A stretch of 64,000 bases of DNA from Escherichia phage UGJNEcP3, in the sequence record OV876907. One strand, written 5' to 3'. This document shows, piece after piece, positions 1 to 64,000 of this stretch (positions are counted from its first letter, which is position 1; each line of letters opens with the position of its first letter). The position numbers and the translations under genes were made by a program. The notes under the pieces were generated by a model, which saw only the letters and a program-made list of their open reading frames with translations, was not told the origin of the DNA and did not search any database.

Positions 1-102
1 TTTCAATTTCCATTCAGCTTTATCATCGGAAGAGAAAGAAGAACCACCTTTCATTGCAGACAGTTGAGCAGCCAGTTGGGAAGGGTCTTTACGTTTGAAC
101 AT
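1..102 (-). CDS. 32: ssDNA-binding protein gp32, N-terminal 34 codons (gene runs off window start)
   Basis: ATG at 100-102 with AAGGT SD; translation MFKRKDPSQLAAQLSAMKGGSSFSSDDKAEWKLK resembles T4 gp32 N-terminus (memory); synteny with 59/33. Confidence 0.85.
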   Translation of the reverse strand, partial: MFKRKDPSQLAAQLSAMKGGSSFSSDDKAEWKLK

Positions 103-192
103 ATTATTTACCTTAGCAGATTTTAGCAGTTGTATTTTATTAACAGTTTTTAACAGATTGAGTTAGTATATTAACACATTTGATATGAAGCA

Positions 193-846
193 TTAAAACT
201 TACAAGATTTGATAATTTCAATGAACAATTTACGAGCTTCTAAATTATCGATTATAAGAATTTTCTTATAAGCATTTAATTTAGTCGAATACTTAGACCA
301 AACAAGGTCGTTGGTCTGTTCATCATGTTTATTTATTATATCCATAAATGAATCAAGCAAAATAAACGTTTCGAACGAAATAACATTCGATTGAAGGAGC
401 TTAAAAATATAGCTCGAGTTAACTTTTTTATTATAATCAAAAATTTCAGAAAGCGCTTGAACTTCCACTTTCTTACTGAAATAATAGATGTTTTTGATAT
501 CATCCTCAAAAACTTGTTTTATTCTTTTAAGTCTACCAATGTATTCTCGGTAAAAGACTAAGGCGTCAGCATCACTGATGTCGCCAATCCATGCGTCTTG
601 GTTAGCTACCAAGTTACTCATGAAGATAAGAGCAAGCTCTTTCAAAGTGTATTTATCACTCAATTTCTCAAAGAAATATTTGTCGCGACGTTTTTGATAA
701 GCCGTATCAGAGATTCGCATGACCCAGTTATATTTTATAACGTCGTATTTGGCGTTGAAGTGATGCTTTAACATCAAATATAGGGAATATACACTTTTGC
801 CATTCACCATACGGTTATTGTTTGGTGGCATGCGAATCTTAATCAT
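193..846 (-). CDS. 59: gp59 helicase-loading protein
   Basis: 217 aa; near-collinear with T4 gp59 as recalled (MIKxRMP...YDVIKYNW...DAWIGDISDADALVFYREYIGRLK); ATGA overlap with gene 33. Confidence 0.9.
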   Translation of the reverse strand: MIKIRMPPNNNRMVNGKSVYSLYLMLKHHFNAKYDVIKYNWVMRISDTAYQKRRDKYFFEKLSDKYTLKELALIFMSNLVANQDAWIGDISDADALVFYREYIGRLKRIKQVFEDDIKNIYYFSKKVEVQALSEIFDYNKKVNSSYIFKLLQSNVISFETFILLDSFMDIINKHDEQTNDLVWSKYSTKLNAYKKILIIDNLEARKLFIEIIKSCKF

Positions 847-1145
847 AACAAGAAATCCAGAGTATTAGTTTTTTGCGTTCGAGCCATTGAAGGTCGAAGC
901 AAGTTATCATCAATGGCTTCGTTCATAATTTTATCAATAATTCCTGCAGGCAAATAACGAGCAAAGTTACCTTCAGGGATGCTGTTCTCTTCCAACCATG
1001 CTGTAGCCGCTTCGAGGTAACTACAACCTTCAGCTTCAACAAAGGCCTCAATATCAAGGCCATTCTGTTGTTTGTTTACCAATACATGGACAGGTTCAGA
1101 AGCGGTATTAACCGCTCCATCAAAATCATTCAAAGATTGTGTCAT
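843..1145 (-). CDS. 33: gp33 late-transcription co-activator
   Basis: 100 aa acidic protein between 59 and dsbA as in T4; C-terminus ...TNTLDFLL. Confidence 0.75.
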   Translation of the reverse strand: MTQSLNDFDGAVNTASEPVHVLVNKQQNGLDIEAFVEAEGCSYLEAATAWLEENSIPEGNFARYLPAGIIDKIMNEAIDDNLLRPSMARTQKTNTLDFLL

Positions 1146-1389
1146 ACAGTTCTACCACTTCAGTTTTTTCGTCTTCGAAACGTTCACGAGTGCCTTTATG
1201 GTACAGGGAGAACAGCTGGTTAAACATTTTACCGTCTACACCAAGTTCAGTCTTAGCACGGTCTTTGATATCTTTAATTTCGTCACCGTAGGCTTCCATT
1301 TTTAATTTAGTATCAGAAGCAGACTTAATCAACTGAGCAAGGGTATTACCATGTTCTTCTTGATTGAATTCAATTTTCTCTTTAGCCAT
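1126..1389 (-). CDS. dsbA: DsbA dsDNA-binding protein
   Basis: ~87 aa from ATG 1387-1389 (AGGTGA SD; track start 1398 is GTG); position between 33 and rnh. Confidence 0.7.
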   Translation of the reverse strand: MAKEKIEFNQEEHGNTLAQLIKSASDTKLKMEAYGDEIKDIKDRAKTELGVDGKMFNQLFSLYHKGTRERFEDEKTEVVELYDTIFE

Positions 1390-1399
1390 TATATTCACC

Positions 1400-2347
1400 T
1401 TAATAAAAATCAGCTACTGTAGCAGTTAGTTTAGACAAACCAGATTTAACGAAATAAGGATAGACTTTGGATTTCGAAGGTTTGTTATACGTATTATATC
1501 TTTCAGTAATTAAAGCAACAATATCATCTGGAATAAAGTCCATATCAATTAAGATTTGGTTTTCACAGAAACGTTCATATTGTTCTTCAGTAAGAAGTGT
1601 TTTAATTATATCATGGTCGTAATAATTCAGAGCAATCGCTTCAAGTTCCTTGGCACGAGTGCTAGGAGTACGTTCGCCTTCAACCATTGTCAACCAGTAA
1701 TCACCACGAACTTTAATACTCGCAACGTTATCCTTGCGGTCGCCTTTAATAACCTTAGTTACACAATCAAGCAACGCATCACCAGATTTTGTTTTGACGA
1801 ATTTTTTCTGCATTGGAGACCATTGTTTCACCCCAGGGAATTTATGAAGTTGGGTAAAGTCACCATCAGAAGAACCAATCATAACGGGGTGACCTAAAGC
1901 CGTAAGGATACGAGTCAATACAGCAATATGGTCATCGGCCTCGATTGTGTCGATATTCATAACAATATAAGGCATGTTTTGTTCAAGCTCATCCACAATA
2001 ATATGCATTGCAGTGAATAAGCCTTCCCAATCAAATGGTGATTCGTCACGTGCCTTAGCACGGTTTTTCTTATAATAAGAAGAATAACGACGACGCCAAT
2101 AACCTGATTTAGAGTTATCAACACAAATGATTAGTTGGTTGTAACCTTGTTTTTTAAAGTCTTTAATGTTTTTCTTGATTGAATTCAAGACGAGATGTCG
2201 AAGCATTGCTGTTGTTACTTTAGGAAATCCGGCGTTCTCGCCAAACTCTTGGAAAGCCGCAGCCATAATGATTTGGCTGAAATCTAGGAGTAAAAACCCA
2301 TCTTTTTGTTGGTCTTCTTCAGGAAGTAAAAAATCTAAATCGTTCAT
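1400..2347 (-). CDS. rnh: RNase H / FEN-type 5'-3' exonuclease
   Basis: Matches T4 RNase H as recalled (LLDFSQ..., GYWRR, YYKKNR, IEADDHIAV, SSDGDFTQLHK); start moved to ATG 2347 (GAGG SD) because track ATG 2380 lies inside a -10 element. Confidence 0.9.
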   Translation of the reverse strand: MNDLDFLLPEEDQQKDGFLLLDFSQIIMAAAFQEFGENAGFPKVTTAMLRHLVLNSIKKNIKDFKKQGYNQLIICVDNSKSGYWRRRYSSYYKKNRAKARDESPFDWEGLFTAMHIIVDELEQNMPYIVMNIDTIEADDHIAVLTRILTALGHPVMIGSSDGDFTQLHKFPGVKQWSPMQKKFVKTKSGDALLDCVTKVIKGDRKDNVASIKVRGDYWLTMVEGERTPSTRAKELEAIALNYYDHDIIKTLLTEEQYERFCENQILIDMDFIPDDIVALITERYNTYNKPSKSKVYPYFVKSGLSKLTATVADFY

Positions 2348-2375
2348 ATGAACCTCTGTCCAATTAGTGTAGAGG

Positions 2376-2410
2376 TTCATTATATCATGACCCTAGAAGA
2401 AGTAAACACT
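2376..2410 (-). promoter_or_regulatory. early-type promoter for rnh (GTTTAC -35, 17 bp, TGaTATAAT)
   Basis: minus-sense GTTTAC (2403-2408), 17-bp spacer, extended -10 over 2379-2387. Confidence 0.5.
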
Positions 2411-2414
2411 TTGC

Positions 2415-2422
2415 TATAAATA
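2415..2422 (+). promoter_or_regulatory. T4-type late promoter TATAAATA upstream of gene 34
   Basis: exact TATAAATA 33 bp upstream of gene 34 ATG. Confidence 0.7.
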
Positions 2423-2454
2423 GTTCTATACCCTGAAAACGAAAAGGAAATAAA

Positions 2455-5400
2455 ATGGCCGATATTTTAAAACCTGCCTTCCGTGCTACATCCGGACTCG
2501 ATGCTGCAGGCGAGAAAGTTATCAATGTTGCCAAAGCCGATTACAATGTATTAGACGACGGCGTCAACGTTGAATTCTTTATAGATGAGAACACCATCCA
2601 GGCGTACGACAAGACGCGCGGATATAAGAAAGGGTTTGCCGTAATCCATGACCAACGTATCTGGGTTGCTCAACGTGATATCGATGCTCCATCAGGAGCC
2701 TTTGTACCAGGTTATTGGACTGCTACCCGTACTGACCCTAAATGGATTACTGTAGCGTCTCCTACACGCCAACTGGCTTCCGGTGAATATATTGCAGTGG
2801 ATTCTGCTGCTAGCTTTACTACATTTACCCTGCCTCCTAACCCTACAGATGGCGATACCGTTGTAATTAAAGATATCGGTGGTCGTGTTGGTTATAACGA
2901 AATAAAGGTTCAGTCCAGTTCTGCTCCTGGCGGCGGTAACCAGAAAATTGTTCGTTTTGGTAATCAGTTTACTGAGACCTTAATTACGAAGCCTTTTTCT
3001 TATAACATGCTTATCTTTGCTAACCGTCTTTGGCATTTCTGGGAATCAGGTAACGAAGAACGTGGTATCCGTGTAGAACCTAACACCGCTCAGTTCCAAG
3101 CCCAAGCTGGTGATAACATCCTCCGTCGTTATACTTCAGGTGCAGTAATTAAGTTTACTCTTCCTAAGTATGCGAACCAAGGCGATATTATTAAAACCGC
3201 TGATATCGATGGTTTAGGAAGTAAATTCCATTTAATCGTTGAAACGTTTGATGCTTCGTCTGCATTAGGTAAACCCGGACAGCATAGCATGGAATTCCGT
3301 ACCTCCGGTGATGGATTCTTTGTTTATAACTCTACCGAAAAATTATGGTATGTTTGGGACGGTGACCTTAAAACCCGTTTACGTGTAATTCGCGATGATG
3401 TTGAACTCTTGGCTAACGAAAGTGTTATTGTTTTTGGCCCTAATAATACAACACCGCAGACGATTAATATCACATTACCTACAGGCGTAGCCCAGGGTGA
3501 TGTCGTTAAGATTGCTCTGAACTATCTCCGTAAAGCTCAGACGGTAAATATTAAGGCCGCTGTAGGAGATAAAATAGCTTCTTCGGTTCAATTGCTCCAG
3601 TTCCCTAAACGTTCTGAATATCCACCGGAAACCGAATGGGTATTGAATGACGTATTGACCTTTAATGGCAATATAAGTTATACTCCGGTTATTGAACTGA
3701 GTTATATCGAAGACACCACTACAGGTGGTAAATATTGGGTTGTTGCCCAGAACGTTCCTACTATAGAACGTGTAGATTCTAAAGATGATTTAACTCGTGC
3801 TCGTTTAGGTGTTATTGCGTTGGCTACGCAGACCCAAGCAAACGTCGACCATGAAAATAATCCTGAAAAAGAACTTGCAATTACTCCTCAGACTTTAGCT
3901 AATCGTGTAGCGACTGAATCTCGTCGTGGTATTGCTCGTATTGCTACTACTGCTCAGGTGAACCAGGATACAACCTTCGCATTCCAGGACGATTTGATTA
4001 TTTCTCCTAAGAAATTAAACGAACGTACTGCAACCGAAACTCGTCGTGGTGTCGCTGAAATTGCTACGCAAGTTGAAACTGATGCTGGTATAGATGATAC
4101 TACAATCATCACTCCTAAGAAGCTACAAGCGCGGCAGGGTTCGGAAAGTCTTTCAGGTATTGTAACATATACCTCTACCGTAGGAACCACTCCTGCGACT
4201 GCTAGGGACACCGTAGGTACTAACGTTTATAATAAGAACGTAGGCAATTTGGTTATTTCTCCTAAAGCACTTGACCAGTATAAAGCTACTCAAGTTCAAC
4301 AGGGTACAGTATATCTTTCCAACCAGTCTGAAGTTAACGCAGGTCAAACTGCAAGTGGATTCGCCAATAGTGCTGTTTCTCCTGAAACATTACATGCTCG
4401 TGTGGCTCTTGATACTCGTACAGGGTTAATTGAAATTGCTACGCAAACAGAGACTGATACTGGAACAGATTATACTCGTGCGGTAACGCCTAAGACGTTA
4501 AATGATAGGAAAGCTACGGAAGGATTGACTGGTATTGCTAGAATTGCAACACAGGTAGAATTTGATGCAGGTGTATTAGATAATGTTATTTCAACTCCGT
4601 TGAAAATTAAAACAAGATTTAATGATACTGCTAGAACTTCTGTCTCAGCAGCCAGTGGTTTGGTTGAATCAGGAACCTTATGGAACCATTATACACTAGA
4701 TATTAGAGAAGCAAATGAGACACAACGTGGCACTGCTCGCCTGGCAACCCAGACCGAAGTCAACGTTGGTACCGATGATAAAACTATCGTCACTCCTTTG
4801 AAATTGCATTCTAAAAAATCTACTGAAAGTTCTGAAGGTATTATTCGTGTTGCAACCAATACCGAAACAACCGCAGGAACTTCTAAAGTTTTGGCTGTAA
4901 GCCCTTCTGGTTTAAAATATGTAGTACAGACCGAAACTACTTGGGAAGCTACTGCACTTCGTCGTGGATTTGTTAAATTAACCGAAGGTGCTTTAACCTA
5001 TTCAGGAAATAAAGTTACTGGTTCTGGTGTTAAATTCAACTCAGGTACAGGCCTTTATGAGAACGATGATACTGTTCTGAACGCAGCGAACTATCCTAAA
5101 ACGGGTTATGCGGTTTCATCTTACGAGATGAATAAAACTTTACAGAACTTTTTACCCATAAATGCTACGGCTGTGAACTCCGAGAAATTGGATGGCCTGG
5201 ATTCACTTCAGTTCATTCGTAGAGACGTCGACCAAACGGTTAATGGTTCTTTAACCCTGACCAAACAATTGAACCTGGCGGCTCCTCTGGTGTCTTCTAG
5301 TACTGCTAATATTACTGGCAATACTATTTTAGGTTCTCTGGAAGTAACTGGAAATTCTACTTTTAAAAATGATGTATCTGTTAGCTCAGGTAAATCTATT

Positions 5401-6504
5401 AAATTTGTAGGACCGCAGTCAGGTGCCGGTACTTGGAACTCTCAAGGAGATACTTTAGCTCCGATTTTTGCCGAGATAAATTCGACCCCAGATGCCAAGT
5501 TCCATCCTATTGTTAAACAACGTTTAGGGCAAGGTACATTCTCTTTAGGCACTGTAAACGACGGAACTCGTGATTTTAAAATACATTATCTTCCATCGCC
5601 GGGTTCTTTAGAATCTTCCTACTGGACCTTTAATACGACTGGTGACTTTGCTGTTAATAGTGGTTCCATTAGTATTTCTAAGAATGCTAATATCACAGGT
5701 ATAACCACTTCTAACGGTGTTTCTACAACCACACTAAATGCTTCTGCTCTGTCTTCATTGCAAAACGTAACTACTTCAGGTACTATCGTTTCCACCGGAC
5801 AGGTATCGGCAAATAATGGTTTGGTTGCTCAAAAATACGTTCGTTCTGTTGGTGTTAAACCTACATTAGCATCCCAGGCCCCTACTGCAGAAACAGTTGG
5901 CTTCTGGTCTGTTGATATCAATGATTCGGCTACATTTAACCTGTTCCCGGGTTATTGGACGATGAAAACTAAACGTCAGGTTAATATCGATACGGTCCAA
6001 ACTAAACCTGCCGGTGTTTCTGATGAGATATGGAATGCTTCTGGTTGGTTGACAGAAACGGGTGCATTTAGTTCTCCGGCTATTCGTTATCGTAACGAAG
6101 ACGGTAGTTTTGGTGACGAAGTTCTCAGTACGTCAGGTCAGAAATTACGTGGTACTTGGTTTGATTATTCTGTTCGTGATAAGGAAGTTAAATATCCTGG
6201 TACGTTAACCCAGTTTGGTAATACGTTAGATTCATGCTATCAAGATTGGGTGTGTTATCCTACAGGGCTGAATGGCGGTACTATCCGTTATACCCGTACC
6301 TGGCAGAAAAATAAAAACGCATGGACTACATTCTCAATGGTCTATACGGCAGATAACCCTCCTTCTGCAGAAGATGTGGGTGCATTGCCTGCTGATAACG
6401 CTACAATGGGTAACATTACAATCCTCGATTGGTTGCGTATTGGTAACGTTCGCATTATTCCTGACCCAGTCACTAAATCTGTCAAGTTTGAGTGGATTGA
6501 ATAA
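2455..6504 (+). CDS. 34: long tail fibre proximal subunit gp34
   Basis: 1349 aa, first of four co-directional fibre genes after rnh; AAGGAAA SD; size and position as T4 gp34. Confidence 0.88.
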   Translation: MADILKPAFRATSGLDAAGEKVINVAKADYNVLDDGVNVEFFIDENTIQAYDKTRGYKKGFAVIHDQRIWVAQRDIDAPSGAFVPGYWTATRTDPKWITVASPTRQLASGEYIAVDSAASFTTFTLPPNPTDGDTVVIKDIGGRVGYNEIKVQSSSAPGGGNQKIVRFGNQFTETLITKPFSYNMLIFANRLWHFWESGNEERGIRVEPNTAQFQAQAGDNILRRYTSGAVIKFTLPKYANQGDIIKTADIDGLGSKFHLIVETFDASSALGKPGQHSMEFRTSGDGFFVYNSTEKLWYVWDGDLKTRLRVIRDDVELLANESVIVFGPNNTTPQTINITLPTGVAQGDVVKIALNYLRKAQTVNIKAAVGDKIASSVQLLQFPKRSEYPPETEWVLNDVLTFNGNISYTPVIELSYIEDTTTGGKYWVVAQNVPTIERVDSKDDLTRARLGVIALATQTQANVDHENNPEKELAITPQTLANRVATESRRGIARIATTAQVNQDTTFAFQDDLIISPKKLNERTATETRRGVAEIATQVETDAGIDDTTIITPKKLQARQGSESLSGIVTYTSTVGTTPATARDTVGTNVYNKNVGNLVISPKALDQYKATQVQQGTVYLSNQSEVNAGQTASGFANSAVSPETLHARVALDTRTGLIEIATQTETDTGTDYTRAVTPKTLNDRKATEGLTGIARIATQVEFDAGVLDNVISTPLKIKTRFNDTARTSVSAASGLVESGTLWNHYTLDIREANETQRGTARLATQTEVNVGTDDKTIVTPLKLHSKKSTESSEGIIRVATNTETTAGTSKVLAVSPSGLKYVVQTETTWEATALRRGFVKLTEGALTYSGNKVTGSGVKFNSGTGLYENDDTVLNAANYPKTGYAVSSYEMNKTLQNFLPINATAVNSEKLDGLDSLQFIRRDVDQTVNGSLTLTKQLNLAAPLVSSSTANITGNTILGSLEVTGNSTFKNDVSVSSGKSIKFVGPQSGAGTWNSQGDTLAPIFAEINSTPDAKFHPIVKQRLGQGTFSLGTVNDGTRDFKIHYLPSPGSLESSYWTFNTTGDFAVNSGSISISKNANITGITTSNGVSTTTLNASALSSLQNVTTSGTIVSTGQVSANNGLVAQKYVRSVGVKPTLASQAPTAETVGFWSVDINDSATFNLFPGYWTMKTKRQVNIDTVQTKPAGVSDEIWNASGWLTETGAFSSPAIRYRNEDGSFGDEVLSTSGQKLRGTWFDYSVRDKEVKYPGTLTQFGNTLDSCYQDWVCYPTGLNGGTIRYTRTWQKNKNAWTTFSMVYTADNPPSAEDVGALPADNATMGNITILDWLRIGNVRIIPDPVTKSVKFEWIE

Positions 6505-6512
6505 GAGGTATT

Positions 6513-7637
6513 ATGGAAAGATTTATGGCAGAATTTGGACAAGGATATGTCCAGGTTCCTACATTATCTGAAAACAATGCTGTAAGGTACAAACTTAGTA
6601 TAGCTGGTAGTTGTACTAAGTCTACCACAAAAGCATATGTTAAATTTCAAGATGGGGACTTCGGTCCCCAGAATTTTCAAAATGGATTAAATCTTATAGA
6701 AATAGACGTTAGTGCCGAACCTAAAGTGGTGGCTAACAAAACTTATAGTTTTACAAAAGATTTTGATGTTATCTCTGAAGCTTTTATTACTTACATAAAT
6801 TCAATACCTGCAAACAGAATAGTTTGTTTAGTATCTTCTGGTAGATTAAACGCTTCACAGAAACTTATTGATTGGTTCCGTGCAGCAGGAAGTACAGCAT
6901 TCCCGTCTAAATGGATGATAGAGCGATTTGAGCCGTCTTATTCGGCCTTTTACGTTTCTGGTAGAAATACCATAGTGATGGAACACGTCCTTTATAATGA
7001 TGGGGTGTTTGTTGAAGATGTTTCTACACCATTAGAAGTCGTTTTTGACGATATCAGTGATGTCGGCGGTACCGGATATCCTATAAGAATAGTAGAAGAT
7101 GAAAATACTTATCTAAGTAATGGTGGGGAGGAAATAAAACGTTTCCCTACGGATTCTCCTACCACTCCTTGTGCTGATTATAATATGAAGCCTGGGGAGT
7201 TCTTTTATCTTAAATTCCAAATGATGTGCGACCAGGAATTAAAAGATTCAGAAGGGACTTCTCAAATGTCTGTTAGATTTTTTGATTCTAATAGTGCTTT
7301 GACCGGTACTGTAAATATGGAAATCCCGACTAATTTCCCTGCCGGGTCTTGGATGACTTTTGAGCGAGTAATTGAAGTTCCTGCTAATACAGAAACATTT
7401 ACATTGTATGCAAGAAAAACAGTGGCCAGTGGAGGTGGTGGTGTACGCAATGTGATGTTTGGGGAAGTATCAGAGCCGGAATCACAACCTAAATCAGCTG
7501 AATTTGGTGTAAATGGTATTCGTATGAATTTCGGTACCGAAACTAAGAATATGGGTATTACTATAGCCCAGTTATACGATAAAACAGGTACTAAACCGGG
7601 GCAGGTTTGGGTATCTGAATTTAGAGAAAAATATTAA
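6513..7637 (+). CDS. 35: long tail fibre hinge/connector gp35
   Basis: 374 aa immediately after gene 34; size and position as T4 gp35. Confidence 0.8.
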   Translation: MERFMAEFGQGYVQVPTLSENNAVRYKLSIAGSCTKSTTKAYVKFQDGDFGPQNFQNGLNLIEIDVSAEPKVVANKTYSFTKDFDVISEAFITYINSIPANRIVCLVSSGRLNASQKLIDWFRAAGSTAFPSKWMIERFEPSYSAFYVSGRNTIVMEHVLYNDGVFVEDVSTPLEVVFDDISDVGGTGYPIRIVEDENTYLSNGGEEIKRFPTDSPTTPCADYNMKPGEFFYLKFQMMCDQELKDSEGTSQMSVRFFDSNSALTGTVNMEIPTNFPAGSWMTFERVIEVPANTETFTLYARKTVASGGGGVRNVMFGEVSEPESQPKSAEFGVNGIRMNFGTETKNMGITIAQLYDKTGTKPGQVWVSEFREKY

Positions 7638-7638
7638 G

Positions 7639-7660
7639 GAACCTTCGGGTTCCTTTTTCG
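7639..7660 (+). terminator. intrinsic terminator hairpin (GGAACC-UUCG-GGUUCC + T-run) after gene 35
   Basis: perfect 6-bp stem with UUCG loop followed by TTTTT. Confidence 0.65.
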
Positions 7661-7712
7661 TTTTCTACGGCCATAAATATATAAAAGGCTATAACTCCCA
7701 AAGGAAACTCAA

Positions 7713-8360
7713 ATGGCAGATTTAAAATTAGGTTCTACAGCAGGAGGTTCGGTATTATGGCACCAAGGTAATTTCCCCTTAACGCCTGTATCAAATGACC
7801 TTCTTTATAAAACATATAAAGTTTACACCGAGTATAATAAACCACAAGCAGTTGATAATGATTTCGTTTCAAAAGCCAACGGCGGTAATTATAAGAACAA
7901 CGTGTATTTTGAAAAAGGTTTGACCTTTAATGATACTAATGGATATGGTATTAAATTAGGAGCAAGAACAGCCGGAGCCCCGTTTACAGCTTCTTTCCGT
8001 ATTAAAGGTGCTTTTGGATACGAAACGGAAGACGGTACCCCGTTTATGATATTTGACCCAAATACAACAGTTGGTGCTAAACGTCTTACCGTAATGGGTG
8101 ATTCATTATTCCGACAAGTATATGATGAATCAGGTCGTGTATTCAGCCCAGGCAACACCCCTACTAAAGCACAAATTGGATTGCCGTTAGTAGATAACGC
8201 AAAACAGGTCCAAATAAATAATACTAATATGCAAACAATGACTGGAGTACTTGCGGCTCCTAACTTCATTTCATTAAATCCGGCCTCTGACGCAGGACAT
8301 GTTCCCCGTTTCGACCAGATTGTTATTAAAGATTCTATCCAAGATTTTGGTTATTATTAA
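7713..8360 (+). CDS. 36: long tail fibre distal connector gp36
   Basis: 215 aa between 35 and 37; size and position as T4 gp36. Confidence 0.8.
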   Translation: MADLKLGSTAGGSVLWHQGNFPLTPVSNDLLYKTYKVYTEYNKPQAVDNDFVSKANGGNYKNNVYFEKGLTFNDTNGYGIKLGARTAGAPFTASFRIKGAFGYETEDGTPFMIFDPNTTVGAKRLTVMGDSLFRQVYDESGRVFSPGNTPTKAQIGLPLVDNAKQVQINNTNMQTMTGVLAAPNFISLNPASDAGHVPRFDQIVIKDSIQDFGYY

Positions 8361-8368
8361 GAGGCATT

Positions 8369-11300
8369 ATGGCTACTTTAAAACAGATACAATTTAAAAG
8401 AAGTAAAGTAGCTGGTGTACGTCCTACGCCAGCGCAGTTGGCTGAAGGCGAGCTGGCTATTAACTTAAAAGACCGTTTGTTATTTACTAAAGATGATACC
8501 GGCGCCATCATCGACCTTGGCTTTGCTAAAGGCGGTAATATTGACGGTAACGTAGTTCATAAAGGAAATTATAATCAAACCGGTGATTATACCTTGAATG
8601 GTACTTTTACCCAAACAGGTGATTTTAATTTAACTGGTATTGCCAGAGTAACCCGTGACATAATTGCGGCAGGTCAAATTATGTCTGAAGGTGGCGAGCT
8701 TATTTCTAAGAGTTCTTCAACTTCTCATTTGAGATTCTTTGATGGTGCATCACGTGAACGTGGTATTATCTTTTCTCCTAATAATGCAGGTTTGACAACT
8801 CAGGTAGTTAATATCCGCGTTCAAGATTATGCTGCAGGAAGTGAAAGCACTTACGCGTTTTCAGGCAACGGCCTATTTACTTCACCTGAAGTATCAGCAT
8901 GGAAATCTATTTCGTCTCCACAAATTCTGACCGATAAAGTTATTACAAATGGTAAGAAAGAAGGTGATTATGATATCTATTCAATGGCCGATAATACTCC
9001 TTTGGCCGAAAGTGAAACAGCAATTAACCACCTACGTGTTATGCGAAATGCGGTAGGAGCTGGTGTATTCCATGAAGTAAAAGATAATGACGGTATCTCA
9101 TGGTATGCAGGCGATGGACTCGATGCATATCTTTGGTCGTTCACCTGGTCCGGTGGATTGAAAGCGGGTCATTCTATTGCTGTCGGTCTTCCGCACGGTT
9201 CTAAAAATTATTCAGAAATGGGGCCTGGCTCGATAGCTTTAGGTGATAACGACACCGGATTAAAATGGCACCAAGATGGTTATTTCCATACAGTAAACAA
9301 TGGGACAAGAACTTTCATCTACGGACCAGAAGAAACGCAAAGCCTTAGAAAAATGGTTATGGGTTATTCTCCGGATGGGATTAATATGACAGTCCCTCCA
9401 ACAGAAAACTATGCCCTGGCAACTGTAGTTACTTACCATGATAATAACGCCTTTGGTGATGGCCAAACTCTTTTAGGATATTATCAAGGTGGTAAGTACC
9501 ATCACTATTTCCGTGGTAAAGGCGCGACGAACATTAACACCGCTGGCGGTTTGTTAGTTACTCCAGGCAATATCGACGTGATTGGCGGTTTAATTAATAT
9601 CGACGGTCGCAGTAATGCTTCAACCTTACTGTTTAGTAGCTATACGTCTGGACAAAGCTCTGTCGATAATATGAATATACGCGTTTGGGGCGATACTTTT
9701 ACTACTGTAGGTGGTACTCGCAAAAACGTAATGGAAATATCTGATGCCACTAGCTGGATGCAATATATTCAACGAACAACTGCAGGTAAAGTCGAATCGG
9801 TTCTAAACGGCACCCAGATTGTTAATGAAAACTTGACCGTAGTAAAAAATGCTACATTTGATGGTACAATCAGCGCAGCAGGTGAAATCGCAACAAATGC
9901 AGTAAATGGCCTTCGTATTTGGAACGATGATTACGGTGCTATTTTCCGTCGTTCAGAAGGAAGTCTTCACATTATTCCTACTGCTTTTGGTGAAGGTAAA
10001 ACCGGAGATATTGGTCCACTTCGTCCATTTAGTATTGCTTTAGATACCGGTAAAGTTGTTATTCCTGACTTGGATTTATCCCATACCACTTTTGCAGAAA
10101 ACGGTTATATTAAATTTGGCGGACACGGCGCTGGTGCAGGCGGATATGATATTCAATACGTCCAAGCAGCTCCTATTTTCCAGGAAATCGATGATGATGC
10201 CGTAAGTAAATATTACCCAATTGTTAAGCAGAAATTCTTACAAGGAAAGGCTGTTTGGTCTTTAGGTACCGAAATTAATTCAGGGACATTTGTTATCCAT
10301 CATTTAAAAGAAGATGGGACCCAGGGCCATACCTCAAGATTTAATGCCGATGGTACAGTTAATTTCCCTGATAACGTGCAGGTTGGCGCTGGTGAAGCTA
10401 CTATTGCTCGTAATGGTAACATCTTCTCTGATATTTGGAAAGTATTTACCTCTGCCGGTGATATAACTAACATTCACGATGCTATTGCCTCTCGTGTTGC
10501 TAAAGAAGGCGACACGATGACTGGAAAATTGACTATTGCCGCTGCGGATGATGCTTTATTGATTAAAGCCCCAAATGCCAATAATAGTTCTCATATCCGT
10601 TCAGAAGTCGCTGGTGCTAATAGCTGGTTTGTTGGTAAAGGCGGTGAAAGTGATACGGTATCTTTTTATAACTACAAAACATCAACCGGTCTAGATTTGA
10701 GTGATAATGGAGTAATTTCATTTAATCCTAAATCATTTAATTTAGCTCAAATGAGTGAAAACCGTCTGTGGATTAATGGAACAAGATGGGTTGCTACAAA
10801 TCCAGGCGCTATTAGCGGACAATTCGCACTTGAGGCTCCTTTATTTGTAGAACACGGTGACCTGAATGGTAACGTTTATTATCCGATTGTTAAAGGCCGA
10901 AGTTCTTCTGCTGGGTTTGGGTACACGTCCTCCGTAGAGCTAGGTACTTTACGTTCAGGTACCGCAGCCTGGGCCACCGGTTGTATAATTGTTCGTTCAG
11001 CTGAAAATACACCAGAACAAGGACATCCTGCCGCGGTTTATCAATTTTTGTCCAACGGGCAGTTTAGTGCTCCCGGAAGAATTGTTTCTGGTTGGGCTGG
11101 TATTGGTGTTGGTGTTGAACCAGCTTGGACCACGCCATGTATTTCTATTGGTGACGCTGATACTGGTATCGTATGGGAATCCGATGGTATCTACAACCTT
11201 TATGCGAATGGACAAGGTGTATTCAGTATTCGTGCTGGACTTGCTCAAACATTCGGTAACGTAGCATTACACGTTAACGCAGGTATGTATGTTCGTGATA

Positions 11301-11647
11301 ACATTGATGTTAACGATGTTTATATCCGTTCTGATATTCGTTGTAAGTCAGAAATTAAGCTTATTAAGAACGCTCAAGAGAAATCTAAACTCTTAGGCGG
11401 CTATACTTATCTGCTTAAAAACTCTGTTACAGACGAAGTTAAACCATCTGCAGGTTTAATTGCTCAGGAAGTTCAAGAAGTATTACCTGAACTTGTTTCT
11501 GAAGATAAAGAGACCGGACTGCTTCGTTTGAACTATAACGGTATTATTGGTTTAAATACAGCTACTATCAACGAGCATACTGACGAAATCAAGGAATTGA
11601 AATCCGAAATTGCTGAGTTGAAAGCATTAATTAAATCATTATTATAA
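8369..11647 (+). CDS. 37: long tail fibre distal subunit gp37 with C-terminal intramolecular-chaperone-like domain
   Basis: 1092 aa; C-terminal ~120 aa ([10 protein letters not shown]...[15 protein letters not shown]...) resembles S74/endosialidase-type autocleaving chaperone domains (memory). Confidence 0.88.
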
Positions 11648-11651
11648 GAAA

Positions 11652-11665
11652 GGGCCTTCGGGCCC
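11652..11665 (+). promoter_or_regulatory. RNA hairpin GGGCC-UUCG-GGCCC between genes 37 and 38
   Basis: perfect stem with UUCG loop directly before the GGAGG SD of gene 38; no T-run. Confidence 0.4.
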
Positions 11666-11676
11666 TGGAGGTTTTT

Positions 11677-12456
11677 ATGGCAGTAGTAGGAATTCCTGGT
11701 TGGATTGGGACTTCGGCCGTCGCTGAAACCGGGCAAAGATGGATGTCGGCCGCTTCGAGGGAACTTCGTTTAGGAAACCCTTCATGGATGTCCCAATTCG
11801 CCGGCCGCTCAAGAGAAATTATTCACACACTTGGAGCAGACCATAACTTTAACGGTCAATGGTTTCGTGACCGTTGTTTTGAAGCCGGTGGTGCTCCTAT
11901 AGTGTTTAATATCACAGGCAACTTAGTATCATATACTAAAGATGTTCCGTTGTTCTTTATGTACGGTGATACCCCTAACGAATATGTTACTTTGAATATT
12001 CATGGTGGCGTTCATATGTGGGGCCGAGGTGGTAATGGTAGCGTAAATGGAAGCCCAGGCACTAATGGTGGCGACGTAATCCAAAATGATATTGGCGGAA
12101 GACTTCGCATTTGGAATTATGGTGTAATAGCCTCCGGTGGTGGTGGAGGTGGTGCAGTATCATTACAGAATAGTTGGCCTGCAAATTCTACCGCAGGTGG
12201 TGGAGGCGGTCGACCATTTGGTCTCGGCGGTGGTGGCGTTAATTGGCCTGGCGGCAATGCTAGTTATGACGGCCCAGGTGGTGGTGGTAATACAAGTCAA
12301 TTTGGCGGTGGTAATGGAGGTGATGCAGGTGGCGCTGGTGGCGACGGATGGGGCAATCACTTATCTAGATCTGGGGGTGGTGCTCCTGGTAGAGCAGTAT
12401 TCGGTTCCTCCCCATCATGGGGTTCTACAGGCACTATCTACGGCTCTTGGTTATAA
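11677..12456 (+). CDS. 38: T2-type glycine-rich receptor-binding adhesin gp38
   Basis: 259 aa; N-terminus [24 protein letters not shown] and polyglycine blocks as in T2/T6-type gp38 (memory). Confidence 0.85.
12127..12360 (+). repeat. GGT-rich polyglycine-coding low-complexity region inside gene 38
   Basis: runs of GGTGGTGG encoding GGGG(G) blocks separating short variable segments. Confidence 0.8.
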
Positions 12457-12472
12457 TACGAAAGTATTAAAT

Positions 12473-12480
12473 TATAAATA
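12473..12480 (+). promoter_or_regulatory. T4-type late promoter TATAAATA upstream of holin gene t
   Basis: exact TATAAATA ~20 bp upstream of t ATG. Confidence 0.7.
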
Positions 12481-12498
12481 TCTTTAAAGGAGAAAAGT

Positions 12499-13152
12499 AT
12501 GGAACCAAAAGTAGGATTTTCATTATCAGACCTACTTTTTGGACTTCTTGATAGAATTTTTAAAGATACTTCTTCCGGGAAAGTAGTTTTTTCCCGGGTC
12601 CTAGTCGTAATATTATTGTTCTTTATGGCATTAATTTGGTATAAAGGCGAGCATATTCTAAACTTTTACAAAGAGACAACTTATGCCTCTTATACTGAAA
12701 TGATTAGACAAGACCAGGACAATAGATTTAAAATTGCGGCTATCGAGCAGCTCCGAATAGTGCATTCTTCTTCAGGCGCAGACTTCACAGCAATATATTC
12801 TTTTAGACCAACCAACATGAATTATTTTGTGGACATGGTGGCTTATGAGGGTAAATTACCGGAAACGGTAGACGCAAAAAATACGGGAGGATTTCCGATT
12901 GACAAAACGTCAGTAGAGTATATGGCGGGAGTTAACGGGAACTATTTTGAATCAAGTACAGAAACTGTGTTCCTTCCTACAAAGAAGAAAACCCAATTCA
13001 CGTATATGTTCTCATGCCCGTTTTTTAATTTGGATAACATCTATGCCGGCTCGATATCATTATATTGGTATGATATCAAACCGGATTTAGGATTTCCTAG
13101 ACTTTCGTCTATGTGTGGTCAGGCCGGGAGGACATTAGGTCGAACTCGTTAA
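12499..13152 (+). CDS. t: holin T
   Basis: 217 aa; SxSDLLFGLLDRxFKD, one TM segment, C-terminal YAGxIxxYWY as in T4 holin (memory). Confidence 0.9.
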   Translation: MEPKVGFSLSDLLFGLLDRIFKDTSSGKVVFSRVLVVILLFFMALIWYKGEHILNFYKETTYASYTEMIRQDQDNRFKIAAIEQLRIVHSSSGADFTAIYSFRPTNMNYFVDMVAYEGKLPETVDAKNTGGFPIDKTSVEYMAGVNGNYFESSTETVFLPTKKKTQFTYMFSCPFFNLDNIYAGSISLYWYDIKPDLGFPRLSSMCGQAGRTLGRTR

Positions 13153-13424
13153 AAATTGGAGGTATACATCATTAGATAACGGTGTATATCTTCATACCCT
13201 TCATTAAATTGCTCAATAAGAGTATCACGTTCGTCTTCAGTTAAAGACTTAAAGAGTTTATTAAAAGATAAGCCGTTAAGTTCCTTTCCATGTTCATTAC
13301 GAATACCTAACTCATTCAAAAAGGCAATAAACTCATCACGACGTTGCATGATGTCTTCACAATCTGTTTTAATCAAAATAGAAACAATAGTAGCAATTTC
13401 GGAAACGATTTCAATTTTAGTCAT
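13149..13424 (-). CDS. asiA: anti-sigma70 factor AsiA
   Basis: 91 aa; ...IVSILIK...FIAFLNE...DEFNEGxExxxRYLxMYT matches T4 AsiA (memory); convergent with t. Confidence 0.9.
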   Translation of the reverse strand: MTKIEIVSEIATIVSILIKTDCEDIMQRRDEFIAFLNELGIRNEHGKELNGLSFNKLFKSLTEDERDTLIEQFNEGYEDIHRYLMMYTSNF

Positions 13425-13465
13425 AATATTCTCTTCAATTCAGTACGTCATTATCTGATAGGGCT

Positions 13466-13494
13466 ATATTAACATATCCTTAGGGATTGTAAAC
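13466..13494 (-). promoter_or_regulatory. early promoter for asiA
   Basis: GTTTAC(13489-13494), 17 bp, TAATAT, then AGCCCTATCAGA transcribed box. Confidence 0.55.
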
Positions 13495-13638
13495 ATGTTC
13501 TTCATTCATTTTAACATATTCCTGATACATTTCTTCGATAGGTTCCTGGAACTTAAAATCAGCTCCTAGGAATTCCTCAAAGCACTCCTGCTCACGTGTA
13601 CGCATACCTGTTACGGTGTTCTCTAAGTTATGACTCAT
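13480..13638 (-). CDS. hypothetical small protein (52 aa)
   Basis: ATG 13636-13638 with AAGGGA-like SD; not in ORF track (<60 aa); ends in asiA promoter. Confidence 0.3.
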   Translation of the reverse strand: MSHNLENTVTGMRTREQECFEEFLGADFKFQEPIEEMYQEYVKMNEEHVYNP

Positions 13639-13727
13639 AGCCTTTTCCCTTATGTTTCTGCTTACGCTTGGACTCTTTAAAATTTTTCTTCTTGTCCTTA
13701 TGAACAGAAGCCTTATTGAAATCGTGC

Positions 13728-14009
13728 TTAGCTACCAGATTGTTCACGTAATTTCCTTAATTGATATTCAAGAGAGCTTATAATTTCTTTATTAGTCGCA
13801 ATATACATATCACGTAGGAATGGCTTCAACCCTTCCATATTTCCATGGATTGTCTTAGAACTAATATTCTTTATATATTCATGGTCTAATGCATCCCAAG
13901 CCGGCTGGTTGACATATGTTCCCCAGTTATCTTCTACCATAGCATTCAGACGTTTAATATGGTTGATATGGGCTTCGATTGCATCAATCTGGAGTTGTTT
14001 AAGATTCAT
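13728..14009 (-). CDS. hypothetical protein at the arn (anti-restriction) position
   Basis: 93 aa between asiA and motA where T4 has arn; not sequence-verified. Confidence 0.5.
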   Translation of the reverse strand: MNLKQLQIDAIEAHINHIKRLNAMVEDNWGTYVNQPAWDALDHEYIKNISSKTIHGNMEGLKPFLRDMYIATNKEIISSLEYQLRKLREQSGS

Positions 14010-14506
14010 TAGTAAAGGTCCTCAGAGTAAAGTTCTTTTTCACTACCACCGCGTTCAATACGAACTTGATTAGCATACGTTGCAATAATCATTGCTTCTT
14101 CACGAGTCCAATAATTTGAATATTGGTCAATAAAACCTTGGTCGTCACCACAAACATGGTCGGACACAAGTTTATCACTTACTTGGTCAAGCACTTCTGC
14201 CATATCTTTGGAATAATGACGTGCACCCGGAATAATAAGTGTTCCACCGTCTTTTAACTTAAAGCGATTGGCTGCACATACAATTCGACGTTGGTATTTT
14301 TCATTGTTATTCCAATGTGCAATCTGCCAACAGATTTCAGGAACCTCTTCTAAAACATCCTCTTCCGAATATTCAGTGTAATCACCGTAGGCTCGTAATT
14401 TAGCTGCAAGACTTTCAGGTGTCTCACGAGAAAGGGCTTTATCCAACAAGGCCATACGGTCTTTAAAGGATAATTCTTTACCTTTTAATGGATTCATTTG
14501 AACCAT
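14009..14506 (-). CDS. hypothetical protein (165 aa)
   Basis: compact early-strand ORF in arn-motA interval; no motif recognised. Confidence 0.6.
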
Positions 14507-14823
14507 CCTTTAACACGTTGCCATAAAGTTTTCTGTTGGGCTTTGTTAACACCTATTGAACGAATAACTGGTTGTGATTCCTGGTATTCTTTGTAGTCTG
14601 CTTTATAGACTTCATAAGCGGCAGGAACAAAAGTGCTGATTGCGGCCATGAAATTCTTGCGAATTCCCATAGAAGCTTCAGAACCACCACGGATGATTAG
14701 GTATTTACCCGCTTTAATCTTAACAATAGTGCCGAGATAAGCGCCGTGGTACCAAATATCCCAACCTTCTTGAGTAGGTTCTACACAACGACGAAGTTCA
14801 TTAACAATATTCAGCTTGTTCAT
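14494..14823 (-). CDS. hypothetical protein (109 aa)
   Basis: compact early-strand ORF overlapping its neighbour by 13 nt. Confidence 0.6.
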
Positions 14824-14837
14824 AATAATTTCCTCAG

Positions 14838-15473
14838 TCAGATAATTGCGTTGGTTACGGTTTTGATAACTTCAGATGATACGTTTTGGAAGTCGATATA
14901 AGTATTCTTACCACCAGTCTTAATCTTAACATCAAGATTCAAGGAAGTAAACACTTGTTTTTCTTTATCAGTCATATTATAACCGAAAATACGCATCATT
15001 CCATCACGACGGACTTCGATTTGACGAATACCATTGGTACGTTTAGCGAATCGAACTTCAAGGTTGCTACGGTTTTCAGCAATTTCACGAATCTCGATAC
15101 GGTCTTCTAATAAAGCTTTAACTTCATCAGCCAGTGTTACCATTTCAGGAGTAACACCACGTGAACTGCGCGTTTTACGTTTTTCCAACATCTCTGGAGC
15201 ATTTTCAGAAGCGAACAGGTCTGCAGCTTTTTGAACGAGGTCCATTGCTTCACCTGTAGCCACTAAACCATCACCGGATTTTTCGATGAATCCTTTCTTA
15301 ATCAATACACCGATGTTAGAGTTAACTACCGCAGCACTAAATTGCTCATTCAGGGCTTCACGGACTTCGCCTGAAGTGATGAAGTTATGCTTGATGATAT
15401 GTACTAAGATTGAAGCAGTTTTTTCATTCAGGGCGTCTTCAGAAGCTTTGATGATATAAGTAATTTTAGACAT
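14838..15473 (-). CDS. motA: middle-transcription activator MotA
   Basis: 211 aa; MSKxTYIIKAS..LNEKTA...SNIGVLIKKG...KSGDGL matches T4 MotA (memory). Confidence 0.9.
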   Translation of the reverse strand: MSKITYIIKASEDALNEKTASILVHIIKHNFITSGEVREALNEQFSAAVVNSNIGVLIKKGFIEKSGDGLVATGEAMDLVQKAADLFASENAPEMLEKRKTRSSRGVTPEMVTLADEVKALLEDRIEIREIAENRSNLEVRFAKRTNGIRQIEVRRDGMMRIFGYNMTDKEKQVFTSLNLDVKIKTGGKNTYIDFQNVSSEVIKTVTNAII

Positions 15474-15504
15474 TTTGTATCTCCGATAACCATTTATTTG
15501 ATAG

Positions 15505-15540
15505 GTCTATAGTATCATGTTTAAAGCAGATGTAAACACT
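15505..15540 (-). promoter_or_regulatory. early promoter for motA
   Basis: GTTTAC(15532-15537), 17 bp, caTGaTACTAT, then AGACCTATCAA box. Confidence 0.6.
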
Positions 15541-15554
15541 TTTTCACTAAACCC

Positions 15555-15576
15555 AAAAAAGGAACCCGAAGGTTCC
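15555..15576 (-). terminator. intrinsic terminator hairpin (UUCG loop + T-run)
   Basis: GGAACC-UUCG-GGUUCC then TTTTTT on minus strand, right after the micro-ORF stop. Confidence 0.6.
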
Positions 15577-15681
15577 TTACTTTTTAAAGTGAGCTGCTAT
15601 TAAACCTATAGCTAGGCCTGTGGCCAGGCCTAGGATAATAGCAAAGATACAGAGTAACAAGAACTCGACTCCAAGGCTCAT
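15577..15681 (-). CDS. 34-aa hydrophobic micro-protein coupled to gene 52
   Basis: ATG overlaps gene 52 stop (ATGA); MSLGVEFLLLCIFAIILGLATGLAIGLIAAHFKK is one TM helix. Confidence 0.45.
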   Translation of the reverse strand: MSLGVEFLLLCIFAIILGLATGLAIGLIAAHFKK

Positions 15682-17057
15682 AGAGACTCCAAATCTTTAA
15701 CATACTCAGTTACAACATCAGTGGTTTTCCAATATTGATGCTCTTCTTTCTTAGCCTTGGCTTCGAGGGCCAGTTTCTTGGCTTCGTCAGAAGTGATATG
15801 GAAAATGTTCATGGCCACTAGTTTATCGGCATATTCGCCATAGACTTTATTACCGGTCAATTCTTCGGTTAAAACCTTACGGGTCTTACCTTGGATAACC
15901 ACTACACCATCAATAACATCTTTGATAAATGTGGCTTTAGCCAATGCTAGTTTGAAAGCTTCTTCGGTTTCGATGATTTTACCATCAATACGTTTTTGTA
16001 CAAAGGTCTTACGGACCTCAACGAAATCACGAATCAGTTCAACTACATCTTCGTAAACCTTAAGTTTACCTTTTTCATTAATGACGGTCAGGTTTTGTGA
16101 ACGACGTTCGATTAACCCGAAGTCCTTCATGAGTTTTTCGTGTTTCTTATCTTCATCGGTAGGCAATTCATATTCTTTACGAATCTTAACCTTGAAGCCA
16201 AAACCGTTCTCGTCACAGTCATCATCATATGTGATGTACCCTTTGTCTTCCAGAGGGTCTAATACCTTAGCCACATATGTTTCACGGTCATATTTGTATG
16301 GGATTTCCGTGATATGCATTTGGGTTCGAGATGTGAACTTATACGTTCCACGAATCTCATAACTACCTGGTTCAATTTCAACAACTTCACCTCGGAATTC
16401 AGGATAAGCCACTTTAGGCTTGGTTACTCGTTTTTCCTGAAGAACTTGCAATACAGCTTTCTTAACAGAATCAAAACTATGAGGAAGAATATTAGTTGCA
16501 TAACCAGTTGCAATACCGGAAATACCATTAAGAAGAACAGTAGGAATAATAGGCAGATAAAAAGCCGGTGGCTTATGTTCGACATCCGCATGAACCGGAG
16601 CATATTCTGTGTCCTTATAAACTTTTGCAAAGTTACTTCCGATACGAGCAAAAATATAACGAGAGGCTGCAGCCTTTTGAACCAATCGAGAACCGAAGTT
16701 ACCTTGACCGTCTAACAATGGATAGTTGTTGTTCCATGTGTTAGCCATCAAAGCCCCTGCTTCCTGAGCAGAACCTTCACCATGGTGATATCCAAGGTCG
16801 GCTACGCCACCAGCAATAGAAGCTAGTTTGTGGAATTTTTCTTTATTACCACGAGCCATATCAAGACAACGAGCAACTACAAAACGTTGTACAGGTTTAA
16901 AGCCGTCAATCATATTTGGAATGGCTCGGTTTTCGACAGTATACATTGCATAAGCCAATGCTTCGTTGTCGATAATACTTTTTAAGTCACGACGAGTGAA
17001 AGAATCATCGTAAACATCTAAAGCCTGTTTAAAAAGGGTATCAATTACATCAGCCAT
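15678..17057 (-). CDS. 52: DNA topoisomerase II medium subunit gp52
   Basis: 459 aa; GyrA-type N-terminus (AMYTVENRAIPNMIDGFKPVQR), T4 gp52 size and position. Confidence 0.9.
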   Translation of the reverse strand: MADVIDTLFKQALDVYDDSFTRRDLKSIIDNEALAYAMYTVENRAIPNMIDGFKPVQRFVVARCLDMARGNKEKFHKLASIAGGVADLGYHHGEGSAQEAGALMANTWNNNYPLLDGQGNFGSRLVQKAAASRYIFARIGSNFAKVYKDTEYAPVHADVEHKPPAFYLPIIPTVLLNGISGIATGYATNILPHSFDSVKKAVLQVLQEKRVTKPKVAYPEFRGEVVEIEPGSYEIRGTYKFTSRTQMHITEIPYKYDRETYVAKVLDPLEDKGYITYDDDCDENGFGFKVKIRKEYELPTDEDKKHEKLMKDFGLIERRSQNLTVINEKGKLKVYEDVVELIRDFVEVRKTFVQKRIDGKIIETEEAFKLALAKATFIKDVIDGVVVIQGKTRKVLTEELTGNKVYGEYADKLVAMNIFHITSDEAKKLALEAKAKKEEHQYWKTTDVVTEYVKDLESL

Positions 17058-17061
17058 AATT

Positions 17062-17202
17062 TTACCATACTAGTGAATGAATAGCCATAATAACATCGGA
17101 AATAAAAAGCACAACTTGGATAAGTCCGAACATTACTCCATAATACAGTGCTACTAATAAAGCAGCAAGGGCTACTGAGTAGCCCAAGATTTTCTTAATC
17201 AT
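17062..17202 (-). CDS. 46-aa membrane micro-protein (52.1 position)
   Basis: ATG 17200-17202 overlapping ac-like stop; hydrophobic. Confidence 0.45.
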   Translation of the reverse strand: MIKKILGYSVALAALLVALYYGVMFGLIQVVLFISDVIMAIHSLVW

Positions 17203-17356
17203 TTTTAATCATCTTAAGTAAACCGACAGAAGTAGAAAGAACCCAGCCAATAAACAGAAAACTTAAGAATACCGGACCAGGGGCCCACACACCTAAAAAG
17301 AAGCAAACTGAACAGACTATAGCCATAATAAGTTCAATAAAAACTAGGATAACCAT
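17195..17356 (-). CDS. ac: Ac-like 53-aa membrane protein
   Basis: ATG 17354-17356 with GAGGA SD; two hydrophobic segments; position between stp and 52 as T4 ac. Confidence 0.5.
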   Translation of the reverse strand: MVILVFIELIMAIVCSVCFFLGVWAPGPVFLSFLFIGWVLSTSVGLLKMIKND

Positions 17357-17366
17357 ATTTTCCTCA

Positions 17367-17444
17367 TTAGCGTCCGAAGACGCCTTTAGTTTTAAGATTG
17401 TTACGATAGAACTGCATCACATGCTCGTTATGGAAATTACTCAT
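17367..17444 (-). CDS. stp: Stp peptide (25 aa)
   Basis: ATG overlaps ndd stop (TAATG); [25 protein letters not shown] matches T4 Stp as recalled. Confidence 0.75.
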
Positions 17445-17893
17445 TAGTATGCCTGCAGAATGAATTTAAAGTTATCAGCCAACATGCGGTTCATTTCTTC
17501 CAGTGTCTGGAGGTCGGAACTATGATTGCGGGTGAAAGCCATTGCAATTTGACCCTTACCAAAACCGGTGGTCAGAGGTTTCATCTTAGAAGCTGGTACA
17601 TAAAGAACTTCATACACAACACCGTTCACTGCCATGGTGCGAGCTGATTGAGAACGTTTCTTACGAATGTTAGCCACGATGCCATCAAGACCTTGGGCCG
17701 AACGTTGATTACCGACATAAAAACGAGCAGCTACGACACGAGAATCAGCTCCACCTTTAACAAAGAAGTAGAAGCCTGGCTGAGCAGAGATTTCTTTAGA
17801 AGGTTTACCATTTTGGTATTCACCGTTCTTAACATAAGCAACAGTAGTAGCACCAGCAGACAGAACGTTACGGCGAGTCATATAAGTATTCAT
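17444..17893 (-). CDS. ndd: nucleoid disruption protein Ndd
   Basis: 149 aa; ...[10 protein letters not shown]...[25 protein letters not shown]...[20 protein letters not shown] matches T4 Ndd (memory). Confidence 0.9.
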
Positions 17894-17942
17894 ATCAATT
17901 TCCTCAGTAGATTAATGTTTTGTTATCCGGTCAACGAGAACC

Positions 17943-17971
17943 ATTATAACATGATTCTCGAGGTTGTAAAC
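17943..17971 (-). promoter_or_regulatory. early promoter for ndd
   Basis: GTTTAC(17966-17971), 17 bp, caTGtTATAAT; inverted repeat CGAGAA/TTCTCG flanks -10. Confidence 0.55.
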
Positions 17972-18315
17972 TATTTTTGTAGCTGTTCTAAAATAAATCC
18001 GCTCGTATAAAAAGAAGCATTATAAACCTTGTTCAGCGGGTTCAAAGCCTGTCCGTAAGTATCACGTAGTTCTTTGATAACATTTTCATAGCTTACATAA
18101 TAACCACTATGATAATACGGGTCCATACTCATACGAAATTTAATAAACCGATAAAATCCTGTTTCTGGGTCTTGAACGAAAACGAAATCGGCACCCATCA
18201 TAATTTTTGAATCTACGCCAGGAATCATACTTTGATTGAATGCCACCGATGCATCCTGAAGGCTGAGTTGTTTAAAGAACATTACCTTAGCATTACCAAA
18301 AAAGATTTTAGACAT
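17971..18315 (-). CDS. hypothetical protein (114 aa from internal ATG)
   Basis: ATG 18313-18315 with AAGGAAA SD after upstream stop; track ORF extends to 18339. Confidence 0.6.
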   Translation of the reverse strand: MSKIFFGNAKVMFFKQLSLQDASVAFNQSMIPGVDSKIMMGADFVFVQDPETGFYRFIKFRMSMDPYYHSGYYVSYENVIKELRDTYGQALNPLNKVYNASFYTSGFILEQLQK

Positions 18316-18325
18316 GATAATTTCC

Positions 18326-18538
18326 TTATTCAGCGTCAACAGAAATAGCCATCAGTTCATCAACAGTAAGACACTGTACACTAGGTCCTACACAAAAGCG
18401 CTTAGTTGAATCATAAAGGTCCGTGGCATTAACAGGTTGTAATTCGGTCCCAACTTGCAAAGGAGAAATGCGAATCAGTTGTTGACCGTTATGTAATACA
18501 AAGCTCTCGCCGACTACCACATCTTTAAAAAGTTTCAT
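18326..18538 (-). CDS. hypothetical protein (70 aa)
   Basis: start moved to MKLFKD ATG with GAGG SD overlapping the micro-ORF stop. Confidence 0.55.
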   Translation of the reverse strand: MKLFKDVVVGESFVLHNGQQLIRISPLQVGTELQPVNATDLYDSTKRFCVGPSVQCLTVDELMAISVDAE

Positions 18539-18548
18539 AATATTTTCC

Positions 18549-18659
18549 TCAGAAGTTAAAGAATACACGTACATGGTCAATCATAAAAACGATTGGGAAA
18601 ATGCTCAATACCATTAACAACACAAACATGTTCCAAATTGCTTTAAGTAAGTTTTTCAT
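18549..18659 (-). CDS. 36-aa hydrophobic micro-protein
   Basis: ATG 18657-18659 with GGAG SD just after an early promoter; MKNLLKAIWNMFVLLMVLSIFPIVFMIDHVRVFFNF. Confidence 0.45.
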   Translation of the reverse strand: MKNLLKAIWNMFVLLMVLSIFPIVFMIDHVRVFFNF

Positions 18660-18679
18660 AATCATCTCCATTAGTTGAT

Positions 18680-18716
18680 AGGTCTATAGTATCATGATTA
18701 ATGGAGATGTATACCG
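18680..18716 (-). promoter_or_regulatory. early promoter (GTATAC -35 variant)
   Basis: GTATAC, 17 bp, caTGaTACTAT, AGACCTATCAACTAA box. Confidence 0.55.
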
Positions 18717-18804
18717 ATTTATGCCAATTTCCACAACAATAAACTAAAACATACGCAAATCACTGGGATACAGGCCATCCAAATAAGGCACCACGTTTTG
18801 CTAC

Positions 18805-19071
18805 TCAAAACACCACCTCTTTTATCTCAATCAATCCCCTGTACAATGCAGTGCGGAGGTCATAAAGAATATCTATGCCGTCAACATTATCCAGTTTTCC
18901 ATCAATAAGCTTTTCTAAATCTTCCTTTGATGCGATTAAAGGACGGAGAAATTTACATTCAGAAAGAGATAACTCTGTAGTAACATCATCACCTTCACCT
19001 GACGCGTCATACATAGCGGCAACAACCATGCCTGTAACTTTGTGTTTAGCGTAATATAATTTGATATCCAT
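18805..19071 (-). CDS. hypothetical protein (88 aa)
   Basis: start at MDIKLYY ATG with GAGGAG SD; track N-extension is translated promoter. Confidence 0.6.
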   Translation of the reverse strand: MDIKLYYAKHKVTGMVVAAMYDASGEGDDVTTELSLSECKFLRPLIASKEDLEKLIDGKLDNVDGIDILYDLRTALYRGLIEIKEVVF

Positions 19072-19127
19072 TTTGTTCTCCTCATTAGTTGATAGGAAGA
19101 TAGTAACACCATCCATGGCATTATAAC

Positions 19128-19355
19128 TTAAGCAATGGAATGTTTTGGATGCTGTTTAGCCCAACCTACTAAAAATTCCCAATACTTTTCGATAGAACCG
19201 TAAAGATTAATTACCGTAGGAGTGGTAACTTCAGTCCAATCTTTTTGAACATTACCTGTTTTAATATTGGTAAGCTTGTGAAACACTTTACCGTTCTCAA
19301 ATTTATATTCTTCGATTTTACGATTGATTGCTTTAACAGAAGTAATAGAAGTCAT
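19128..19355 (-). CDS. hypothetical protein (75 aa)
   Basis: start at MTSITSV ATG with GAGAGGAAA SD; track N-extension is translated promoter. Confidence 0.6.
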   Translation of the reverse strand: MTSITSVKAINRKIEEYKFENGKVFHKLTNIKTGNVQKDWTEVTTPTVINLYGSIEKYWEFLVGWAKQHPKHSIA

Positions 19356-19369
19356 AATATTTTCCTCTC

Positions 19370-19408
19370 GTGTAGTTGATAGGAAGATAGTAACACCATC
19401 CATGGCGT
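19370..19408 (-). promoter_or_regulatory. early promoter
   Basis: GTTTAC(19400-19405), 18 bp, gTGtTACTAT, CTTCCTATCAACTAC box. Confidence 0.55.
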
Positions 19409-19431
19409 ATGTAAACACTTATTTTAAAAAA

Positions 19432-20013
19432 TTATAAGGCGAGATACCAGCCGTTGTAATTGCTCTTACGGACTAGCTTTGTGATGGCTTCTCTGTCGCC
19501 AGAGAACTTAGGAGTGAACAGGACGTCGCCTGCCTCATTTACTGAAGTGTCGAATATAATTATACAGTCTGCAACTTTATGATTCAAGAGCGGTCCCAGG
19601 TTAATCCCTGTTCCATAAGGGAAGTCACCGGAGTATCCTGTAGTACAGGAAATCCACTTAGAATCTGATTGATGGGTCTTGACCTCTACACGTAGTCCAC
19701 AATACATAGGATGAGCTAAAACATCCCATGCATAGGTATAAGGGTCGTCATGGTCTTCCAGACCACTGTTAACATATCCTTTCAACCAATCAGCCACCAT
19801 ATACTCGGCATACGTTGCAATGACACACCGAGTCAATACTTCTTTCTTATCTTGGGACGGGTCTTGGCTTAAGGAATACAGTACGGTATCCTTAATCTTA
19901 ACCTTCATTTCGCCTGTTAAATCAGATGTCTTCAGGGTAAATGTCGGCATCGCTGCCAATCGGAGTAGTCCCGGGTTCGTCTTCACCATAAATGCCTCGA
20001 ATATGAAGTTCAC
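19432..20013 (-). CDS. hypothetical protein at the denB position (start uncertain)
   Basis: 193-aa ORF; upstream part overlaps next ORF so true start is probably an internal ATG (19950 or 19908); DenB identity unverified. Confidence 0.45.
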   Translation of the reverse strand: MNFIFEAFMVKTNPGLLRLAAMPTFTLKTSDLTGEMKVKIKDTVLYSLSQDPSQDKKEVLTRCVIATYAEYMVADWLKGYVNSGLEDHDDPYTYAWDVLAHPMYCGLRVEVKTHQSDSKWISCTTGYSGDFPYGTGINLGPLLNHKVADCIIIFDTSVNEAGDVLFTPKFSGDREAITKLVRKSNYNGWYLAL

Positions 20014-20230
20014 CGTAATAAATTCGGTCGTCGGGTTCTAAAGTATCAGAATCCGCTAAAGGAAACTCGCCTTCGACCACCTCATCGCATTCTAAAAAAG
20101 CGTAATGAACATCGCCAGGGTGTTTAACGAGCTTAGCACAATAAACAGTACCTGCTTTATGGAACCCGCGCAAATTAGAAATCTTGATATCACGTTCACC
20201 GACATTCAGGTAATTAATCATTTTACTCAC
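19922..20230 (-). CDS. hypothetical protein (102 aa)
   Basis: early-strand ORF, acidic C-terminus. Confidence 0.5.
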   Translation of the reverse strand: MSKMINYLNVGERDIKISNLRGFHKAGTVYCAKLVKHPGDVHYAFLECDEVVEGEFPLADSDTLEPDDRIYYGELHIRGIYGEDEPGTTPIGSDADIYPEDI

Positions 20231-20420
20231 CGAAATAAGAAATACGAACCTCTAAACAATGAGCATAAGCACCCATCGCGTCCAGTTGTGCAATCAGTAA
20301 CCCTTGTTGACGGATATCAAGAGTTTCAAAAACACTACCTTCAATAAAGGTTTCTAGTGCATTAATTTTAAGAACTAACTGGTCGTATTCTTCAACTACA
20401 CGCGCTTGAAAACCTAACAT
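20223..20420 (-). CDS. hypothetical protein (65 aa)
   Basis: GAGGAAA SD before ATG 20418-20420; UUCG hairpin at 20437-20452 upstream. Confidence 0.55.
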   Translation of the reverse strand: MLGFQARVVEEYDQLVLKINALETFIEGSVFETLDIRQQGLLIAQLDAMGAYAHCLEVRISYFGE

Positions 20421-20458
20421 AATTTCCTCTTAGGAGGCCGAAGCCTCCGTTTATTGAT

Positions 20459-21490
20459 TTAGTATTTGTATTCGTTTGCGAACTGTTCAGTGACGTCTTC
20501 CAGAACTTCATAATAACATACACGCATTTTAGCATCACCGTAATCGACCGGGATACTAACAACATCACGTGGGTTAACTTTACATGAAACTACTTTACAG
20601 CTTGAGTTACCAAAATGACCGATATAGCTACGAGAGCAAACGTGCAGACCACTTGAACAAGTTACTTCATCATCGTCATTTACACGAGAACGTGGCATTT
20701 TAACCGGTTTGCCTGGTGAGTTATCAAACGTACCGGTACGACAGTCGGTGTAATCAGAGTTAACTACCTTCCACGTAATAAAGTGGCCATCTTCAGTAAT
20801 TTTGATGTCGTTTGCCACCAGGAAGTCGAACAGACGCTGTACAGCTTTTTCGCTTGGGTTTTCTAACAGGTTTTCAAGGAACGGCAGGTAGAATTCGAAG
20901 TCTTCACCATTTTCCATTGAAGTGATAATACGGTCAATCAGCCCTGAACGCAATTCAATGCCTTGGTAAACCAGCCGTCCACCTTCAATACGAACGTTAC
21001 CTTTAACAAATGCTTTAACAGCTTCTTTAATAGAAATCAGTTTAATTGCATCATCGAAACGGGATTCTTTAAGAGCCTGTACGATGGCATCGAAATGTTT
21101 ATTCTTATTAGTAGTGTTCCATACTGTACGACCTTCAGTGATGGATACGAATTTAGAACTGGCATTCCAAATAATTTCAGGACGAGAACCACCAATAGTG
21201 GCTTCAACAGGAACAACCAGCAGGTTAGGAACTGTTACCGTAACATTTCCGGTAATAACCACTTCTGTTGGGGCGTTAAGAGGTACAGTAGGTGCTTTTT
21301 TAAGAGATTCGGCCATAGAATTAGCCACTTGAGAACGTTTAGCTTCTTCAGCATTTTTCAGGACTTTACGAATGGTATCAACCGAAACACTGTACCAATC
21401 GGCTAGTTCTTGCTGGGTATAATTACCAGATTTATAGAGGGAAACTACTTGCTCTTGTTCAGATTTAGCCAGACACTTAATATTGTACAT
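20459..21490 (-). CDS. rIIB: rIIB protein
   Basis: 343 aa; MYNIKCL..SGNYTQQELADW..VSVDTIR.VLKNAEEAKR and C-terminal CYYEVLEDVTEQF match T4 rIIB (memory). Confidence 0.9.
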   Translation of the reverse strand: MYNIKCLAKSEQEQVVSLYKSGNYTQQELADWYSVSVDTIRKVLKNAEEAKRSQVANSMAESLKKAPTVPLNAPTEVVITGNVTVTVPNLLVVPVEATIGGSRPEIIWNASSKFVSITEGRTVWNTTNKNKHFDAIVQALKESRFDDAIKLISIKEAVKAFVKGNVRIEGGRLVYQGIELRSGLIDRIITSMENGEDFEFYLPFLENLLENPSEKAVQRLFDFLVANDIKITEDGHFITWKVVNSDYTDCRTGTFDNSPGKPVKMPRSRVNDDDEVTCSSGLHVCSRSYIGHFGNSSCKVVSCKVNPRDVVSIPVDYGDAKMRVCYYEVLEDVTEQFANEYKY

Positions 21491-21504
21491 AATATTTCCT
21501 TAGA

Positions 21505-23715
21505 TTAAGCCGCTTCCACGGCTTTCATGAATTTAACGATTTGAGCTACAGAAGCCTCGGTAATGGATGTTCCACGACGATACATGTAGTCCGAAACTAA
21601 ATGGTAATCAGATTCAAACTGTACAGTCATTTTATCATTGTTGCTTGAAGCATTATTGGTTAACGTATTAAACGTATTGTTACAAATTCTCTTGGTGATA
21701 TTCAATTTATCATCAGTGATATAACCATGGAAATTCGTATAACGGAATATATCATAGAAATTACTCAGACGAGTATATGCTTCAGACACAGGCTTATCAC
21801 TGAAATACTTGGTCATGAAACCGAGCTCAGGGAACTTAGCAATGATTTCAAGATAATACCTTGCACGGGTATTACTGCCAATATAATCATCAATATCTAC
21901 AGCATCTAATGCTTCAGCATAAGCTTCTAACGTGGTTTCCATCAAGCATTCGCACTGGCCTAACTTTTTAATCTTTTTAGCAATCTGAGGGCGAATGATA
22001 TGGAATTCGGTAACACCAATCAAATTAGCCATACGACACATGGTAGTGGTATTGATGTCAAAGATACCATAAGCTTCGTCCATTCCCATAATATCAGAAC
22101 GACTGCCAAACAGGACATAACCGGTAATTTCTTCTGCTTCAGCGGTGGTCAAATACATGGTCTCTGTTTGCCAGCGCCCGTCTTTAATGAACCAACGATA
22201 AGCACTTGGTGTTTTAGGACGAGGTTCTGATGAACGAACAGTAACCGGAATCCATGGCTTAACAATTTTATTCAGTTCAGAGACTTTATAAAAATGAATT
22301 GTGTCACCTTTAAAAAGTTCTTTAACCTTTTCAAGTTGTTGCATTTGCAACATTGAATTCGGGTCGACAAAAATAAGGTCAGTTCCGTATTTAGGAATAT
22401 TATGCTCTTTAACAACTTTCTTGGCTGAAGCACTGTTGTCCATTGCCAGAGCCCAAAGTCCTCGAACTAATGGCACACGACCCTTTTCGTCGTCATAAAC
22501 AACATGGATTTCTTTCTTATTAATGCCTAATAAACTACTAAGTCCTGCTACCGAAGAAGTATTACCACTTGACTTAATTCGTTTCAAACGTGGGTCTGAA
22601 ACGACTTCGTAAACAACGCCTAAATTAAGAAGGTCGTTTTGAAGTGTATATTTTTGATACAGTTTTTCAAAGGTCAATTTTTCTGTAGTAAACAGGCTAG
22701 TTCCACCTTTTTTGGTAAGATAGTCACGAGCACTGTAACCAAGGTTAGAAAGGTCACGATAAACATGACGTGGGTTATCAGATTCAACCCATTCACGGGT
22801 ATCATTTTTAAAGACTACCGCATCCAGTGCTTCGATACGAGTTGCAATATTTTCCATCGTACGTTTATCAAGAGACAACACTTCACGAGACGGAGCAATA
22901 TCCAGTGAACCCATAGGGAACTTAATATAAACTACATCATGGCGAGTACGCATCCATGTGCCTTTAATATAAGCTGAATCCAATGGATAAACAATACCAC
23001 CATAAACGGCATAAAGTCCTGAACGTTCGAAATCTCTGTAACCGCTATCTGTTACAGCATAGTAGTCATCAAACTCAGGGAAATAATCAATTTCAGCCCC
23101 ATCGACATCACCAAGACCAATGAATGGACGCATGATATAACGAACTTCAGTTTCAAACTTACGGAAATCTTCTTCATCCACAGGAACTGTGATTTCGATA
23201 CCTGTTTTATCACCTGGCTGCATAGGTTCTACGAAAGTAGGTTTAATCTGTGGTCCGTCACCATCCATATAAGCTACATAACCACGAACTTCGCCATTAT
23301 GCCATGAGGTAATATTAAACGTTTCGGTATAACTGAACGGAGATTTTGAACCAAGGCCAAAGCCGCCGATGAAATCATTAGAAGCCGTTTTGGACGACGC
23401 GAAATAAGAGTTATACAAACCTGTTTCGTTTTCATCACCACGAATTTGGAAATCGCTCATACCCGGCCCGAAGTCACGGCATACGAAACGAGGGTCCAGT
23501 TTACCAGGGACCTGTACTTTCCAACGTTCTTTATTACCATTCAGAATATGGGCGTCAATCATGTTGGTAATTAGTTCACGGACTACAGCGCGCACCTTAT
23601 TACTATAAAGGTCTGATGACAGAATTTTAAAGACCTTAGGCGATGCCTGGATAGTAAAGCCTGTGGACTTAGCACCATTACCAATGATTTGTTCTTTTTC
23701 GGTTTCGATAATCAT
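21505..23715 (-). CDS. rIIA: rIIA protein
   Basis: 736 aa; N-terminus ...FKILSSDLYSNKVRAVVRELITNMIDAH... matches T4 rIIA (memory). Confidence 0.9.
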   Translation of the reverse strand: MIIETEKEQIIGNGAKSTGFTIQASPKVFKILSSDLYSNKVRAVVRELITNMIDAHILNGNKERWKVQVPGKLDPRFVCRDFGPGMSDFQIRGDENETGLYNSYFASSKTASNDFIGGFGLGSKSPFSYTETFNITSWHNGEVRGYVAYMDGDGPQIKPTFVEPMQPGDKTGIEITVPVDEEDFRKFETEVRYIMRPFIGLGDVDGAEIDYFPEFDDYYAVTDSGYRDFERSGLYAVYGGIVYPLDSAYIKGTWMRTRHDVVYIKFPMGSLDIAPSREVLSLDKRTMENIATRIEALDAVVFKNDTREWVESDNPRHVYRDLSNLGYSARDYLTKKGGTSLFTTEKLTFEKLYQKYTLQNDLLNLGVVYEVVSDPRLKRIKSSGNTSSVAGLSSLLGINKKEIHVVYDDEKGRVPLVRGLWALAMDNSASAKKVVKEHNIPKYGTDLIFVDPNSMLQMQQLEKVKELFKGDTIHFYKVSELNKIVKPWIPVTVRSSEPRPKTPSAYRWFIKDGRWQTETMYLTTAEAEEITGYVLFGSRSDIMGMDEAYGIFDINTTTMCRMANLIGVTEFHIIRPQIAKKIKKLGQCECLMETTLEAYAEALDAVDIDDYIGSNTRARYYLEIIAKFPELGFMTKYFSDKPVSEAYTRLSNFYDIFRYTNFHGYITDDKLNITKRICNNTFNTLTNNASSNNDKMTVQFESDYHLVSDYMYRRGTSITEASVAQIVKFMKAVEAA

Positions 23716-23722
23716 ATTTTTC

Positions 23723-23926
23723 TCAATTCAGGTTACGTTTAAAAAGATCTGCCACTTCAAGGAGCTCGTCCTTAGTAGCGATGTCGTTGAGTATTTTATA
23801 TCTGATTTCTTTAAAGCGTTCTTTAAAATCCTCAGCCGCATTGATATCAAAAAATCTCTGGATTAACCTGAATTCTTTATGGACGGCTTTATCAAACAAA
23901 TCAATATTCACTTTAAAGTTTGTCAT
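23723..23926 (-). CDS. hypothetical protein (rIIA.1 position)
   Basis: 67 aa directly upstream of rIIA. Confidence 0.55.
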   Translation of the reverse strand: MTNFKVNIDLFDKAVHKEFRLIQRFFDINAAEDFKERFKEIRYKILNDIATKDELLEVADLFKRNLN

Positions 23927-24236
23927 TTTTAACTACCTCATGTTGAACATATTCTCTGGTAGAACCTAGTTCAGCCAGAATTCTTCTCATAGAACCCATT
24001 GTACTTTTGTGCTCTCTGTGGCGATACATTATCTCTAAAACCTTTTCCTGGACAACAGGAGAGAGCGCCTGGTTATCTTTAATCTTTAAGGCAATAGATT
24101 TTACAGCCTTAAGGTATTCAAGTCCCTTACCGCTTGTAGTCACTATTCCTTCATCTTTACAGTTACGAATAGCCGTTTCCATAAAGGATAAAGCCAGGTT
24201 GCCCGTATTCACTATACTGTTATCTTGCATAATCAT
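23913..24236 (-). CDS. hypothetical protein (107 aa)
   Basis: early-strand ORF in the interval that holds gene 60 in T4; unrelated to gene 60. Confidence 0.55.
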   Translation of the reverse strand: MIMQDNSIVNTGNLALSFMETAIRNCKDEGIVTTSGKGLEYLKAVKSIALKIKDNQALSPVVQEKVLEIMYRHREHKSTMGSMRRILAELGSTREYVQHEVVKNDKL

Positions 24237-24309
24237 ATTCTCACCTCTTAGAGAATCGTATCATACTTTTAATCAGTTGTAAACCCCGAAAAGGGCCTTG
24301 CGGCCCTTA

Positions 24310-24510
24310 TTAGTTACTTGAATCGACCTTATAGACTTGCCCGCGGGTTTGGTAAACTTCGCCGTCCCATGTTTCAACTGTGATAGTAACGTACTCTGCA
24401 AAAAGAGGACGTGTATCTGTCCAGAGATAACCATATTCACCTGTGACGAGCGTAACCCAGTACTTTCTCATAAAGTCTCCTTTTGTATGGCACCAATTAG
24501 TACCATACAT
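24310..24510 (-). CDS. hypothetical protein (66 aa)
   Basis: ORF between gene 39 stop and a GNRA hairpin (24295-24308). Confidence 0.5.
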   Translation of the reverse strand: MYGTNWCHTKGDFMRKYWVTLVTGEYGYLWTDTRPLFAEYVTITVETWDGEVYQTRGQVYKVDSSN

Positions 24511-24515
24511 ATTTA

Positions 24516-26333
24516 TTACGACATCCAGGCCTTACGGAGTTGGGGGTCATTACCAAGGAGCATTTCGAACTGTTCTTTCCAATCTTCAGGTAATTGAACA
24601 ACATCAAATTTAGGGTCTTGAATCATTCGGCGGTATTCAGCTTTCTCAAGAGAACCTAGTCCTTTGATATACCGAATAGAATGTTTTGGTAGAGAGTCCT
24701 TAGCTTTGGTATAACTAGGAACATCATAGAACCATTCCTGTTCTTTACCGACCTGGGCAATAATTACCGGAGTTTTACAGAAACGTACTCGGCCTTGTTC
24801 GAACAATTCAGGCCATTGGCTAAAGAAGGCTAGCAATGATGGATAAATCGAACCAGTACCATCCACATCGGCATCAGTCATAATAGCAATATTACGATAG
24901 TTAGTTTTCTCTGCAGGTTCACCAATAATCAATCCAGTGATTGCACAGATATCAAATAGTTCCTTGTTCTTCATGATATCTGTTGCTGTCATTCCCCAGG
25001 TATTCATAACCTTACCACGTAATGGATAGCCACCTTGAAGGTCTTTATTACGGACTTCAATGAAAGGACCCATAGCGGAATCACCTTCGGTTAGGAACAG
25101 GGTTGTATCAGCATCTTTGCCGTATAGGTTAGCTTTAATATGCTTATGGACCTTGGCTTTAGAAGCTTTCTTAGCGGCTTTAGTTTCGGCAGCCTTTTCG
25201 GCTGCTAATTTACGTGCTAAAGCAGCTTCAACGATAGGCATAATCAACCCATCAACTTTAAGAATGGCTTGGGCAATTTTCTTGGCATCAATTTGGATAT
25301 GATTACGAATCTCACCAAACGGAGATGTTAAGCGCTCTTTAGTCTGGGAATCAAAACGCATGTTGCTCATATCACGAATGAACATCACCATCGTAAGGCA
25401 TTCTTTAACACGAGCTTTAGTTACTTCAATTCCACGGTATTTCTTTTTAATACCAGGCAGAAGATGTTCACAGATATCATCGAACACACATTCAACGTGG
25501 TGACCACCATTCTTGGTATGGATATTGTTTACATACGTCAGTTGACGGAACCCGTCCGGAGAAGGAGTAAATGCCATCGAAACATTATCAGTTTCCTGGA
25601 TTACAAAGTCTTCACCAAATTGCTTAGCATACTTTTTAAAGTTGCCATCTACTTTTTTACCATTAAAAGTAAATTGGATATCTGGATAAATTACAGCTAG
25701 TGTTTGAAGTCGGTCTAATGTAATATCCAGATAAATTTGGGACAGGCTATTTTCTTCGAAATGGTTAAAGTCCGGAGTGAATATAACCGAAGTACCCTTA
25801 CCTTTAGATTTCTTAGTAGACCAACCTTTGTTTTCCATTCCGTTTGAACAGTTAACAGTAATCTCATTCTCACCATCAGAGGTGATGCCTGTGAACAAAA
25901 CAGAGAAGATATTAGTTAAACTACTACCGACACCATTCATGCCGCCTGTCTTACGCTCAGCGTCATCTCCAAAGTTACCACCTGCCTTTGGAATAGTCCA
26001 TGCAGCTACAGGACCTGGAATTTGTTCACCATTTTGGTCGGTGACCATTGCTTGTGGAATACCACGACCATTATCAGAAACTGAAACCTGGTTATTCTTA
26101 ATTTGAACATCAATTTTATTTGCGAATTTAAAATTGGTACGAATAGCTTCATCGACAGAGTTATCAATGATTTCGTCAATTAATTTAACCAGTCCAGGAA
26201 CATAGTTTACCTGTGTAAAATTACCAAACAGGAATCGACCGTGAGCTTCATTAGCACTGGAGCCAATATACATCCCACTACGTTTTTTGATATGTTCAAT
26301 GTCGGACAGTACTTTAATTTCATTCTTAATCAT
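24516..26333 (-). CDS. 39: DNA topoisomerase II large subunit gp39, uninterrupted GyrB-like form
   Basis: 605 aa single ORF; GyrB-type ATPase motifs (IDNSVDE, DNGRGIP, GGxNGxGSS) and TOPRIM region; not split into 39+60. Confidence 0.9.
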   Translation of the reverse strand: MIKNEIKVLSDIEHIKKRSGMYIGSSANEAHGRFLFGNFTQVNYVPGLVKLIDEIIDNSVDEAIRTNFKFANKIDVQIKNNQVSVSDNGRGIPQAMVTDQNGEQIPGPVAAWTIPKAGGNFGDDAERKTGGMNGVGSSLTNIFSVLFTGITSDGENEITVNCSNGMENKGWSTKKSKGKGTSVIFTPDFNHFEENSLSQIYLDITLDRLQTLAVIYPDIQFTFNGKKVDGNFKKYAKQFGEDFVIQETDNVSMAFTPSPDGFRQLTYVNNIHTKNGGHHVECVFDDICEHLLPGIKKKYRGIEVTKARVKECLTMVMFIRDMSNMRFDSQTKERLTSPFGEIRNHIQIDAKKIAQAILKVDGLIMPIVEAALARKLAAEKAAETKAAKKASKAKVHKHIKANLYGKDADTTLFLTEGDSAMGPFIEVRNKDLQGGYPLRGKVMNTWGMTATDIMKNKELFDICAITGLIIGEPAEKTNYRNIAIMTDADVDGTGSIYPSLLAFFSQWPELFEQGRVRFCKTPVIIAQVGKEQEWFYDVPSYTKAKDSLPKHSIRYIKGLGSLEKAEYRRMIQDPKFDVVQLPEDWKEQFEMLLGNDPQLRKAWMS

Positions 26334-26354
26334 GTTATTTCCTCATGTAGTAGG

Positions 26355-26385
26355 AGAATATTATCCCATTTCACTTAAAGCATAA
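26355..26385 (-). promoter_or_regulatory. possible MotA-dependent middle promoter for gene 39
   Basis: minus-sense TGCTTTA MotA-box-like motif ~12 bp upstream of TAATAT. Confidence 0.35.
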
Positions 26386-26399
26386 AAGGGCCGAAGCCC

Positions 26400-26660
26400 T
26401 TAATCAAATCGAATGGTCGACTTTTTAAAGAATAGCCCAGAACAAACTGTTCCTTCAACCCTTTTACCTGTCGGACCTACAGCAATAAAGCCTGTACGTT
26501 GGAAATCATCTTCAGAGCAGCCAAATAGGTTGTATCCCGTGATTTGGATTTGTTCATAGCCATTTGCATCCAATACACGGGTAGCATTATCAGCATCAGT
26601 ACATCCAACCAGTGAAACTGCTAATACGAGAGCTGCAATAGAACGATTAATATATTTCAT
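26400..26660 (-). CDS. small lipoprotein (86 aa)
   Basis: signal peptide with lipobox LVGC (MKYINRSIAALVLAVSLVGC). Confidence 0.6.
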   Translation of the reverse strand: MKYINRSIAALVLAVSLVGCTDADNATRVLDANGYEQIQITGYNLFGCSEDDFQRTGFIAVGPTGKRVEGTVCSGLFFKKSTIRFD

Positions 26661-26850
26661 AATTTCTCACTTAGTCAGTAGGTCGTAAAACCCGCCATTA
26701 ACATGTTTAGGAGCCGAGACTAACCGAACAGCCAGCCGTTGGCAATCAGGACAAACATCATTATCTCTTTCAGATATTTTCTTGATTTTTTTCGTATTCT
26801 TTTGCACAGTCTTCTGATTGGCATTTATAATCATAAAGTGGCATCTTCTA

Positions 26851-27222
26851 TTATTCCTTAAAGTGGGCTTTCAACATCTGGTAAACTGTCCAGGCTTCAG
26901 AATTATTAGAGATAGTGATTTTAGTCAAAGGGAATTCGCTTGGCTCAGATGGAGCCGCGTCTTCGCATTCATCTTCGGTATCGTCATCTTTTTCTTCTTC
27001 AAAGAAACGACGCTCATCTTTCTTTATGAATAGGCTCGTAAATTCACCAGTTGATAATTCCATTTTATACACATCACCATCTTCAATTCTGACTGGTCTA
27101 AATCCCTCGCCATTGATTATAGTATCGGCTATATTATCATTATCTGTACATAACAAACGGAATTTGCTTTCGGCATCATTATCTTTAAAATAATACCACT
27201 TATCGGTTTCAAATTTGGTCAT
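26851..27222 (-). CDS. hypothetical acidic protein (123 aa)
   Basis: start at MTKFETD ATG with AGGAG SD inside the upstream ORF end; acidic D/E-rich C-terminal half. Confidence 0.6.
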   Translation of the reverse strand: MTKFETDKWYYFKDNDAESKFRLLCTDNDNIADTIINGEGFRPVRIEDGDVYKMELSTGEFTSLFIKKDERRFFEEEKDDDTEDECEDAAPSEPSEFPLTKITISNNSEAWTVYQMLKAHFKE

Positions 27223-27433
27223 TATAATTCTCCTTCCAGAATTCAGTGCCTTCAGCAGTGATTTCACGGAACACTGCATAGATAGGGGTTTTATCACCCT
27301 GATTTTCGTATACATAAACCGACGATAAATGAGAAAACGTATCAGAATATTCCTTTTGAACCACGATTAAATCAGGGTTGAACAGAACATCTTCAAATTC
27401 TTCACGAGTCGAGTTCACAGTAACTTTAGCCAT
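27209..27433 (-). CDS. hypothetical protein (74 aa)
   Basis: early promoter at 27458-27496 then GAGAGGAAA SD. Confidence 0.55.
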   Translation of the reverse strand: MAKVTVNSTREEFEDVLFNPDLIVVQKEYSDTFSHLSSVYVYENQGDKTPIYAVFREITAEGTEFWKENYNDQI

Positions 27434-27457
27434 TTTATTTTCCTCTCATTTGTTGAT

Positions 27458-27496
27458 AGGGTAATAGTATCACACTACTACCCTGTTGTATACCAC
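27458..27496 (-). promoter_or_regulatory. early promoter (GGTATAC -35 variant)
   Basis: GTATAC, 18 bp, gTGaTACTAT, TACCCTATCAACAAA box. Confidence 0.5.
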
Positions 27497-27506
27497 TTTT
27501 TAAACT

Positions 27507-28058
27507 TTATGCAAAATGAATATCAGCATACTCAACAATAAAACTTTCAGGAACTACTTTAAAGGTGCCAAGGAACACGATGTTATACAGCTTAACACCT
27601 TCTTCAACCCATTGGTCTGTGATATAACCGGACATGCTGGTAGTTTCGTAAGTGGGGCCATACTTGCAATTGTATTCAAACGGTTTAGGTGAAACGAAAA
27701 AGACACCTTTACCTAATTTCCATTTAAAATCAACACCAACATGAGATCGGTCAATAGTTTCAACGTCTTGAGCTACTACGCCACGGATATCATTGCTTTC
27801 ACATACATACCCATCATGGGATTCAACTTCTTCAACTACAGGAGCGATGTATCCGGTAAATTCAGTAGATTCCAAGAATTTAGCACGCACATATCCGAAT
27901 TGAGTTTCGGTCTGGCCATTTTTAGGAATAATACGCACTTTAACTTCTTTAATTCCACCTACTAAATTGGTACGAATACCTGCAACTTCAACTAAACTGC
28001 CCGCAGCTTTTGAACGAGACTTTTTGGATACACGAACAATTTCACCGATAGTAATCAT
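27507..28058 (-). CDS. hypothetical protein, paralog A of a tandem pair
   Basis: 183 aa; C-terminal block ITDQWVEEGVKLYNIVFLGTFKVVPESF shared with next ORF. Confidence 0.65.
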   Translation of the reverse strand: MITIGEIVRVSKKSRSKAAGSLVEVAGIRTNLVGGIKEVKVRIIPKNGQTETQFGYVRAKFLESTEFTGYIAPVVEEVESHDGYVCESNDIRGVVAQDVETIDRSHVGVDFKWKLGKGVFFVSPKPFEYNCKYGPTYETTSMSGYITDQWVEEGVKLYNIVFLGTFKVVPESFIVEYADIHFA

Positions 28059-28100
28059 AATTTTTCTCTCTTGGTTAAAGGATTATAATCCATAAGAGCC

Positions 28101-28129
28101 ATTATAACATGGCTCTCGATAAAGTAAAC
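28101..28129 (-). promoter_or_regulatory. early promoter
   Basis: GTTTAC(28124-28129), 17 bp, caTGtTATAAT. Confidence 0.5.
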
Positions 28130-28131
28130 TA

Positions 28132-28680
28132 TTAATTCAATACATTAACCACTGCACTACGAGGTACTACGCTAAAATCACCAGCATGTACAACGTTCAG
28201 GAGTTCAACACCATCTTCAATCCACTGGTCTGTTACCCAACCACAGATAGGATTATCAAAAGGACGACGGATAGCCACAGCAGCACACAACAGGTCGGTA
28301 GGGCCTTGTTCTTCAACTTCTTGGAACAGGATGAACTCATCTTCATAAACCAGGTTTTTCTCTATTTTGTTATTATCTAACCGGCGGCCGTGGATGACGT
28401 AAGATTTGTCAAACCACTCACTTTTGGCGAATTCTTCAACAATAAATTCGCCTTCGCCAAAAACATCAGTCAGAGTTTTATAACCAGAAATCAAGGCCTT
28501 AATTTTAATTTCAGGTTCAACCAGTTTGTAGGTTTTGCCGATTTCGATAGTCTGAGTAGTCATAGTGGTTTCCTTAATTTCCAGTGGTTTAACAGGGCAT
28601 ACATAAGTGCTTAAAACATCAAAATCAATCAGTTTAGCTGCCGGATTCGGGGTGTATTTAGGGTTGTAATTAAATTTCAT
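28132..28680 (-). CDS. hypothetical protein, paralog B of a tandem pair
   Basis: 182 aa; C-terminal block VTDQWIEDGVELLNVVHAGDFSVVPRSAV. Confidence 0.65.
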   Translation of the reverse strand: MKFNYNPKYTPNPAAKLIDFDVLSTYVCPVKPLEIKETTMTTQTIEIGKTYKLVEPEIKIKALISGYKTLTDVFGEGEFIVEEFAKSEWFDKSYVIHGRRLDNNKIEKNLVYEDEFILFQEVEEQGPTDLLCAAVAIRRPFDNPICGWVTDQWIEDGVELLNVVHAGDFSVVPRSAVVNVLN

Positions 28681-29186
28681 ATTGTTCTCAATTCAATAAA
28701 ATCTACGAGTTCGGCATAAGATTTGCGGAACATTACTTGGCGGCCACCGATGACAACCTCATCTTCTGGTATTTCGTAAACAGCAAGATAGAATCCTTTA
28801 GAAGATAATTCTTTACGCTCTTCACGAGTGAACCAGCGCATCATATCATACTCACTGGCAAAAGCAAAATGGTAGAGGTTAACAAACCAGCCTGGAATAT
28901 AATCGTCGCAGCCTTCATAATCAGGTCGTTTCCACTTAGTTCTAATGGTTTTATTAGAATTTTCTACCAGCAACTTATCTTGACTTGGTAGTGGGATATT
29001 TTTATTAATGCTATGATGATGTCTAAAAATAGGTCTGTCTAAACCTACTTCTAATAACCAGCCTTCACTCCATGAGTCTGTTGTACTTCTATACGGGGTC
29101 ATTTGAGTACAGAGGTCTCGTCGTATTGTGATAGTGTTTCCATCATCTAAGATACTGAACGATGACTCAACTCGATAAATTTTCAT
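28677..29186 (-). CDS. hypothetical protein (169 aa)
   Basis: early promoter at 29208-29245 then GAGGAGAA SD. Confidence 0.6.
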   Translation of the reverse strand: MKIYRVESSFSILDDGNTITIRRDLCTQMTPYRSTTDSWSEGWLLEVGLDRPIFRHHHSINKNIPLPSQDKLLVENSNKTIRTKWKRPDYEGCDDYIPGWFVNLYHFAFASEYDMMRWFTREERKELSSKGFYLAVYEIPEDEVVIGGRQVMFRKSYAELVDFIELRTI

Positions 29187-29207
29187 TTTGTTCTCCTCAT
29201 GTTGATA

Positions 29208-29245
29208 GGGTAGATAATATCATGTCATGAGGAGAAGTAAACACT
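29208..29245 (-). promoter_or_regulatory. early promoter
   Basis: GTTTAC(29237-29242), 17 bp, caTGaTATTAT, CTACCCTATCAAC box. Confidence 0.55.
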
Positions 29246-29246
29246 T

Positions 29247-29921
29247 TTATCGATTTTTTACACTTAATGGGTCTGGATTCTCAGGAACATCTTCTAGGCT
29301 CAAGGCATACCGTTGAGCGTATTTCAGCATCAAGATATCCTTGGCGCAGTCATGGATGGAGTCATGGGCTACAAAGCCATTCAATGTTCCGTTAGGCAGA
29401 GGGCACATGCTTAATCCACGCGTCAGTGAATAGGCTTCAATGGCCGTACGGATATCGCGTTGGTTCCAGAATTTAACCGGTTCCAACTTAGTGGTATCGA
29501 CTTCGTTCTCAGGAACACCTTCAGAACGATAAGCATCACGAATAAGGTCCACTAAGATCGGAAAGTCAAAGGACATTCCGCGGCACCACATCTGGGATTT
29601 CCATTGGTCCACTTCGTTTTTACGACAGTATTCCAGGAAATTACCAATGCCGATAGAAGTACTCACATCAATTTCGGACGGAGCCAGGTTTTTACGTGCT
29701 TCAGGTCCTTGTTCTTTCCACCACTGCAATGTGCTTTTAGAGAACAGACGTTTATCGCGTTGAGAAGCCAAATCGAATTTAATACGAAGGCCGCGTTGAG
29801 TAAGCTCTTCAAACGATTCTACTACCTCTGGATTGGGGTCATAAGCAATTACGGCGAGGTCTATAACTGCTGCATTTTGGGTAGTGGCAAAGGTTTCGAA
29901 GTCAATAATTATATCTTTCAT
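29247..29921 (-). CDS. dexA: exonuclease A (DnaQ/DEDDh-like 3'-5' exonuclease)
   Basis: 224 aa; N-terminal IIDFETFA (Exo I motif) and C-terminal HDSIHDCAKD; position before dda as T4 dexA. Confidence 0.8.
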   Translation of the reverse strand: MKDIIIDFETFATTQNAAVIDLAVIAYDPNPEVVESFEELTQRGLRIKFDLASQRDKRLFSKSTLQWWKEQGPEARKNLAPSEIDVSTSIGIGNFLEYCRKNEVDQWKSQMWCRGMSFDFPILVDLIRDAYRSEGVPENEVDTTKLEPVKFWNQRDIRTAIEAYSLTRGLSMCPLPNGTLNGFVAHDSIHDCAKDILMLKYAQRYALSLEDVPENPDPLSVKNR

Positions 29922-30157
29922 TTAACGTACCTCATAAGGTCTCGGATTTGGCCAACGGTATAGTCTTCAATATAAACCGAAGAGATATTGTCGTCCATCA
30001 GTTTTTGCACTGCAATAAAATCACTTTCAATCTCTTTAAGTGAATGCAAGACCTTATGAGCCTTGCCACGGATATTTGTATCGTCTGGGTTGACCTTAAT
30101 AATATATTCCGTCTCGAATTTCAACTTATAAAATTGGTCTTTAGTTACTTTAATCAT
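29918..30157 (-). CDS. hypothetical protein (79 aa)
   Basis: start at MIKVTKD ATG just after dda stop. Confidence 0.5.
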   Translation of the reverse strand: MIKVTKDQFYKLKFETEYIIKVNPDDTNIRGKAHKVLHSLKEIESDFIAVQKLMDDNISSVYIEDYTVGQIRDLMRYVK

Positions 30158-30164
30158 ATTTTCC

Positions 30165-31496
30165 TCAAACATAATAGGCATCAGTACGAGCACGGGTAAT
30201 ACTAACATAAGCCAGCTGTGAAGCTAAATTGGCATCTGCCATGTGCATGCACGGAGTATAGATGAAACTGTTTTGGACAGTAAGACCCTGTGATTTATGA
30301 ACAGTGCTCACCGGAAGAGCTCGAACCTTAGTGAACATTCGCTTAGCTTTCCAGAAATCAGCCCACTTAGGTTTCTTACCAGTTCCACGCATAGCCTTGT
30401 ACTCAGTAGCCACCTTAGCCAAGAAATAATGGAACTTCTCAACTGAAGCCTCATCAATAACTTTCAAGTGTTCTACATAGTACTCGTCATCCTCATCAAC
30501 AGATTCAACCTGGAGGTCCCAGTAATTAATCATCTGGCGAGTGCCTACATCCTTGGCAGACAAAAACAATGAGGTGTGGTTCACATCTAAAATACGAACC
30601 ATCTGGCCGTTATTAAAAATGGTTTCAGAGAATTTCTTACCGTCGTATTCAAGTTCCTTAATAAAAGGCTCTTGCATCACGAGGATTTCACCCTTAATAT
30701 AAGGCGCATCGGTTTCATAAAGCTTTTTACGAATAATACTATTCAGCTTTTCAACTGATTTATTTGTATAAGCAAACATCCTATTCTCAAACAAGGCATC
30801 TGCGTCTTTTACGATGGAAAAATAATTCATCATAAAATCTTTTAAAGCAGTCTGAGATTTAAAACCATGGACACCGTGTCCTTCGAATACACAATCTCTA
30901 AACCATCCACCATTACGGATTTCAGTAGCCACCTCAATGATAGGAGCATTACTACGCATCACTTCAGTCAAATGCAATTGCTTTATTTTTGGATGCGTAA
31001 AGAATGGAGACAACTGAGGACTACCATCACTTCCAGGTTCCACAGGCTGTAGCTGAGCTCGGTCACCAATCCCTAATACAGTACACCATGGTGGCACGGA
31101 AGACTCAATAATCTTAAACAACTTACCGTCAATCATTGAGCCTTCATCAACAACTAACACATTACACTTGCTCAAGTCAGGAGCTTCTCGTTGTTCAAAG
31201 ATATCCTGGTCTTCGTATGTAGTAGGGTTAATCTTTAAGATTCGATGAATTGTCGATGCTTCTTGGCCTGCGAGTTTAGACAATACCTTTTTGGCTGCAT
31301 GTGTAGGTGCAGTCAAAATAACTCCGAGTTCACCATTCTTGACCAAGTGGTCAAGGATAAATTTAGTAAGGGTTGTTTTACCTGTACCGGCAGGACCGTT
31401 CAATGTAATCCATTCGCCCTTACGTCGTTTAATAGCTTCAATGATTTCTTTAAAGGCCGTCCTCTGGCCGATGTTCAAGTCTTCAAATGTAATCAT
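30165..31496 (-). CDS. dda: Dda SF1 DNA helicase
   Basis: 443 aa; Walker A GPAGTGKTTL, ILTAPTHAAKK, ASTIHRILKINP match T4 Dda (memory). Confidence 0.9.
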   Translation of the reverse strand: MITFEDLNIGQRTAFKEIIEAIKRRKGEWITLNGPAGTGKTTLTKFILDHLVKNGELGVILTAPTHAAKKVLSKLAGQEASTIHRILKINPTTYEDQDIFEQREAPDLSKCNVLVVDEGSMIDGKLFKIIESSVPPWCTVLGIGDRAQLQPVEPGSDGSPQLSPFFTHPKIKQLHLTEVMRSNAPIIEVATEIRNGGWFRDCVFEGHGVHGFKSQTALKDFMMNYFSIVKDADALFENRMFAYTNKSVEKLNSIIRKKLYETDAPYIKGEILVMQEPFIKELEYDGKKFSETIFNNGQMVRILDVNHTSLFLSAKDVGTRQMINYWDLQVESVDEDDEYYVEHLKVIDEASVEKFHYFLAKVATEYKAMRGTGKKPKWADFWKAKRMFTKVRALPVSTVHKSQGLTVQNSFIYTPCMHMADANLASQLAYVSITRARTDAYYV

Positions 31497-31792
31497 GCCA
31501 ATTTTACTCGCTTAACATATAAAGTGTCTAAAACTAATTTAAGTTCTCGGGCTCGTTCTTCGGTAGGATATACTGTTTTAGTTTCCCACTTATCAAACCA
31601 CCATTTTCTTGGCGTGCACACTGTTTCAAGGCGTCCAAGCTGAAGATATCTTTTTGTTGAGATTTCATAAGCCTCTAAAGCAGTGTCGGCTCCAATCTTT
31701 GTCGAATACAAAGTCACTTCACCGGCATCTTCTAATGGAATTTCGTACCCGTCTTTGTCCTTGTGAACTAATACGTATGCATAGTACATCAC
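31493..31792 (-). CDS. hypothetical protein (dda.1 position)
   Basis: 99 aa overlapping dda start. Confidence 0.6.
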   Translation of the reverse strand: MMYYAYVLVHKDKDGYEIPLEDAGEVTLYSTKIGADTALEAYEISTKRYLQLGRLETVCTPRKWWFDKWETKTVYPTEERARELKLVLDTLYVKRVKLA

Positions 31793-31793
31793 G

Positions 31794-32528
31794 TTAACCT
31801 CTAATCAGTGAAAAAATTGAAGCATTCAGCGGAAGACCTTTTTTCAACTTCAATTTGTCAATAAAAGAAAGGTGTTCTAAACGCTCCAGACCTTGAATAA
31901 TTTTATCATACATATCGTAACGCGTTTCTGCTTCAGACAATTTAAACTTGACACGCCAGTCAGGTCCACCAATTAAAGATTTAAGACCTTTTTCCATAGT
32001 ACCAATTGAAGCATTAGAACCATGAATACGAGCCTTAACCGCGATGACAGAAGGGGTCTTATCAGTAGCTCCTGATTTAATAAGGTCCTTAAGTCGTTTT
32101 TCACGCTTTTTAAGGCCTCTTTGGGTGTCTTTAATATTTTTAACGATTTTACGAATTTTATAATAGTTATCGGGGGTGACTTTAAAACTATTAGGCATTT
32201 TAGAACTACCTGAAATACGGACCGCTAAACGGGTTTGTGCACGTTTCAATTCGTCTAGAGACAAATCGGCCCGTAAGCTGTTATACTTGATTTTAACTGG
32301 GATTACATTACCCTCAATATAGCCGATATCATTATTAAAACGTTCAAATGAAATCTTATCACTAACTGAATTCTCATCAAAGCTCTCGCCTGAATAAGCA
32401 CACACTTTTTGTTCGAGAAGTCTACGAACATACTTACTAGACAGATTGAAGTCCTTACCACGTTTATAAGCAGAAGCTTTGGTGTGTTTGCGGCGGTTGT
32501 AAACCTTTAACTCAAATTCAGGGGTCAT
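31794..32528 (-). CDS. hypothetical basic protein at the srd position
   Basis: 244 aa K/R-rich; syntenic with T4 srd; not sequence-verified. Confidence 0.5.
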   Translation of the reverse strand: MTPEFELKVYNRRKHTKASAYKRGKDFNLSSKYVRRLLEQKVCAYSGESFDENSVSDKISFERFNNDIGYIEGNVIPVKIKYNSLRADLSLDELKRAQTRLAVRISGSSKMPNSFKVTPDNYYKIRKIVKNIKDTQRGLKKREKRLKDLIKSGATDKTPSVIAVKARIHGSNASIGTMEKGLKSLIGGPDWRVKFKLSEAETRYDMYDKIIQGLERLEHLSFIDKLKLKKGLPLNASIFSLIRG

Positions 32529-32563
32529 GGTATTTTTCTCATCTTACGGACGATTAGTTGATA

Positions 32564-32601
32564 GGTTCTATAGTATCATGTTGCTTGGTAAAGTAAACAC
32601 T
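32564..32601 (-). promoter_or_regulatory. early promoter
   Basis: GTTTAC(32593-32598), 17 bp, caTGaTACTAT, AGAACCTATCAACTAA box. Confidence 0.55.
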
Positions 32602-32667
32602 TTTTTGCTTTAAATTTTCGACGGTATAATGAATCAAGGACTTTGCCTTTCAATTAAACCGGGTGGT

Positions 32668-33282
32668 TCAGTAAGAAAGAACGGAAAGATTCCAAATGGT
32701 GTAATTATTCCATTTAGGATTTCTCTCAATAGAGTCTACGCGCAGCGTAGTTCCCGCAGGGAACATCATCTCATCTTCATCATTAATTAATTGTAAGTTT
32801 GCTACACGTGTAGATTCAGGAAATGCGCCTGGGAACTCTTCAGGGGGCGCAGCACATAACATTTTAAAGATTTCTTCCTGATAATTGTACACAAATGGTG
32901 CATCATTAATACAAAAGATATTAAATGTGCCGTAGAAGTTATAAGATGCGAAATTCCTTGCCACGTTGAAGTCTTTAGAGAAGCTCATCACGCGGTCGAA
33001 TTCAATTACCGCACCTACACACATTGTGGACTCTAGATACCTCATAGTCTTTTTAGATATGCCGCGATAGAGCTTATCAGGCACTACAGAAGTCAGGTTC
33101 TTACGAATAATTTTGTTCAGAGTTTCCTGGATAGAATCAGGTTTATTTTCCATACACTGCCAGAGCGTGCTCTGTTCTAAATCAGAATACACCTCATCAA
33201 TTTCTATCTGAGTATTCTCACGGAAATCATCGCATTTGACATTGTTGATAAATTCTGCTAATTTATAGCTTGGATATAACAT
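32668..33282 (-). CDS. Mod-type mono-ADP-ribosyltransferase (ModA/ModB family)
   Basis: 204 aa; R-S-E-type motifs: YRG, SFS, E-x-E-like EDEMMFPAG; tandem with a paralog. Confidence 0.75.
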   Translation of the reverse strand: MLYPSYKLAEFINNVKCDDFRENTQIEIDEVYSDLEQSTLWQCMENKPDSIQETLNKIIRKNLTSVVPDKLYRGISKKTMRYLESTMCVGAVIEFDRVMSFSKDFNVARNFASYNFYGTFNIFCINDAPFVYNYQEEIFKMLCAAPPEEFPGAFPESTRVANLQLINDEDEMMFPAGTTLRVDSIERNPKWNNYTIWNLSVLSY

Positions 33283-33299
33283 ATTATTCTCCTCAGTTG

Positions 33300-33340
33300 A
33301 TAGAAAGATAGTACCACAAGCCTCCTTGCCTGTAAACTAA
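33300..33340 (-). promoter_or_regulatory. early promoter
   Basis: GTTTAC(33332-33337), 18 bp, gTGgTACTAT, CTTTCTATCAACTGAGGAG. Confidence 0.5.
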
Positions 33341-33906
33341 AAATCCAACATTTTTAAATGAATTATTTTGTACTCGATTTCGTATGGATCCCTTTTGACG
33401 GTTTCGATTGCAACAATCTCAAATCGCGATAGACTAGAGACCATGAACTCGCATTCAGTTTCAACCATATCATAGAGGTCGATACGAGATTCATCTATTT
33501 CAAGCTCATCCACATTCCCTGCAAGAACAAGGTCGATAGCATGATTGTAGTAGTCGAAAATGAACGGTGCATTCCTGAGACTTAAAATGGTTTTGGTTCC
33601 ATACTCCCATGCCCCTGCGAACTGACGAGCCTGAGAGTATTGTGTACTAAAAGAAGTAACTCGACCAGGAGACCATTGACACCCTACTGAAAGGAGCTCT
33701 AATTGCTCAAGTTCTCTGGGGGTAATCCCGCGATACAACTCTACTGGAACCGCTGAAGTAACATGCTTGCGAACCAGTTTGTCGAGGTCGTAATGGAAGT
33801 TAGGGTCCTTTTTAGCGTCCAGACATTTTTCTAAAAGATTCTGTTCGTGTTTTGAGAATTTGGAATTGATTCGGTCTTGATAAAGACATTTTTGTTCGAT
33901 GTTCAT
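33337..33906 (-). CDS. Mod-type mono-ADP-ribosyltransferase (ModA/ModB family), paralog
   Basis: 189 aa; YRG, TSFS, ECEFMV motifs. Confidence 0.75.
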   Translation of the reverse strand: MNIEQKCLYQDRINSKFSKHEQNLLEKCLDAKKDPNFHYDLDKLVRKHVTSAVPVELYRGITPRELEQLELLSVGCQWSPGRVTSFSTQYSQARQFAGAWEYGTKTILSLRNAPFIFDYYNHAIDLVLAGNVDELEIDESRIDLYDMVETECEFMVSSLSRFEIVAIETVKRDPYEIEYKIIHLKMLDF

Positions 33907-33930
33907 ATGACCTCCAGTGATTTAGAGGTC

Positions 33931-33959
33931 ATTATAACATGAAGGGAGGAGGTGTAAAC
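33931..33959 (-). promoter_or_regulatory. early promoter
   Basis: GTTTAC(33954-33959), 17 bp, caTGtTATAAT, GACCTCTAAATCA. Confidence 0.55.
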
Positions 33960-34213
33960 TACTTAAACACACCAAGTGGGGCGCCAAACACTGCAATGTC
34001 AGCAGCCATGCCTAATGAGGATTGGGTATATGAAGTATAGGAGCTTTTTGATTCATAAGAGCTTTTTGTTTCTGGCTTCTCGGCTTCAATCTTAGGAGCT
34101 TTCGCCTGAATATTTTTTTGCTCGATTTCCTTACGAGCCTGTTTACGGTCGATATCCAACGCCGATGTAGGTATATTAGTCAGCCAATTCATTATTTTAC
34201 CCAAGGAGCCCAA
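33959..34213 (-). CDS. hypothetical protein (84 aa)
   Basis: early-strand ORF; hydrophobic C-terminus. Confidence 0.5.
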   Translation of the reverse strand: MGSLGKIMNWLTNIPTSALDIDRKQARKEIEQKNIQAKAPKIEAEKPETKSSYESKSSYTSYTQSSLGMAADIAVFGAPLGVFK

Positions 34214-34380
34214 GGTGGAGGGTCTAAGTAATAAGAAGCAAGGTCACTAAGGACCTCTTTAGGCAACTTAAAACCGTGCTTCTGTATAATCATATCAAGT
34301 TCGTTGACAAGGTCAACAGGCGGCTCCTGAGTTGTTTCAGGCTCAGGGTCTGGGATGACAAACATATCAAATAAGTCCAT
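34192..34380 (-). CDS. hypothetical protein (62 aa)
   Basis: early-strand ORF overlapping neighbours. Confidence 0.5.
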   Translation of the reverse strand: MDLFDMFVIPDPEPETTQEPPVDLVNELDMIIQKHGFKLPKEVLSDLASYYLDPPPWAPWVK

Positions 34381-34871
34381 TAGTAACCACCGATAGGGCC
34401 GTAACCGTACATACGAGCTCGTAGCTTAGCATCATGAATAGCTTCTTCGGTCGGGGTAAAGCGCAAACCTATATCAAAGTGTTTCCAAATCTGACATTCT
34501 ACTTCCGCCAGGTCTTCGACGGTAGAAATCAGATAAGTACGACCTTTAAGACGTTCGCCTGTCATTGTATCATGACCTTTATAGAAAATATCCGTTGTTC
34601 CTTCGGCATACGGGTCCGCCGGATAACGATAGCCTTTGATATGCAAGGCTTGAGCCACACTAAAAGGGCATCCCTCAGCAACATCAACGTTTTGATTATG
34701 GCGTACTTTCATCATAACATTTTCAGGAAGATTGATATCTTTTAAGCGCGATTCTAACTGGGTGATAGAATTCATACCGTTGTCAACAAGGATAAGACTT
34801 GCTGTAGCATCATAAGGACGCGTTTGGCCGGCAGAATCACGTACATGGAATTCGAGTTCATAGACTTTCAT
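34380..34871 (-). CDS. hypothetical protein (163 aa; mrh position)
   Basis: size and position resemble T4 mrh; unverified. Confidence 0.55.
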
Positions 34872-35025
34872 TATGTTTTCCTCTTCTTAGTTTACCTACT
34901 AAAGGACCATCCGGAATTTTATTTTCTTGGATGTATTTCTCGTTTTCTTCCATCATTTTACTACCAATTTTAAGAAGCAAATCCAGTGCCTCTTTAGCAT
35001 GTTTTTCAGCCTCTTCAGTAGTCAT
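34858..35025 (-). CDS. hypothetical small protein (55 aa)
   Basis: ATG overlaps upstream stop (ATGA); its stop overlaps next ATG; not in ORF track. Confidence 0.4.
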
Positions 35026-35222
35026 GATTTATCCCCATAGATGTCACGCATAATTCTAAGAGCTTCACGTTCTAATTTCTTTTCGCGTTCGTCACGGATG
35101 CCTTTAAGAATCCATTCCTCGGATTCACGTTTCATTTCTGCATTAGCTTGGTCTAACCAACCGTCATCAAGATAATCACCGGGACGGTCTAGCCAATCTT
35201 TAAGCCATGATAAAGGTTTCAT
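35022..35222 (-). CDS. hypothetical protein (66 aa)
   Basis: early-strand ORF, charged. Confidence 0.5.
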
Positions 35223-35557
35223 TAATCACACGAGCTAGACGACGAGTCACAGCTTCCTGAGTCATAAGACGAATAAGAAGAATCACCAGTCCAAGAACTA
35301 ACAGCCGCCGCAACCATAATAGGAGTACTATCAATATGGCTTGTGCGACGAGCTTCTAAATGTTCTTTTAACTTTTCAGAATTCAAAGGAAGGGCACCTG
35401 GGCCTACATTACCTGCTTTTTCAGGTTGCCGGATAACTTCTTCCATCATACCATCGCCCACATAAACATATTCCCTTAACTTAACGTCTGATGGACTAAT
35501 AGGAACCGGACCTTCGCCTGGGGTAATTTTGAATAAATTCTTAAGCCACTGAATCAT
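35222..35557 (-). CDS. hypothetical protein with Ser/Cys-rich C-terminal tail
   Basis: 111 aa ending ...DSSYSSYDSGSCDSSSSSCD. Confidence 0.55.
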   Translation of the reverse strand: MIQWLKNLFKITPGEGPVPISPSDVKLREYVYVGDGMMEEVIRQPEKAGNVGPGALPLNSEKLKEHLEARRTSHIDSTPIMVAAAVSSWTGDSSYSSYDSGSCDSSSSSCD

Positions 35558-35799
35558 AGGAAACCTCGTTTAAATTCAACTTTATCGATATCATCAGTCT
35601 CGTGACGGATTTCAGCATTAAATTCGATAGAACCGTCTTCATGCATCATAAATGAATGGACAATAACTTCGGTATACCAAGGAGTATAAAAGTACTTTTT
35701 CAATACGTGGTTAGCGATAATTTCATCCAAAGTTTTATTAGGTTTAATCCAACGATTTAACATAGTGTTCTCCTCTATAAGGTAAGACCATCTTAACAC
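35554..35799 (-). CDS. hypothetical protein (81 aa)
   Basis: early-strand ORF. Confidence 0.5.
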   Translation of the reverse strand: MLRWSYLIEENTMLNRWIKPNKTLDEIIANHVLKKYFYTPWYTEVIVHSFMMHEDGSIEFNAEIRHETDDIDKVEFKRGFL

Positions 35800-35829
35800 A
35801 ACCTTTCTAGAAAGTAAACCCTTAAAACG

Positions 35830-35854
35830 AAAAAAGGAATCCCGAAGGATTCCT
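35830..35854 (-). terminator. intrinsic terminator hairpin after soc
   Basis: minus-sense AGGAAUCC-UUCG-GGAUUCCU stem-loop followed by T-run. Confidence 0.6.
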
Positions 35855-35859
35855 CATAA

Positions 35860-36102
35860 TTAAACTCCAGGTGATACAGGAGTCGGCGTGAACATTGCTG
35901 CGTTCTTGGTCTTCCAGTCAGCAGCATCAGTCACTACGGTTGAGTAGGCTGCAACGGCCGAAGGAAAAGTCTGATAATGAGCATTGGCAATACGGTGCTC
36001 GTTCGAATAGATTTCAAACGGAACTGATACTTCAACACCTTTAACTTCTTTACCTTCACCAGCTGGATGCGTAAAGGTTTTTATATTAACGAAACCACCC
36101 AT
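35860..36102 (-). CDS. soc: small outer capsid protein Soc
   Basis: 80 aa; ...VNIKTF......HYQTFPS..AAYSTV... matches T4 Soc (memory). Confidence 0.85.
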   Translation of the reverse strand: MGGFVNIKTFTHPAGEGKEVKGVEVSVPFEIYSNEHRIANAHYQTFPSAVAAYSTVVTDAADWKTKNAAMFTPTPVSPGV

Positions 36103-36133
36103 AATTAACTCCTTTGTTGTTTAATTACAGGTG

Positions 36134-36141
36134 TATTTATA
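36134..36141 (-). promoter_or_regulatory. T4-type late promoter TATAAATA for soc
   Basis: minus-sense TATAAATA ~30 bp upstream of soc ATG. Confidence 0.65.
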
Positions 36142-36144
36142 TCA

Positions 36145-36666
36145 TTAATAACCACGGTCCTGACGAGCAAAGTTCTCGGCATTTTTCAGATAATACAGTT
36201 TAAAGATTTCTTCTGCAGTAAGTCCAAGACCCTGGAACATATTCAGAACAAAGTGCAGAATATCAATCATTTCGAATTTAATTTCGAGTTGGTCTTCAGG
36301 AGACAACTCGTCGATACGACGATTACGGAATTCAGCATGCTGAGCTTTCCAAGGCTTCCACACACTAGAGGCTGCTTTTTCACCGTTGGACATACCGCCA
36401 AGAGAAGTCAGCAGTTCACGGAATTCATCGTCAATATAATCTTTCTGGTTGCGAAGCCAATCGACGACTTGACCTGCGGTAGCCAGTTCATCAGGATTAG
36501 AGTTGAATTCTGATTTTTCGGTAGCCAGGCGAACCTGTAAAGATTTCTGCATATCAAGCATAACTTGCAGAGGGTCTTTATCTTCATGAATCAGAGCATT
36601 AAAATAAGCTTCCTCAGCTTTATCAACACCAGAAATCAAACCACTACATTCGTTAAAAAATGCCAT
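36145..36666 (-). CDS. 56: dCTPase/dUTPase (MazG-like) gp56
   Basis: 173 aa; size, position (between soc and 61) and helical NTP-pyrophosphatase character. Confidence 0.8.
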   Translation of the reverse strand: MAFFNECSGLISGVDKAEEAYFNALIHEDKDPLQVMLDMQKSLQVRLATEKSEFNSNPDELATAGQVVDWLRNQKDYIDDEFRELLTSLGGMSNGEKAASSVWKPWKAQHAEFRNRRIDELSPEDQLEIKFEMIDILHFVLNMFQGLGLTAEEIFKLYYLKNAENFARQDRGY

Positions 36667-36670
36667 TATA

Positions 36671-37327
36671 TTATTTCCTATTAAAGTTTTCTATCATTCG
36701 TCGATAACAAATATCAGGATATCCATTATCAACAGCTATTTTATTAAATTTGGTGCGTTTAGGTTTATTATTGTAAACCCATAATTCATAAAGCATATCG
36801 TAACTATTCCATATTTCTCCACGCCTAGGATTTGGCAAACCATATCGAGGGGAATCTTTACCACTAAATCTTCCTTTTCTAGCTTTACTCATATTGGCCT
36901 TGGCTTCATCAGATATAATTTTATCTTTATGAGCCAGGCGCATTTTGGCTTTAGTTTCTTCAGGAGTTTTCATCCCTCTAATCCAGGAAGGTTTACCAAA
37001 CATCGGGTTATTTTTTCCCGAAAATGCTTTAGCGTTATTTTCTCTTAACGTGGCTATAGTTCTACTAGTTAATTTAACTCCTTTATTATATCTCATTAAA
37101 TTAACAGCATAATGTAGACCTTTTACTTCGGGATATATTTTTGTTAAAAGCCTATGAGCTACAAAGTGTTCTCTTGGCAATAAAGCAACTAAATTGTTTT
37201 TATCATCAGAACCATTCATACATCTAGGTATAACATGGTGTTCTTCCGTATAATACGATAAAGACCGCTTAGAACCTCTTAATTTTCCTTTAGATATTAA
37301 TTCCTGGTATATTTTTTCGTAATTCAT
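36671..37327 (-). CDS. HNH homing endonuclease with NUMOD3-like repeats
   Basis: 218 aa; HNH core EEHHVIPRCMNGSDDKNNLVALLPREHFVAH; repeated GKNNPMFGK / GKDSPRYG modules; between 56 and 61. Confidence 0.8.
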   Translation of the reverse strand: MNYEKIYQELISKGKLRGSKRSLSYYTEEHHVIPRCMNGSDDKNNLVALLPREHFVAHRLLTKIYPEVKGLHYAVNLMRYNKGVKLTSRTIATLRENNAKAFSGKNNPMFGKPSWIRGMKTPEETKAKMRLAHKDKIISDEAKANMSKARKGRFSGKDSPRYGLPNPRRGEIWNSYDMLYELWVYNNKPKRTKFNKIAVDNGYPDICYRRMIENFNRK

Positions 37328-37329
37328 GG

Positions 37330-37360
37330 GATAATTGTATCATTAATTTGTAAAGCAAGT
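37330..37360 (-). promoter_or_regulatory. possible MotA-dependent middle promoter for the HNH gene
   Basis: minus-sense TTGCTTTA MotA-box-like motif ~12 bp upstream of TACAAT. Confidence 0.4.
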
Positions 37361-37368
37361 TATAAATA
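37361..37368 (+). promoter_or_regulatory. late promoter TATAAATA for plus-strand small ORF
   Basis: exact TATAAATA 22 bp upstream of ATG 37390. Confidence 0.5.
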
Positions 37369-37389
37369 TTAATTTAACAGGAGGATAAC

Positions 37390-37590
37390 ATGGGCAGTAT
37401 TTTTTACCAAATCTGGAAATTGGCCGAAAAGAAAGACAAGAAAATGATGTTAGGTTTTCTTGCGCTAGACGTATTCCTTTGGAATCTTTTAGTAGTTCCT
37501 GTAGCCGCTAGCCAAGGGGTAATTTTACCAGCGGTTACAATGGAACACGTATTAAGCATAATTGGATTCTTTAGCGGAGTTCCTGTCTAA
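37390..37590 (+). CDS. small membrane protein (66 aa), opposite strand to neighbours
   Basis: AGGAGG SD 6 nt before ATG; hydrophobic segments; own late-promoter motif. Confidence 0.5.
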   Translation: MGSIFYQIWKLAEKKDKKMMLGFLALDVFLWNLLVVPVAASQGVILPAVTMEHVLSIIGFFSGVPV

Positions 37591-38615
37591 ATTTTAGAAT
37601 ATTTTGAAAGCCTCATTTTTGCCATTAACCCTTGGGCTATATTAGCTTTCATATACGCCAATATATCATTTATATCAGCTTTATCTTTCATAACCATATC
37701 ATTTATATCTTTAGAAGGCCATGGAGCCTTGTCCCAGAATAGGACCCTTTCGCCGGCATCAACTAATCGTTGCATACGCTTAATTGTGTCAGGATGACGG
37801 GGTTCATTGTCCATTACCCAAGCACGAGTTTCTTTACATGGAACCATAGCCAAGTCCAACGACCCACCAGTAATTGCTATTGCATTAGGTACGAATAATG
37901 AATCAATAGGACCTTCCATTACCCACACCAATTGACGTTCGTCAACTGTATCCATTCCATATATTTTTGTAGCTTGGTCATGAGCTTTTATTGTAATATA
38001 TTTTTGTGGAGCATCTTTACGCAAGGCTCGGCCCTGAAAACTTTCAATTTGTTTATTCTTATTGAAAATTGGAATAACCAAACGTGGTTCAGGCATTTCT
38101 TTGGAATAGGTCCCTGGATTCACAGAGTTAACTAATGCTGGCCATTCTTTAGTAAACCATAACCGATTCCATTTATTTTCAGGAATGCACCGCAGAGTTA
38201 CATACTTAATAATAGGATGGTCTTTCGGCATTCTATCTAATCGTTCACAGAAATTAAGCTTTTCAATGACAGGCATCTTAGCTTTAATTTTTTCAGATAT
38301 CTCCACCTTAGGTGCAGCTTGTCTCCCAAACGATTGCTCTTTATGTTTCTCAAGAATATATTCGCGATATAAATCAGGCTCATATTCGTATAGGTACTTC
38401 TTAATTCCTGCCGAATAATCACAGTTAAAACAGTGCAGCATTACGGAGCCATCATTAGCTGGATAGGCCCAAAAACGAGCTTTGTTCTCATCTTTTAGGG
38501 AGTCGCCACATACACGACAACGACAGTTTAATTTAAAATCACTACCGGTTACTTGTCTGAATTTAGGTTGGTAATTCAAGGCACGTACAGCAAATTCTCT
38601 ATCGACATATGACAT
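37587..38615 (-). CDS. 61: DNA primase gp61
   Basis: 342 aa; N-terminal zinc ribbon CRCRVCGDS...HCFNC; size identical to T4 gp61. Confidence 0.9.
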   Translation of the reverse strand: MSYVDREFAVRALNYQPKFRQVTGSDFKLNCRCRVCGDSLKDENKARFWAYPANDGSVMLHCFNCDYSAGIKKYLYEYEPDLYREYILEKHKEQSFGRQAAPKVEISEKIKAKMPVIEKLNFCERLDRMPKDHPIIKYVTLRCIPENKWNRLWFTKEWPALVNSVNPGTYSKEMPEPRLVIPIFNKNKQIESFQGRALRKDAPQKYITIKAHDQATKIYGMDTVDERQLVWVMEGPIDSLFVPNAIAITGGSLDLAMVPCKETRAWVMDNEPRHPDTIKRMQRLVDAGERVLFWDKAPWPSKDINDMVMKDKADINDILAYMKANIAQGLMAKMRLSKYSKI

Positions 38616-38831
38616 TGTTTTTCCTTGGGCTCTAAATTAATAGAGCCATTATATCATTCGTTTTCGGATTTTTCTTTACGCTTTTTGGATGGGATTTGTT
38701 CAGGCCCTTTGTTGACGACTGCACCTGAGGTAGTTCCGGAGGCAATATTAGATGGGTTTCCACCTGCATCACCTGCGACCATATCTTCGTTCATAACTTC
38801 TTTAAAAGATTTCATAGGCTCCTGGCCTTAT

Positions 38832-39023
38832 TTATATTACGAAAATAGCTTTATCGCCATTTGCATCAGTGACTTCGTACGTATCTTCGTGGTAAAGTGG
38901 GATAATCCAGGTCACACCATCATCAGCAATAACATGGATAGCTTCTTGGTCTTTTGATACGATTTCATATTCTTCGAACAACTCGAATACAGAAATCTTA
39001 GAGCCCGTACACATTGCACTCAT
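38832..39023 (-). CDS. hypothetical protein (63 aa)
   Basis: early-strand ORF, acidic. Confidence 0.5.
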   Translation of the reverse strand: MSAMCTGSKISVFELFEEYEIVSKDQEAIHVIADDGVTWIIPLYHEDTYEVTDANGDKAIFVI

Positions 39024-39219
39024 ATTGTTCCCTTCTTTTAATCAGGTGGCGATGAGCCTTTTTAAGTTTACGAAGCTGGCGTTTAGTTGGCCGTGCAACA
39101 TAAGCTTGAGTAGTTACTCGTCCAAAAACACCATACTTAGGTGAAGGAGAATCAATAAAGACTTCCCACTGGCAGGAGTAACCATATACCGCTTTAGAGA
39201 ATTGAGTTAAAACAAACAT
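38998..39219 (-). CDS. hypothetical basic protein with RPTKRQ motif
   Basis: 73 aa; VARPTKRQLRKLKKAHR shared with ORF 40363-40659. Confidence 0.55.
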   Translation of the reverse strand: MFVLTQFSKAVYGYSCQWEVFIDSPSPKYGVFGRVTTQAYVARPTKRQLRKLKKAHRHLIKRREQYECNVYGL

Positions 39220-39220
39220 A

Positions 39221-39571
39221 TCAACCTCGATTCATAAAGGCATTAAAAATCTGGTCGTCGACAGACTGTTCTTGAGCTTTGTCTACCCCGTTCAAAATGT
39301 CGTTCGCTTCATCAGATAGCATGACTCCAATTTTGGGATTTCCTGTTATCCAGGCGGCGCAATCACGTACATTCTTTTTATCAAATGGATAGCCACGAGT
39401 ATCTTCATAAGGTCCATTCATTACCAGGAATGAGCGAGCCTTTATGATAATATCATCTTTAACGATAATATAACCAATCGCTTGATTAAACCGAGGGTCG
39501 CGGAATTCATAATGAGCATTACCATCATTATTGCTCGCCAGTTCAAAATTCAGAAAATTGTAATCATTCAT
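39221..39571 (-). CDS. hypothetical protein, member of paralog pair
   Basis: 116 aa; C-terminus SVDDQIFNAFMNRG shared with next ORF. Confidence 0.6.
   Translation of the reverse strand: MNDYNFLNFELASNNDGNAHYEFRDPRFNQAIGYIIVKDDIIIKARSFLVMNGPYEDTRGYPFDKKNVRDCAAWITGNPKIGVMLSDEANDILNGVDKAQEQSVDDQIFNAFMNRG
39223..39252. repeat. ~30-bp direct repeat, copy 1 (copy 2 at 39585-39614)
   Basis: near-identical ...AAGGCATTAAAAATCTGGTCGTC... at both sites, encoding the shared C-termini. Confidence 0.8.
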
Positions 39572-39572
39572 A

Positions 39573-40007
39573 TCAATCTCGCTTCATGAAGGCATTAAAA
39601 ATCTGGTCGTCAACTGAATATACAGGGGTTTCCAGAATTTTCAACAGGCTGTTTTTGATGTACTTGCTAGGGATATCCATATTAACGCAGTCGTTCAATT
39701 CGTTGTTAGGGATGATGTCTTTAAATTCAAACCCTTCAAACTCAACCTTGTCAGGAATACCATCAGCGAAAAAATAAACCAATTGGTGCATTGTATTGCA
39801 TGAAAATAATTTAGACTTCACTGCAATAAGTTCTTGCCAATGGTTTAATTCTCTATTAAGAAGTTTATGGGCAAATACAATCCTATCATCACTATCAACA
39901 ATAAAATAGCCCAGGTATTGATGGTCATCGTTCCAATACATCCTGTATGCCTGGGCATTTGGATTTTTACAACGAAGTTTTTTGATAACCAAATTTCTGT
40001 TAATCAT
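39573..40007 (-). CDS. hypothetical protein, member of paralog pair
   Basis: 144 aa from ATG 40005-40007 (AGGTGA SD, right after sp stop); C-terminus YSVDDQIFNAFMKRD. Confidence 0.6.
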   Translation of the reverse strand: MINRNLVIKKLRCKNPNAQAYRMYWNDDHQYLGYFIVDSDDRIVFAHKLLNRELNHWQELIAVKSKLFSCNTMHQLVYFFADGIPDKVEFEGFEFKDIIPNNELNDCVNMDIPSKYIKNSLLKILETPVYSVDDQIFNAFMKRD

Positions 40008-40008
40008 T

Positions 40009-40302
40009 TTATTCACCTGTAACTTCTTTAACGATATTTTTGTTATCGAAATTAGCATCGCAGTACAGAACATAGTTATACTGCATAACACCACCTGAAG
40101 CTAATTGGTCTGACACTTCTTTAGCCATATCAGGGCGGTCACGTTTAGTGATGTTCATGATATCAGCATAAATCTGATGTTCGACTGATTCTTGGTCTGC
40201 AGTCATAGACCATTCACAAAGGTCTTTATCCAATCCGGCTGTAACTGGAGCTGTACCACATGATGCTACTGTAAGGATTGCTGCGATTAATAACTTTTTC
40301 AT
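40009..40302 (-). CDS. sp: Spackle-like secreted protein with lipobox-like signal peptide
   Basis: 97 aa from ATG 40300-40302 (GAGGAG SD); MKKLLIAAILTVASCG signal; size and position as T4 sp. Confidence 0.65.
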   Translation of the reverse strand: MKKLLIAAILTVASCGTAPVTAGLDKDLCEWSMTADQESVEHQIYADIMNITKRDRPDMAKEVSDQLASGGVMQYNYVLYCDANFDNKNIVKEVTGE

Positions 40303-40323
40303 TTGAATCTCCTCGTTAGTTGA

Positions 40324-40363
40324 TAGGTCTATAGTATCACTACCATAGACCGTTGTAAACACT
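40324..40363 (-). promoter_or_regulatory. early promoter for sp
   Basis: GTTTAC(40355-40360), 18 bp, gTGaTACTAT, AGACCTATCAACTAACGAGGAG. Confidence 0.55.
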
Positions 40364-40659
40364 TATTTTACTTTAGAGTAATCCAAAGTTACTAACTGTG
40401 GTTCCATTGCCAGCCGACGCTGACGACGGAGAACCTCACCACCAACATAAGCTCGAAAAGCTTTTTTGCACTGGCGAATCTGACGCTTAGTAGGGCGAAC
40501 AGTAAATTCGTAGAACTCTACAAAATCCATTTCGCCTTTAGTTTCCTGAGAAAGGACAAGTTCCCAACGACTATTAATACGGTCTACATAAAACTTGTGC
40601 TTACCAAAAGACCGGTCCCAAAAGCCACTTTTAACAGGTTTCATAATTTGAATATTCAT
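40363..40659 (-). CDS. hypothetical basic protein with RPTKRQ motif
   Basis: 98 aa; VRPTKRQIRQCKKAFR. Confidence 0.6.
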   Translation of the reverse strand: MNIQIMKPVKSGFWDRSFGKHKFYVDRINSRWELVLSQETKGEMDFVEFYEFTVRPTKRQIRQCKKAFRAYVGGEVLRRQRRLAMEPQLVTLDYSKVK

Positions 40660-40800
40660 TTATTCCTCACCTTCATGTTTGTGAGCAAATTCTTCGTATT
40701 CGCTGTCGCAGTCTAAACAGGTAGCGTTGTCCCAAGCATCAAATACTGCCTGGTCTTCACATACTGAACAACCACATACTACACATTCAACTTCTTCCAT
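40660..40800 (-). CDS. Cys-rich 46-aa micro-protein (zinc-ribbon-like)
   Basis: MEEVECVVCGCSVCEDQ...CLDCDSEYEE; stop adjacent to next ATG (TAAATG); not in ORF track. Confidence 0.45.
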   Translation of the reverse strand: MEEVECVVCGCSVCEDQAVFDAWDNATCLDCDSEYEEFAHKHEGEE

Positions 40801-41007
40801 TTAGATTTCCTCAATGCGGGCATCATATTCAAAAACTTTATTGTCATTAACAAAGGCTTTCACCAGTGCATTATTCACTTCTGCATACTGCACTGTAACC
40901 CATTCAATCATTTTTTGGTCACTAACATCCAGCGCAGTTTCTTTGGTAAACATATTACCATTTTCAAACCAACCAATAAACACTACGATCTCTTTTAATT
41001 TCCACAT
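40801..41007 (-). CDS. dmd: Dmd-like antitoxin
   Basis: 68 aa; GWFENGNMFTKE...VQYAEVNNALVKAF resembles T4 Dmd (memory); position near gene 41. Confidence 0.65.
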   Translation of the reverse strand: MWKLKEIVVFIGWFENGNMFTKETALDVSDQKMIEWVTVQYAEVNNALVKAFVNDNKVFEYDARIEEI

Positions 41008-41337
41008 TTAGATTTCCTCACAGAAGGCCCATTCAGCATGATAAACCGTAGCGCCTTTAGTATCATTTAAACAAACCACATCTACCGGAGCAATTACACG
41101 ATAAAGACGGGGTTCTCCTCCCACTGAACGAGCTGCTCGTCCAGCATAAATCTTAGCCAAACCGATATCTTCAGTAAAGAACACACGATTTAGGTTTTTC
41201 TTACGACCGGTTTCAGACAGAACTCCTGTTTCCTCGGGAGGACAAAGCATATTACCGATATTAGCAACACTGCAACTTCCGTGATAATACACTTTATATT
41301 CTGTTTTACAGTCGATGGTTTTCATTTTGTTCTCCAA
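41008..41337 (-). CDS. hypothetical protein (109 aa), extra relative to T4 order
   Basis: lies between dmd and 41; motifs YYHGS, NRVFFTED, VYHAEW. Confidence 0.6.
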   Translation of the reverse strand: MENKMKTIDCKTEYKVYYHGSCSVANIGNMLCPPEETGVLSETGRKKNLNRVFFTEDIGLAKIYAGRAARSVGGEPRLYRVIAPVDVVCLNDTKGATVYHAEWAFCEEI

Positions 41338-41342
41338 GTTGA

Positions 41343-41381
41343 TAGGTCTATAGTATCATGCCTATAGGAGATGTAAACCCT
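41343..41381 (-). promoter_or_regulatory. early promoter
   Basis: GTTTAC(41373-41378), 17 bp, caTGaTACTAT, AGACCTATCAACTTGGAG. Confidence 0.55.
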
Positions 41382-41387
41382 TAAAAC

Positions 41388-41408
41388 AAAAAAAGGAGCC
41401 GAAGCTCC
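41388..41408 (-). terminator. intrinsic terminator after gene 41
   Basis: minus-sense GGAGC-UUCG-GCUCC hairpin followed by TTTTTTT. Confidence 0.65.
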
Positions 41409-42848
41409 TTAAAATTTGATAGATGCTGCTAAATCGTCCAAATCACTTCTATTAACACGCGTCTGTCGATTGACCTCGGCTTGTCGATTCATCTCACCTG
41501 TAGCCTCACGAACGGTGTTCACTGGACCCGGGTTGGAATCGTCTTCAACTTCATACCAACGTTGATTTCCTTTCTTAACACCAATCTTAAATTTGTTGTA
41601 GTAGCTCTTATCGCCATAACGAGATTTAAGCTGCTTAACCATCTGCATACCCATCTGGGCAAACTCTTCTGTCTCGACCACACCTAACATGAAGTCTGCA
41701 GTATGTGCAATACCAAAGGATTCAGCAATATCGGCCATATCGATTTCGGCTGCAACGTTCGCACCACGAGTAGTCTGGGCTGCAGTCCACAACAATAATT
41801 TCTTCTCTACTGCAAGTCCACGTAGTTCTTCGGCAACCATCTTAATCAATCCGTAACTGTTTTCAGAGAAAACTTTCGTACGAGACGATGCACAGATGGC
41901 CAAGTAGTCGACGATAACGACCTGTGGGACAAAGTTTTGTTTGAGCTTATATTCGTTTAATAATGCACGGAATGTATCGGCATTCGCACCACCAGTAGGA
42001 TACTGTTTAATCTTTAAACGACCTAAGGTAGCAGTTGAACGCCATTTATCCATCTTAGCTTTATATTCAGGCCATGAGACGTGACCATCATCGATATCGT
42101 CCAGTGACACGTCCAGAAGGTTGGCATCGATACGCTTAGCACATACTTCCTCTGCCATCTCCATGGAGATATAAAGAACATCGTATCCGGATTGAAGGTA
42201 ATCAGCAGCCAATGAACAAAGACCAAGAGACTTACCTACGTTTGTTCCTGCCAACAATACGTTTTCAGTACCAAACTCGGCACCACCCTTGGTAATCTTA
42301 TTCAGAATATTAAGACGGAATGGAACCTTACGTGCTTTATCGGAATAACTTTTGAATCGTTCTTCATAGTCATCCATCCAGTCATGACCTAATTCAGAAT
42401 CGAAACAAATCGATAATGCATCACGCATGATATCCGGAATAGCACCAATACCTGGAAGTTTTCTATTTTGTTGCTCAACCGGAAGGTCGGCATTAGTTTG
42501 GATTTCAATGATTTTTGAAGTTGCATTATACATCGCTGCTTTCTGAACGTATTTCTCCGTCTCTTTAACCAACCATTCTTGGTCTTCAGGTCCGGCATTC
42601 AGCGAACTTAAAAGCTCTTTAGCGCCTTGGTGTTCAACTTCTGAAAGCGTACTGTTATCTAACGCAATACTCAATGCATTCTTAGAAGGCACTGCATTAT
42701 ATTCATTGACATGTTTTTTAATTTCTTTGAAAAGGGTCTTTGCAGGACCCTGGTCAAAATATGAATCATTCATATAAGGCCAAACCTTAGTGAAATAATC
42801 ACTATTGCCTAGCAGTTGAGCCAAAATAGTTTCTACCACTTCCACCAC
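41409..42848 (-). CDS. 41: replicative DnaB-like helicase gp41
   Basis: 479 aa; Walker A GTNVGKS, RecA-like core; T4 gp41 size and position. Confidence 0.9.
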   Translation of the reverse strand: MVEVVETILAQLLGNSDYFTKVWPYMNDSYFDQGPAKTLFKEIKKHVNEYNAVPSKNALSIALDNSTLSEVEHQGAKELLSSLNAGPEDQEWLVKETEKYVQKAAMYNATSKIIEIQTNADLPVEQQNRKLPGIGAIPDIMRDALSICFDSELGHDWMDDYEERFKSYSDKARKVPFRLNILNKITKGGAEFGTENVLLAGTNVGKSLGLCSLAADYLQSGYDVLYISMEMAEEVCAKRIDANLLDVSLDDIDDGHVSWPEYKAKMDKWRSTATLGRLKIKQYPTGGANADTFRALLNEYKLKQNFVPQVVIVDYLAICASSRTKVFSENSYGLIKMVAEELRGLAVEKKLLLWTAAQTTRGANVAAEIDMADIAESFGIAHTADFMLGVVETEEFAQMGMQMVKQLKSRYGDKSYYNKFKIGVKKGNQRWYEVEDDSNPGPVNTVREATGEMNRQAEVNRQTRVNRSDLDDLAASIKF

Positions 42849-43162
42849 CTCTTAGATTTAATTTTATCCAGTTCTTCTTGTATTTGCATTGTAACACATT
42901 TTTCTACATGAAGCGCTAGCTCTTCTTTTCGGTCTTCGGAAGGTGTTCCGAAATCAACCGACACTTTTCCATCTTTCTCAATAACAATATTCATCACATA
43001 AACGATGTGAGCAGTGCCATCGGGTAAAGTAAGCATAATTTCCTGCTTAACAGAACCCATTGACTTACGGATTATATCTAATGATTTCTCATAATAACGA
43101 GGGTCACTAGGACCCTCTTCGGTATCTTTAACAAAATTATCTAAATCAGATAAATCAGTCAT
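42833..43162 (-). CDS. 40: gp40-position protein (head vertex assembly chaperone in T4)
   Basis: 109 aa between 41 and uvsX as T4 gene 40; not sequence-verified. Confidence 0.55.
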   Translation of the reverse strand: MTDLSDLDNFVKDTEEGPSDPRYYEKSLDIIRKSMGSVKQEIMLTLPDGTAHIVYVMNIVIEKDGKVSVDFGTPSEDRKEELALHVEKCVTMQIQEELDKIKSKRWWKW

Positions 43163-44327
43163 CTAAATCCATCTCTTCTAAATCGTTTTCGATATCAGCA
43201 GCGCTTTGGGTATTTCCACCTAATTTAACAGCAACGTTCTTAGAGACGCGAGAGTTAATAAGGTCGTTAACCGCATCGTCAACTTCTTTAATAGAATTAA
43301 TTGCACCGAGCTTATACTTATTCTCGATTGCTTCACGGAACGGAGCATGTTTAAACAGCGGTCCCCAGAACTCAACGCAATCGGTAGCTTTAGCACGCCA
43401 TGCTTTTTCTTCTTGAACCATTTCACCTGTGGTTTCGTCAAGGAATGCACGATTATACCAGCCAGCTTTAGGTTTCACGACAAAGCCGATATCAGTAGCC
43501 ATTTCAAGCAATCCACTGAATGGGTCGATACCACCTTCGAAGTTAACGGTGATAGGGAACGTTGATTTCTCTTTAACCGTACGAGATTTCTCGGCCTTCA
43601 GTGTGAAGTCATAACCTGTGAGCTCGGTACCATCTTTAACCTGACGTTTAGAGATAAAGAATACGGTAGAAGCAGAGTACAGAATACCAGTACCACCACC
43701 CATAATCTCTTTAGGATACATTCCACCAATTTCCATAGCCGTGTGGTTAATTGCTACACAAGGAATATCCTTGATGGTCAGATAAGGCGTTACGATACGG
43801 AACAGAGATTTCAGTGACTTAGCACGAGTCATATCACCTACAACTTTCTCGTTCAAAGCATCTTCGGTTTCTTTCTTAGAAGCAGTGTTACCAATAGAGT
43901 CGATAAAGATAATAACCTTTTCGCCACGAGTAATTTCTTCTAACTGGTTGGTCATATCAACTTTAAGCTGTTCGACTGACTGGATTGGGGTATGAACCAC
44001 ACGTTCCAAATCAACACCCATCGAACGGAAATAAGATTCTGAAGCACCAAACTCAGAGTCATAGAACAAACAAATTGCGTCTGGATATTTCTTCATATAT
44101 GCCGCAACCATGGTAAGTCCAAACAACGTTTTAAAGTGCTTAGATGGAGCAGCAAAGATTGTCAAACCTGATTGTAAGCCTGCATTCAACGCACCACCCA
44201 ATGCAATATTCAGCATAGGGATACGAGTAGGAACTTCGTCACGACCATTAAACAATTTAGATTTGGTCAGGTCGGCAGTCATTTTAGAAGTAGAAGCTTT
44301 AATCAAACGGGATTTTAAATCAGACAT
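43155..44327 (-). CDS. uvsX: UvsX recombinase (RecA/Rad51 family)
   Basis: 390 aa; near-collinear with T4 UvsX as recalled (MSDLKSRLIKASTSK..., YDSEFG, EKSRTVKEKS, WGPLFKH). Confidence 0.92.
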   Translation of the reverse strand: MSDLKSRLIKASTSKMTADLTKSKLFNGRDEVPTRIPMLNIALGGALNAGLQSGLTIFAAPSKHFKTLFGLTMVAAYMKKYPDAICLFYDSEFGASESYFRSMGVDLERVVHTPIQSVEQLKVDMTNQLEEITRGEKVIIFIDSIGNTASKKETEDALNEKVVGDMTRAKSLKSLFRIVTPYLTIKDIPCVAINHTAMEIGGMYPKEIMGGGTGILYSASTVFFISKRQVKDGTELTGYDFTLKAEKSRTVKEKSTFPITVNFEGGIDPFSGLLEMATDIGFVVKPKAGWYNRAFLDETTGEMVQEEKAWRAKATDCVEFWGPLFKHAPFREAIENKYKLGAINSIKEVDDAVNDLINSRVSKNVAVKLGGNTQSAADIENDLEEMDLDD

Positions 44328-44365
44328 TATATTTTTCCATAGGCATCATTATATTTTACTCACGT

Positions 44366-44400
44366 TTTAAGATAGGGTAATTATATCACTTCACATTTAC
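44366..44400 (-). promoter_or_regulatory. promoter-like element upstream of uvsX
   Basis: minus-sense gTGaTATAAT then TACCCTATCTTAAAAC box; no canonical GTTTAC -35. Confidence 0.4.
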
Positions 44401-44404
44401 AGCG

Positions 44405-45298
44405 TTAAAGGACCACGTCCTCATAACTTGGCATTTCGTGCTCAGAATGGATATGGGCACCGAAATAAATGAATTCAGCTAGACCAGGATGGAATACTAA
44501 ACCAGGATTCTCGTGATAAATGATATGAGGTCTTGATTTCAGAATCTGATAATATTCAACCTTACTAGGTTTGAATTTAATAATCTCTACATCAGGACGA
44601 TAGTCTTCACGTTTAAATGAATCATTCGGGTCGGTGATATAAAGGCGAGAACCTTCAGCTGCAGCTTGGTCTACAACTCTTTCGAATTGATAACATTTAT
44701 CAGAGATACGGAATGGATGGAAAATACCATCAATTTTAATAGGCGCTAGACCTTCAGAGTAACGCTCAATTACTGCGGGATTAATTACCTTTTGGTCTAC
44801 AAAAATCTTATCAGAGGACGCACCTCGTGACACCAGGACGTCTTTCTGGCATTGATTCAGGACTGTAGTATAAATCGAACGTTCAACTGAGGACACGTCG
44901 GTATCAATAAACTCGTCGATATAATAACGAGGAACTTCAGGGTCCATTGTAATGTTAAAGTTGAATTGTACAGTCTGAGTGCCATCATAACCTGTGATAT
45001 CGGTTACTAATCCTGAGCAGTCATAGTATTCGATTAACGAATCAACAACGAACTCGTTTTCAGACCAAAAATGTTTACGAGTTTCATAAGCATTTTCTTT
45101 ATACCAAAGCGGTACAAAATTCAGTTCAGGAAATAATTCAATGCATTCTTTGATATCGCTCGAATTTCTAGGATAAGCCAGATAATCACCTGGGCAAGCA
45201 CGGTTTAAATGGAGTTGAAAATTACCGTCCTTAAGGACGGCATATTCACCTGTTTCGTAACTACGCATACTGAAAATAGGAACGATAAACAGACTCAT
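44405..45298 (-). CDS. hypothetical 297-aa protein in the beta-glucosyltransferase locus (candidate DNA sugar transferase)
   Basis: occupies T4 beta-gt position between uvsX and 42-like gene; sequence does not resemble T4 beta-gt; no motif recognised. Confidence 0.6.
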   Translation of the reverse strand: MSLFIVPIFSMRSYETGEYAVLKDGNFQLHLNRACPGDYLAYPRNSSDIKECIELFPELNFVPLWYKENAYETRKHFWSENEFVVDSLIEYYDCSGLVTDITGYDGTQTVQFNFNITMDPEVPRYYIDEFIDTDVSSVERSIYTTVLNQCQKDVLVSRGASSDKIFVDQKVINPAVIERYSEGLAPIKIDGIFHPFRISDKCYQFERVVDQAAAEGSRLYITDPNDSFKREDYRPDVEIIKFKPSKVEYYQILKSRPHIIYHENPGLVFHPGLAEFIYFGAHIHSEHEMPSYEDVVL

Positions 45299-45993
45299 TT
45301 CAGGAATCCTCGAACATAGTCAAAATCACGTTCAAATACATGTGCACTAACCATAGTATGGGAATACGTACCCAGACCAACACCACACTGTTCAGCAATA
45401 AAGGCCATCAGTTTACCCTGCAGATAGAAATCCAGCTGCATAACGATAGCACAGTTCTGTGAACGCATATGAGTGTGTGCATACAGACGTCCATCACGAA
45501 TATAATATGTCACCGAATCGGTACAAGGATATTCTAAGGATTCGTCAGAATCAAGGAGGGCTTGGTCTTGTTCTTGGAGAATCTGGAACACAACTCTTCT
45601 TGAGTTAGGCTTCTCTTTAAGCTCTTTAAGTAAGGCTGGGAGTTGGGCCACAATTCGAGGTCCATAGAAAGTGTTGAAGTTTGCAGGCAATACGTCACTT
45701 TTCGGCTTATCAATGAACTTAGCAACATTAGGGTATTCCTTAAATGCTTCGGCGGCGTCAGTACCACCGGAAATCATAAACTTCCAGAAAGATTCGGCAT
45801 AATCATAGTTGATACGATTAATACGAGGGTCGGTGAATTTATAGGTGCTTGCATCCAGAACTTCAACTGAAGCCGAACCAATTTCATAACAACGACCGAT
45901 ACGAGAATCAACTGCAAACTGTGGAGCTTCCAGGATTTCTTCGTTCATTTGTTTAAATGCATTTTCAAAACTAACAGCGGTAATGTGTTTCAT
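45295..45993 (-). CDS. 42: thymidylate-synthase-family pyrimidine hydroxymethylase (gene 42-like)
   Basis: 232 aa; SRR arginine motif, catalytic-Cys block YPCTDSVTYYIRD, MRSQN...LD with Asp at the gp42 cytosine-specificity position, C-terminal SAHVF. Confidence 0.65.
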   Translation of the reverse strand: MKHITAVSFENAFKQMNEEILEAPQFAVDSRIGRCYEIGSASVEVLDASTYKFTDPRINRINYDYAESFWKFMISGGTDAAEAFKEYPNVAKFIDKPKSDVLPANFNTFYGPRIVAQLPALLKELKEKPNSRRVVFQILQEQDQALLDSDESLEYPCTDSVTYYIRDGRLYAHTHMRSQNCAIVMQLDFYLQGKLMAFIAEQCGVGLGTYSHTMVSAHVFERDFDYVRGFLK

Positions 45994-46526
45994 TTATTCA
46001 CCTCATAATTAATGTATTCATTAAGACGTTTTAATTCTACCATATCGACGTTAAGCAAGTTATTATGGCCGTCGTGATTTAAGATTTTAAACACGTTTTC
46101 AAAACATGTTTCATATTGGCGGATAGTTAGGTTGAACTCATCTTTAGTCAGTTTAATGAGGTCATCTTCAAAGTCTTTATCCAACGGATTACGGGTTAAA
46201 ATAACCTCAATGATATTGAATTCTTTTTTGAAATCAATCCAATCTGCTAGTTCTACATAAGGGTCCATTTCACCACGAAGGAATCCCGAGTAAACAATAT
46301 TACTAGGATAACCACGGTCTAGGATGTAAACGAAATTAGGGTCTAAAAACTTATACAACGTCTCGACTAAAGCCTTGTCATTATCAGTTCCTAACGAAAT
46401 ACATTTACCATTAATCTTTTTAGGAAAATCAATAAGACGATATTTCTTATCAGATAAAAGGGTTTCGATTAAAGTAGACTTCCCGGAATTATCCGGGCCG
46501 TCTATAACAATGATTTTTGGATTCAT
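45990..46526 (-). CDS. P-loop nucleotide/nucleoside kinase
   Basis: 178 aa; Walker A IVIDGPDNSGKSTL at N-terminus (dNK/TMK-like); unlike T4 gp1. Confidence 0.65.
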   Translation of the reverse strand: MNPKIIVIDGPDNSGKSTLIETLLSDKKYRLIDFPKKINGKCISLGTDNDKALVETLYKFLDPNFVYILDRGYPSNIVYSGFLRGEMDPYVELADWIDFKKEFNIIEVILTRNPLDKDFEDDLIKLTKDEFNLTIRQYETCFENVFKILNHDGHNNLLNVDMVELKRLNEYINYEVNK

Positions 46527-46897
46527 GGATGATAGGCCTTATAACTATCAAGAGTTCCTTCGCGAACCATTTCTTTAAAGTGGTCAGGACGAATTGCTCG
46601 GTCATCGATGATAAAAGTATAACTCGGCTTGTGTGTAAGCAAATTGTGATATTTCAATCCAATTTTTTCAAGGTTCTTAACCAATGCAGGAACTACTTCA
46701 ACCAAGATTCGGCCTGGGCCGCATGAAGTCATACCACGGGCAGTGAACAATGTAATCTCATGACCTTCATCGTACAGCTTATTAATCATGGACACCATTT
46801 CGGTGTCCGGTTTAAAGTTTTCATAATCACGGTCATCTTGCCAGTGAGTAATGGTATTATCGATGTCAAAGCACAAATGCATTAAATTTTCTTCCAT
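46523..46897 (-). CDS. HAD-superfamily phosphatase
   Basis: 124 aa; motif I FDIDNTIT (DxDxT), motif II TARG. Confidence 0.65.
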   Translation of the reverse strand: MEENLMHLCFDIDNTITHWQDDRDYENFKPDTEMVSMINKLYDEGHEITLFTARGMTSCGPGRILVEVVPALVKNLEKIGLKYHNLLTHKPSYTFIIDDRAIRPDHFKEMVREGTLDSYKAYHP

Positions 46898-48555
46898 TGT
46901 TTGTGGAGTTCAGTAGAACCTGTAGGTTTATATTTTACACCAGTTTCCTGGTCAAGCAAAACCCACTTATCAGGGCATCGAGTGATAATTTGGGCCGTAA
47001 TAGGGTCACGAACTTCATCGACAAATTCACCTGTAATAAGCTTACGCTTACGAGGATGCCGCTTCAGCAGCACACTCAGTTGATATAGACCGTTGTAATA
47101 AGCGCCCAGAGCTTTCAGAGGGTTATTTTTAAAGTAACCTGCCAACGCCATCCAGATAACAGCAATCCAGAGCTTGTGCTTAAATGTACACATTGGAATA
47201 TCATCTAAAGGCATAACCTTTTCAATATCAACGAATACTCGAGTTCCATTACGAGTTAAGCCACCCCATAGAGGGTCAGAGTTAAATTTGTCATAACCAT
47301 CGATAGAATAAAGCACCTTAGCTTCATCATAAATCGCAGGGCCTTTAGAACTATTACCAAAATAACCGCGTGGGTCGATGATTTTAATATCACCTTCGTC
47401 CGACAGCATAATATTACTGTAGTGCGGGTCGCCGTGAATAAGTTGGTACGGTTCTTTATGTTCAGACAGAATTTCTAGTGCATGACGAAGAAGTTTTTCT
47501 GGGTCGCCTACCTTAAAGTCATTGACATGGGTAATGCCCTGTGGAGCAAAGCCTTCAATCAATCCAGCAATAGAAGCATTACGAATAAGGACCTTGTCCA
47601 ATACTTCTTTCTTAACATCGGAATACCATTGCTCATCGGATGGATTATCGATAGTTCCACCAAATGAACGTAATGCACTAATGACCTTATAAACCATGAG
47701 GACTTTAGTTTCTTTAGACATAAACCGATAGGCATCTGCCATGGTGCGACCAAAGATACGTTCCATTTTAATGAATTCACCTGGAGCAAAGTCTACAATG
47801 CTCGGAACAAATTCAGAATCAATAGAATTATACCAATTGATTTCTTTAGATTGGATTTCTTTACCTAATTCGTTGGTAGGTACTTTAATAGCCAGATTCT
47901 CAGTGAACTCTAATTTATTAAATTCACGGTTAATTTCAGAATCTTCATGGGCCTTAGCCAGTTTCAATTTGTCACCGACATCAACTACAAAGTCCAGCTT
48001 ACGTTCGGTCAAATGGACCATCGAATCTAGGTTATCAGCAAGGTCTTCGCCATAATTAGAACGGTTGAAGCCTGTCCAATTAGCCACCTGATACAAACCA
48101 ACCACACCACCGCCAGTACCAATTTCACGCAAGTACGGTTCTTCAAATGTAAAACGACAGTCAGTCCCGTAGGTATAGCAATAGTCGTTATCCCACTCAA
48201 CTTTATGACCCTCAGGAATGATGTCACACCAGTTAAACAAGACGTTATGGCCAATGATATCTTCAGCAATGCAATCGATAGCATGAGCTGAACCATTAGC
48301 CACATCTACGTTACGAATAGTGAATTTAGGCTTATCACTATTAATCATGTTAATGGATTTAATATAGCCTTTAACGAGGTCGTTAAATTTGCTGTGAATA
48401 ACCAGAATAATTTCATCTGATTGGTTACTATACAAATCATACAAATGTTTTAATACAGTATGTTGTTTGTAGTTAACCAATACCTTCGGGATTTCGTTAG
48501 TAATTGGATACAACCGTGAGCCAAGACCCGCGCCTAAAATAACAACCTTTTTCAT
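46882..48555 (-). CDS. bifunctional sugar-1-phosphate nucleotidyltransferase / APH-fold kinase
   Basis: 557 aa from ATG 48553-48555 (GAGGAA SD); N-terminal ILGAGLGSRLYPIT..PKVLV (RmlA/GlmU-type); C-terminal LIHGDPHYSNIML + IIDPRGYFG (APH/ChoK-type). Confidence 0.75.
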   Translation of the reverse strand: MKKVVILGAGLGSRLYPITNEIPKVLVNYKQHTVLKHLYDLYSNQSDEIILVIHSKFNDLVKGYIKSINMINSDKPKFTIRNVDVANGSAHAIDCIAEDIIGHNVLFNWCDIIPEGHKVEWDNDYCYTYGTDCRFTFEEPYLREIGTGGGVVGLYQVANWTGFNRSNYGEDLADNLDSMVHLTERKLDFVVDVGDKLKLAKAHEDSEINREFNKLEFTENLAIKVPTNELGKEIQSKEINWYNSIDSEFVPSIVDFAPGEFIKMERIFGRTMADAYRFMSKETKVLMVYKVISALRSFGGTIDNPSDEQWYSDVKKEVLDKVLIRNASIAGLIEGFAPQGITHVNDFKVGDPEKLLRHALEILSEHKEPYQLIHGDPHYSNIMLSDEGDIKIIDPRGYFGNSSKGPAIYDEAKVLYSIDGYDKFNSDPLWGGLTRNGTRVFVDIEKVMPLDDIPMCTFKHKLWIAVIWMALAGYFKNNPLKALGAYYNGLYQLSVLLKRHPRKRKLITGEFVDEVRDPITAQIITRCPDKWVLLDQETGVKYKPTGSTELHKQWKKI

Positions 48556-48615
48556 TATCTGTTCCTCAAGTGAATGTAGGTACATTATACACTATTTTTA
48601 ATAAATTGGTATTGC

Positions 48616-49116
48616 TTAAATCTTATCTTTACCGATTTCAATACACTGTTCTATTGCCGCCGGTACTTTGGTCTTGAGCTTATCGATTTGTTTCTTATAA
48701 TCACGAGCTTTACCGAAGCTCTCGGTTTCGAGCATTTCGTAATAACGAGCCTCGTGGATGGAAATCTGTAGATTGATATGGTTTACGCACATCGCATACA
48801 GTTTCTGCTTTTTGTACAAATCATCTTGGCGCTTCATTTCTGCCTGGTGTTTGGCTAGTACCGCTTCACGCTTAGACTCTTGTTCACGTTGGAATTCGAT
48901 TTCCCTTTGAGCATATTTTGCACAGTTATTACCACATTGATTATTAGCTCGGGTATACACAAGTCCAGAACCGGCACGGAATTTCATTTCGCCATCGAAT
49001 TGTTTCTGTTCAGCTGCGATACGAGCTTTACCAACTTCATCGGCTGAAACTGCATCACCATATTGGACCGCACAACCTGATAGGAGCATACTCATTGCGA
49101 TAATTAACTTTTTCAT
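48616..49116 (-). CDS. lipoprotein with coiled-coil-like body (166 aa)
   Basis: MKKLIIAMSMLLSGCAV signal + lipobox; charged helical remainder; GAGGA SD. Confidence 0.6.
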   Translation of the reverse strand: MKKLIIAMSMLLSGCAVQYGDAVSADEVGKARIAAEQKQFDGEMKFRAGSGLVYTRANNQCGNNCAKYAQREIEFQREQESKREAVLAKHQAEMKRQDDLYKKQKLYAMCVNHINLQISIHEARYYEMLETESFGKARDYKKQIDKLKTKVPAAIEQCIEIGKDKI

Positions 49117-49123
49117 AATATCC

Positions 49124-49261
49124 TCAATTAAAACAGTTATACTTAATTTGTGCTATAAGAATAATCCATCCTATGATTAATGTCGGAATCATTGGCGGAA
49201 TTGCCACTGCCCAATAAACGGTAAAGGCAGCCATTATAAGAAATAAAATAATTATCTTCAT
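49124..49261 (-). CDS. 45-aa membrane micro-protein (imm.1-like)
   Basis: ATG overlaps imm-like stop (ATGA); hydrophobic MKIIILFLIMAAFTVYWAVAIPPMIPTLIIGWIILIAQ. Confidence 0.4.
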   Translation of the reverse strand: MKIIILFLIMAAFTVYWAVAIPPMIPTLIIGWIILIAQIKYNCFN

Positions 49262-49494
49262 TGTTTAACGATAATGATTTGTGCGGTTGATTTACGTTCA
49301 GCGACGATAGCCCAGATTAAAGCCACTACCCAACCAATCATCGTCCATCCTAACAGGAGATTAAGGAAGAAGATTCCGACATTGTTACGAGTGCCTCGCA
49401 GAAGAGCTAGAATCCATGGTAAGAAGTAAGCGATGAACATCATAACCAGAGAACCGAATCCTAAAACACCAGCACTAACGATTAAAGCTTCCAT
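49258..49494 (-). CDS. imm: Imm-like superinfection-immunity membrane protein
   Basis: 78 aa with two TM helices; directly downstream of gene 43 as T4 imm; early promoter upstream. Confidence 0.6.
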   Translation of the reverse strand: MEALIVSAGVLGFGSLVMMFIAYFLPWILALLRGTRNNVGIFFLNLLLGWTMIGWVVALIWAIVAERKSTAQIIIVKQ

Positions 49495-49519
49495 TGTAAT
49501 TTCCTCTTAAGTAGTTGTT

Positions 49520-49559
49520 AGGAAGGATAATACCACGTTCCATGTGGTATGTAAACACT
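49520..49559 (-). promoter_or_regulatory. early promoter for imm-like gene
   Basis: GTTTAC(49551-49556), 18 bp, gTGgTATTAT, CCTTCCTAACAACTAC box. Confidence 0.5.
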
Positions 49560-52270
49560 TAAAAGTCAAACATGTCAAATAATGTTGCTTTTTTCTCGTA
49601 GTCGATTTTAGCAGACTCGGTGAAACCGGTAAGAGGTTTGATAAAGGTCTTTTGGAACAATACGTTGTAGTCCATCCAACGGAGGACTTGGTCACGAATC
49701 TGAACTGGAAGTTCAATACCTGATGGCCATGCCATACAAGCTTCACCGAACGGGTTGCCTTCTTTAAGTGGAAGTACATATACCTTTTCACCGTCGACGA
49801 TACGTGGCATAGTCAAATCACCAGCAGAAGCACGCATGTAAGCTAAGCAACCTTTGATGTGATACGGGCATTTAGAACCAGGGAATCCACCTTCATTATA
49901 TTTCTCGATGTTGTTAGCACTGGATACTGCTGCAATGCTTACATAGTTTAGTTCGTTAAATTCCTTATTAAACTGTTTGAAATATTCTTGCAAAGAGGCC
50001 TCGCCTTCCTGAAGCATACGACGGATACATTCTTTCAGAGCTTTCTGAACTGCTTTAGGTGTACTTGATTTCTGAGTTTCGAGACCCATGATTTTCAAGT
50101 GTGGTTCAGCATAACGAGTACCTTCCATGTCCCAAACGTTCAGTGCATAACGTTTCTTGCCTGTCCAGAATCCACCAAGACCTTTAGAACCAAGTGGAGG
50201 TCCTGCGATAGCTTCTCGGTCCATGAACATCAAGTGCTGTTTGTTGTTCATGTATTCACACATCTCACGGAAGCCTGCATCAATAGCAGGTTCCATACGT
50301 TCACGTGCAAATTTATCTAAGAAGTCGACCCAGTGGTTAGTATCACGGAATTTTTCTTCGCCAACTTTATTGATGATGGCATCTGCCTTAACATAAATGG
50401 AGTCAGTATCACCATAGAGCACGAACTTCTGGTTTTCAGTCTTGCACACTCTATTCAGATATTCGTTAACCTTACGTTCAATCCATTGGAGGGCCATTTG
50501 ACCAAACAGTGTGATTGCAGTTGCGTTCCTGAGGTCATAATAACGGAACCATACGTTACCAAGTGCACCATAAAGGGAGTTGATAAGCAACTTACGGTTA
50601 ATCTGAGCAGTGTTACCTGCAACTTCAGTGAGCTCGGCTTTCTTCAACATTTCTCTTAAAGAAGGCCCTGACAGTGCTTTAATCTGGGCTTTGATTTCGT
50701 CAGAGAAGTCAAAACGATAATCGATATCTAGTGGACTATCAACTGAGAGATTAGGATTTTCCAATGCTTCTTTAATTAACTCACCATTACGTTGAGCTGC
50801 AAGCATGTAACCTTTATGTTCTTTACGCTGCAAGAATACCTTGGTGATTTCTGTCGGAATCACACCTTCACGGTCTTTATAATACATCATGCCGTTAGGA
50901 GAGCAACTGTAGGTGTCGCTAGGACGCTGAGCAGTTCCGGCAATATATTCATGTATCGGTGCGTTGGCGAATGTCCCTGCGATGGTCTCTGGGCTTATAT
51001 TCACTTGCCGAATGATACTCGGGTACAGAGATGTAAGGTCAAAACTCATTACATATTTGTAAGCGTTAGGAATAGGTTCCTTAACGAAAGCACCAGGATA
51101 AGGTTGGACCACGTGTGAACGACCCTGTGGAATTACCTTGCCTTGTTCTTTAAGACTATTAAAGATAATAGCGTCCCAAGTCTTAATTGGACTGAACACC
51201 GACTGAATCTGCATCTTGGCATAATAACCCATGTCCAAACTCAGAAGAATGAACTGACGTTTCATATCAATCTGCACTACACGATATACGTCGATAATGT
51301 TATAGGAAATATATCGTTGGTGGTTCGTCTCACGTAACTTAGAGATTGGACCATCATATTTCAACTTACCTACTTTCAATTCATATTCAGAAACATAATC
51401 CAGAGAATAAGAAGGCTGGTTGGTAAAGCTGAATTTTTTATACAGGTCGATATAATCCAGAACAGAGATACCGAACAGTGTAATAATTTCACGAGCACCG
51501 TACATGTTCTCAATAACTTTAACACGAGTTTTACGATGCGGGCTTAATCGCTTAGCAGTGTTCTCACCGAACAGATTTTTCAGACGGTTATAAACGTACG
51601 GCACGTCAAATGACTCAACGTTCCACCCAGTCAAAATCACAGGAGTTTTCTGTTGCCAGAAATTCAGGTACTCAAGCATCATTTCTTCTTCAGAATTAAA
51701 CGAAAGATAAACGATTTTGTCAATGATTTCCTGTGGAACTTCGTCACCACCTTCGTCTTGGAGTTTCTCAGCGATTTTAATCGACCACTCTTCAACAGTA
51801 CCATAAGGCGAAACTAAAAGGTCGAATACATAGAATTTATCGTCAATCGAGTCGTAGTGGGTAATGGCATCGATAGGATGTTTAGCCTGAGCTGGTTCAG
51901 GGAATCCATCAGGAGATGTTACCTCGATGTCGAAGTTAGCAATACGAATCTTAGAAGAATCATATTTGATTTCTTTACGATAGGTATCAGACAAATAGGC
52001 TAATTTATAGTCGTCCATACCCAGGGCTTCGAGACCCATATCGTCCATACGTTTCATCCATTGGGATGCATCACGCATAGAGTCGAATTCTTTCTTAACA
52101 CAACCCTTACCATAGATATCAATGTATTTTACGGCTTGCTCTGGATTGGCATGCATAAACATTGTAGGCTTGTATGGAACTTCACGACTACGTTCGTTAC
52201 CATTTTTATCGATGTAACGTTCGAGAATATTATCACCGATTTGTTCGACTGTCAAATAGAATTCTTGCAT
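49559..52270 (-). CDS. 43: DNA polymerase gp43 (family B, with 3'-5' exonuclease)
   Basis: 903 aa from ATG 52268-52270 (AAGGAAA SD; track start 52330 is TTG); Exo I FDIEV, motif A DLTSLYPSI, motif C YGDTDS; N-terminus closely resembles RB69 gp43 (memory). Confidence 0.93.
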   Translation of the reverse strand: MQEFYLTVEQIGDNILERYIDKNGNERSREVPYKPTMFMHANPEQAVKYIDIYGKGCVKKEFDSMRDASQWMKRMDDMGLEALGMDDYKLAYLSDTYRKEIKYDSSKIRIANFDIEVTSPDGFPEPAQAKHPIDAITHYDSIDDKFYVFDLLVSPYGTVEEWSIKIAEKLQDEGGDEVPQEIIDKIVYLSFNSEEEMMLEYLNFWQQKTPVILTGWNVESFDVPYVYNRLKNLFGENTAKRLSPHRKTRVKVIENMYGAREIITLFGISVLDYIDLYKKFSFTNQPSYSLDYVSEYELKVGKLKYDGPISKLRETNHQRYISYNIIDVYRVVQIDMKRQFILLSLDMGYYAKMQIQSVFSPIKTWDAIIFNSLKEQGKVIPQGRSHVVQPYPGAFVKEPIPNAYKYVMSFDLTSLYPSIIRQVNISPETIAGTFANAPIHEYIAGTAQRPSDTYSCSPNGMMYYKDREGVIPTEITKVFLQRKEHKGYMLAAQRNGELIKEALENPNLSVDSPLDIDYRFDFSDEIKAQIKALSGPSLREMLKKAELTEVAGNTAQINRKLLINSLYGALGNVWFRYYDLRNATAITLFGQMALQWIERKVNEYLNRVCKTENQKFVLYGDTDSIYVKADAIINKVGEEKFRDTNHWVDFLDKFARERMEPAIDAGFREMCEYMNNKQHLMFMDREAIAGPPLGSKGLGGFWTGKKRYALNVWDMEGTRYAEPHLKIMGLETQKSSTPKAVQKALKECIRRMLQEGEASLQEYFKQFNKEFNELNYVSIAAVSSANNIEKYNEGGFPGSKCPYHIKGCLAYMRASAGDLTMPRIVDGEKVYVLPLKEGNPFGEACMAWPSGIELPVQIRDQVLRWMDYNVLFQKTFIKPLTGFTESAKIDYEKKATLFDMFDF

Positions 52271-52330
52271 TTCATTTCCTTTATAGACGAGTGATTGTCT
52301 TTTGTTTGTTGATGAATCATTATACTCCAA

Positions 52331-52349
52331 AAGGGACCGAAGTCCCTTT
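52331..52349 (-). promoter_or_regulatory. RNA hairpin upstream of gene 43 (possible translational operator)
   Basis: minus-sense AAGGGAC-UUCG-GUCCCUU ~60 nt upstream of gene 43 ATG. Confidence 0.4.
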
Positions 52350-52351
52350 GC

Positions 52352-52567
52352 TTAAATTTCTATTGTTTGACGTTTAATGGTTGAATTACCATCTTCGTCT
52401 TTAGTTTTAATCATAGCCTGGAAGACTTGCTGACCGGGGTGTAGTAACTTTTGGAGGTCCTTTTGAAATTCTATTTGGAGCTCTTCGGAAAGGTCAAAAA
52501 TCGTTTGAGTTGGAGAAAGTCCGTATACCTCTTTAAGACGTTCACACGTTTCAATTTCAAGAATCAT
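52352..52567 (-). CDS. hypothetical protein (71 aa)
   Basis: ATG 52565-52567 right after regA stop; track ORF extends into regA. Confidence 0.5.
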   Translation of the reverse strand: MILEIETCERLKEVYGLSPTQTIFDLSEELQIEFQKDLQKLLHPGQQVFQAMIKTKDEDGNSTIKRQTIEI

Positions 52568-52568
52568 A

Positions 52569-52931
52569 TTAATTACCAATGGTATACTTAGACAGTAGTT
52601 CCCAGTCATTTTTCTGCTTAAAGGAAATGACACGGAAGTTATTGGTGATTTCGAACAGCTCAGAGTCGTCTACGATATCAATCAGTCCCCACTCCTTAAG
52701 AAGCTGAGCAATTGAATCTCGACGTTGATAGTCTTCACCATCGATATCAACCTGGCGGCCATCCATACGTAACATCTCTTTAAAGTGGACGATATAATAT
52801 AGCCCTTGCTTTTGCAAAATGTGACAAGATTGATATAGTTTCTTTTCTTTATTATTAGCGATACCCATACGAGTTAGGGTCTCTTTCACTTTCAAGAAGT
52901 CTTCAGGTTGTTTCAGAGTAATTTCAATCAT
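52569..52931 (-). CDS. regA: translational repressor RegA
   Basis: 120 aa; near-collinear with T4 RegA as recalled (MIEITLK.PEDFLKVKETLTRMGIANNK...NNFRVISFKQK). Confidence 0.9.
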   Translation of the reverse strand: MIEITLKQPEDFLKVKETLTRMGIANNKEKKLYQSCHILQKQGLYYIVHFKEMLRMDGRQVDIDGEDYQRRDSIAQLLKEWGLIDIVDDSELFEITNNFRVISFKQKNDWELLSKYTIGN

Positions 52932-52937
52932 TTTAAT

Positions 52938-53510
52938 TTACCATTCCAATGCTTTCTTTTTCAAGTCTTTTTGTTCTTTAACATTTTTAGTTACGGATTT
53001 CAGGAATTCGTCCGTAACCAACCCTTTCATCTTCTTAAGCACCGCCGGAAGATGGCCTTTAATTTTATAAGTCTCGAGATAACGATAAGCGTCATCATTA
53101 TTAATTGAATGGTATTTCATCAATAAACGAGTAATAAAAACTACACTAACTTCATCATCATGGGCCTTAGCCCATTTACCAAATCTCTTACCCTTAGGAA
53201 CCGCGTGTAAAAGATAGTTAAAATGACTTTGGTCATCAAGTTTCAAACAGTTAACCATTGCAGCTTGCATAATGCAATCCACATGTTGGCTCAAACTATT
53301 ATCGAGCCAAAATTGATTGTAGTTTTCCGACTGAGCCAAGTTACGTTGGTTCTTACCATATGTGATATCGTTCATAATGGCGAACAATTCGTTTTCAGCC
53401 TTTTCTTTAAATGAATCGGCCAAGGCTTGAATAGCCGCATCGTTACGTTGTTTCCAAGCAACTTCATGTTCGTTCAGTTCAACGTCATCATCAAAAAGAC
53501 TTATAGCCAT
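52938..53510 (-). CDS. 62: clamp loader small subunit gp62
   Basis: 190 aa between regA and 44; T4 gp62 size and position. Confidence 0.8.
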   Translation of the reverse strand: MAISLFDDDVELNEHEVAWKQRNDAAIQALADSFKEKAENELFAIMNDITYGKNQRNLAQSENYNQFWLDNSLSQHVDCIMQAAMVNCLKLDDQSHFNYLLHAVPKGKRFGKWAKAHDDEVSVVFITRLLMKYHSINNDDAYRYLETYKIKGHLPAVLKKMKGLVTDEFLKSVTKNVKEQKDLKKKALEW

Positions 53511-54460
53511 TGGAGCTCCAGAGCAAGTTGGATGAACAGATAAGTCATGTGAATTTCTGGGTTAGCAGCAATACCATGGTATTGGTTATTTTCACCGACA
53601 ATTTCATACATTCTAACAATGCTTGGCCCAGGCAATTTACCATAGAGTTCGTTAGCCAATGTCATAATAAAGTTGGCATAATCATTGACATGGCGTGGGG
53701 CTAATGCACGGAGTTCTTTAAAGTTTTTATCTTTAAGTGCAGCCACTACTTCATCGATAGGCGAATTGGTATTCATTACAATACTCAAAATGCCTGAATC
53801 GATTTTACCACCGGACGAGTAACGGTCTAGTTGGTTAACTGTTTTACGGAAGTCAGGAAAGTTTTGTTTAACTAAAGCAGCAATAACTTTAAGGTCTTCG
53901 ACTTCGATATTTTCGTTTTTACAGATTGCTACAGCACGATGAATCATTTCTTTCATCATGTTTGTTTGGTCGGCCGGAGTGGCTTCACCAAATTTAATAA
54001 CACGACAACGGGACTGAAGTGGACCGATAATACCATCAATATTGTTCGCTGTAATAATTACAGAACAGTTTGAGGAATAGGCTTCTAAGAACGAACGAAG
54101 GTGACGTTGAGCTTCAGCAACACCGGCCCGGTCGAATTCGTCGATAACAATTACCTTACGCTTACCTTCGATAGATTTAGAAGATGCAAAACGAGTAAGT
54201 TCATTACGAACGAAATCAATACGGCAGTCAGAACCGTTAACAAAAAGCATATCTGAATTTGTATCAGCACACAATGCTTTAGCTACGGTAGTTTTGCCAG
54301 TGCCTGGTGAAGCAGAGACTAGGATAATGTTAGGGATTAGGCCCTTATTAACAATGGCTTGGAGAGTTTCTTTATCATGAGCAGGCAGAATACATTCAGA
54401 TAAAGTACCCGGACGATATTTCTGCTCGAACATGAATTCATTATTATTTACTGTAAGCAT
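53501..54460 (-). CDS. 44: clamp loader large subunit gp44 (AAA+)
   Basis: 319 aa; Walker A SPGTGKTT, Walker B VIVIDEFD; T4 gp44 size. Confidence 0.9.
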   Translation of the reverse strand: MLTVNNNEFMFEQKYRPGTLSECILPAHDKETLQAIVNKGLIPNIILVSASPGTGKTTVAKALCADTNSDMLFVNGSDCRIDFVRNELTRFASSKSIEGKRKVIVIDEFDRAGVAEAQRHLRSFLEAYSSNCSVIITANNIDGIIGPLQSRCRVIKFGEATPADQTNMMKEMIHRAVAICKNENIEVEDLKVIAALVKQNFPDFRKTVNQLDRYSSGGKIDSGILSIVMNTNSPIDEVVAALKDKNFKELRALAPRHVNDYANFIMTLANELYGKLPGPSIVRMYEIVGENNQYHGIAANPEIHMTYLFIQLALELQWL

Positions 54461-54521
54461 ATTAATTTCCTCAGGTTTGTTTTTACATTATACTCCAAGG
54501 GAGGATATTCCTCCCTATGCT

Positions 54522-55220
54522 TTAGAACGAGTGGCTTGAGCCTGCTTCCATAGCCAATACATAAGAAGCTTGTGAACCTTCAAACTTGGCTGCGAAACGA
54601 GCATCCTGACCTTCACCACGAGCCCATAGCAATACATGGTAATCAGCCGGCATCATTTTCATATTGGTTTTGTTAATGATGAACTTAAAGTCAGGGCCAT
54701 CATGGTCTGCAACCACTAAGGAATACAATGGACGTGCCAGGTCCTTATCATCAACTTGTTTGTAGCCATTGATTACAATTTTACCATTGTCTACAGTAAT
54801 AGCAAATGTATCAATACCCAGACCGGAGGACACACGCATCAACTGTTGGTAATCTTCGGCTTTAAGGTCAAAAATAACTTCAGCCACTGGGAACGGAATA
54901 GCTTTGCTTGGGAATGCTATTGTGCTTGGGTCGGCAATAGGCCACTTAATAGTTGAACGTTGGTCTTTAATAATTAAGGTGGTTTGGTCTTCACTTACCG
55001 AAACTTCAGCACTTTCAGATACTAAAGACAGAATACTTAAGAAGCCGTTCAAATCATAAATTGCAGCTTCGATATCAAAGGTATCACTTACAGTAGCTTC
55101 ACCATAACTTGCACCTGTTACTGAACGGGTTAGAATAGTGTTACCAGGTTTAAGCATGATACCTGGGTTAATACCGGAGAAGTTTTTCAGAATGTTCAGA
55201 GTTTCTTTAGAGAATTTCAT
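54522..55220 (-). CDS. 45: sliding clamp gp45
   Basis: 232 aa; ...NFSGINPGIMLK...FINKTNMKM.PADY.LLLWA.G...AKFEG matches T4 gp45 (memory). Confidence 0.9.
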   Translation of the reverse strand: MKFSKETLNILKNFSGINPGIMLKPGNTILTRSVTGASYGEATVSDTFDIEAAIYDLNGFLSILSLVSESAEVSVSEDQTTLIIKDQRSTIKWPIADPSTIAFPSKAIPFPVAEVIFDLKAEDYQQLMRVSSGLGIDTFAITVDNGKIVINGYKQVDDKDLARPLYSLVVADHDGPDFKFIINKTNMKMMPADYHVLLWARGEGQDARFAAKFEGSQASYVLAMEAGSSHSF

Positions 55221-55244
55221 AATGTTTCCTTATCAAGACAAAAA

Positions 55245-55658
55245 TTAAGCAATAACGATCATTTGTTTACGAATGGATTCAGGCAGAGATTCAATATACT
55301 CTGGAATCTGGGAAGCAACAATAGCACCGGCTTCAAGCAGTTGTTCGTCAAAATCTACGCAATAATCATCTTCGAGACGTTCAGAACCATCACGGTCGAT
55401 AACCAGTTTAGCACCTGCGGCCAGCGAATCGTTATAATGACGACGCATGATTTCTACCCACTTATCGGATACGTCGTTATCAATGATACCGTAGAGCATG
55501 AACTTGGTTTCTTGTGGAAGAGACTGCAGACGACGTGCAGAGTCGGTATCAATATTCAGTACCCATGATTTACGAATACGGTTTTGATTGTGTGGGTTGG
55601 AATCGGTACGAATGGTTTTAACTTGGATATCTTTAACAGTAATAGCGTTAGCAAACAT
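55245..55658 (-). CDS. rpbA: RpbA-position protein (RNA polymerase-binding protein in T4)
   Basis: 137 aa from ATG 55656-55658; directly downstream of 45 as T4 rpbA. Confidence 0.55.
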   Translation of the reverse strand: MFANAITVKDIQVKTIRTDSNPHNQNRIRKSWVLNIDTDSARRLQSLPQETKFMLYGIIDNDVSDKWVEIMRRHYNDSLAAGAKLVIDRDGSERLEDDYCVDFDEQLLEAGAIVASQIPEYIESLPESIRKQMIVIA

Positions 55659-55714
55659 AATATTTTCTCTCATTTGGTTGGTAAATGTATTATAAATCTA
55701 TATTTTAAAGCAAT

Positions 55715-55906
55715 TTAATCAAAGTACTCGTAGACAAACCATGCCGGATTTCTATTTGACATGATTTTATCATATTCTGACTTAAAAGCATTTCGGAGAT
55801 ATTCTTCAGTAACAAGATGCTCATCTCCAGAGAAGTTGTTAACTAAAACGTATCTCTTTATTTCTGGAAAGGCCAACAAATGCTGGCCTGTTATAAAATC
55901 ACTCAT
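55715..55906 (-). CDS. hypothetical protein (63 aa)
   Basis: early-strand ORF abutting the GIY-YIG gene. Confidence 0.5.
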   Translation of the reverse strand: MSDFITGQHLLAFPEIKRYVLVNNFSGDEHLVTEEYLRNAFKSEYDKIMSNRNPAWFVYEYFD

Positions 55907-56589
55907 TATGAAGCATCCTTTAATTTACAATTATCAAAGTGCCATCGTTTCATAATGTTGTTAGAGCCAATTTTATCACAATATGGGCACTTTACAGTTG
56001 GTCTGCTTTTAGCTTTTGCAGATTGTTTGCTTTTCATAGCCTGTTTTGCTTCGTCAGACCTAGAATTAAGGGCTATAGAAATTTTATCCCTTGTTTCTTG
56101 GCTATGAGTTTTTCCGAACATAGGGTTGTTCTCAGGCAAATATGTACCATTTCTTATATTACTCTGACGAATTTTTTCTATATGTTCTTTAGATTTATTT
56201 CTTAGCTCTAGGCATTTAGATTTCTTTCTAGTTTTAAAAAGGTTTTCATAAAATGAATACGGTCTATTTTTAGCAGCTATACTCTGTTTAAGTCTGGTTT
56301 CCTCTTTTATAAAAGGTGCGGCATTACCTCCTAAAGAAATATTATATGTAAGAGGGTTCTTTATAAATTCCTCATTGACTATAATTCTTTCCATTTGGAT
56401 AGCCTCTTCTCTGGTATCAAAATTATAAAGTATTTCCTTTCTATGATTTTCCAAACCATATTTTTTAATAGAAGCTTTAATATATAAACCAGAGCCCATA
56501 TACGAATCTTTAATATTTTCAGTACTATGTATCCCTACATAGTACTTATTATTAACTAAATTTATTATTTTGTAAACAAGATGTCTCAT
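55906..56589 (-). CDS. GIY-YIG homing endonuclease (Seg-like) with NUMOD3-like module
   Basis: 227 aa; VYKIINLVNNKYYVGIHS...YMGSG (GIY...YIG core); ENNPMFGKTHSQETRDKIS; C-terminal CPYC; between 45/rpbA and 46. Confidence 0.8.
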   Translation of the reverse strand: MRHLVYKIINLVNNKYYVGIHSTENIKDSYMGSGLYIKASIKKYGLENHRKEILYNFDTREEAIQMERIIVNEEFIKNPLTYNISLGGNAAPFIKEETRLKQSIAAKNRPYSFYENLFKTRKKSKCLELRNKSKEHIEKIRQSNIRNGTYLPENNPMFGKTHSQETRDKISIALNSRSDEAKQAMKSKQSAKAKSRPTVKCPYCDKIGSNNIMKRWHFDNCKLKDAS

Positions 56590-58271
56590 TATTCTAATAC
56601 TGTAAAGCGGCCAACCTTCTTCATTTGTAAATGTTGTCCATACGATTGTGGGTCATGGTCTTTGTGTGAAATTATAAAGACATTAGAATCTTCCAAAGAA
56701 TTTATAATATTTGATACACCTTTAATACCTTCTGCATCAAAACTTCCATCAAAGACCTCATCAAGAATAAGAGTAGATATATTAATGCCTGAAACCTTTG
56801 AAGCAATATCTCGCCAGGTAAATAACAGAGCCACATCTATTCTAGACTTTTCACCTTCACTAAATGAAGCATAACTAAAGTCTTCGCGTCCACGCGACTT
56901 AATCGTCTCATTGAACTCTTCGTCAAGAGAAAAACTATAATCCGCCTCTAACATCTTCAAATAAGAATTTATTTGCTTATTAAAGATAGGAATGTATTTC
57001 TTAATAATGGAACCTTTAATACCAGTGTCCTTCAACATTTCTGTCAGAATTCCACGGTGATATTTTTCCATTACCAATGACGATTTGGTAGAGACGATTT
57101 TATCAAGCTCTGCTTGAAGCGTGGCAATCTCTTCGGCATTACTTACGAACTCTGCAGCCGCTTGGTCAATTAATACTTTAACCTTTTTAGCTTTCTCGAC
57201 AGCAGTAATGGCTTGCTGCTTATGAGTAGCTATCTGAGATTTAATAGCCAGCGCTTTATTACGTTGCTCGGTTACTTGGTCTTTAATAAGTTTGAGCTCT
57301 TGGTACTGCTCATTAATCTTATCCAAAGATTTTTGAAGCTCAAAGTTCTTATCCTTAATTTTAGTAAGGATGTTCCCATGTTCTTCCAATCCTTGCATAC
57401 ATGTAGGGCAGTGACCACCTGTTTCGTATAACTTAACCACCTTTGTAAAGGTTGCCATATCATTTTTGATTGCAAACCCTTTATTACTCAGGTCACTCAT
57501 GGAGTCGCTAGGGTCATCATCTACGATAACATTGAGTAATTCATCAGTCAGGAATTCTATGCTCGCTTTCGCAGTCCTGGCTTCTTTAACGAGCTCATCA
57601 TACATTAATTGTAGTCGTGCCGCATTCTCGCCGGATAATTTACGCTGACGCTCTTCGTTGTCATTATAAATTTTAATTTGCTGGGTAATAGAATCCTGTT
57701 TAACGTCTATCACCTGGATTTGGCTATTAGTCTCACGAATCAAAGATTTGTTCAACTTATCCATATCCGCTAATACAGAAACCTCTAAAAGGTCTTCCAC
57801 CAGCTTTCGACGCGCTGGGGTTGACAAACCCATGAAGGGGGTATACCCTGCCGTGCCAAGAACGACAATCTGTTTGAAGCTTGCATAGGACATTCCGATA
57901 AGCTGTTCAAATTCTGCTTGGAAGTCTTTACTGCTGGCAGATTCATCAAGACGTTCACCGCCACAAGAGATTTCAAAAACGTTCGGTTTTTGTCCGCGTT
58001 TGATATAGTATTCTTTGCCATCGTATTCCATCCACAGTTCGACCAAAAGGTCTTTCTTGTTACTTGAGTTAATCAACTGCCCTTTCTTAACATCACGAAA
58101 AGGCTTACCGAACAGAGCAAATGTTACAGCTTCAAGGAATGTTGATTTCCCTGCACCATTTTTACCAGTGACTAAGGTCTTTTGGACCTTATCAAGTTGG
58201 ATTGTAATGGGCTGCTGCCCGACCGACATAATATTTTTATACGTTACTTTCTTTAACTTAAAAGTCTTCAT
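56589..58271 (-). CDS. 46: recombination endonuclease subunit gp46 (Rad50/SbcC-like ATPase)
   Basis: 560 aa from MKTFKL ATG; Walker A GKNGAGKST, central coiled coil with CPTC hook, C-terminal LILDEVFDG. Confidence 0.9.
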   Translation of the reverse strand: MKTFKLKKVTYKNIMSVGQQPITIQLDKVQKTLVTGKNGAGKSTFLEAVTFALFGKPFRDVKKGQLINSSNKKDLLVELWMEYDGKEYYIKRGQKPNVFEISCGGERLDESASSKDFQAEFEQLIGMSYASFKQIVVLGTAGYTPFMGLSTPARRKLVEDLLEVSVLADMDKLNKSLIRETNSQIQVIDVKQDSITQQIKIYNDNEERQRKLSGENAARLQLMYDELVKEARTAKASIEFLTDELLNVIVDDDPSDSMSDLSNKGFAIKNDMATFTKVVKLYETGGHCPTCMQGLEEHGNILTKIKDKNFELQKSLDKINEQYQELKLIKDQVTEQRNKALAIKSQIATHKQQAITAVEKAKKVKVLIDQAAAEFVSNAEEIATLQAELDKIVSTKSSLVMEKYHRGILTEMLKDTGIKGSIIKKYIPIFNKQINSYLKMLEADYSFSLDEEFNETIKSRGREDFSYASFSEGEKSRIDVALLFTWRDIASKVSGINISTLILDEVFDGSFDAEGIKGVSNIINSLEDSNVFIISHKDHDPQSYGQHLQMKKVGRFTVLE

Positions 58272-58521
58272 CGTTATAAGCATCCTTGATGCATGATTCA
58301 GCCATATGAATTAATGTTTCTGGAGTATCATCTACCATTACATTAAAGCTAAATTCTACAGCCCAATCGGTAGCAACATAAACTTTAATAAGCTCGCCGG
58401 TATCACGAGTGCTCACGGCTTCAAACCAGAACTTAATTGTACTAGGTTGACCATCATCATCAATAACTATACAGTCGTGTTCCAGTTCAAGTCCCGATTT
58501 TTTGAATTCATCTAAAGTCAT
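58258..58521 (-). CDS. hypothetical protein (46.1 position)
   Basis: 87 aa between 47 and 46. Confidence 0.55.
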   Translation of the reverse strand: MTLDEFKKSGLELEHDCIVIDDDGQPSTIKFWFEAVSTRDTGELIKVYVATDWAVEFSFNVMVDDTPETLIHMAESCIKDAYNDEDF

Positions 58522-59540
58522 CGTGTAACCTCATTATAAAGTTGTGCAGCCATAGTCTTAAGGGCTTTAACATCGGCTTCAGTGTGGCCATCAGGAAGGG
58601 CATCGATATAATCATACATCATATCCAAGAGGGATTTAACTTCGTCTTCCTCTTCAGAATCATCAATATCAACACTATTATCTACCTTAGACACAATACG
58701 TAAAGAGTGAACAACCTTTTCAAGCTCTGATTCGAACTTAGTAAGACCGTCATCGATTTTATCGACTATAACACGAACTGCGATATTTGTAAAATCTTTG
58801 TAATCGATAGTCTCGTTAGGATAATGAATCTTACGATGCCAACAGGTTTCATTAATGATGAAATCCATTTTATGAGTTTCGGTATCGAAAATCCAGAAAC
58901 CACGAGGGTCGTTCTCATCGCCTGCAGTAAGGGTCCATGGCGTACCAATGTACTTGACGTTTGCTGCATCAGAAATGGTGTGGAAGTGGCCAGACCATAC
59001 TTGCTTATACTTCTTAAGGAAATCAGGTTCTAAACCATGTGATTTCATTCCTTTATAGAAATAGAAACCATTTAATTCCCAGTGGCCAATACAGAAATCT
59101 GCCGTGGTATTTTTGATATGGTCCATGATATCAGTGGTGTTTTCTTCACACATCCATGGAATCAAATCAATTTCGGTGCCATCAAAGTTAACCGTAGTAG
59201 GTTTCTCAATAACCTTGATATGGTCATATTTACCCAGAACTTCAGAAGCTGCGTTCGGCGTCAGGGTATTTTTGTAGTGGGCATCATGGTTACCAACGAC
59301 CGTATACATGGTAATGCCACTTTCTTTAAGCAAATCAGAGATTTCGCGAGCGAATTCCATACACTTATGGGTAATTGCTTTACGAACGTCAAAGATATCA
59401 CCGTATTGAATCCACACGGTAATACCATTTGCTTTAGAATAATTGATAGCGTCTTGGATACCTTGACGTTGGATATTTTGTACCCACACATCATCGGCCT
59501 TCACTCCAAGGTGCCAGTCACCTGTGTTTAATATTTTCAT
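58518..59540 (-). CDS. 47: recombination nuclease subunit gp47 (Mre11/SbcD-like)
   Basis: 340 aa from MKILNTGDWH ATG; phosphoesterase motifs GDWHLG, GDIFD, GNHD, GHWE, GHFH. Confidence 0.9.
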   Translation of the reverse strand: MKILNTGDWHLGVKADDVWVQNIQRQGIQDAINYSKANGITVWIQYGDIFDVRKAITHKCMEFAREISDLLKESGITMYTVVGNHDAHYKNTLTPNAASEVLGKYDHIKVIEKPTTVNFDGTEIDLIPWMCEENTTDIMDHIKNTTADFCIGHWELNGFYFYKGMKSHGLEPDFLKKYKQVWSGHFHTISDAANVKYIGTPWTLTAGDENDPRGFWIFDTETHKMDFIINETCWHRKIHYPNETIDYKDFTNIAVRVIVDKIDDGLTKFESELEKVVHSLRIVSKVDNSVDIDDSEEEDEVKSLLDMMYDYIDALPDGHTEADVKALKTMAAQLYNEVTR

Positions 59541-59680
59541 AAGCCGAGCACCGTTATCGCAATGCAAAATAAAATTATTGAGATGAACCCATCAGGAGTA
59601 GAAAAGAATCCTATCCAACAGGCTCGTGTGAATGTGTAGAATGCCATGAATAACACGACATATCCTAAAAGTAATTCCAT
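59537..59680 (-). CDS. 47-aa membrane micro-protein coupled to gene 47
   Basis: GAGGAG SD; MELLLGYVVLFMAFYTFTRACWIGFFSTPDGFISIILFCIAITVLGL; stop overlaps gene 47 ATG (ATGA). Confidence 0.45.
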   Translation of the reverse strand: MELLLGYVVLFMAFYTFTRACWIGFFSTPDGFISIILFCIAITVLGL

Positions 59681-59722
59681 ATGTTCTCCTCAGTTGGTTC
59701 ATTTTATCATCCGAATATAAAG

Positions 59723-59745
59723 CAAAAAAGGAGCCTAAGCTCCTT
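59723..59745 (-). terminator. hairpin + T-run terminator
   Basis: minus-sense AGGAGC-UUAG-GCUCCU followed by TTTTTT. Confidence 0.5.
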
Positions 59746-59996
59746 TACCAATTAATACGCCATACAGAGGTTCATGAGAAGACCTGAACTTGATAGGCTT
59801 ATAGGTAATAGTACCTTCATTTTCCGCTTTAATACGAGCAGCTTCAAATTTAAGTATCATCTCATTTTTGTCAGATTTAATCTTATCAAAATCCATCGAA
59901 TTCGTCATTCATAAAACCTCTTAAACTTTTTCGTATTCGTCATTCATAGCTTAAAAATCTGGATGTTCGTCTTTCATTAGCCACCTGTCCATGTTA

Positions 59997-60197
59997 TCAT
60001 CGTTGCCACCACTTCTTAAGTTGATGTGAATCCACCCAAACCTTGGCTACAGGCTCAATCCGAAAAATTTCATCGGAATACTGCCCAACCATTTTATATT
60101 CGGTTTCAGTCTGCTTAATACAAATATTACCGTATGAGCGAAGTCTGAAGGCGGCTCCAATAAGAAGCCGTTTAAAGGGTTTATTTACTAGCGCCAT
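59997..60197 (-). CDS. hypothetical protein (66 aa from internal ATG)
   Basis: start placed after upstream ORF stop; basic. Confidence 0.45.
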   Translation of the reverse strand: MALVNKPFKRLLIGAAFRLRSYGNICIKQTETEYKMVGQYSDEIFRIEPVAKVWVDSHQLKKWWQR

Positions 60198-60492
60198 TGA
60201 TAATTTCCCAAATCTGTTTACGCGTAGTTTCCCACATAACTCTAACGATTTCGTCAGTAGTTGGTTGACGGTAAATACCACGTAATTTAATTATAGCATA
60301 TTTGTAAGCTTCGAAATTGTTTTCGAGAACAGCGCCCTGAGCATGTGTATTAAGACGCTTAATTTCACGGGCATTCTTTTTAAGAATTTTGGCAGCTTGG
60401 GAAGCGGCTTCTTTAGCATTATTCTCTTCTAAACGCTTCTGGGCTTCTTCAATTTGCTCTTCGGTCAATTGAGAAATGTCGGTGCTTTGCAT
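60181..60492 (-). CDS. hypothetical protein (103 aa)
   Basis: early-strand ORF in the 47-55 interval where T4 carries alpha-gt. Confidence 0.55.
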   Translation of the reverse strand: MQSTDISQLTEEQIEEAQKRLEENNAKEAASQAAKILKKNAREIKRLNTHAQGAVLENNFEAYKYAIIKLRGIYRQPTTDEIVRVMWETTRKQIWEIINGASK

Positions 60493-60493
60493 A

Positions 60494-60742
60494 TTAATCC
60501 TTGTAATTCAGTTTTATATAAAAATCTTCGTCGGTAACGTGATAGTTATAAGTTAATGTTCCTTTTTCAGCTTTAATTTCTACCGAATCAGGGTGTTTTG
60601 GGTCTATTACAATAGGAAGCTTGGCAATATCCTTAAGATACATTTTAAGAACATAAGGAATTGCCGAATACTCTCCATCTACTTCTTCTAAAAGGCCTAC
60701 CAGGTTAATCTTGAGTTCCATATAAAAAATCCAGCTCACCAA
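60494..60742 (-). CDS. hypothetical protein (82 aa)
   Basis: ORF directly downstream of gene 55. Confidence 0.55.
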
Positions 60743-61262
60743 CTTTAGATTCGGCGCTCTTATCAGACCCTGGCGCTTTAACTAAAGAGGTTTCATACTG
60801 AGTCATTTTGTCGTAAATATCCTGGATAAAAGTTTCATCTGCGATACCTACCATGTCGTCGTCATTGGCGTCATAAACGTTATGGACGAAGTAGCTGTAT
60901 TTCTTTGCCATTTCTTTACGTTCTTTCTTGATACGCTGAACAAAGGCATTAAAACAAGCCATAGTGATATATGCATGTGGGTTGTCGTATTTTGTTTCGT
61001 CGAAGTTATGAAGACCTTTAATAGAGGCTTCGATTCCATCAGCAATCATTTCTTGCTTCCAAGATTGGGTATATCCGGAGAAGTTGAAACGCTTAGAAAG
61101 GCCTTCAGCAATGAGCATAATAGCCAAGCCGATAACGTCGTTCTGACGAACTATTTTATTAGGGTCGGTATTTTCTCGGAGTTCTGTTTTCCACTGGGTA
61201 ATGGCTTTCAGAAGCTCCTTATTATTTACATAGTTATTTTTAGTCAGTTTAATTTCGGTCAT
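60705..61262 (-). CDS. 55: late-promoter sigma factor gp55
   Basis: 185 aa; [15 protein letters not shown]....[65 protein letters not shown] matches T4 gp55 (memory). Confidence 0.92.
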
Positions 61263-61328
61263 TGTTACCTCAGATAACTCAAATCATAGGTCTATTATAT
61301 CATAGTATTTGGAGACCCGTTTAAAGCA

Positions 61329-61592
61329 TCAACGGAGTAAGCAATAAGCCTGAAATACTGTTTCAAGGATTTGTATGAACTCGGGATAAGAAATTGTATC
61401 AGTACATCCATGTTCGGACATATATCCGCAAAATTCTTTAAAAAGTTCCGGATAATCCCGATGGTTGTATTTGGAAATACGAGACTTCCATACTAAAGAA
61501 GTCTCACCACAAACAAACTCAACATCCATACAGTTATCTATTAAGAAAAATCCGAGACCTTCATAAGCGAGGGTGGTGGATATGGGTTTCAT
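61329..61592 (-). CDS. hypothetical protein (87 aa)
   Basis: 55.x-type early ORF. Confidence 0.5.
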   Translation of the reverse strand: MKPISTTLAYEGLGFFLIDNCMDVEFVCGETSLVWKSRISKYNHRDYPELFKEFCGYMSEHGCTDTISYPEFIQILETVFQAYCLLR

Positions 61593-61855
61593 TGTAGGAA
61601 TCGAGCTCCTTCTAATGCATCATCAAGATTATCAAACTCATCGACGTAATCAATACCGCCAACTTCATCTTTAGCGTATAGCCAGTACCGTTTAAATTCA
61701 TATTCGATAATAAAGTGGTCACCTTCAATCTGGAGAGCCCCATCACCATTAAATTGGACTGCATAACCTGTAAAGCGGACATCATTCAGGAGTTCTTCTT
61801 TCATAGCAATCATTTCCAAGTTTTTATCGTAATTAGAGAGTTTTATTTTAATCAT
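61589..61855 (-). CDS. hypothetical protein (88 aa)
   Basis: 55.x-type early ORF, start/stop overlap with neighbours. Confidence 0.5.
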   Translation of the reverse strand: MIKIKLSNYDKNLEMIAMKEELLNDVRFTGYAVQFNGDGALQIEGDHFIIEYEFKRYWLYAKDEVGGIDYVDEFDNLDDALEGARFLQ

Positions 61856-62096
61856 TTAAATAATCCTCAAATTCATTTAATGTCATGCCTTCATCCCAAG
61901 CTATTTTAGGATCCGGCATTTTCATATAAGTGGTCTTAGAGCTTATAGGAAATATCCTAAAATCGCGATGACTTCCACTTAGCATATTAGCCGCTTTTAT
62001 AATGGTTTCACTATTATTCATCATAGGGGTACGTTGGAAACCGGCTAAAGCTTTAAGGACTATTATAACCGATACATCTTCAGGCAAATTACTCAT
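61848..62096 (-). CDS. hypothetical protein (82 aa)
   Basis: 55.x-type early ORF. Confidence 0.5.
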   Translation of the reverse strand: MSNLPEDVSVIIVLKALAGFQRTPMMNNSETIIKAANMLSGSHRDFRIFPISSKTTYMKMPDPKIAWDEGMTLNEFEDYLND

Positions 62097-62422
62097 TTAG
62101 CTGCCTTAACAATTTTCAGGTCAACGAATTTTTTCTTACGTTGATTCTTCATACGACGGATGGTTTTGTCTGTGATTTCACCTGGCTGCCAAGCTTTAGA
62201 TTCGACACCAAAGGCGGCCACATCAAACTCGTCGAGAATATATTGAACCAGGATTTCACGAATACCGTTCTTACCAATTTTTTGGTCTTTAGAGTGCATG
62301 ATTGGTAACAGTTCAGCAACCCATTGGTCAAGAACCTGAGGAGTTACAAAGCCAGTTTTCATCAGTTCATTAACTTTATCGAAAGCGAAAGAGTTCAGTA
62401 CGTTTTTAATAGCTTGTGACAT
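62093..62422 (-). CDS. hypothetical protein (109 aa)
   Basis: 55.x-type early ORF; basic C-terminus. Confidence 0.55.
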   Translation of the reverse strand: MSQAIKNVLNSFAFDKVNELMKTGFVTPQVLDQWVAELLPIMHSKDQKIGKNGIREILVQYILDEFDVAAFGVESKAWQPGEITDKTIRRMKNQRKKKFVDLKIVKAAK

Positions 62423-62491
62423 AATAATTTCCTCAGTTTAAAAATTTATAATCCGTAGGACCATTATACTCTGGTCCCAAGAGTTTGTAAA

Positions 62492-62692
62492 CTATTTTTG
62501 TGCTAATGCACCTTTCCAACCTTCATACATCATTGCGGCTGATATTAATATTGCTCCTGCGCATTTTGAATATTTGTTATTCCAAAACCAGTTTAGAAAA
62601 ACTTCGTCATCAATACCTTGAGCTATCATATTTTCAAAGAACTGACGACGGGCTTCAGCAATTCGTTGTGATAATTTAGATTCAGGATTCAT
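62492..62692 (-). CDS. hypothetical protein (66 aa)
   Basis: early ORF; hydrophobic C-terminal segment. Confidence 0.5.
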   Translation of the reverse strand: MNPESKLSQRIAEARRQFFENMIAQGIDDEVFLNWFWNNKYSKCAGAILISAAMMYEGWKGALAQK

Positions 62693-62824
62693 TTAAATTT
62701 TCCAGTTGCCGTTTTCATCAATAAATTTAATCCAGTCATTTACTGACCACTTAGTCGTATCGCCTTTTGGAGTAACATTTAAAGTGTATAATCCTTGTTT
62801 AAAAAGCATACGTTTGATATTCAT
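62693..62824 (-). CDS. hypothetical small protein (43 aa from internal ATG)
   Basis: GAGGAAAAT SD before MNIKRM ATG; track ORF to 62917 overlaps upstream gene. Confidence 0.4.
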   Translation of the reverse strand: MNIKRMLFKQGLYTLNVTPKGDTTKWSVNDWIKFIDENGNWKI

Positions 62825-62831
62825 ATTTTCC

Positions 62832-63125
62832 TCAGCTGTAACGATAGCATTCGTTTGATTTACGTTTTGCAACTCGATGAGAAGTATTGTAATCGGGTTC
62901 ATCGTCGCTGTAAACATCTTTTTTCAGTTTTCTCACTTCTTTACGAAGTTGGCGGTTCATTTCATTCTTAACTTCAGAATCAACGCCGCTAAAGCGTTTC
63001 CATTTATCTGACCGGAAGATATTTTCATTCAAAGTTTCTTCCGATACGCCATCAGGTGCTTTACGTCTAGCAATGCAATTAAAATCTCTAGATGGCAATT
63101 CTTTACGACGGATAGTTTTACCCAT
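62832..63125 (-). CDS. hypothetical basic protein (97 aa)
   Basis: K/R-rich early ORF. Confidence 0.5.
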   Translation of the reverse strand: MGKTIRRKELPSRDFNCIARRKAPDGVSEETLNENIFRSDKWKRFSGVDSEVKNEMNRQLRKEVRKLKKDVYSDDEPDYNTSHRVAKRKSNECYRYS

Positions 63126-63127
63126 AG

Positions 63128-63382
63128 TTACCTCAACAGTTTGTATCCAATAAGGTTTTTAATGTACTGGATGTCTTTGATATCCAAATCCAACTTAAGG
63201 TCTTTCAGACGGTCGGCCAGGGTCAAAAAGGTTACATGCTTCCAATTCTTAACAGGACAGCAATAAGTCTTAGGACCATTTGCAATTTCAATATTCTTAT
63301 CAGTGACGGTGAGAAAAATTAGGCGCTCATCATCCAGATTAAGGGTGATGACATTTTTCATTGAATGCAATTTCAGGCTCAT
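63128..63382 (-). CDS. hypothetical protein (84 aa)
   Basis: early ORF coupled to upstream micro-ORF. Confidence 0.5.
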   Translation of the reverse strand: MSLKLHSMKNVITLNLDDERLIFLTVTDKNIEIANGPKTYCCPVKNWKHVTFLTLADRLKDLKLDLDIKDIQYIKNLIGYKLLR

Positions 63383-63557
63383 AATTTAATTTCCTTAGCT
63401 ATCGAACAAAATACACCACGGTCACAAATCATTTTAATATTAAGGTCAATTATGGTATACCACACGTCTAGGCTAGATATTTCAGTTACTAGAACAGCTT
63501 TGCCGTTGATTGAATAATACTGGTTGACTTTAATTTCTTTATCTTGGATAGTCATAA
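63381..63557 (-). CDS. hypothetical small protein (58 aa)
   Basis: GAGGAGAA SD after early promoter at 63578-63616; not in ORF track. Confidence 0.4.
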
Positions 63558-63577
63558 TGTTCTCCTCATGTGTTGAT

Positions 63578-63616
63578 AGGATAGACTATAACACGTGAGG
63601 AGAGGAAGTAAACACT
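63578..63616 (-). promoter_or_regulatory. early promoter
   Basis: GTTTAC(63608-63613), 17 bp, gTGtTATAGT, CTATCCTATCAACAC box. Confidence 0.5.
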
Positions 63617-63980
63617 AATCTTCAATTAAATCTCGGTCATAGCCAAGCTCAATCAAAAGGGATTTGAAGGCAGGAATATTTTCTATTTTCTTATTATCAA
63701 CAAAGATTACAGGATAGCGTATAGCTAAGCTCTTGAAGCCGGCACGTTTGGCCAATGATACTATAAGAGGCTTGTCATATACTGCGCCTGACGGCGTCTG
63801 GTTAATCACAGGATAGAAAGTATGTGGGATAGAAAGGGAATTTAGGAGCGATAGAACTGCAATGCACCCTGGACAGCGCATGACTGCCTCAGGGATACCG
63901 TAAATCTCAATTTTAGTTAACTTTTGGTCCACAGGAAATAACTCCTTGGTAGTCCCAAGTTTTGATAACTTCGTCTTCAT
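63615..63980 (-). CDS. thioredoxin-fold CxxC protein (NrdH/NrdC-like redoxin)
   Basis: 121 aa; beta-strand KIEIYGIP followed by CPGC; region matches T4 nrd accessory genes downstream of 55. Confidence 0.55.
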   Translation of the reverse strand: MKTKLSKLGTTKELFPVDQKLTKIEIYGIPEAVMRCPGCIAVLSLLNSLSIPHTFYPVINQTPSGAVYDKPLIVSLAKRAGFKSLAIRYPVIFVDNKKIENIPAFKSLLIELGYDRDLIED

Positions 63981-64000
63981 TAGTTCCGTATGGGACGTAA

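Follow-up and report, generated by a model that had tools for sequence, protein, structure and literature searches.

Tetraloop hairpins at gene ends

The window analysed here is a 64,000-nucleotide stretch of Escherichia phage UGJNEcP3 (OV876907), mapped with the annotated genes of Escherichia phage UGJNEcP4 (Dhakavirus, T4-like), which is 100% identical to it. Its genes include a gp35-like gene, gp37 and gene 38, motA, rIIB, gene 39, the gp41 helicase gene, genes 45 and 44, regA and gene 43. A sequence-only reading had placed at least ten stable hairpins between genes, and all ten that it listed were present, with offsets of 0–4 nt and on the transcribed strand as claimed. Each has a perfect Watson–Crick stem of 6–9 bp and a 4-nt loop, with predicted stabilities of −8.8 to −12.6 kcal/mol. 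The loops had been described as UUCG or GNRA, which was correct for eight UUCG loops and one GCAA loop (24291), but the hairpin at 59727 has a UUAG loop and falls into neither class. Five hairpins begin within the preceding stop codon (UAA-GG...). The reading had overlooked two more UUCG hairpins on the sense strand, 17370–17383 on the minus strand and the intragenic 6653–6670 on the plus strand, as well as two gene-end hairpins without a tetraloop (24484–24509 and 54499–54515, both minus strand).

The window contained 17 hairpins in which a stem of 6 bp or longer, with no fewer than 4 G-C pairs, carries a 4-nt loop, compared with 1.8 ± 1.3 expected from 100 dinucleotide-preserving shuffles. 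Restricting the count to TTCG/CGAA loops gave 9 against 0.01 in the same shuffles. The hairpins are real and their excess over chance is large. All ten UUCG hairpins carry UUCG rather than CGAA on the sense strand, and the hexamer CTTCGG is flanked by complementary 4-nt sequences in 10 of its 20 sense copies and in none of its 22 antisense copies. The same gene junctions carry hairpins in dozens of T4-like contigs, where the stems differ yet remain complementary and the loops are mostly UUCG. Among 382 distinct strong tetraloop hairpins from related loci, 159 had TTCG on the gene strand versus 18 with CGAA.

These observations bear on the idea that the hairpins act mainly as DNA, either as recombination substrates for modular gene shuffling or as protein-binding palindromes, with RNA folding incidental. 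Recombination has been proposed between the promoter-early stem-loop cassettes (PeSLs) of T4-type phages (Arbiol et al. 2010; Comeau et al. 2014; PMC2839356, PMC4122927). In the window the modules of hairpin plus U-run and promoter form repeat families (D1–D3 and D7), and the 20-mers at 7636–7655 and 15559–15578 are identical. A DNA palindrome is strand-symmetric, however, which does not fit the sense-only UUCG loops or the absence of pairing flanks around antisense CTTCGG. In addition, the stems tolerate G-U pairs, which form only in the sense-strand RNA, and hairpins also occur at unshuffled core-gene junctions such as 35/36, 37/38, 41 and regA/43. We consider a mainly DNA-level role improbable; recombination may be an extra consequence of the hairpins rather than an alternative to their action in RNA. 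Each would fold in the nascent transcript as a short, very stable hairpin at a gene's 3′ end.

Hairpins followed by U-runs precede predicted promoters

Several stems lie directly 5′ of a U-run and resemble terminators, in line with the earlier proposal for part of the set. These hairpins, the promoter elements next to them and one further gene-end hairpin, at the 45/44 junction, are:

7636–7655, plus strand: UUCG hairpin, 8 bp, −10.9 kcal/mol, overlapping the stop codon of the gp35-like gene; terminator type
15559–15578, minus strand: UUCG hairpin overlapping the stop of a 34-aa ORF, UUUUUU next; PeSL-like cassette
15536–15509, minus strand: early promoter GTTTACA-16-TACTAT, 3′ of the 15559 hairpin and upstream of motA
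24291–24308, minus strand: GCAA (GNRA) hairpin, 7 bp, −12.5 kcal/mol, 1 nt past the stop of a small ORF
24283–24255, minus strand: early promoter GTTTACA-17-TACGAT, 3′ of the 24291 hairpin and UUUUCGGG
26386–26401, minus strand: UUCG hairpin, 6 bp, −8.8 kcal/mol, overlapping a stop codon
26385–26376, minus strand: MotA box UUAUGCUUUA, continuous with the U-run of the 26386 hairpin
26363–26358, minus strand: TAAUAU, 12 nt past the MotA box; middle promoter for gene 39
35834–35855, minus strand: UUCG hairpin, 9 bp, −12.6 kcal/mol, followed by UUUUUUCGUUUUAAGG
41393–41410, minus strand: UUCG hairpin, 7 bp, −10.0 kcal/mol, overlapping the gp41 helicase stop and followed by UUUUUUUGUUUUAAGG
41377–41350, minus strand: early promoter GTTTACA-16-TACTAT, 3′ of the 41393 hairpin and UUUUUUUGUUUUAAGG
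54499–54515, minus strand: hairpin GGGAGGA-AUA-UCCUCCC at the junction of genes 45 and 44, with UUGGAGUAUAAU next
59727–59746, minus strand: UUAG hairpin, 8 bp, −11.1 kcal/mol, with the annotated stop codon in its loop
about 59727–59718, minus strand: MotA box UUUUGCUUUA, continuous with the U-run of the 59727 hairpin
59706–59701, minus strand: TAAAAU, 11 nt past the MotA box; middle promoter for the gene 47 region

In five hairpins the 8 nt past the stem include 5 U's or more, and a consensus terminator scan calls the same five. With a U-run directly past the stem, the hairpins at 7636, 15559, 35834, 41393 and 59727 would each close a transcription unit, working as an intrinsic terminator or attenuator. 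This role would be weaker at 24291, 26386 and 52330, which have only 4 U's each and may be weak terminators.

Each U-run hairpin would also be coupled to the promoter of the next unit within 10–40 nt. At 15559, 24291, 35834 and 41393 this would be an early promoter of the GTTTAC/TAnnnT type; that of the 35834 hairpin, GTTTAC ... TGTTAAGAT, lies 3′ of UUUUUUCGUUUUAAGG. The hairpins at 26386 and 59727 would be paired with MotA-box middle promoters. In T4 the middle promoters include P39 and P47, and the MotA-box consensus has a spacing of 12 ± 1 (PMC2988021). Coupling would be to a late-like promoter at 7636, where the hairpin is followed by UUUUUCGUUUU and then by the late-promoter-like CATAAATA, and to the gene 43 promoter, P43, at 52330.

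Relatives retain these arrangements. The position of the 7636 hairpin is kept while its stems vary, with the exact sequence TATAAATA downstream; close relatives share the stem of the 24291 hairpin with either a GCAA or a UUCG loop. At the position of 35834 a UUCG hairpin is present in more than 30 relatives, with an early promoter or a MotA box next. The equivalent of the 59727 hairpin in T4-like relatives has a UUCG loop and is followed by TGCT(T/A)T boxes. At the 45/44 junction T4 has a UUCG hairpin and TATAAT; the 54499 hairpin of the window had been missed because its loop is 3 nt.

Hairpins without U-runs adjoin Shine–Dalgarno sequences

Other hairpins had been said to lack a T-run and to sit just before a Shine–Dalgarno sequence (SD). 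This holds for 11651, before gene 38, and likewise for 20433 and 17370. The hairpins of this kind, together with the intragenic one, are:

11651–11666, plus strand: UUCG hairpin, 6 bp, −11.2 kcal/mol, 3 nt past the gp37 stop
17370–17383, minus strand: UUCG hairpin, 5 bp, −6.7 kcal/mol, within the final codons of a 25-aa ORF that is not annotated (..KGVFGR*)
20433–20448, minus strand: UUCG hairpin, 6 bp, −10.8 kcal/mol, 10 nt past the rIIB stop
24484–24509, minus strand: imperfect 11-bp hairpin with G-U pairs and a UAAU loop, after gene 39 (topoisomerase)
6653–6670, plus strand: intragenic UUCG hairpin, 7 bp, −12.4 kcal/mol, in the gp35-like gene (codons ..DGDFGPQ..)

The 11651 hairpin is flush with the GGAGG SD of gene 38, and its stem has no adjoining U-run, as expected of a read-through type. 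In relatives it is again flush with GGAGG, with different stems (GAGGGGC/GCCCCTT) and UUCG, UUAG or CUCG loops. The sequences 3′ of the 17370 and 20433 hairpins, UAAUGAGGAAAAUAUG and UAAGAGGAAAUUAUG respectively, contain no U-run; there the next ORF or gene has its SD and start. Directly past the 24484–24509 hairpin the next ORF has its SD, AAAAGGAG, and the intergenic region 24472–24515 has a minimum free energy fold of −16.4 kcal/mol. Relatives carry at least six different stems at the rIIB-distal site, all at the same place and with a UUCG loop; a U-run is present in some and absent in others.

That every hairpin is simply an intrinsic terminator, with no other role, is very unlikely. The five with U-runs that are called by the consensus scan do fit that description. 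Against it, the hairpins at 11651, 17370, 20433 and 24484–24509 have only 1–3 U's past the stem and the SD of the downstream gene within 0–12 nt, and the rIIB-distal hairpin exists in relatives both with and without a U-run. No promoter of the downstream gene's own was found in the gap after any of these four hairpins. The scan itself showed no clear enrichment over shuffles (24 versus 14.4 ± 4.1, 15 versus 13.8 ± 3.2 and 10 versus 13.1 ± 3.6), and therefore the specific signal is the tetraloop hairpin, not terminator-like sites.

The four hairpins flush with the next SD would instead be read through. Most likely they would block 3′-to-5′ exonucleases, which protects the upstream cistron after cleavage, and would keep the adjacent ribosome-binding site unpaired. 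Termination efficiency, read-through and RNA stabilization are all properties that we infer for the hairpins of the window from sequence.

The gene 43 leader contains two separate hairpins

T4 gp43 represses its own translation, and the hairpin listed at 52331 had been proposed as a possible part of the equivalent operator. The leader contains the following elements:

52330–52349, minus strand: UUCG hairpin, 8 bp, −10.9 kcal/mol, UUUU next; upstream of the P43 −10 element
52319–52324, minus strand: TATAAT, −10 element of the gene 43 promoter, within GGAGTATAAT; kept in nearly all T4-like loci
52285–52300, minus strand: operator homologue hairpin AGAC-AAUCACUC-GUCU, 4-bp stem and 8-nt loop, recognized by loop and covariation
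52268–52284, minus strand: single-stranded 3′ part of the operator, AUAAAGGAAAUGAAAUG, directly 3′ of the operator hairpin
52281–52277 and 52270–52268, minus strand: SD AAGGA and gp43 AUG, within AUAAAGGAAAUGAAAUG

The 52330 hairpin begins 2 nt past the stop of a 71-aa ORF located after regA, and 59 nt separate its end from the gp43 AUG. It had been described as lacking a T-run and sitting just before an SD; in fact a short UUUU is present, and the adjoining GGAG is not the gene 43 SD. The hairpin is followed by GGAGTATAAT, a motif that T4-like phages retain also where the hairpin itself has another sequence; this motif is a promoter −10 element and not an SD. The T4 P43 start is at 29933 (PMC2988021 Table 1), 5 nt past the same hexamer and between the UUCG hairpin and the operator, so a transcript from the gene's own promoter lacks the UUCG hairpin. 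By analogy, the start in the window is predicted near C52314. No good MotA box was found in the Dhakavirus P43 region; its promoter class and activity would likewise follow T4 only by analogy.

In both loci an upstream stop codon is followed by the GC-rich UUCG hairpin, by U-rich sequence and by GGAGTATAAT; about 10–25 nt further come the 8-nt-loop hairpin and AUAAA..AAGGA..AUG, and the distance from the end of the UUCG hairpin to the gene 43 AUG is 58 nt in T4 and 59 nt in the window. This layout identifies the 52330 hairpin as the orthologue of the T4 regA-43 intercistronic UUCG hairpin. The loci differ in the extra 71-aa ORF between regA and the hairpin, in the distance from operator loop to −10 element (13 nt here, 15 nt in T4) and in the operator stem (4 bp, AGAC/GUCU, here; 5 bp, AGCCU/GGGCU, closed by U-G, in T4).

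The gp43 operator consists of a hairpin with an eight-nucleotide loop and sequence overlapping the ribosome-binding site (PMC3014915; PMC4661202). The loop in the window, AAUCACUC, matches that of T4, AAUAACUC, at 7 of 8 positions, and the AUAAA..AGGA..AUG flank is common to T4 and relatives. In Serratia phage PS2 the SELEX "major variant" of the operator loop occurs naturally.

Alignments A1 and A2 had the hairpins as hand-set anchors, which biases their pairing percentages in favour of the structure: 92.5% of cells were paired in the operator hairpin (16 distinct sequences, 4/5 pairs changed on both sides) and 100% in the terminator hairpin (6/7 pairs changed on both sides). None of 500 shuffles paired as well as the operator stem, and slid controls reached 22–45%. 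An unguided alignment with fewer sequences (A3) gave the same two helices, and unguided RNAalifold returned exactly two hairpins with the invariant AGTATAAT between them, in agreement with the single-sequence centroid fold.

That the polymerase binds the UUCG hairpin at 52330–52349 as part of its operator is extremely unlikely. In favour of the idea, this hairpin is a stable RNA structure upstream of gene 43, read-through transcripts from upstream promoters contain it, and the operator of T4 gp43 does include a hairpin (PMC3014915). Its position argues against such a role: the upstream ORF stops just before it, a conserved −10 element lies downstream, and the AUG is 59 nt away. The mapped T4 start downstream of its counterpart argues against it too. 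Its loop is the 4-nt UUCG of nine other gene-end hairpins in the window rather than the 8-nt AAUNACUC that defines the operator. In relatives its stem and loop vary freely (UACG, UCCG, GAAA, hexaloops), while the operator loop is near-constant. Moreover, a complete operator homologue adjoining the SD is already present at 52300–52268.

The 52330 hairpin would end 45-44-62-regA transcripts upstream of the gene 43 promoter start, and autogenous control by gp43 would use the 52300–52285 hairpin with the adjacent SD and AUG. The polymerase of UGJNEcP3 would accordingly be expected to bind 52300–52268, with operator function not guaranteed because some T4-related polymerases do not autoregulate (PMC3014915).

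Relation to known phage and bacterial hairpins

The C(UUCG)G hairpins of T4 mRNA were reportedly described by Tuerk et al. (1988, PNAS 85:1364). In T4 roughly half of the sense copies fold into hairpins, compared with none of the antisense copies (PMC7165471). The window shows the same sense-only pattern, with the CUUCGG hexamer on short GC stems; there is no difference of substance, the phages being of another genus in the same subfamily.

Terminator activity of PeSL cassettes has been shown experimentally (PMC2839356; PMC4122927). The window cassettes resemble them in combining a stable stem-loop with an SD and a sigma-70-like early promoter whose upstream region is AT-rich, and in occurring intergenically in many copies per genome; as for terminator or attenuator activity, they are likened to PeSLs from sequence. 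In RB49 and phi1 PeSLs the stem-loop is often found over the −35 and −10 elements or between them, whereas in the window the tetraloop hairpin comes before the promoter. The window also has a second set of stem-loops, which span the −10 element. Unlike PeSLs, the window hairpins are also found at middle and late promoters and at core-gene junctions.

With bacterial intrinsic (Rho-independent) terminators the window shares a GC-rich hairpin and U-tract downstream of a stop codon. Its stems are, however, unusually short (6–9 bp) and lean on tetraloop stability, several hairpins lack a U-tract and several overlap the stop codon.

Very probably, then, the hairpins are the Dhakavirus counterparts of the T4 intercistronic C(UUCG)G-type hairpins, acting in RNA as U-run terminators and as read-through elements flush with an SD, with the gp43 operator a separate structure. 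They are real and probably functional, but of an already known kind, the gene-end punctuation of T4-like phages.

Gene map and relatives

A 3.5-kb polymerase-gene query matched Escherichia phage UGJNEcP4 (OV877765.1; Straboviridae, Tevenvirinae, Dhakavirus) with 100% identity, and Bp7, JS10, IME08 and other Dhakavirus genomes with 94-97%. OV877765.1 is identical to the entire window, across the linear ends of the record, and its annotation supplied the gene map. An identical 127-bp copy lies at both ends of OV877765.1 (1-127 and 170464-170590); at 19363-19489 the window crosses the junction with a single copy. Five IMG/VR scans with gp43, gp38, gp39, gp41 and gp47 queries gave about 170 loci from T4-like genomes for comparison.

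Genes and small ORFs of the window
2455-13152, + strand: tail-fibre genes 34-38 and holin (annotation)
Outside 2455-13152, - strand: early/middle genes motA, 52, rIIA/B, 39, dda, 61, 41, uvsX, 43, regA, 62, 44, 45, 46, 47 and 55 (annotation)
14838-15473: motA homologue (annotated)
52270, - strand: annotated gp43 start (OV877765.1)
59537-59680, - strand: membrane-like ORF of 47 aa, unannotated in OV877765.1, overlapping the gp47 start by ATGA and kept in many relatives
17062-17202, - strand: membrane-like ORF of 46 aa, unannotated in OV877765.1
17367-17444, - strand: ORF of 25 aa, unannotated in OV877765.1, terminating in the 17370 hairpin

Tetraloop hairpins at gene ends

All ten tetraloop hairpins listed by the sequence-only reading (7636, 11651, 15559, 20433, 24291, 26386, 35834, 41393, 52330 and 59727, each named by its first coordinate) were found, with perfect 6-9 bp stems, 4-nt loops and predicted stabilities of -8.8 to -12.6 kcal/mol. 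Its description of the loops as UUCG or GNRA held for eight UUCG loops and one GCAA on the transcribed strand and failed at 59727, where the loop is UUAG and contains the annotated stop codon. That list omitted UUCG hairpins on the sense strand at 17370-17383 and, within a gene, at 6653-6670, as well as hairpins at gene ends whose loops differ, at 24484-24509 and 54499-54515. A further candidate, 17169-17185 (-), was dropped as a gene-end hairpin because it lies within the unannotated 46-aa ORF.

Compared with 100 dinucleotide-preserving shuffles, strong tetraloop hairpins were in clear excess (17 observed, 1.8±1.3 expected), as were strong hairpins with a TTCG/CGAA loop (9 observed, 0.01 expected). 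CUUCGG flanked by at least four complementary nucleotides occurred ten times, on short, GC-rich stems of 5-9 bp; eight of these sites are intergenic by the annotation, one falls in the final codons of the unannotated 25-aa ORF and one is inside a gene. Nearest-neighbour prediction places the stability of the UUCG hairpins at -6.7 to -12.6 kcal/mol. Complementary flanks accompanied 10 of 20 sense-strand copies of CTTCGG and 0 of 22 antisense copies, and the T4 genome shows the same asymmetry (PMC7165471). This strand bias, together with the G-U pairs tolerated in relatives, shows that it is the RNA, not a DNA palindrome, that is under selection. A gap of 0-10 nt separates most hairpins from the preceding stop codon, and five start within the stop codon (UAA-GG...). 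Searched against Rfam at gathering thresholds, the whole window gave no hit.

In the relatives, the same junctions between genes carry hairpins; their stems vary in sequence yet remain complementary, and UUCG predominates among their loops. The rIIB-distal stems read GGAGGC, GGGGC, AAGGGC, GGGGAC, GGGAC or GCCCTC, with a UUCG loop in all, and more than 30 variants follow the ORF at 35860, each succeeded by an early promoter or a MotA box. In 382 distinct strong tetraloop hairpins from the related loci the gene-strand loop was TTCG in 159, GAAA in 27 and CGAA in 18; the next commonest loops (UUAG, UUUG, UACG and UCCG) are one-step neighbours of UUCG. Such recurrence indicates that the hairpins are an old, maintained feature of the subfamily of which individual copies turn over. 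Hairpin sequences are also shared or exchanged between sites, since one identical 20-mer, AAGGAACCUUCGGGUUCCUU, forms 7636-7655 (+) and 15559-15578 (-) on opposite strands 8 kb apart and is found at the 35835 site in relatives.

The intragenic UUCG hairpin 6653-6670 (+) in the gp35-like tail-fibre gene has 7 bp and a predicted stability of -12.4 kcal/mol. One Dhakavirus relative carries two compensating changes (GGGAAC..GTTCCC vs GGGGAC..GTCCCC), with two amino-acid replacements as a consequence (GDFGP to GNFGS). In other relatives the loop has changed synonymously to UUUG, and more distant phages lack the hairpin.

Hairpins followed by a U-run and a promoter

At least five U in the 8 nt directly 3′ of the stem, our threshold for a U-tract, follow 7636, 15559, 26386, 35834, 41393 and 59727. 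Both 24291 and 52330 have three, below the threshold, but 4-U runs span their stem ends; 11651, 17370 and 20433 fall short of five. A literature search for transcript-end data on T4-like phages, including T4 Term-seq, found none.

One layout (class 1) consists of hairpin, U-run and promoter. Early promoters of the form GTTTAC-16/18 nt-TAnnnT with a TG lie downstream of 15559, 24291, 35834 and 41393, where a stable stem-loop, a sigma-70-like early promoter and a Shine-Dalgarno sequence (SD) share one intergenic region, as in a promoter-early stem-loop (PeSL) cassette. The motifs also recur within the genome, as PeSL elements do: there are 4-8 copies of the promoter families D1-D3, D5 and D6, and 4 of family D7, which combines hairpin and U-run. 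The early promoters belong to a repeat family with at least eight members (GTTTAC, ~17 nt, GATACTATAGACCTATCAAC) and a conserved initial transcribed sequence, ..CCTATCAAC...

Copies of the early-promoter family
15494-15537, 18671-18714, 29199-29242, 32555-32598, 40316-40359, 41335-41378, 63571-63616 and others, - strand

In several copies the arms of a stem-loop flank the -10 element (for example 17894-17970, 28059-28131 and 40303-40362), resembling the PeSL arrangement in RB49 and phi1. That promoter modules form repeat families in the window fits the PeSL cassettes of T4-type phages, whose stem-loops have been shown to terminate transcription (PMC2839356; PMC4122927). Gene content beside some hairpins differs among relatives.

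Middle promoters adjoin two other hairpins. A MotA box is fused to the U-run 3′ of 26386, UUAUGCUUUA-12-TAAUAU (DNA TTATGCTTTA-12-TAATAT), and another to that 3′ of 59727, UUUUGCUUUA-11-TAAAAU (DNA TTTTGCTTTA-11-TAAAAT). Both agree in sequence and spacing with the MotA box consensus, (a/t)(a/t)(a/t)TGCTTtA at 12±1 bp upstream of a TAnnnT -10 element (PMC2988021); the T4 counterparts of these promoters are P39 and P47, respectively. The 7636 hairpin is followed by the late-promoter-like CATAAATA, and relatives carry the exact TATAAATA at that site. At the junction of genes 45 and 44, 54499-54515 (-) reads GGGAGGA-AUA-UCCUCCC and is followed by UUGGAGUAUAAU, the same motif as 3′ of the 52330 hairpin (related locus compared: L037, about 7870-7915). 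T4 has a UUCG hairpin and TATAAT at this junction, yet the T4 middle-promoter table lists no P44.

Hairpins flush with a Shine-Dalgarno sequence

In the second layout (class 2) a hairpin without a U-run is flush with the SD of the next gene, as at 11651, 20433, 17370 and the imperfect hairpin 24484-24509. The 11651 site reads GGCCCU-GGAGG-UUUUU-AUG, the AUG being that of gene 38, and 20433 reads GCCUCC-UAAGAGGAAAUUAUG.

Tuerk and colleagues are said to have found UUCG hairpins exceptionally stable in 1988; in the T4-type C(UUCG)G hairpins such stability shows as reverse-transcriptase stops. The same property is described for them in later work (PMC7165471). What the sequences establish is that the structures exist, exceed chance expectation, are specific to one strand, are conserved and are homologous in layout to those of T4. 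Hairpins with a U-run would end or attenuate transcription units and be paired with the promoter of the next unit. Those that lack one would be read through, and may protect the 3′ end of the upstream cistron or insulate the neighbouring ribosome-binding site.

Two hairpins in the gene 43 leader

The gene 43 leader (-), treated as a third class, reads ...GAAAUUUAA GC AAAGGGAC-UUCG-GUCCCUUU UGGAGUAUAAU GAUUCAUCAACAAACAAA in its 5′ part and continues AGAC-AAUCACUC-GUCU AUAAAGGAAAUGAA AUG. The UUCG hairpin (52349-52330) begins 2 nt 3′ of the stop codon of a 71-aa ORF downstream of regA. T4 and 34 related loci show the same order of elements: upstream stop, GC hairpin, U-rich stretch, (G)GAGTATAAT, short spacer, 8-nt-loop hairpin, then AUAAA..AGGA..AUG. 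In T4 the leader is AAGGGGC-UUCG-GCCCCUU AUUUGGAGUAUAAU AUAUCAAG AGCCU-AAUAACUC-GGGCU AUAAACUAAGGAAUAUCUAUG. Folding of the leader had been suggested as a check by the sequence-only reading. RNAalifold, given an unguided MAFFT alignment of nine leaders, predicted exactly two helices, the UUCG hairpin and a second one just 5′ of the gene 43 SD, and the single-sequence centroid fold contained the same two.

The UUCG hairpin had been proposed as part of the operator through which gp43 would repress its own translation. Its properties argue against this: the loop is the 4-nt UUCG and not an 8-nt loop related to the T4 operator loop AAUAACUC, and the hairpin ends 59 nt before the AUG, upstream of a conserved TATAAT. 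The start of the T4 middle promoter P43, 29933 (PMC2988021, Table 1), lies downstream of the equivalent hairpin, 5 nt past TATAAT and between the two hairpins, so gene 43 transcripts from their own promoter would lack the UUCG hairpin. In a hand-anchored alignment, which leans to the structure, this hairpin was 100% paired with six of seven pairs changed on both sides. Its loop varied among relatives (UUCG, UACG, UCCG, GAAA and longer loops), as expected of a generic terminator.

The GGAG beside the 52330 hairpin is not an SD; it is GTAG or AGAG in relatives while TATAAT is invariant. A 22-codon upstream ORF at 52255-52320 (-; ATG at 52320, GGAG-4 nt-ATG), spanning the operator homologue and the gp43 start, is probably not a gene, because its ATG is lacking in close relatives (TATAATT in L007, TATAATAAG in L008) and its GGAG is GTAG or AGAG in others.

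As RNA, 52330-52349 is the probable terminator and 3′ stabiliser of the 45-44-62-regA transcripts. It is improbable, on our estimate, that it serves a second time, as DNA, as the MotA box of P43. The loop-proximal ACTTC lies at -31 to -27, in MotA-box register with 13-bp spacing to TATAAT at 52324-52319, and an ACTT-variant box centre is also seen in T4 P46. In T4, the GCTT of the equivalent hairpin occupies -31 to -28 relative to the mapped start of P43, and it is the only box available there that contains CTT. Against dual use, relatives vary in the spacing from loop to -10 element (13-15 nt), and in more distant phages the MotA box is a separate element. If dual use were true, a single short palindrome would close one transcription unit and also nucleate MotA/AsiA-dependent initiation of the following one.

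A homologue of the T4 gp43 operator

The hairpin at 52300-52285 (-) is the operator homologue. Its loop, AAUCACUC, is identical to T4 AAUAACUC at seven of eight positions, and it ends 14 nt before the gene 43 AUG with the SD AAGGA in between. In T4-type phages gp43 binds an operator that consists of an 8-nt-loop hairpin and sequence overlapping the ribosome-binding site (PMC3014915; PMC4661202). Across 16 distinct sequences the five-pair stem was 92.5% paired with four pairs changed on both sides, figures that, like those for the UUCG hairpin, lean to the structure because the alignments were anchored by hand on the hairpins; the unguided leader alignment provides an independent check. None of 500 shuffles was as good, and sliding the 3′ partner reduced pairing to 22-45%. 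A loose pattern search of the whole window found no other AAUNACUC-loop hairpin next to an SD, and nothing relevant came from a literature search with the loop sequences themselves. From the homology, translation of gp43 in this phage would be repressed by gp43 itself via 52300-52268, although autoregulation is lacking in some T4-related polymerases (PMC3014915).

Serratia phage PS2 (at about 30.4 kb in NC_024121; L035, about 1440-1460) has GUCC-AGCAACCU-GGAC at the gene 43 operator position, and the hairpin of Serratia phage Muldoon (L031) is identical but for one additional G. The PS2 loop differs from T4 AAUAACUC at four of eight positions and has a -CAAC- core. We take its exact 8-mer to be the ‘major variant’ of Tuerk and Gold (1990), the first SELEX on T4 gp43. 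Four changes in eight (PMC4661202) and a -CAAC- core (PMC3014915) are the features given for the SELEX major variant, and their presence in the PS2 loop supports this identification. A 2010 review had asked whether any natural phage has the major-variant loop (PMC3014915). An exact-pattern IMG/VR scan for the PS2-type operator returned 50 stretches, of which only two, PS2 and Muldoon, were in T4-like genomes; the remainder lay on unrelated contigs of 4-80 kb.

Implications

The main finding is classical T4 biology rediscovered in another genus. It introduces no new principle: descriptions of UUCG gene-end hairpins, of terminator-promoter cassettes and of the gp43 operator go back to 1988-2010. 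It will not surprise a specialist, and it makes no open question newly testable. The Serratia phage PS2 operator, a by-product, answers the question that the T4 community put in print in 2010. For annotation, the likely gp43 autoregulatory site of Dhakavirus genomes can now be placed at 52300-52268, and about a dozen predicted transcript boundaries and promoter cassettes, unannotated in the public record, are flagged. The comparative data show that, across several genera, selection on RNA pairing maintains the hairpins.

Follow-up and report, generated by a model that had tools for sequence, protein, structure and literature searches.

The 64,000-nucleotide stretch of Escherichia phage UGJNEcP3 analysed here (OV876907; the window) carries, at 8369-12456, the genes for the distal subunit of the long tail fibre (gene 37) and for a tail-fibre tip adhesin of the T2 type (gene 38), whose ORFs (Table 1) agree exactly with the coordinates given in the initial annotation. 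Gene 38 is placed directly 3′ of gene 37 and ahead of the holin gene t, as in T2, T6 and S16. The order g34-g35-g36-g37-g38-t, taken from ORFs and annotated records, is the same in these three phages and in T4. The whole of the 8369-12456 stretch is 100% identical to that of Escherichia phage UGJNEcP4 (OV877765.1), a Dhakavirus, in whose record the two genes are labelled "long tail fiber protein distal subunit" and "tail fiber protein; host specificity"; a literature search found no paper on UGJNEcP4. The module is very probably the distal half of a T-even (genus Dhakavirus) long-tail-fibre operon with a tip of the T2/T6/S16 type, and this high confidence covers the assembly and binding events proposed below.

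Table 1. Features of the gene 37-gene 38 module (window positions; residue numbers refer to gp37 or gp38).
Feature	Residues, size	Position	Strand	Basis
Gene 37, long tail fibre distal subunit	1092 aa, 117.1 kDa precursor	8369..11647	+	ORF; PHROG 1699; OV877765.1 annotation
Gp34_trimer-like domain (gp37)	451-556	9719..10036	+	Pfam PF21446, E 9e-10
gp37_trimer region (gp37)	729-794	10553..10750	+	Pfam PF20744, E 1.2e-6, 28.9 bits vs cut-off 21.7
Mature fibre distal tip ending DVYIR, predicted gp38 docking surface (gp37)	922-987	11132..11329	+	Aligned with S16 gp37 tip, 6F45_A
Predicted autocleavage site (gp37)	R987/S988	11327..11332	+	Aligned with S16 and fPS phage sites; 3GUD chain start
Peptidase_S74 intramolecular chaperone (gp37)	988-1092, 11.6 kDa	11330..11644	+	Pfam PF13884; invariant residues; profile matches
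Ser codon (gp37)	Ser988	11330-11332	+	Predicted catalytic pair
Lys codon (gp37)	Lys993	11345-11347	+	Predicted catalytic pair
GC-rich hairpin AGGGCCTTCGGGCCCT		11651..11666	+	Between gene 37 stop and gene 38 Shine-Dalgarno (GGAGG)
Gene 38, T2-type tail-fibre tip adhesin	259 aa, 26.1 kDa	11677..12456	+	ORF; Pfam GP38; Gp38_N; PHROG 2056; PDB matches
N-terminal attachment domain with Trp9/Trp22/Trp37 (gp38)	1-42	11677..11802	+	Pfam PF21721
Conserved beta-helix part (gp38)	47-115	11815..12021	+	Low column entropy, 0.53 bits; naming after PMC12032242
Specificity domain, glycine-rich motifs and hypervariable segments (gp38)	116-241	12022..12399	+	Entropy profile, 19 adhesins
Loop 1, SVNGSPGTN (gp38)	122-130	12040..12066	+	Mean entropy 1.58 bits vs 0.18 for flanking GRGGNG
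Loop 2 (gp38)	160-173	12154..12195	+	Mean entropy 1.76 bits vs 0.05 for the G6 run before it
Loop 3 (gp38)	188-209	12238..12303	+	Mean entropy 1.4-1.9 bits outside partly conserved GGGG (0.91 bits)
Loop 4 (gp38)	222-232	12340..12372	+	Mean entropy 1.47 bits

The PHROG 1699 profile, "long tail fiber protein distal subunit", covers gp37 residues 1-1092 (E 0). PDB matches within the protein are to T4 gp34 (4UXE and 5NXF; residues 420-567, E ~1e-13) and to the S16 gp37 construct (6F45_A; residues 922-1091, E 2.5e-28). The extreme C-terminus (988-1043 of 1092) matches Pfam PF13884 with an E-value of 9e-12 and a score of 45.5 bits (cut-off 22), over profile positions 1-57 of 58. The initial annotation, whose quoted peptides are found at residues 988-997 and 1029-1043, had described a terminal intramolecular chaperone segment of about 120 residues; the domain is borne out, while its length from the catalytic serine to the end is 105 residues. 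The Ser-Lys dyad on which that description was made to depend is present as Ser988 and Lys993, in the motif DVYIR/SDIRCK with S-D-x-x-x-K spacing, and S988, D989, R991 and K993 are invariant in the alignment of 12 gp37 sequences (12/12). The motif aligns with SDRRIK in 6F45_A, SDERLK in 8JOV, SDERHK at the start of 3GUD and ADLRAK in 7DC3. The last three structures were reached with a six-sequence profile of the domain, at E-values of 2.4e-9 for 7DC3 (autoprocessing domain of MYRF), 2.7e-7 for 8JOV (a tail fibre) and 2e-3 for 3GUD (chaperone domain of phage GA-1); the 3GUD chain begins at the aligned serine. A PDB search with the single sequence returned S16 gp37 and a weak MYRF match only. 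The endosialidase chaperone domain was not reached at E <= 10 in these PDB searches; the link to endosialidases comes from the Pfam model only. Residue 992, a non-catalytic position, is an unusual cysteine (SDIRCK) in place of the L, I or V of relatives.

The cleavage-site prediction suggested in the initial annotation places the cut at R987/S988, by alignment with the S16 site. S16 gp37 is cleaved at DLNVS^SDRRIKK, other T-even phages being aligned at DVYIR^SD and the fPS phage site at DVYIR^SDGRLKI, and removal of the S16 chaperone domain exposes the docking surface for gp38; where the strand before the cut is DVYIR, it is this beta-strand that is described as making the docking tip (PMC7917993). 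The predicted cut between Arg987 and Ser988 would release 105 residues (11.6 kDa), and by analogy with S16 the gp38 docking surface of UGJNEcP3 would lie at gp37 residues 922-987.

The hairpin between the two genes keeps its stem with other bases in JS10 (GGGGC..GCCCC) and Bas46 (GGGGG..CCCCC). A role as an intrinsic terminator was considered but is not supported: although a pattern scan picks out the site on either strand, terminator-like sites are as numerous as shuffling predicts. The fold itself is no better than that of shuffled sequences (z -1.38).

Gene 38 encodes a protein that matches Pfam GP38 (PF05268; E 5e-82, 275.3 bits, all 218 profile positions covered), Gp38_N (PF21721; E 8e-21, 74.2 bits) and, at E 1e-108, the PHROG 2056 family of "tail fiber protein; host specificity"; the cut-off of both Pfam models is 25 bits. 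Since the GP38 match and the Peptidase_S74 match of gp37 both lie above curated cut-offs, the two family assignments are beyond chance. Among solved structures, gp38 matches the OmpC-binding PP01 adhesin (9V85; E 3e-74, 65% identity) and S16 gp38 (6F45_D; E 3.5e-51, 51% identity), and from these identities we infer a polyglycine type II sandwich fold. The initial annotation had called gp38 an adhesin of the T2 rather than the T4 type and had proposed aligning it with the T2, T6 and S16 proteins; the alignment is end to end, at 53, 68 and 51% identity, respectively, and BLASTP found no similarity to T4 gp38 (best E 1.1), a protein that itself matches no Pfam family.

Three tryptophans of the attachment domain (W9, W22 and W37) are invariant in 19/19 adhesin sequences; such residues have been described as "prongs" entering pockets in gp37 (PMC7917993, PMC12032242). 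The IMG/VR scan for gp38 yielded 13 loci only, to which annotated phage records were added. By alignment, the counterpart of the specificity domain in the S16 and PP01 adhesins is their polyglycine domain, and glycine makes up 26% of the whole protein and 37% of residues 110-259. The four or five polyglycine blocks first described correspond to four runs of at least four glycines (154-159, 174-178, 184-187 and 201-204) and two GGG runs (210-212 and 233-235). Conserved and variable segments alternate: across the 19 adhesins, entropy is 0.05-0.9 bits in the glycine blocks against 1.4-1.9 bits in the loops. This layout fits the published five glycine-rich motifs and four hypervariable segments (PMC3157838, PMC12032242), the loop and motif boundaries in Table 1 being our own delineation from the entropy profile.

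The tip most closely resembles characterised systems of the T2 type. The S16 gp37-gp38 tip complex (PDB 6F45; Dunne et al., 2018, as cited in PMC12892980 and PMC7917993) shares the gene pair and its order, the C-terminal Peptidase_S74 domain of gp37 with S-D-x-R-x-K, and the attachment domain, beta-helix and polyglycine domain of gp38. S16 differs in belonging to the genus Gelderlandvirus, in binding Salmonella OmpC, in its tip before the cut (DLNVS, against DVYIR here), in the length of its chaperone domain (113 against 105 aa), and in its gp38 N-domain allele (MAVQG--PWVGSS) and loops. In T2 and T6, gp37 likewise ends in a Peptidase_S74 domain and gp38 carries the same glycine-rich motifs, but the loops differ, the receptors are FadL and Tsx, respectively (PMC8594841), and the gp37 shafts are just 28-35% identical overall. 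The S74 domains of endosialidase, the GA-1 neck appendage (3GUD) and MYRF (7DC3) also occupy the extreme C-terminus of a trimeric fibre and align over the whole PF13884 profile, including the Ser-Lys pair. Similarity to these domains from outside the T-even phages is distant (E 2e-3 to 2e-9 with the profile), and the cleavage predicted here, unlike theirs, would also make a docking site for a separate adhesin. T4 shares the locus, the gp34-36 partners and a Gp34_trimer-like segment in gp37, whereas its gp37 ends in Collar and Phage_fiber repeats and binds the receptor itself, and its gp38 is an unrelated chaperone.

Several GenBank records, among them those of Bp7 (HQ829472), JS98 (EF469154), PhAPEC2 and Shf125875, do annotate homologues of gene 38 as a "distal long tail fiber assembly catalyst", which would make gp38 a T4-type chaperone outside the virion and leave receptor binding to the gp37 tip. 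These labels are inherited gene names. The gp37 of UGJNEcP3 is without the T4-type Collar and Phage_fiber tip, gp38 matches the adhesin family and solved adhesins and shows no T4 gp38 similarity, and the NCBI note on T4 gp38 calls the "gp38" of the T2 subfamily unrelated, and the adhesin. The T4-type identity is thus rejected as extremely improbable. Hardly more probable is a degenerate, uncleaved S74-like domain that stays in the mature fibre and aids receptor binding or gp38 attachment, as might be read from the cysteine at position 992 and from the fact that cleavage in UGJNEcP3 is a prediction: the catalytic Ser and Lys are intact and invariant within the SDxRxK context, the domain is 92-100% identical to its counterpart in several relatives, and the S16 homologue is cleaved to expose its docking surface. 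No evidence contradicting a cleaved gp37 tipped by a gp38 adhesin was found.

In the proposed mechanism, gp37 (1092 aa) would trimerise with the aid of its own C-terminal chaperone domain, after which the Ser988-Lys993 pair would cut at Arg987/Ser988. Loss of the 105-aa fragment would expose a flat tip of DVYIR strands, on which one gp38 would dock through residues 1-42 and their three tryptophans. The remainder of gp38 would fold into a beta-helix and a polyglycine sandwich, the latter made up of the conserved glycine-rich motifs. The four variable loops would project from it and contact their receptor, a porin of the outer membrane and most probably OmpF.

The receptor assignment comes from the closest receptor-tested relatives. 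Their gp38 adhesins are of the same subtype with near-identical loops, at amino acid identities of 95% for AlbertHofmann (Bas47), 92% for ChristianSchoenbein (Bas46) and 86.5% for FL31; Shf125875 (94%) is also of this subtype, and the genus of all four (Mosigvirus for Bas47, Bas46 and Shf125875) differs from the Dhakavirus assignment here. Bas46 and Bas47 are listed as OmpF-dependent (BASEL supplementary table), while FL31 shows a one-log drop only, on ompF and tolC mutants (PMC12032242). Because all three need OmpF, FL31 weakly, and gp38 adhesins that are close in sequence have been concluded to share their receptor (PMC12032242), OmpF is the likely receptor. Identity is lower to the adhesins of T6 (Tsx; 68%), PP01 (OmpC; 65%) and T2 (53%). 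With the same architecture, the primary receptor might nevertheless be another porin or transporter used by gp38 adhesins (Tsx, OmpA, OmpC or FadL), or binding might be confined to certain OmpF alleles. Residues 116-259 of gp38 differ from these relatives by 11-12 substitutions, mostly in loops, where 8 of the 11 differences from Bas46 and Bas47 fall, and since small loop changes are reported to alter the receptor of such adhesins (PMC12032242), the receptor is the weakest link of the model. The small effect seen with FL31 and the similar loop 2 of the FadL-dependent T2 (AASLKNSYPTN) point the same way. Set against the OmpF dependence of the three closest tested relatives, a primary receptor other than OmpF appears unlikely, at perhaps a quarter of the probability.

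The module is a mosaic whose visible exchange points fall within conserved segments and outside the loops. The loops had been put forward both as determinants of specificity and as recombination hot spots; the former role is retained, whereas crossovers in gp38 have been placed in the conserved glycine-rich motifs and their flanks (PMC3157838), in line with the breakpoints seen here. DNA identity to the relatives with this adhesin subtype is 55-65% in the neighbouring holin gene against 75-90% in the gp38 specificity domain, and Bas46 has another gp37 C-end and another gp38 N-domain allele. An OmpF-type specificity domain may have moved between Dhakavirus and Mosigvirus, the units of exchange being not the gene but, on one side, the gp37 C-end together with the gp38 N-domain and, on the other, the gp38 beta-helix together with the specificity domain. 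The loop residues that differ from Bas46 and Bas47 (S122, S126, P168/A169, S171, G199, G203, N205 and A220) may adapt the adhesin to different OmpF alleles; this scenario is tentative, its chances falling a little short of even.

The T2-type tip architecture is already known for the family and has been described in detail for T2, T6, S16 and PP01, so that the value of the present module is practical rather than an extension of how this tip system is understood. A gp38 of the OmpF-binding subtype helps to predict host range and routes of resistance (loss or variation of ompF) where such a phage is used in cocktails, and the mapped domain borders are sensible junctions for engineered adhesin swaps.

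As the initial annotation had placed it, the host-range module of Escherichia phage UGJNEcP3 coincides exactly with two adjoining plus-strand ORFs, genes 37 and 38, within the order g34-g35-g36-g37-g38-t; asiA and motA come after the holin gene t on the opposite strand. The 4088-bp g37-g38 stretch is 100% identical to that of Escherichia phage UGJNEcP4 (OV877765.1; Straboviridae, Tevenvirinae, Dhakavirus), where the two genes are labelled "long tail fiber protein distal subunit" and "tail fiber protein; host specificity". The module is thus already public, with a correct annotation. Upstream, the gp35 ORF could start at 6513 (374 aa); the GenBank start lies 12 bases further, at window 6525 (370 aa). 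Residues 57-130 of gp35, its hinge connector (window 6681-6902), match Pfam ILEI (PF15711; E 1.5e-6, 29.1 bits, cut-off 27), a FAM3/ILEI-type domain elsewhere known from animal proteins, and the link to gp35 has reportedly been described before under the name "GG domain". The minus-strand gene at window 15678-17057 is named "gyrA, DNA gyrase subunit A" in GenBank; annotations in relatives give its homologue as the medium subunit of topoisomerase II (T4 gp52), which makes the GenBank name misleading.

Features of the tail-fibre region of UGJNEcP3 (window coordinates unless residues are stated)
Feature	Position	Strand	Remarks
g34	2455-6504		first of the g34-t order
g35	6513-7637		between g34 and g36
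g36	7713-8360		directly before g37
gene 37	8369-11647	+	ORF, 1092 aa
gene 38	11677-12456	+	ORF, 259 aa
holin gene t	12499-13152		after g38
TATAAATA	2415-2422		33 bp upstream of gene 34
TATAAATA	12473-12480		19 bp upstream of t
GC-rich hairpin, UUCG loop, AGGGCCTTCGGGCCCT	11651-11666		between gene 37 stop codon and gene 38 ribosome-binding site
Switch of nearest relative (DNA)	~11280		just upstream of segment encoding last mature-tip residues
Switch of nearest relative (DNA)	~11820		end of gp38 attachment domain
Switch of nearest relative (DNA), for JS98	~12000-12060		adjoins first glycine-rich motif
gp38 variable segments	residues 122-130, 160-173, 188-209, 222-232		entropy, 19 adhesins

The gp37 C-terminus carries a Peptidase_S74 domain ("Chaperone of endosialidase") at residues 988-1043, covering the whole Pfam profile at 45.5 bits (cut-off 22), and the peptides quoted in the initial annotation lie at 988-997 and 1029-1043. 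Residues 922-1091 align with the S16 gp37 construct (PDB 6F45, E 2.5e-28). The same C-terminal Pfam domain is found in the gp37 of T2, T6 and S16, used as controls, whereas T4 gp37 has Collar and Phage_fiber repeats in its place. The expected Ser-Lys dyad is intact: S988, D989, R991 and K993 are invariant in all 12 aligned gp37 proteins, whose identity elsewhere is only 28-91%. A profile built from six diverse T-even chaperone domains found three more solved structures: the MYRF autoprocessing domain (7DC3, E 2.4e-9), with ADLRAK at the aligned position; a tail fibre (8JOV, E 2.7e-7), with SDERLK; and the chaperone domain of the neck appendage of phage GA-1 (3GUD, E 2e-3), where the aligned SDERHK opens the chain. 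In S16, autocleavage at DLNVS^SDRRIKK removes the final 113 residues; DVYIR^SD of other T-even phages has been aligned to this site, and cleavage lays bare the gp38 docking surface (PMC7917993). Since UGJNEcP3 reads DVYIR^SDIRCKS, the predicted cut is R987|S988, which would free 105 residues (11.6 kDa), slightly fewer than the ~120 first proposed for this chaperone-like end, and leave a mature chain of 105.5 kDa. Further inside gp37, residues 420-567 (window 9628-10069) share homology with the trimerisation region at the C-terminus of gp34, the proximal fibre protein (PDB 4UXE and 5NXF, E ~1e-13; Pfam Gp34_trimer), a segment also present in T2, T6 and T4 gp37.

The assignment of gp38 to the T2 type is borne out by end-to-end alignment with T2 (53%), T6 (68%) and S16 (51%) gp38; no similarity to the chaperone-type gp38 of T4 was detectable. 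It matches Pfam GP38 (E 5e-82, full profile) and Gp38_N (E 8e-21), PHROG 2056 "tail fiber protein; host specificity" (E 1e-108), the receptor-binding domain in PDB 9V85 (E 3e-74, 65% identity over 217 positions), identified as PP01 gp38 via PMC12892980, and S16 gp38 (6F45_D, E 3.5e-51). Glycine makes up 37% of residues 110-259, with four runs of at least four glycines and two GGG runs. Across 19 adhesins, W9, W22 and W37 of the attachment domain are invariant, the glycine blocks are near-invariant (mean column entropy 0.05-0.9 bits) and the four segments between them are the most variable parts (1.4-1.9 bits). This alternation is the one already published for such adhesins, in which four hypervariable segments are set between five glycine-rich motifs (Trojet et al., PMC3157838; Lutz et al., PMC12032242). 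The gp38 of phage Bp7 as annotated (L023:4091-4882, NC_019500.1) matches the UGJNEcP3 adhesin until about residue 221 and continues into unrelated sequence (GGEDGIITYLD...) with a later end, an apparent frameshift either of the GenBank entry or of the phage itself.

The genes flanking the module share 93-95% identity with many Dhakavirus genomes; for the module itself, the best non-self match is 87% and most are ~80-83%. Within gp37 the closest relative changes from segment to segment: pEC-M719-6WT.2 is 87-98% identical throughout, but only 65-72% at residues 421-540. For an IMG/VR genome (L006), identity is 85-97% over residues 301-480, falls to 27-45% over 481-960 and rises again to 90-100% over 961-1092. 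Identity to JS10 changes from 45-63% upstream of ~11820 to 88-98% downstream. The initial annotation saw the loops as likely recombination hot spots; the breakpoints instead lie in conserved sequence outside them, in agreement with the published view of crossovers in glycine-rich motifs and their flanks (PMC3157838). Among the relatives' loci L006-L024, the gp37 C-end and gp38 N-domain alleles always co-occur (window 11280-11812), as three pairs, which fits their physical contact and adjacency; the exchange unit therefore spans the gene boundary. In DNA, the gp38 specificity domain shares 75-90% identity with Mosigvirus copies and the next gene, t, only 55-65%, which argues that the adhesin type was exchanged between genera.

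The intergenic hairpin is kept in relatives, with stems of other bases, still complementary, in JS10 and in Bas46 (ChristianSchoenbein, a Mosigvirus); its fold energy is no better than that of shuffled sequence (z -1.38). Candidate roles include mRNA stability, translational coupling and partial termination. The stretch from gene 34 to gene 38 has no copy of TATAAATA, the T4 late-promoter consensus, and so may be transcribed as a single late unit. Ahead of t, the motif is invariant in 8/8 aligned relatives; the window holds five, not above chance.

The closest adhesins with experimental receptor data are those of Bas47 (AlbertHofmann, also a Mosigvirus; 95% identity), Bas46 (92%) and FL31 (86.5%). 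The BASEL supplementary table lists OmpF for Bas47, as the primary receptor, and for Bas46; FL31 shows a drop of no more than one log on ompF and tolC mutants, and closely related gp38 adhesins were concluded to share a receptor (both PMC12032242). OmpF is therefore the best guess for UGJNEcP3 and a fairly probable one, with the caveats that its gp38 differs from Bas46 and Bas47 at 11 places in residues 116-259, 8 of them in loops (39% of the region), and that small loop changes can shift the receptor according to the literature.

By comparison with S16, T2, T6 and PP01, gp37 would trimerise with the help of its own chaperone domain and cut itself at R987|S988; one gp38 would then dock on the DVYIR tip via its tryptophans, display four loops on a polyglycine sandwich and bind a porin. 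The sequence itself shows gene order, mosaicism, an intact and conserved catalytic pair, the conserved/variable alternation and the family of each protein; the module belongs to two well-characterised families and passes every test of membership at this level. The initial interpretation holds overall, with small corrections to domain length and crossover position. What is added is solely the receptor prediction and the map of exchange borders.

Follow-up and report, generated by a model that had tools for sequence, protein, structure and literature searches.

What do the three genes that lie between motA and asiA of Escherichia phage UGJNEcP3 encode, and do they belong to the anti-restriction functions to which a preliminary description had tied them? 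The 64-kb stretch of DNA that was analysed (sequence record OV876907; hereafter, the window) is that of a JS98/JS10-like Dhakavirus. From 13.1 to 15.5 kb, its sequence is the same as that of Escherichia phage UGJNEcP4 (100% identity), and it is 94–95% identical to JS10, Bp7, IME08 and other Dhakavirus (T-even) members. The genes themselves are already known and named. What is new here is a link between the product of the middle gene, Arn.3, and the antitoxin CmdA, which is absent from the literature on either arn.3 or CmdTAC as far as this could be searched.

The motA–asiA interval and its T4 counterparts

Three open reading frames (ORFs) of 93, 165 and 109 amino acids had been proposed for the interval. 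They were confirmed on the minus strand at 13728–14009, 14009–14506 and 14494–14823, respectively. The order on that strand is motA, followed by the 109-, 165- and 93-aa ORFs, a 39-aa ORF with a GTG start, a 52-aa ORF and finally asiA. The features are as follows:

14838..15473, minus strand: motA (middle-transcription activator), the upstream flank; Pfam MotA_activ E 2e-38 and MotCF E 9e-14
15394..15417, minus strand: candidate middle promoter, MotA-box-like, inside motA; consensus match only
14494..14823, minus strand: arn.4 orthologue, 109 aa; PF26821, PHROG 1594; stop codon overlapping the start of arn.3 (ATGA)
14009..14497 (open frame to 14506), minus strand: arn.3 orthologue, 162 aa, in two parts; PHROG 839, PF26092
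14378..14473, minus strand: Arn.3 residues 9–40, CmdA-like two-helix module; from PADLOC PD-T4-9_B, BLASTP and the structure model
14342..14377, minus strand: Arn.3 residues 41–52, acidic linker of lower confidence; from pLDDT, and variable among homologues
14012..14341, minus strand: Arn.3 residues 53–162, PF26092 (T4_Y16D) core; ends in L[FY]SE[DNG]LY
14169..14193, minus strand: MotA-box-like pattern that lies within arn.3 and upstream of arn.2; matched by consensus only
13728..14009, minus strand: arn.2 orthologue, 93 aa; PF26819, PHROG 1844; predicted helical hairpin
13628..13747, minus strand: basic 39-aa ORF with GTG start, overlapping the 3' end of arn.2; DUF7230 E 6e-13, PHROG 1359 E 1e-22
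13480..13638, minus strand: AsiA.1-like ORF, 52 aa; its first 24 residues are 46% identical to T4 AsiA.1; PHROG 5245 E 3e-34
13149..13424, minus strand: asiA (anti-sigma-70), the downstream flank; Pfam AsiA E 2e-22

Judged by homology, the 93-, 165- and 109-aa ORFs are real genes and not chance ORFs, because they match PHROG 1844, 839 and 1594 at E values of 8e-41, 1e-72 and 2e-53 and because an exhaustive search returned thousands of relatives of the middle ORF. All three PHROGs are annotated as function unknown. The gap between the stop of motA and the start of arn.4 is 14 nt. The pattern TGCTTNA-N10-14-TANNNT has 25 matches in the window versus 5.25 expected.

The middle ORF most likely begins at its second ATG, at 14497, which gives a product of 162 and not 165 residues. 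This start is preferred because the T4 and JS10 orthologues begin there and because it forms an ATGA overlap with the stop of the 109-aa ORF (14494–14497), preceded by an AAGGA Shine-Dalgarno sequence. A second junction, TAATG at 14009, overlaps the stop of the 165-aa ORF with the start of the 93-aa ORF. The overlapping stops and starts suggest that arn.4, arn.3 and arn.2 are translationally coupled.

The preliminary description could align none of the three products to T4 proteins, and this was not borne out. When the T4 interval was searched using BLASTP, the 93-aa ORF paired with T4 Arn.2 (38% identity over 98 columns, E 1e-22), the middle ORF with Arn.3 (72% identity, E 5e-85) and the 109-aa ORF with Arn.4 (78% identity across the 68 annotated T4 residues, E 2e-40). 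By these alignments, they are clear orthologues of T4 arn.2, arn.3 and arn.4 (T4p259-261), and the JS10 and Bp7 records already annotate them under these names. T4 arn.4 is annotated as a 68-aa truncation, and the T4 frame upstream of it is also conserved. Synteny is common to T4, JS10 and Bp7: arn.4 lies between motA and arn.3, and arn.2 is directly downstream of arn.3. In addition, Arn.3 retains the invariant motifs of its T4 counterpart (VCAANR, RHY, QGFID, TREEA and a terminal LxSEDLY-COOH), and every motif quoted previously, CGDDQGF included, was found in the 165-aa product. Relatives of Arn.2, Arn.3 and Arn.4 bear the precomputed Pfam assignments PF26819, PF26092 ("T4_Y16D") and PF26821. 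Searches of a local copy of Pfam-A, of NCBIfam and of PDB sequences with the three proteins gave nothing significant. Arn.4 has relatives in fifty clusters with a typical length of 109 aa, which are restricted to T-even-like phages, and it matched nothing in Pfam-A, NCBIfam, PADLOC or PDB sequences.

The interval had been equated with the asiA–motA region of T4. The position does match, and the order of arn.2–arn.4, their orientation between motA and asiA and their overlapping junctions are the same as in T4, but of the arn cluster only arn.4, arn.3 and arn.2 are present, whereas arn and arn.1 are missing. The interval also contains the 39-aa DUF7230 ORF and the AsiA.1-like ORF. The former, annotated as EpJS10_0247 in JS10, occupies the position of T4 arn.1/arn; it has no similarity to T4 Arn.1 and is unrelated to both arn.1 and arn. 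Arn.2 is only 38% identical to the T4 protein, and the N-terminal part of Arn.3 is a different allele from that of T4 (50% identity there versus 84% for the first 85 residues of the core).

A CmdA-like module joined to a conserved core

The N-terminal part of Arn.3 was identified in a PADLOC scan of 5,027 models. Residues 9–40 (12–43 of the 165-aa ORF) match positions 2–33 of the 77-position model PD-T4-9_B with an E value of 2.9e-9. PD-T4-9 is CmdTAC, where PD-T4-9_A is CmdT, PD-T4-9_B is CmdA and PD-T4-9_C is CmdC. CmdTAC is a toxin–antitoxin–chaperone, abortive-infection system that is specific for T-even phages (Vassallo et al. 2022, 2024). Here, the toxin CmdT is an ADP-ribosyltransferase that acts on mRNA, CmdA is the antitoxin, which its authors describe as highly variable, and CmdC is a SecB-like chaperone. 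The system is triggered when newly made capsid protein titrates CmdC: CmdA is degraded by ClpXP and the freed CmdT ADP-ribosylates mRNA.

As a check that is independent of the HMM, a genuine cmdTAC locus was traced via a primer sequence in the supplement of the CmdTAC paper. The locus recovered resides in a P2-like prophage of E. coli N2250, where CmdA is encoded between CmdT and the SecB-like CmdC. The three genes match PD-T4-9_A, PD-T4-9_B and PD-T4-9_C at 4e-97, 3e-38 and 7e-61, and the locus spans 1,214 bp, the same as the ECOR22 system. N2250 CmdA has 77 residues and ends in LAA. In BLASTP, 19 of 32 aligned positions are identical between Arn.3 and residues 2–33 of this protein (59%, E 1e-9), and the common residues are largely hydrophobic positions of the helix core.

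Further support came from an AlphaFold2 model of Arn.3 (mean pLDDT 89, from a 39-sequence alignment). The N-terminus comprises exactly two confident helices, residues 11–23 and 27–36, with a pLDDT of about 88–90. The mean pLDDT drops to 64–69 for residues 31–50, and the linker varies in both length and sequence among homologues. Arn.3 is thus shown to be a fusion of a CmdA-like two-helix module and a PF26092 core, joined by an acidic, flexible linker.

The likeness to CmdA ends with this module. The alignment stops at position 33 of the 77 in CmdA, so that the disordered chaperone-addiction tail has no counterpart in Arn.3. The LAA degron is likewise not present: instead, Arn.3 runs into the folded, 110-residue PF26092 domain and ends in ...YSEDLY. 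The neighbouring genes encode neither CmdT nor a SecB-like CmdC, as arn.4 and arn.2 have no PADLOC matches. Among 50,697 phage genomes, homologues of CmdT were found in one Vibrio phage only and in no T-even phage.

The core is far more widespread than the module. An exhaustive profile search returned 3,820 representative clusters of PF26092 relatives at E<=1e-3, and 1,564 when the cut-off was lowered to E<=1e-10. The members are mostly standalone proteins of 90–110 aa, with some C-terminal fusions, and nearly all stop exactly at L[FY]SE[DNG]LY. In metagenomic contigs and bacterial genomes, their gene context is phage or prophage-like early regions only, which was uninformative. About 17 columns of the 39-sequence alignment are invariant, including R93, H94, Q120, G121, F122, D124, R132, Q144, S158, E159 and Y162, and the core is modelled with a pLDDT of 94–98. 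To the preliminary description, such a core suggested an enzyme. The conservation is indeed strong and many of the invariant residues are polar. This is compatible with an enzyme, as suspected there, or with a binder of a specific ligand: the pattern would suit either a catalytic site or a pocket for one particular ligand.

A Foldseek search against the PDB, which had been named as a check, gave no significant match for Arn.3 (best E 0.02, TM 0.2), and searches of PDB sequences with the core, as single sequence and as profile, gave none. When 58 extended PF26092 members were scanned with Pfam, PHROG and PADLOC, no Pfam domain was found and PHROG 839 was the only PHROG. The matches of Arn.3 in BFVD are to phage proteins that lack characterisation, along with weak ones to a few large polyvalent proteins. 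The fold of the core appears to be new, with a cluster of invariant Arg, His, Tyr, Gln, Asp, Ser and Glu residues. A relationship between the core and the CmdT ADP-ribosyltransferase was considered and rejected (hhalign probability 0.1%).

The module is found in Arn.3 of Tequatrovirus, Mosigvirus, Dhakavirus and Roskildevirus and in some metagenomic relatives. The PD-T4-9_B match recurs in distant Arn.3 homologues (E 5e-6 to 7e-9), and a reverse tblastn search with CmdA recovered Arn.3 in 298 phage records. The copy in T4 is the most divergent (E 2.6e-3), and that of UGJNEcP3 is the most CmdA-like among the phages compared. In many T4-like phages whose hosts are Klebsiella, Enterobacter, Serratia or Pectobacterium, Arn.3 consists of the core only. 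Most PF26092 proteins lack the module and, among the 58 members with an N-terminal extension, it is present in two. These extended members also yielded no other notable PADLOC match, and the idea that PF26092 is a scaffold for many antitoxin mimics was not supported. A scan of bacterial genomes with a degenerate pattern of the module found nothing.

Where it is present, the module evolves separately from the core to which it is attached. When T4 is compared with Bas36, identity in the module is 47% and dS is 1.3, whereas the core next to it shows 98% identity and a dS of 0.08; dN/dS is below 0.4 in both. More generally, purifying selection acts on the module (dN/dS 0.1–0.4), and alleles with a dS >1 sit on near-identical cores with a dS of about 0.1. 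The module is an exchangeable cassette among close relatives: old alleles have been kept functional and were shuffled by recombination.

Possible antitoxin mimicry or a general-purpose module

As Arn.3 shares its two helices with an antitoxin, it is proposed, tentatively, to be an orphan antitoxin mimic or surrogate that resists degradation and acts against CmdT-type toxins. This is possible but somewhat doubtful at present. During infection of a host with CmdTAC, new capsid protein draws the SecB-like chaperone away from CmdA, ClpXP destroys CmdA and CmdT is freed. Arn.3, made early and with these helices, the putative toxin-binding ones, mounted on a stable globular domain, would then re-capture CmdT-type toxins, and this would keep translation running. 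Module alleles that are swapped among T-even phages could match different variants of CmdT/CmdA. The PF26092 core might be a stable carrier or might add a second activity, and Arn.2 and Arn.4 may be co-expressed partners. Going by how TAC antitoxins are built, the helices are the putative CmdT-binding part of CmdA.

Several findings are in line with the mimic. Homology to CmdA was found by both PADLOC and BLASTP, the two helices are present in the model and Arn.3 is an orphan, with no toxin partner in T-even phages. In addition, the shuffling of old, purifying-selected module alleles onto near-identical cores resembles what is expected for a conflict interface. T4 Dmd is an antitoxin substitute. 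Like Dmd and the proteins that counter DarTG1, Arn.3 is a lytic phage protein without a toxin that is related to, or would substitute for, a host antitoxin. Orphan antitoxin-like proteins of T4-like phages act against DarTG1 (PMC11257639). Unlike for Arn.3, both of these cases were shown experimentally; Arn.3 shares only a 32-residue module with CmdA, and neutralisation of a toxin is putative.

Other findings oppose the mimic. ECOR22 CmdTAC strongly restricts T2, T4, T6 and 10 of 12 BASEL Tevenvirinae, though T-even phages carry Arn.3, and the T4 mutants that escape CmdTAC map to alt.-3 and not to arn.3. The sensitivity of T4 argues against activity of Arn.3 on at least the ECOR22 system. Also counted against the mimic are the absence of the module from most PF26092 proteins, the largely hydrophobic, helix-core nature of the positions common to Arn.3 and CmdA, and the putative character of CmdT binding by the helices. 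When six phages were compared, the similarity of the module to CmdA did not track resistance to CmdTAC: sensitive Bas36 scored 81, resistant Bas38 and Bas35 scored 72 and 68, and sensitive T4 and Bas37 scored 54 and 51. It is because of the ECOR22 restriction, the escape via alt.-3 and the failure of module similarity to separate Bas35 and Bas38 from Bas36 that confidence in the mimic is low. No Dhakavirus that had been tested against CmdTAC was found in the literature.

The main rival holds that the module is a generic, mobile interaction or regulatory module, which was acquired independently by CmdA and by several phage proteins. Here, the core would be the effector, with no specificity for CmdTAC. 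The module would cap, dimerise or target the PF26092 core, and the core would be a small enzyme or a binder of ligands or nucleic acids that functions in early host takeover. This reading is plausible, though short of probable. It is favoured by the module being embedded mid-protein in unrelated, 320–325-aa proteins of Jedunavirus and of Acinetobacter phage LAPP1, which may indicate a general-purpose interaction module and would count against the mimic. Structurally similar domains also occur inside large polyvalent phage proteins, and the bacterial copies lie in early regions of prophages. The core itself points the same way, as its family is very large (3,820 clusters) and consists mostly of standalone proteins of ~90–110 aa, with ~17 invariant residues, many of them polar, and a fixed C-terminus. 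Finally, T-even phages that bear the module stay sensitive to CmdTAC, and no correlation was seen in the BASEL phages. However, if the module were neutral with respect to CmdTAC, 59% identity over 32 residues to the antitoxin of a system that targets T-even phages would be a striking coincidence. A generic role also sits poorly with the phage copies being orphans that lack a toxin partner and with the conflict-like shuffling of old alleles, and the core, which on this reading is the effector, yielded neither a catalytic activity nor a relative by fold.

An extension of the mimic is that Arn.3 would be a two-pronged, anti-CmdTAC factor following the logic of DarG. The helices would dock on CmdT-type mRNA ADP-ribosyltransferases, while the core would be an enzyme, so far unrecognised, that strips RNA or nucleotides of ADP-ribose or of some other toxic modification. 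This analogy is given little weight and is considered very unlikely. If it were true, the PF26092 family, with more than 3,800 clusters, would be a new class of phage enzymes that is widespread and serves de-modification or counter-defence.

The anti-restriction label and the place of arn.2–arn.4

A name of the form arn.N denotes an ORF that adjoins arn. The tie between the three genes and anti-restriction, as made in the preliminary description, did not survive: it derives from positional naming only, as none of the three resembles Arn and arn is missing from the window. T4 Arn, an inhibitor of McrBC and the product of the sole gene of the interval with a proven anti-restriction role, showed no similarity to the three proteins (BLASTP E 6 for the 93-aa ORF), and neither it nor Arn.1 has a counterpart across the 64 kb, the best tblastn match with T4 Arn having an E value of 0.27. 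JS10 does retain an Arn-like ORF of 93 aa and an additional ORF of 116 aa, both of which are absent from UGJNEcP3. Many GenBank and UniRef records name Arn.2, Arn.3 and Arn.4 "anti-restriction nuclease". This label is without evidential basis and is an instance of name creep from positional gene names.

The arn.2–arn.4 genes do share a neighbourhood with T4 arn and, in T2 and T4, a transcript. In T2, arn.4-arn.3-arn.2-arn.1-arn form one abundant middle transcript that is stabilised by the host sRNA ArcZ (June 2026 preprint), and the same preprint explicitly calls the functions of arn.1–arn.4 unknown. T4 has the ArcZ pairing site (CCAGGGAAAT, +285 to +294 of T4 arn.2), but the 3' end of arn.2 in UGJNEcP3 lacks it. 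Regulation by ArcZ as in T2 was consequently rejected for UGJNEcP3. The absence of the site is consistent with that of arn, the downstream gene that it protects.

The reading that follows from the label, namely that Arn.2, Arn.3 and Arn.4 are anti-restriction factors against McrBC or other modification-dependent restriction, as is T4 Arn, is accordingly held to be highly improbable. In its favour are the co-transcription with arn in T2, where the authors of the preprint speculate on counter-defence roles, and the many database records. The records, however, inherit their wording from positional names, and none of the three proteins is like Arn in sequence. Searches of Pfam, NCBIfam, PADLOC and the PDB gave no match to a family of nucleases, methylases, DNA mimics or restriction-related proteins. 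Moreover, UGJNEcP3 keeps arn.2–arn.4 without arn and arn.1, and therefore arn.2–arn.4 function independently of Arn. The opposite outcome that had been envisaged, a known non-defence function emerging from profile searches, was not seen either, as none of the searches assigned a function.

For Arn.2, a role in modulating translation during infection, as a ribosome-binding protein akin to RaiA/HPF, was rejected and is scarcely credible: the similarity is collinear but weak (NCBIfam E 0.06–0.08; PDB phmmer E 0.7), with a profile E of 0.06 across the C-terminal helix motif DMY.A.N..I..LE.QL.KL and an hhalign probability of 80% restricted to residues 27–90, while Pfam S30AE gave no match, the significant part of the alignment is a single amphipathic helix and the AlphaFold2 model (pLDDT 81) is all-alpha, as opposed to the beta-alpha-beta-beta-beta-alpha fold of the family. 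Arn.2 is instead predicted to be a helical hairpin, with helices at residues 3–28 and 52–89, and Foldseek against the PDB returned generic coiled-coil hairpins only (E >= 0.9), with no RaiA/HPF.

The arn.2–arn.4 genes are conserved in hundreds of T-even phages and are highly expressed, and they have been without a function in the literature for decades. The homology to CmdA gives arn.3 a specific hypothesis that is cheap to test. If the mimic is true, it would be a new route by which lytic phages pass toxin–antitoxin–chaperone systems, with the toxin-binding helices kept and the degron and dependence on the chaperone dropped. It would also add a further form to the known counter-defence by antitoxin mimicry, and the shuffled alleles of the module would be explained. 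If the mimic fails, the common module still bears on the origin of the highly variable CmdA antitoxins.

Gene content and naming of the asiA-motA interval

The asiA-motA interval is an indel hot spot. Both arn and arn.1 are absent from UGJNEcP3 (window 13400-13750), and JS10 and its relatives carry two genes here, for which a counterpart is found nowhere in the 64-kb window. These are an Arn-like, acidic 93-aa ORF known as EpJS10_0246 and an additional ORF of 116 aa, which is placed between arn.3 and arn.4. These two JS10 ORFs, and a small UGJNEcP3 ORF of the same interval, are as follows:

L001 (JS10 locus) 1050-1331 and 2187-2537: JS10 ORFs without a UGJNEcP3 equivalent
Window 13628-13747, minus strand: very basic, GTG-initiated 39-aa ORF, Pfam DUF7230 (E 6e-13)

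The last of these overlaps the 3' end of arn.2 by 20 nt and, because of its DUF7230 match, is a real small gene that is easily missed.

Homologues of Arn.2, Arn.3 and Arn.4 are commonly labeled "anti-restriction nuclease" in GenBank and UniRef. None of the three proteins is related to Arn, and none belongs with a known family of nucleases; the label appears to be name creep out of positional gene names.

The start of arn.4 and the ArcZ site in arn.2

In T4 (NC_000866), arn.4 is annotated as 68 aa. Upstream of this annotation lie 41 in-frame codons that are conserved relative to the 109-aa family, and the ATG start of UGJNEcP3 arn.4 is matched by ATA at the same place in T4. Either translation in T4 begins at a non-canonical codon or the start codon is mutated in the reference strain.

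L004 (T4) 3035-3160, minus strand: arn.4 upstream frame; counterpart at window 14700-14823

An ArcZ sRNA pairing site, CCAGGGAAAT, has been reported in T2 arn.2, and T4 arn.2 has it at +285 to +294. The site is missing from the 3' end of UGJNEcP3 arn.2 (window 13728-13770); the only copy in the gene has one mismatch and is located mid-gene (13839-13848). The predicted duplex energy of UGJNEcP3 arn.2 with ArcZ does not stand out from the shuffle background.

Middle promoters and gp38

The whole window contains 25 matches to a MotA-box-like pattern, TGCTTNA-N10-14-TANNNT, versus 5.25 expected, an excess consistent with many putative middle promoters in this early/middle region.

15394-15417 and 14169-14193, minus strand: examples of the MotA-box-like pattern match
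11677-12456, plus strand: gp38, 259 aa, with GGGG runs

The gp38 gene reaches a local GC of 0.53, and its product is a glycine-rich, T2/T6-type receptor adhesin rather than an assembly chaperone of the T4 type.

Ends and modules of the Arn.3 proteins

PF26092 proteins (P0193-P0337) almost always end exactly in L[FY]SE[DNG]LY, which suggests that the free C-terminus may be a recognition motif or part of a functional site.

The CmdA-like two-helix module, KPFEERLGLLDKALTKETPESLAEKLQSY, also occurs mid-protein in 320-325-aa proteins of unrelated phages (PADLOC E 2.7e-9). These are partly low-complexity and their genes adjoin helicase genes:

L005:2189-3151: Klebsiella phage PCCM_KpP_22 (Jedunavirus), module-bearing protein
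L012:2186-3160: Acinetobacter phage LAPP1, module-bearing protein

Between close relatives (L004, L015-L018), the Arn.3 module (14378-14473) and core (14012-14341) differ greatly in depth of divergence. Comparing T4 with Bas36 gives a dS of 1.3 for the module and of 0.08 for the core; dN/dS stays under 0.4 in each part. This pattern points to module swapping and not to positive selection in place.

A short leader, MIPMELxWDGEG, is common to the N-termini of some Arn.3 variants (P0021, P0079, P0092) and to the additional 116-aa JS10 ORF mentioned above:

L001:2187-2537: JS10 ORF 0250, with leader

This sharing suggests that recombination may occur at gene starts inside the cassette.
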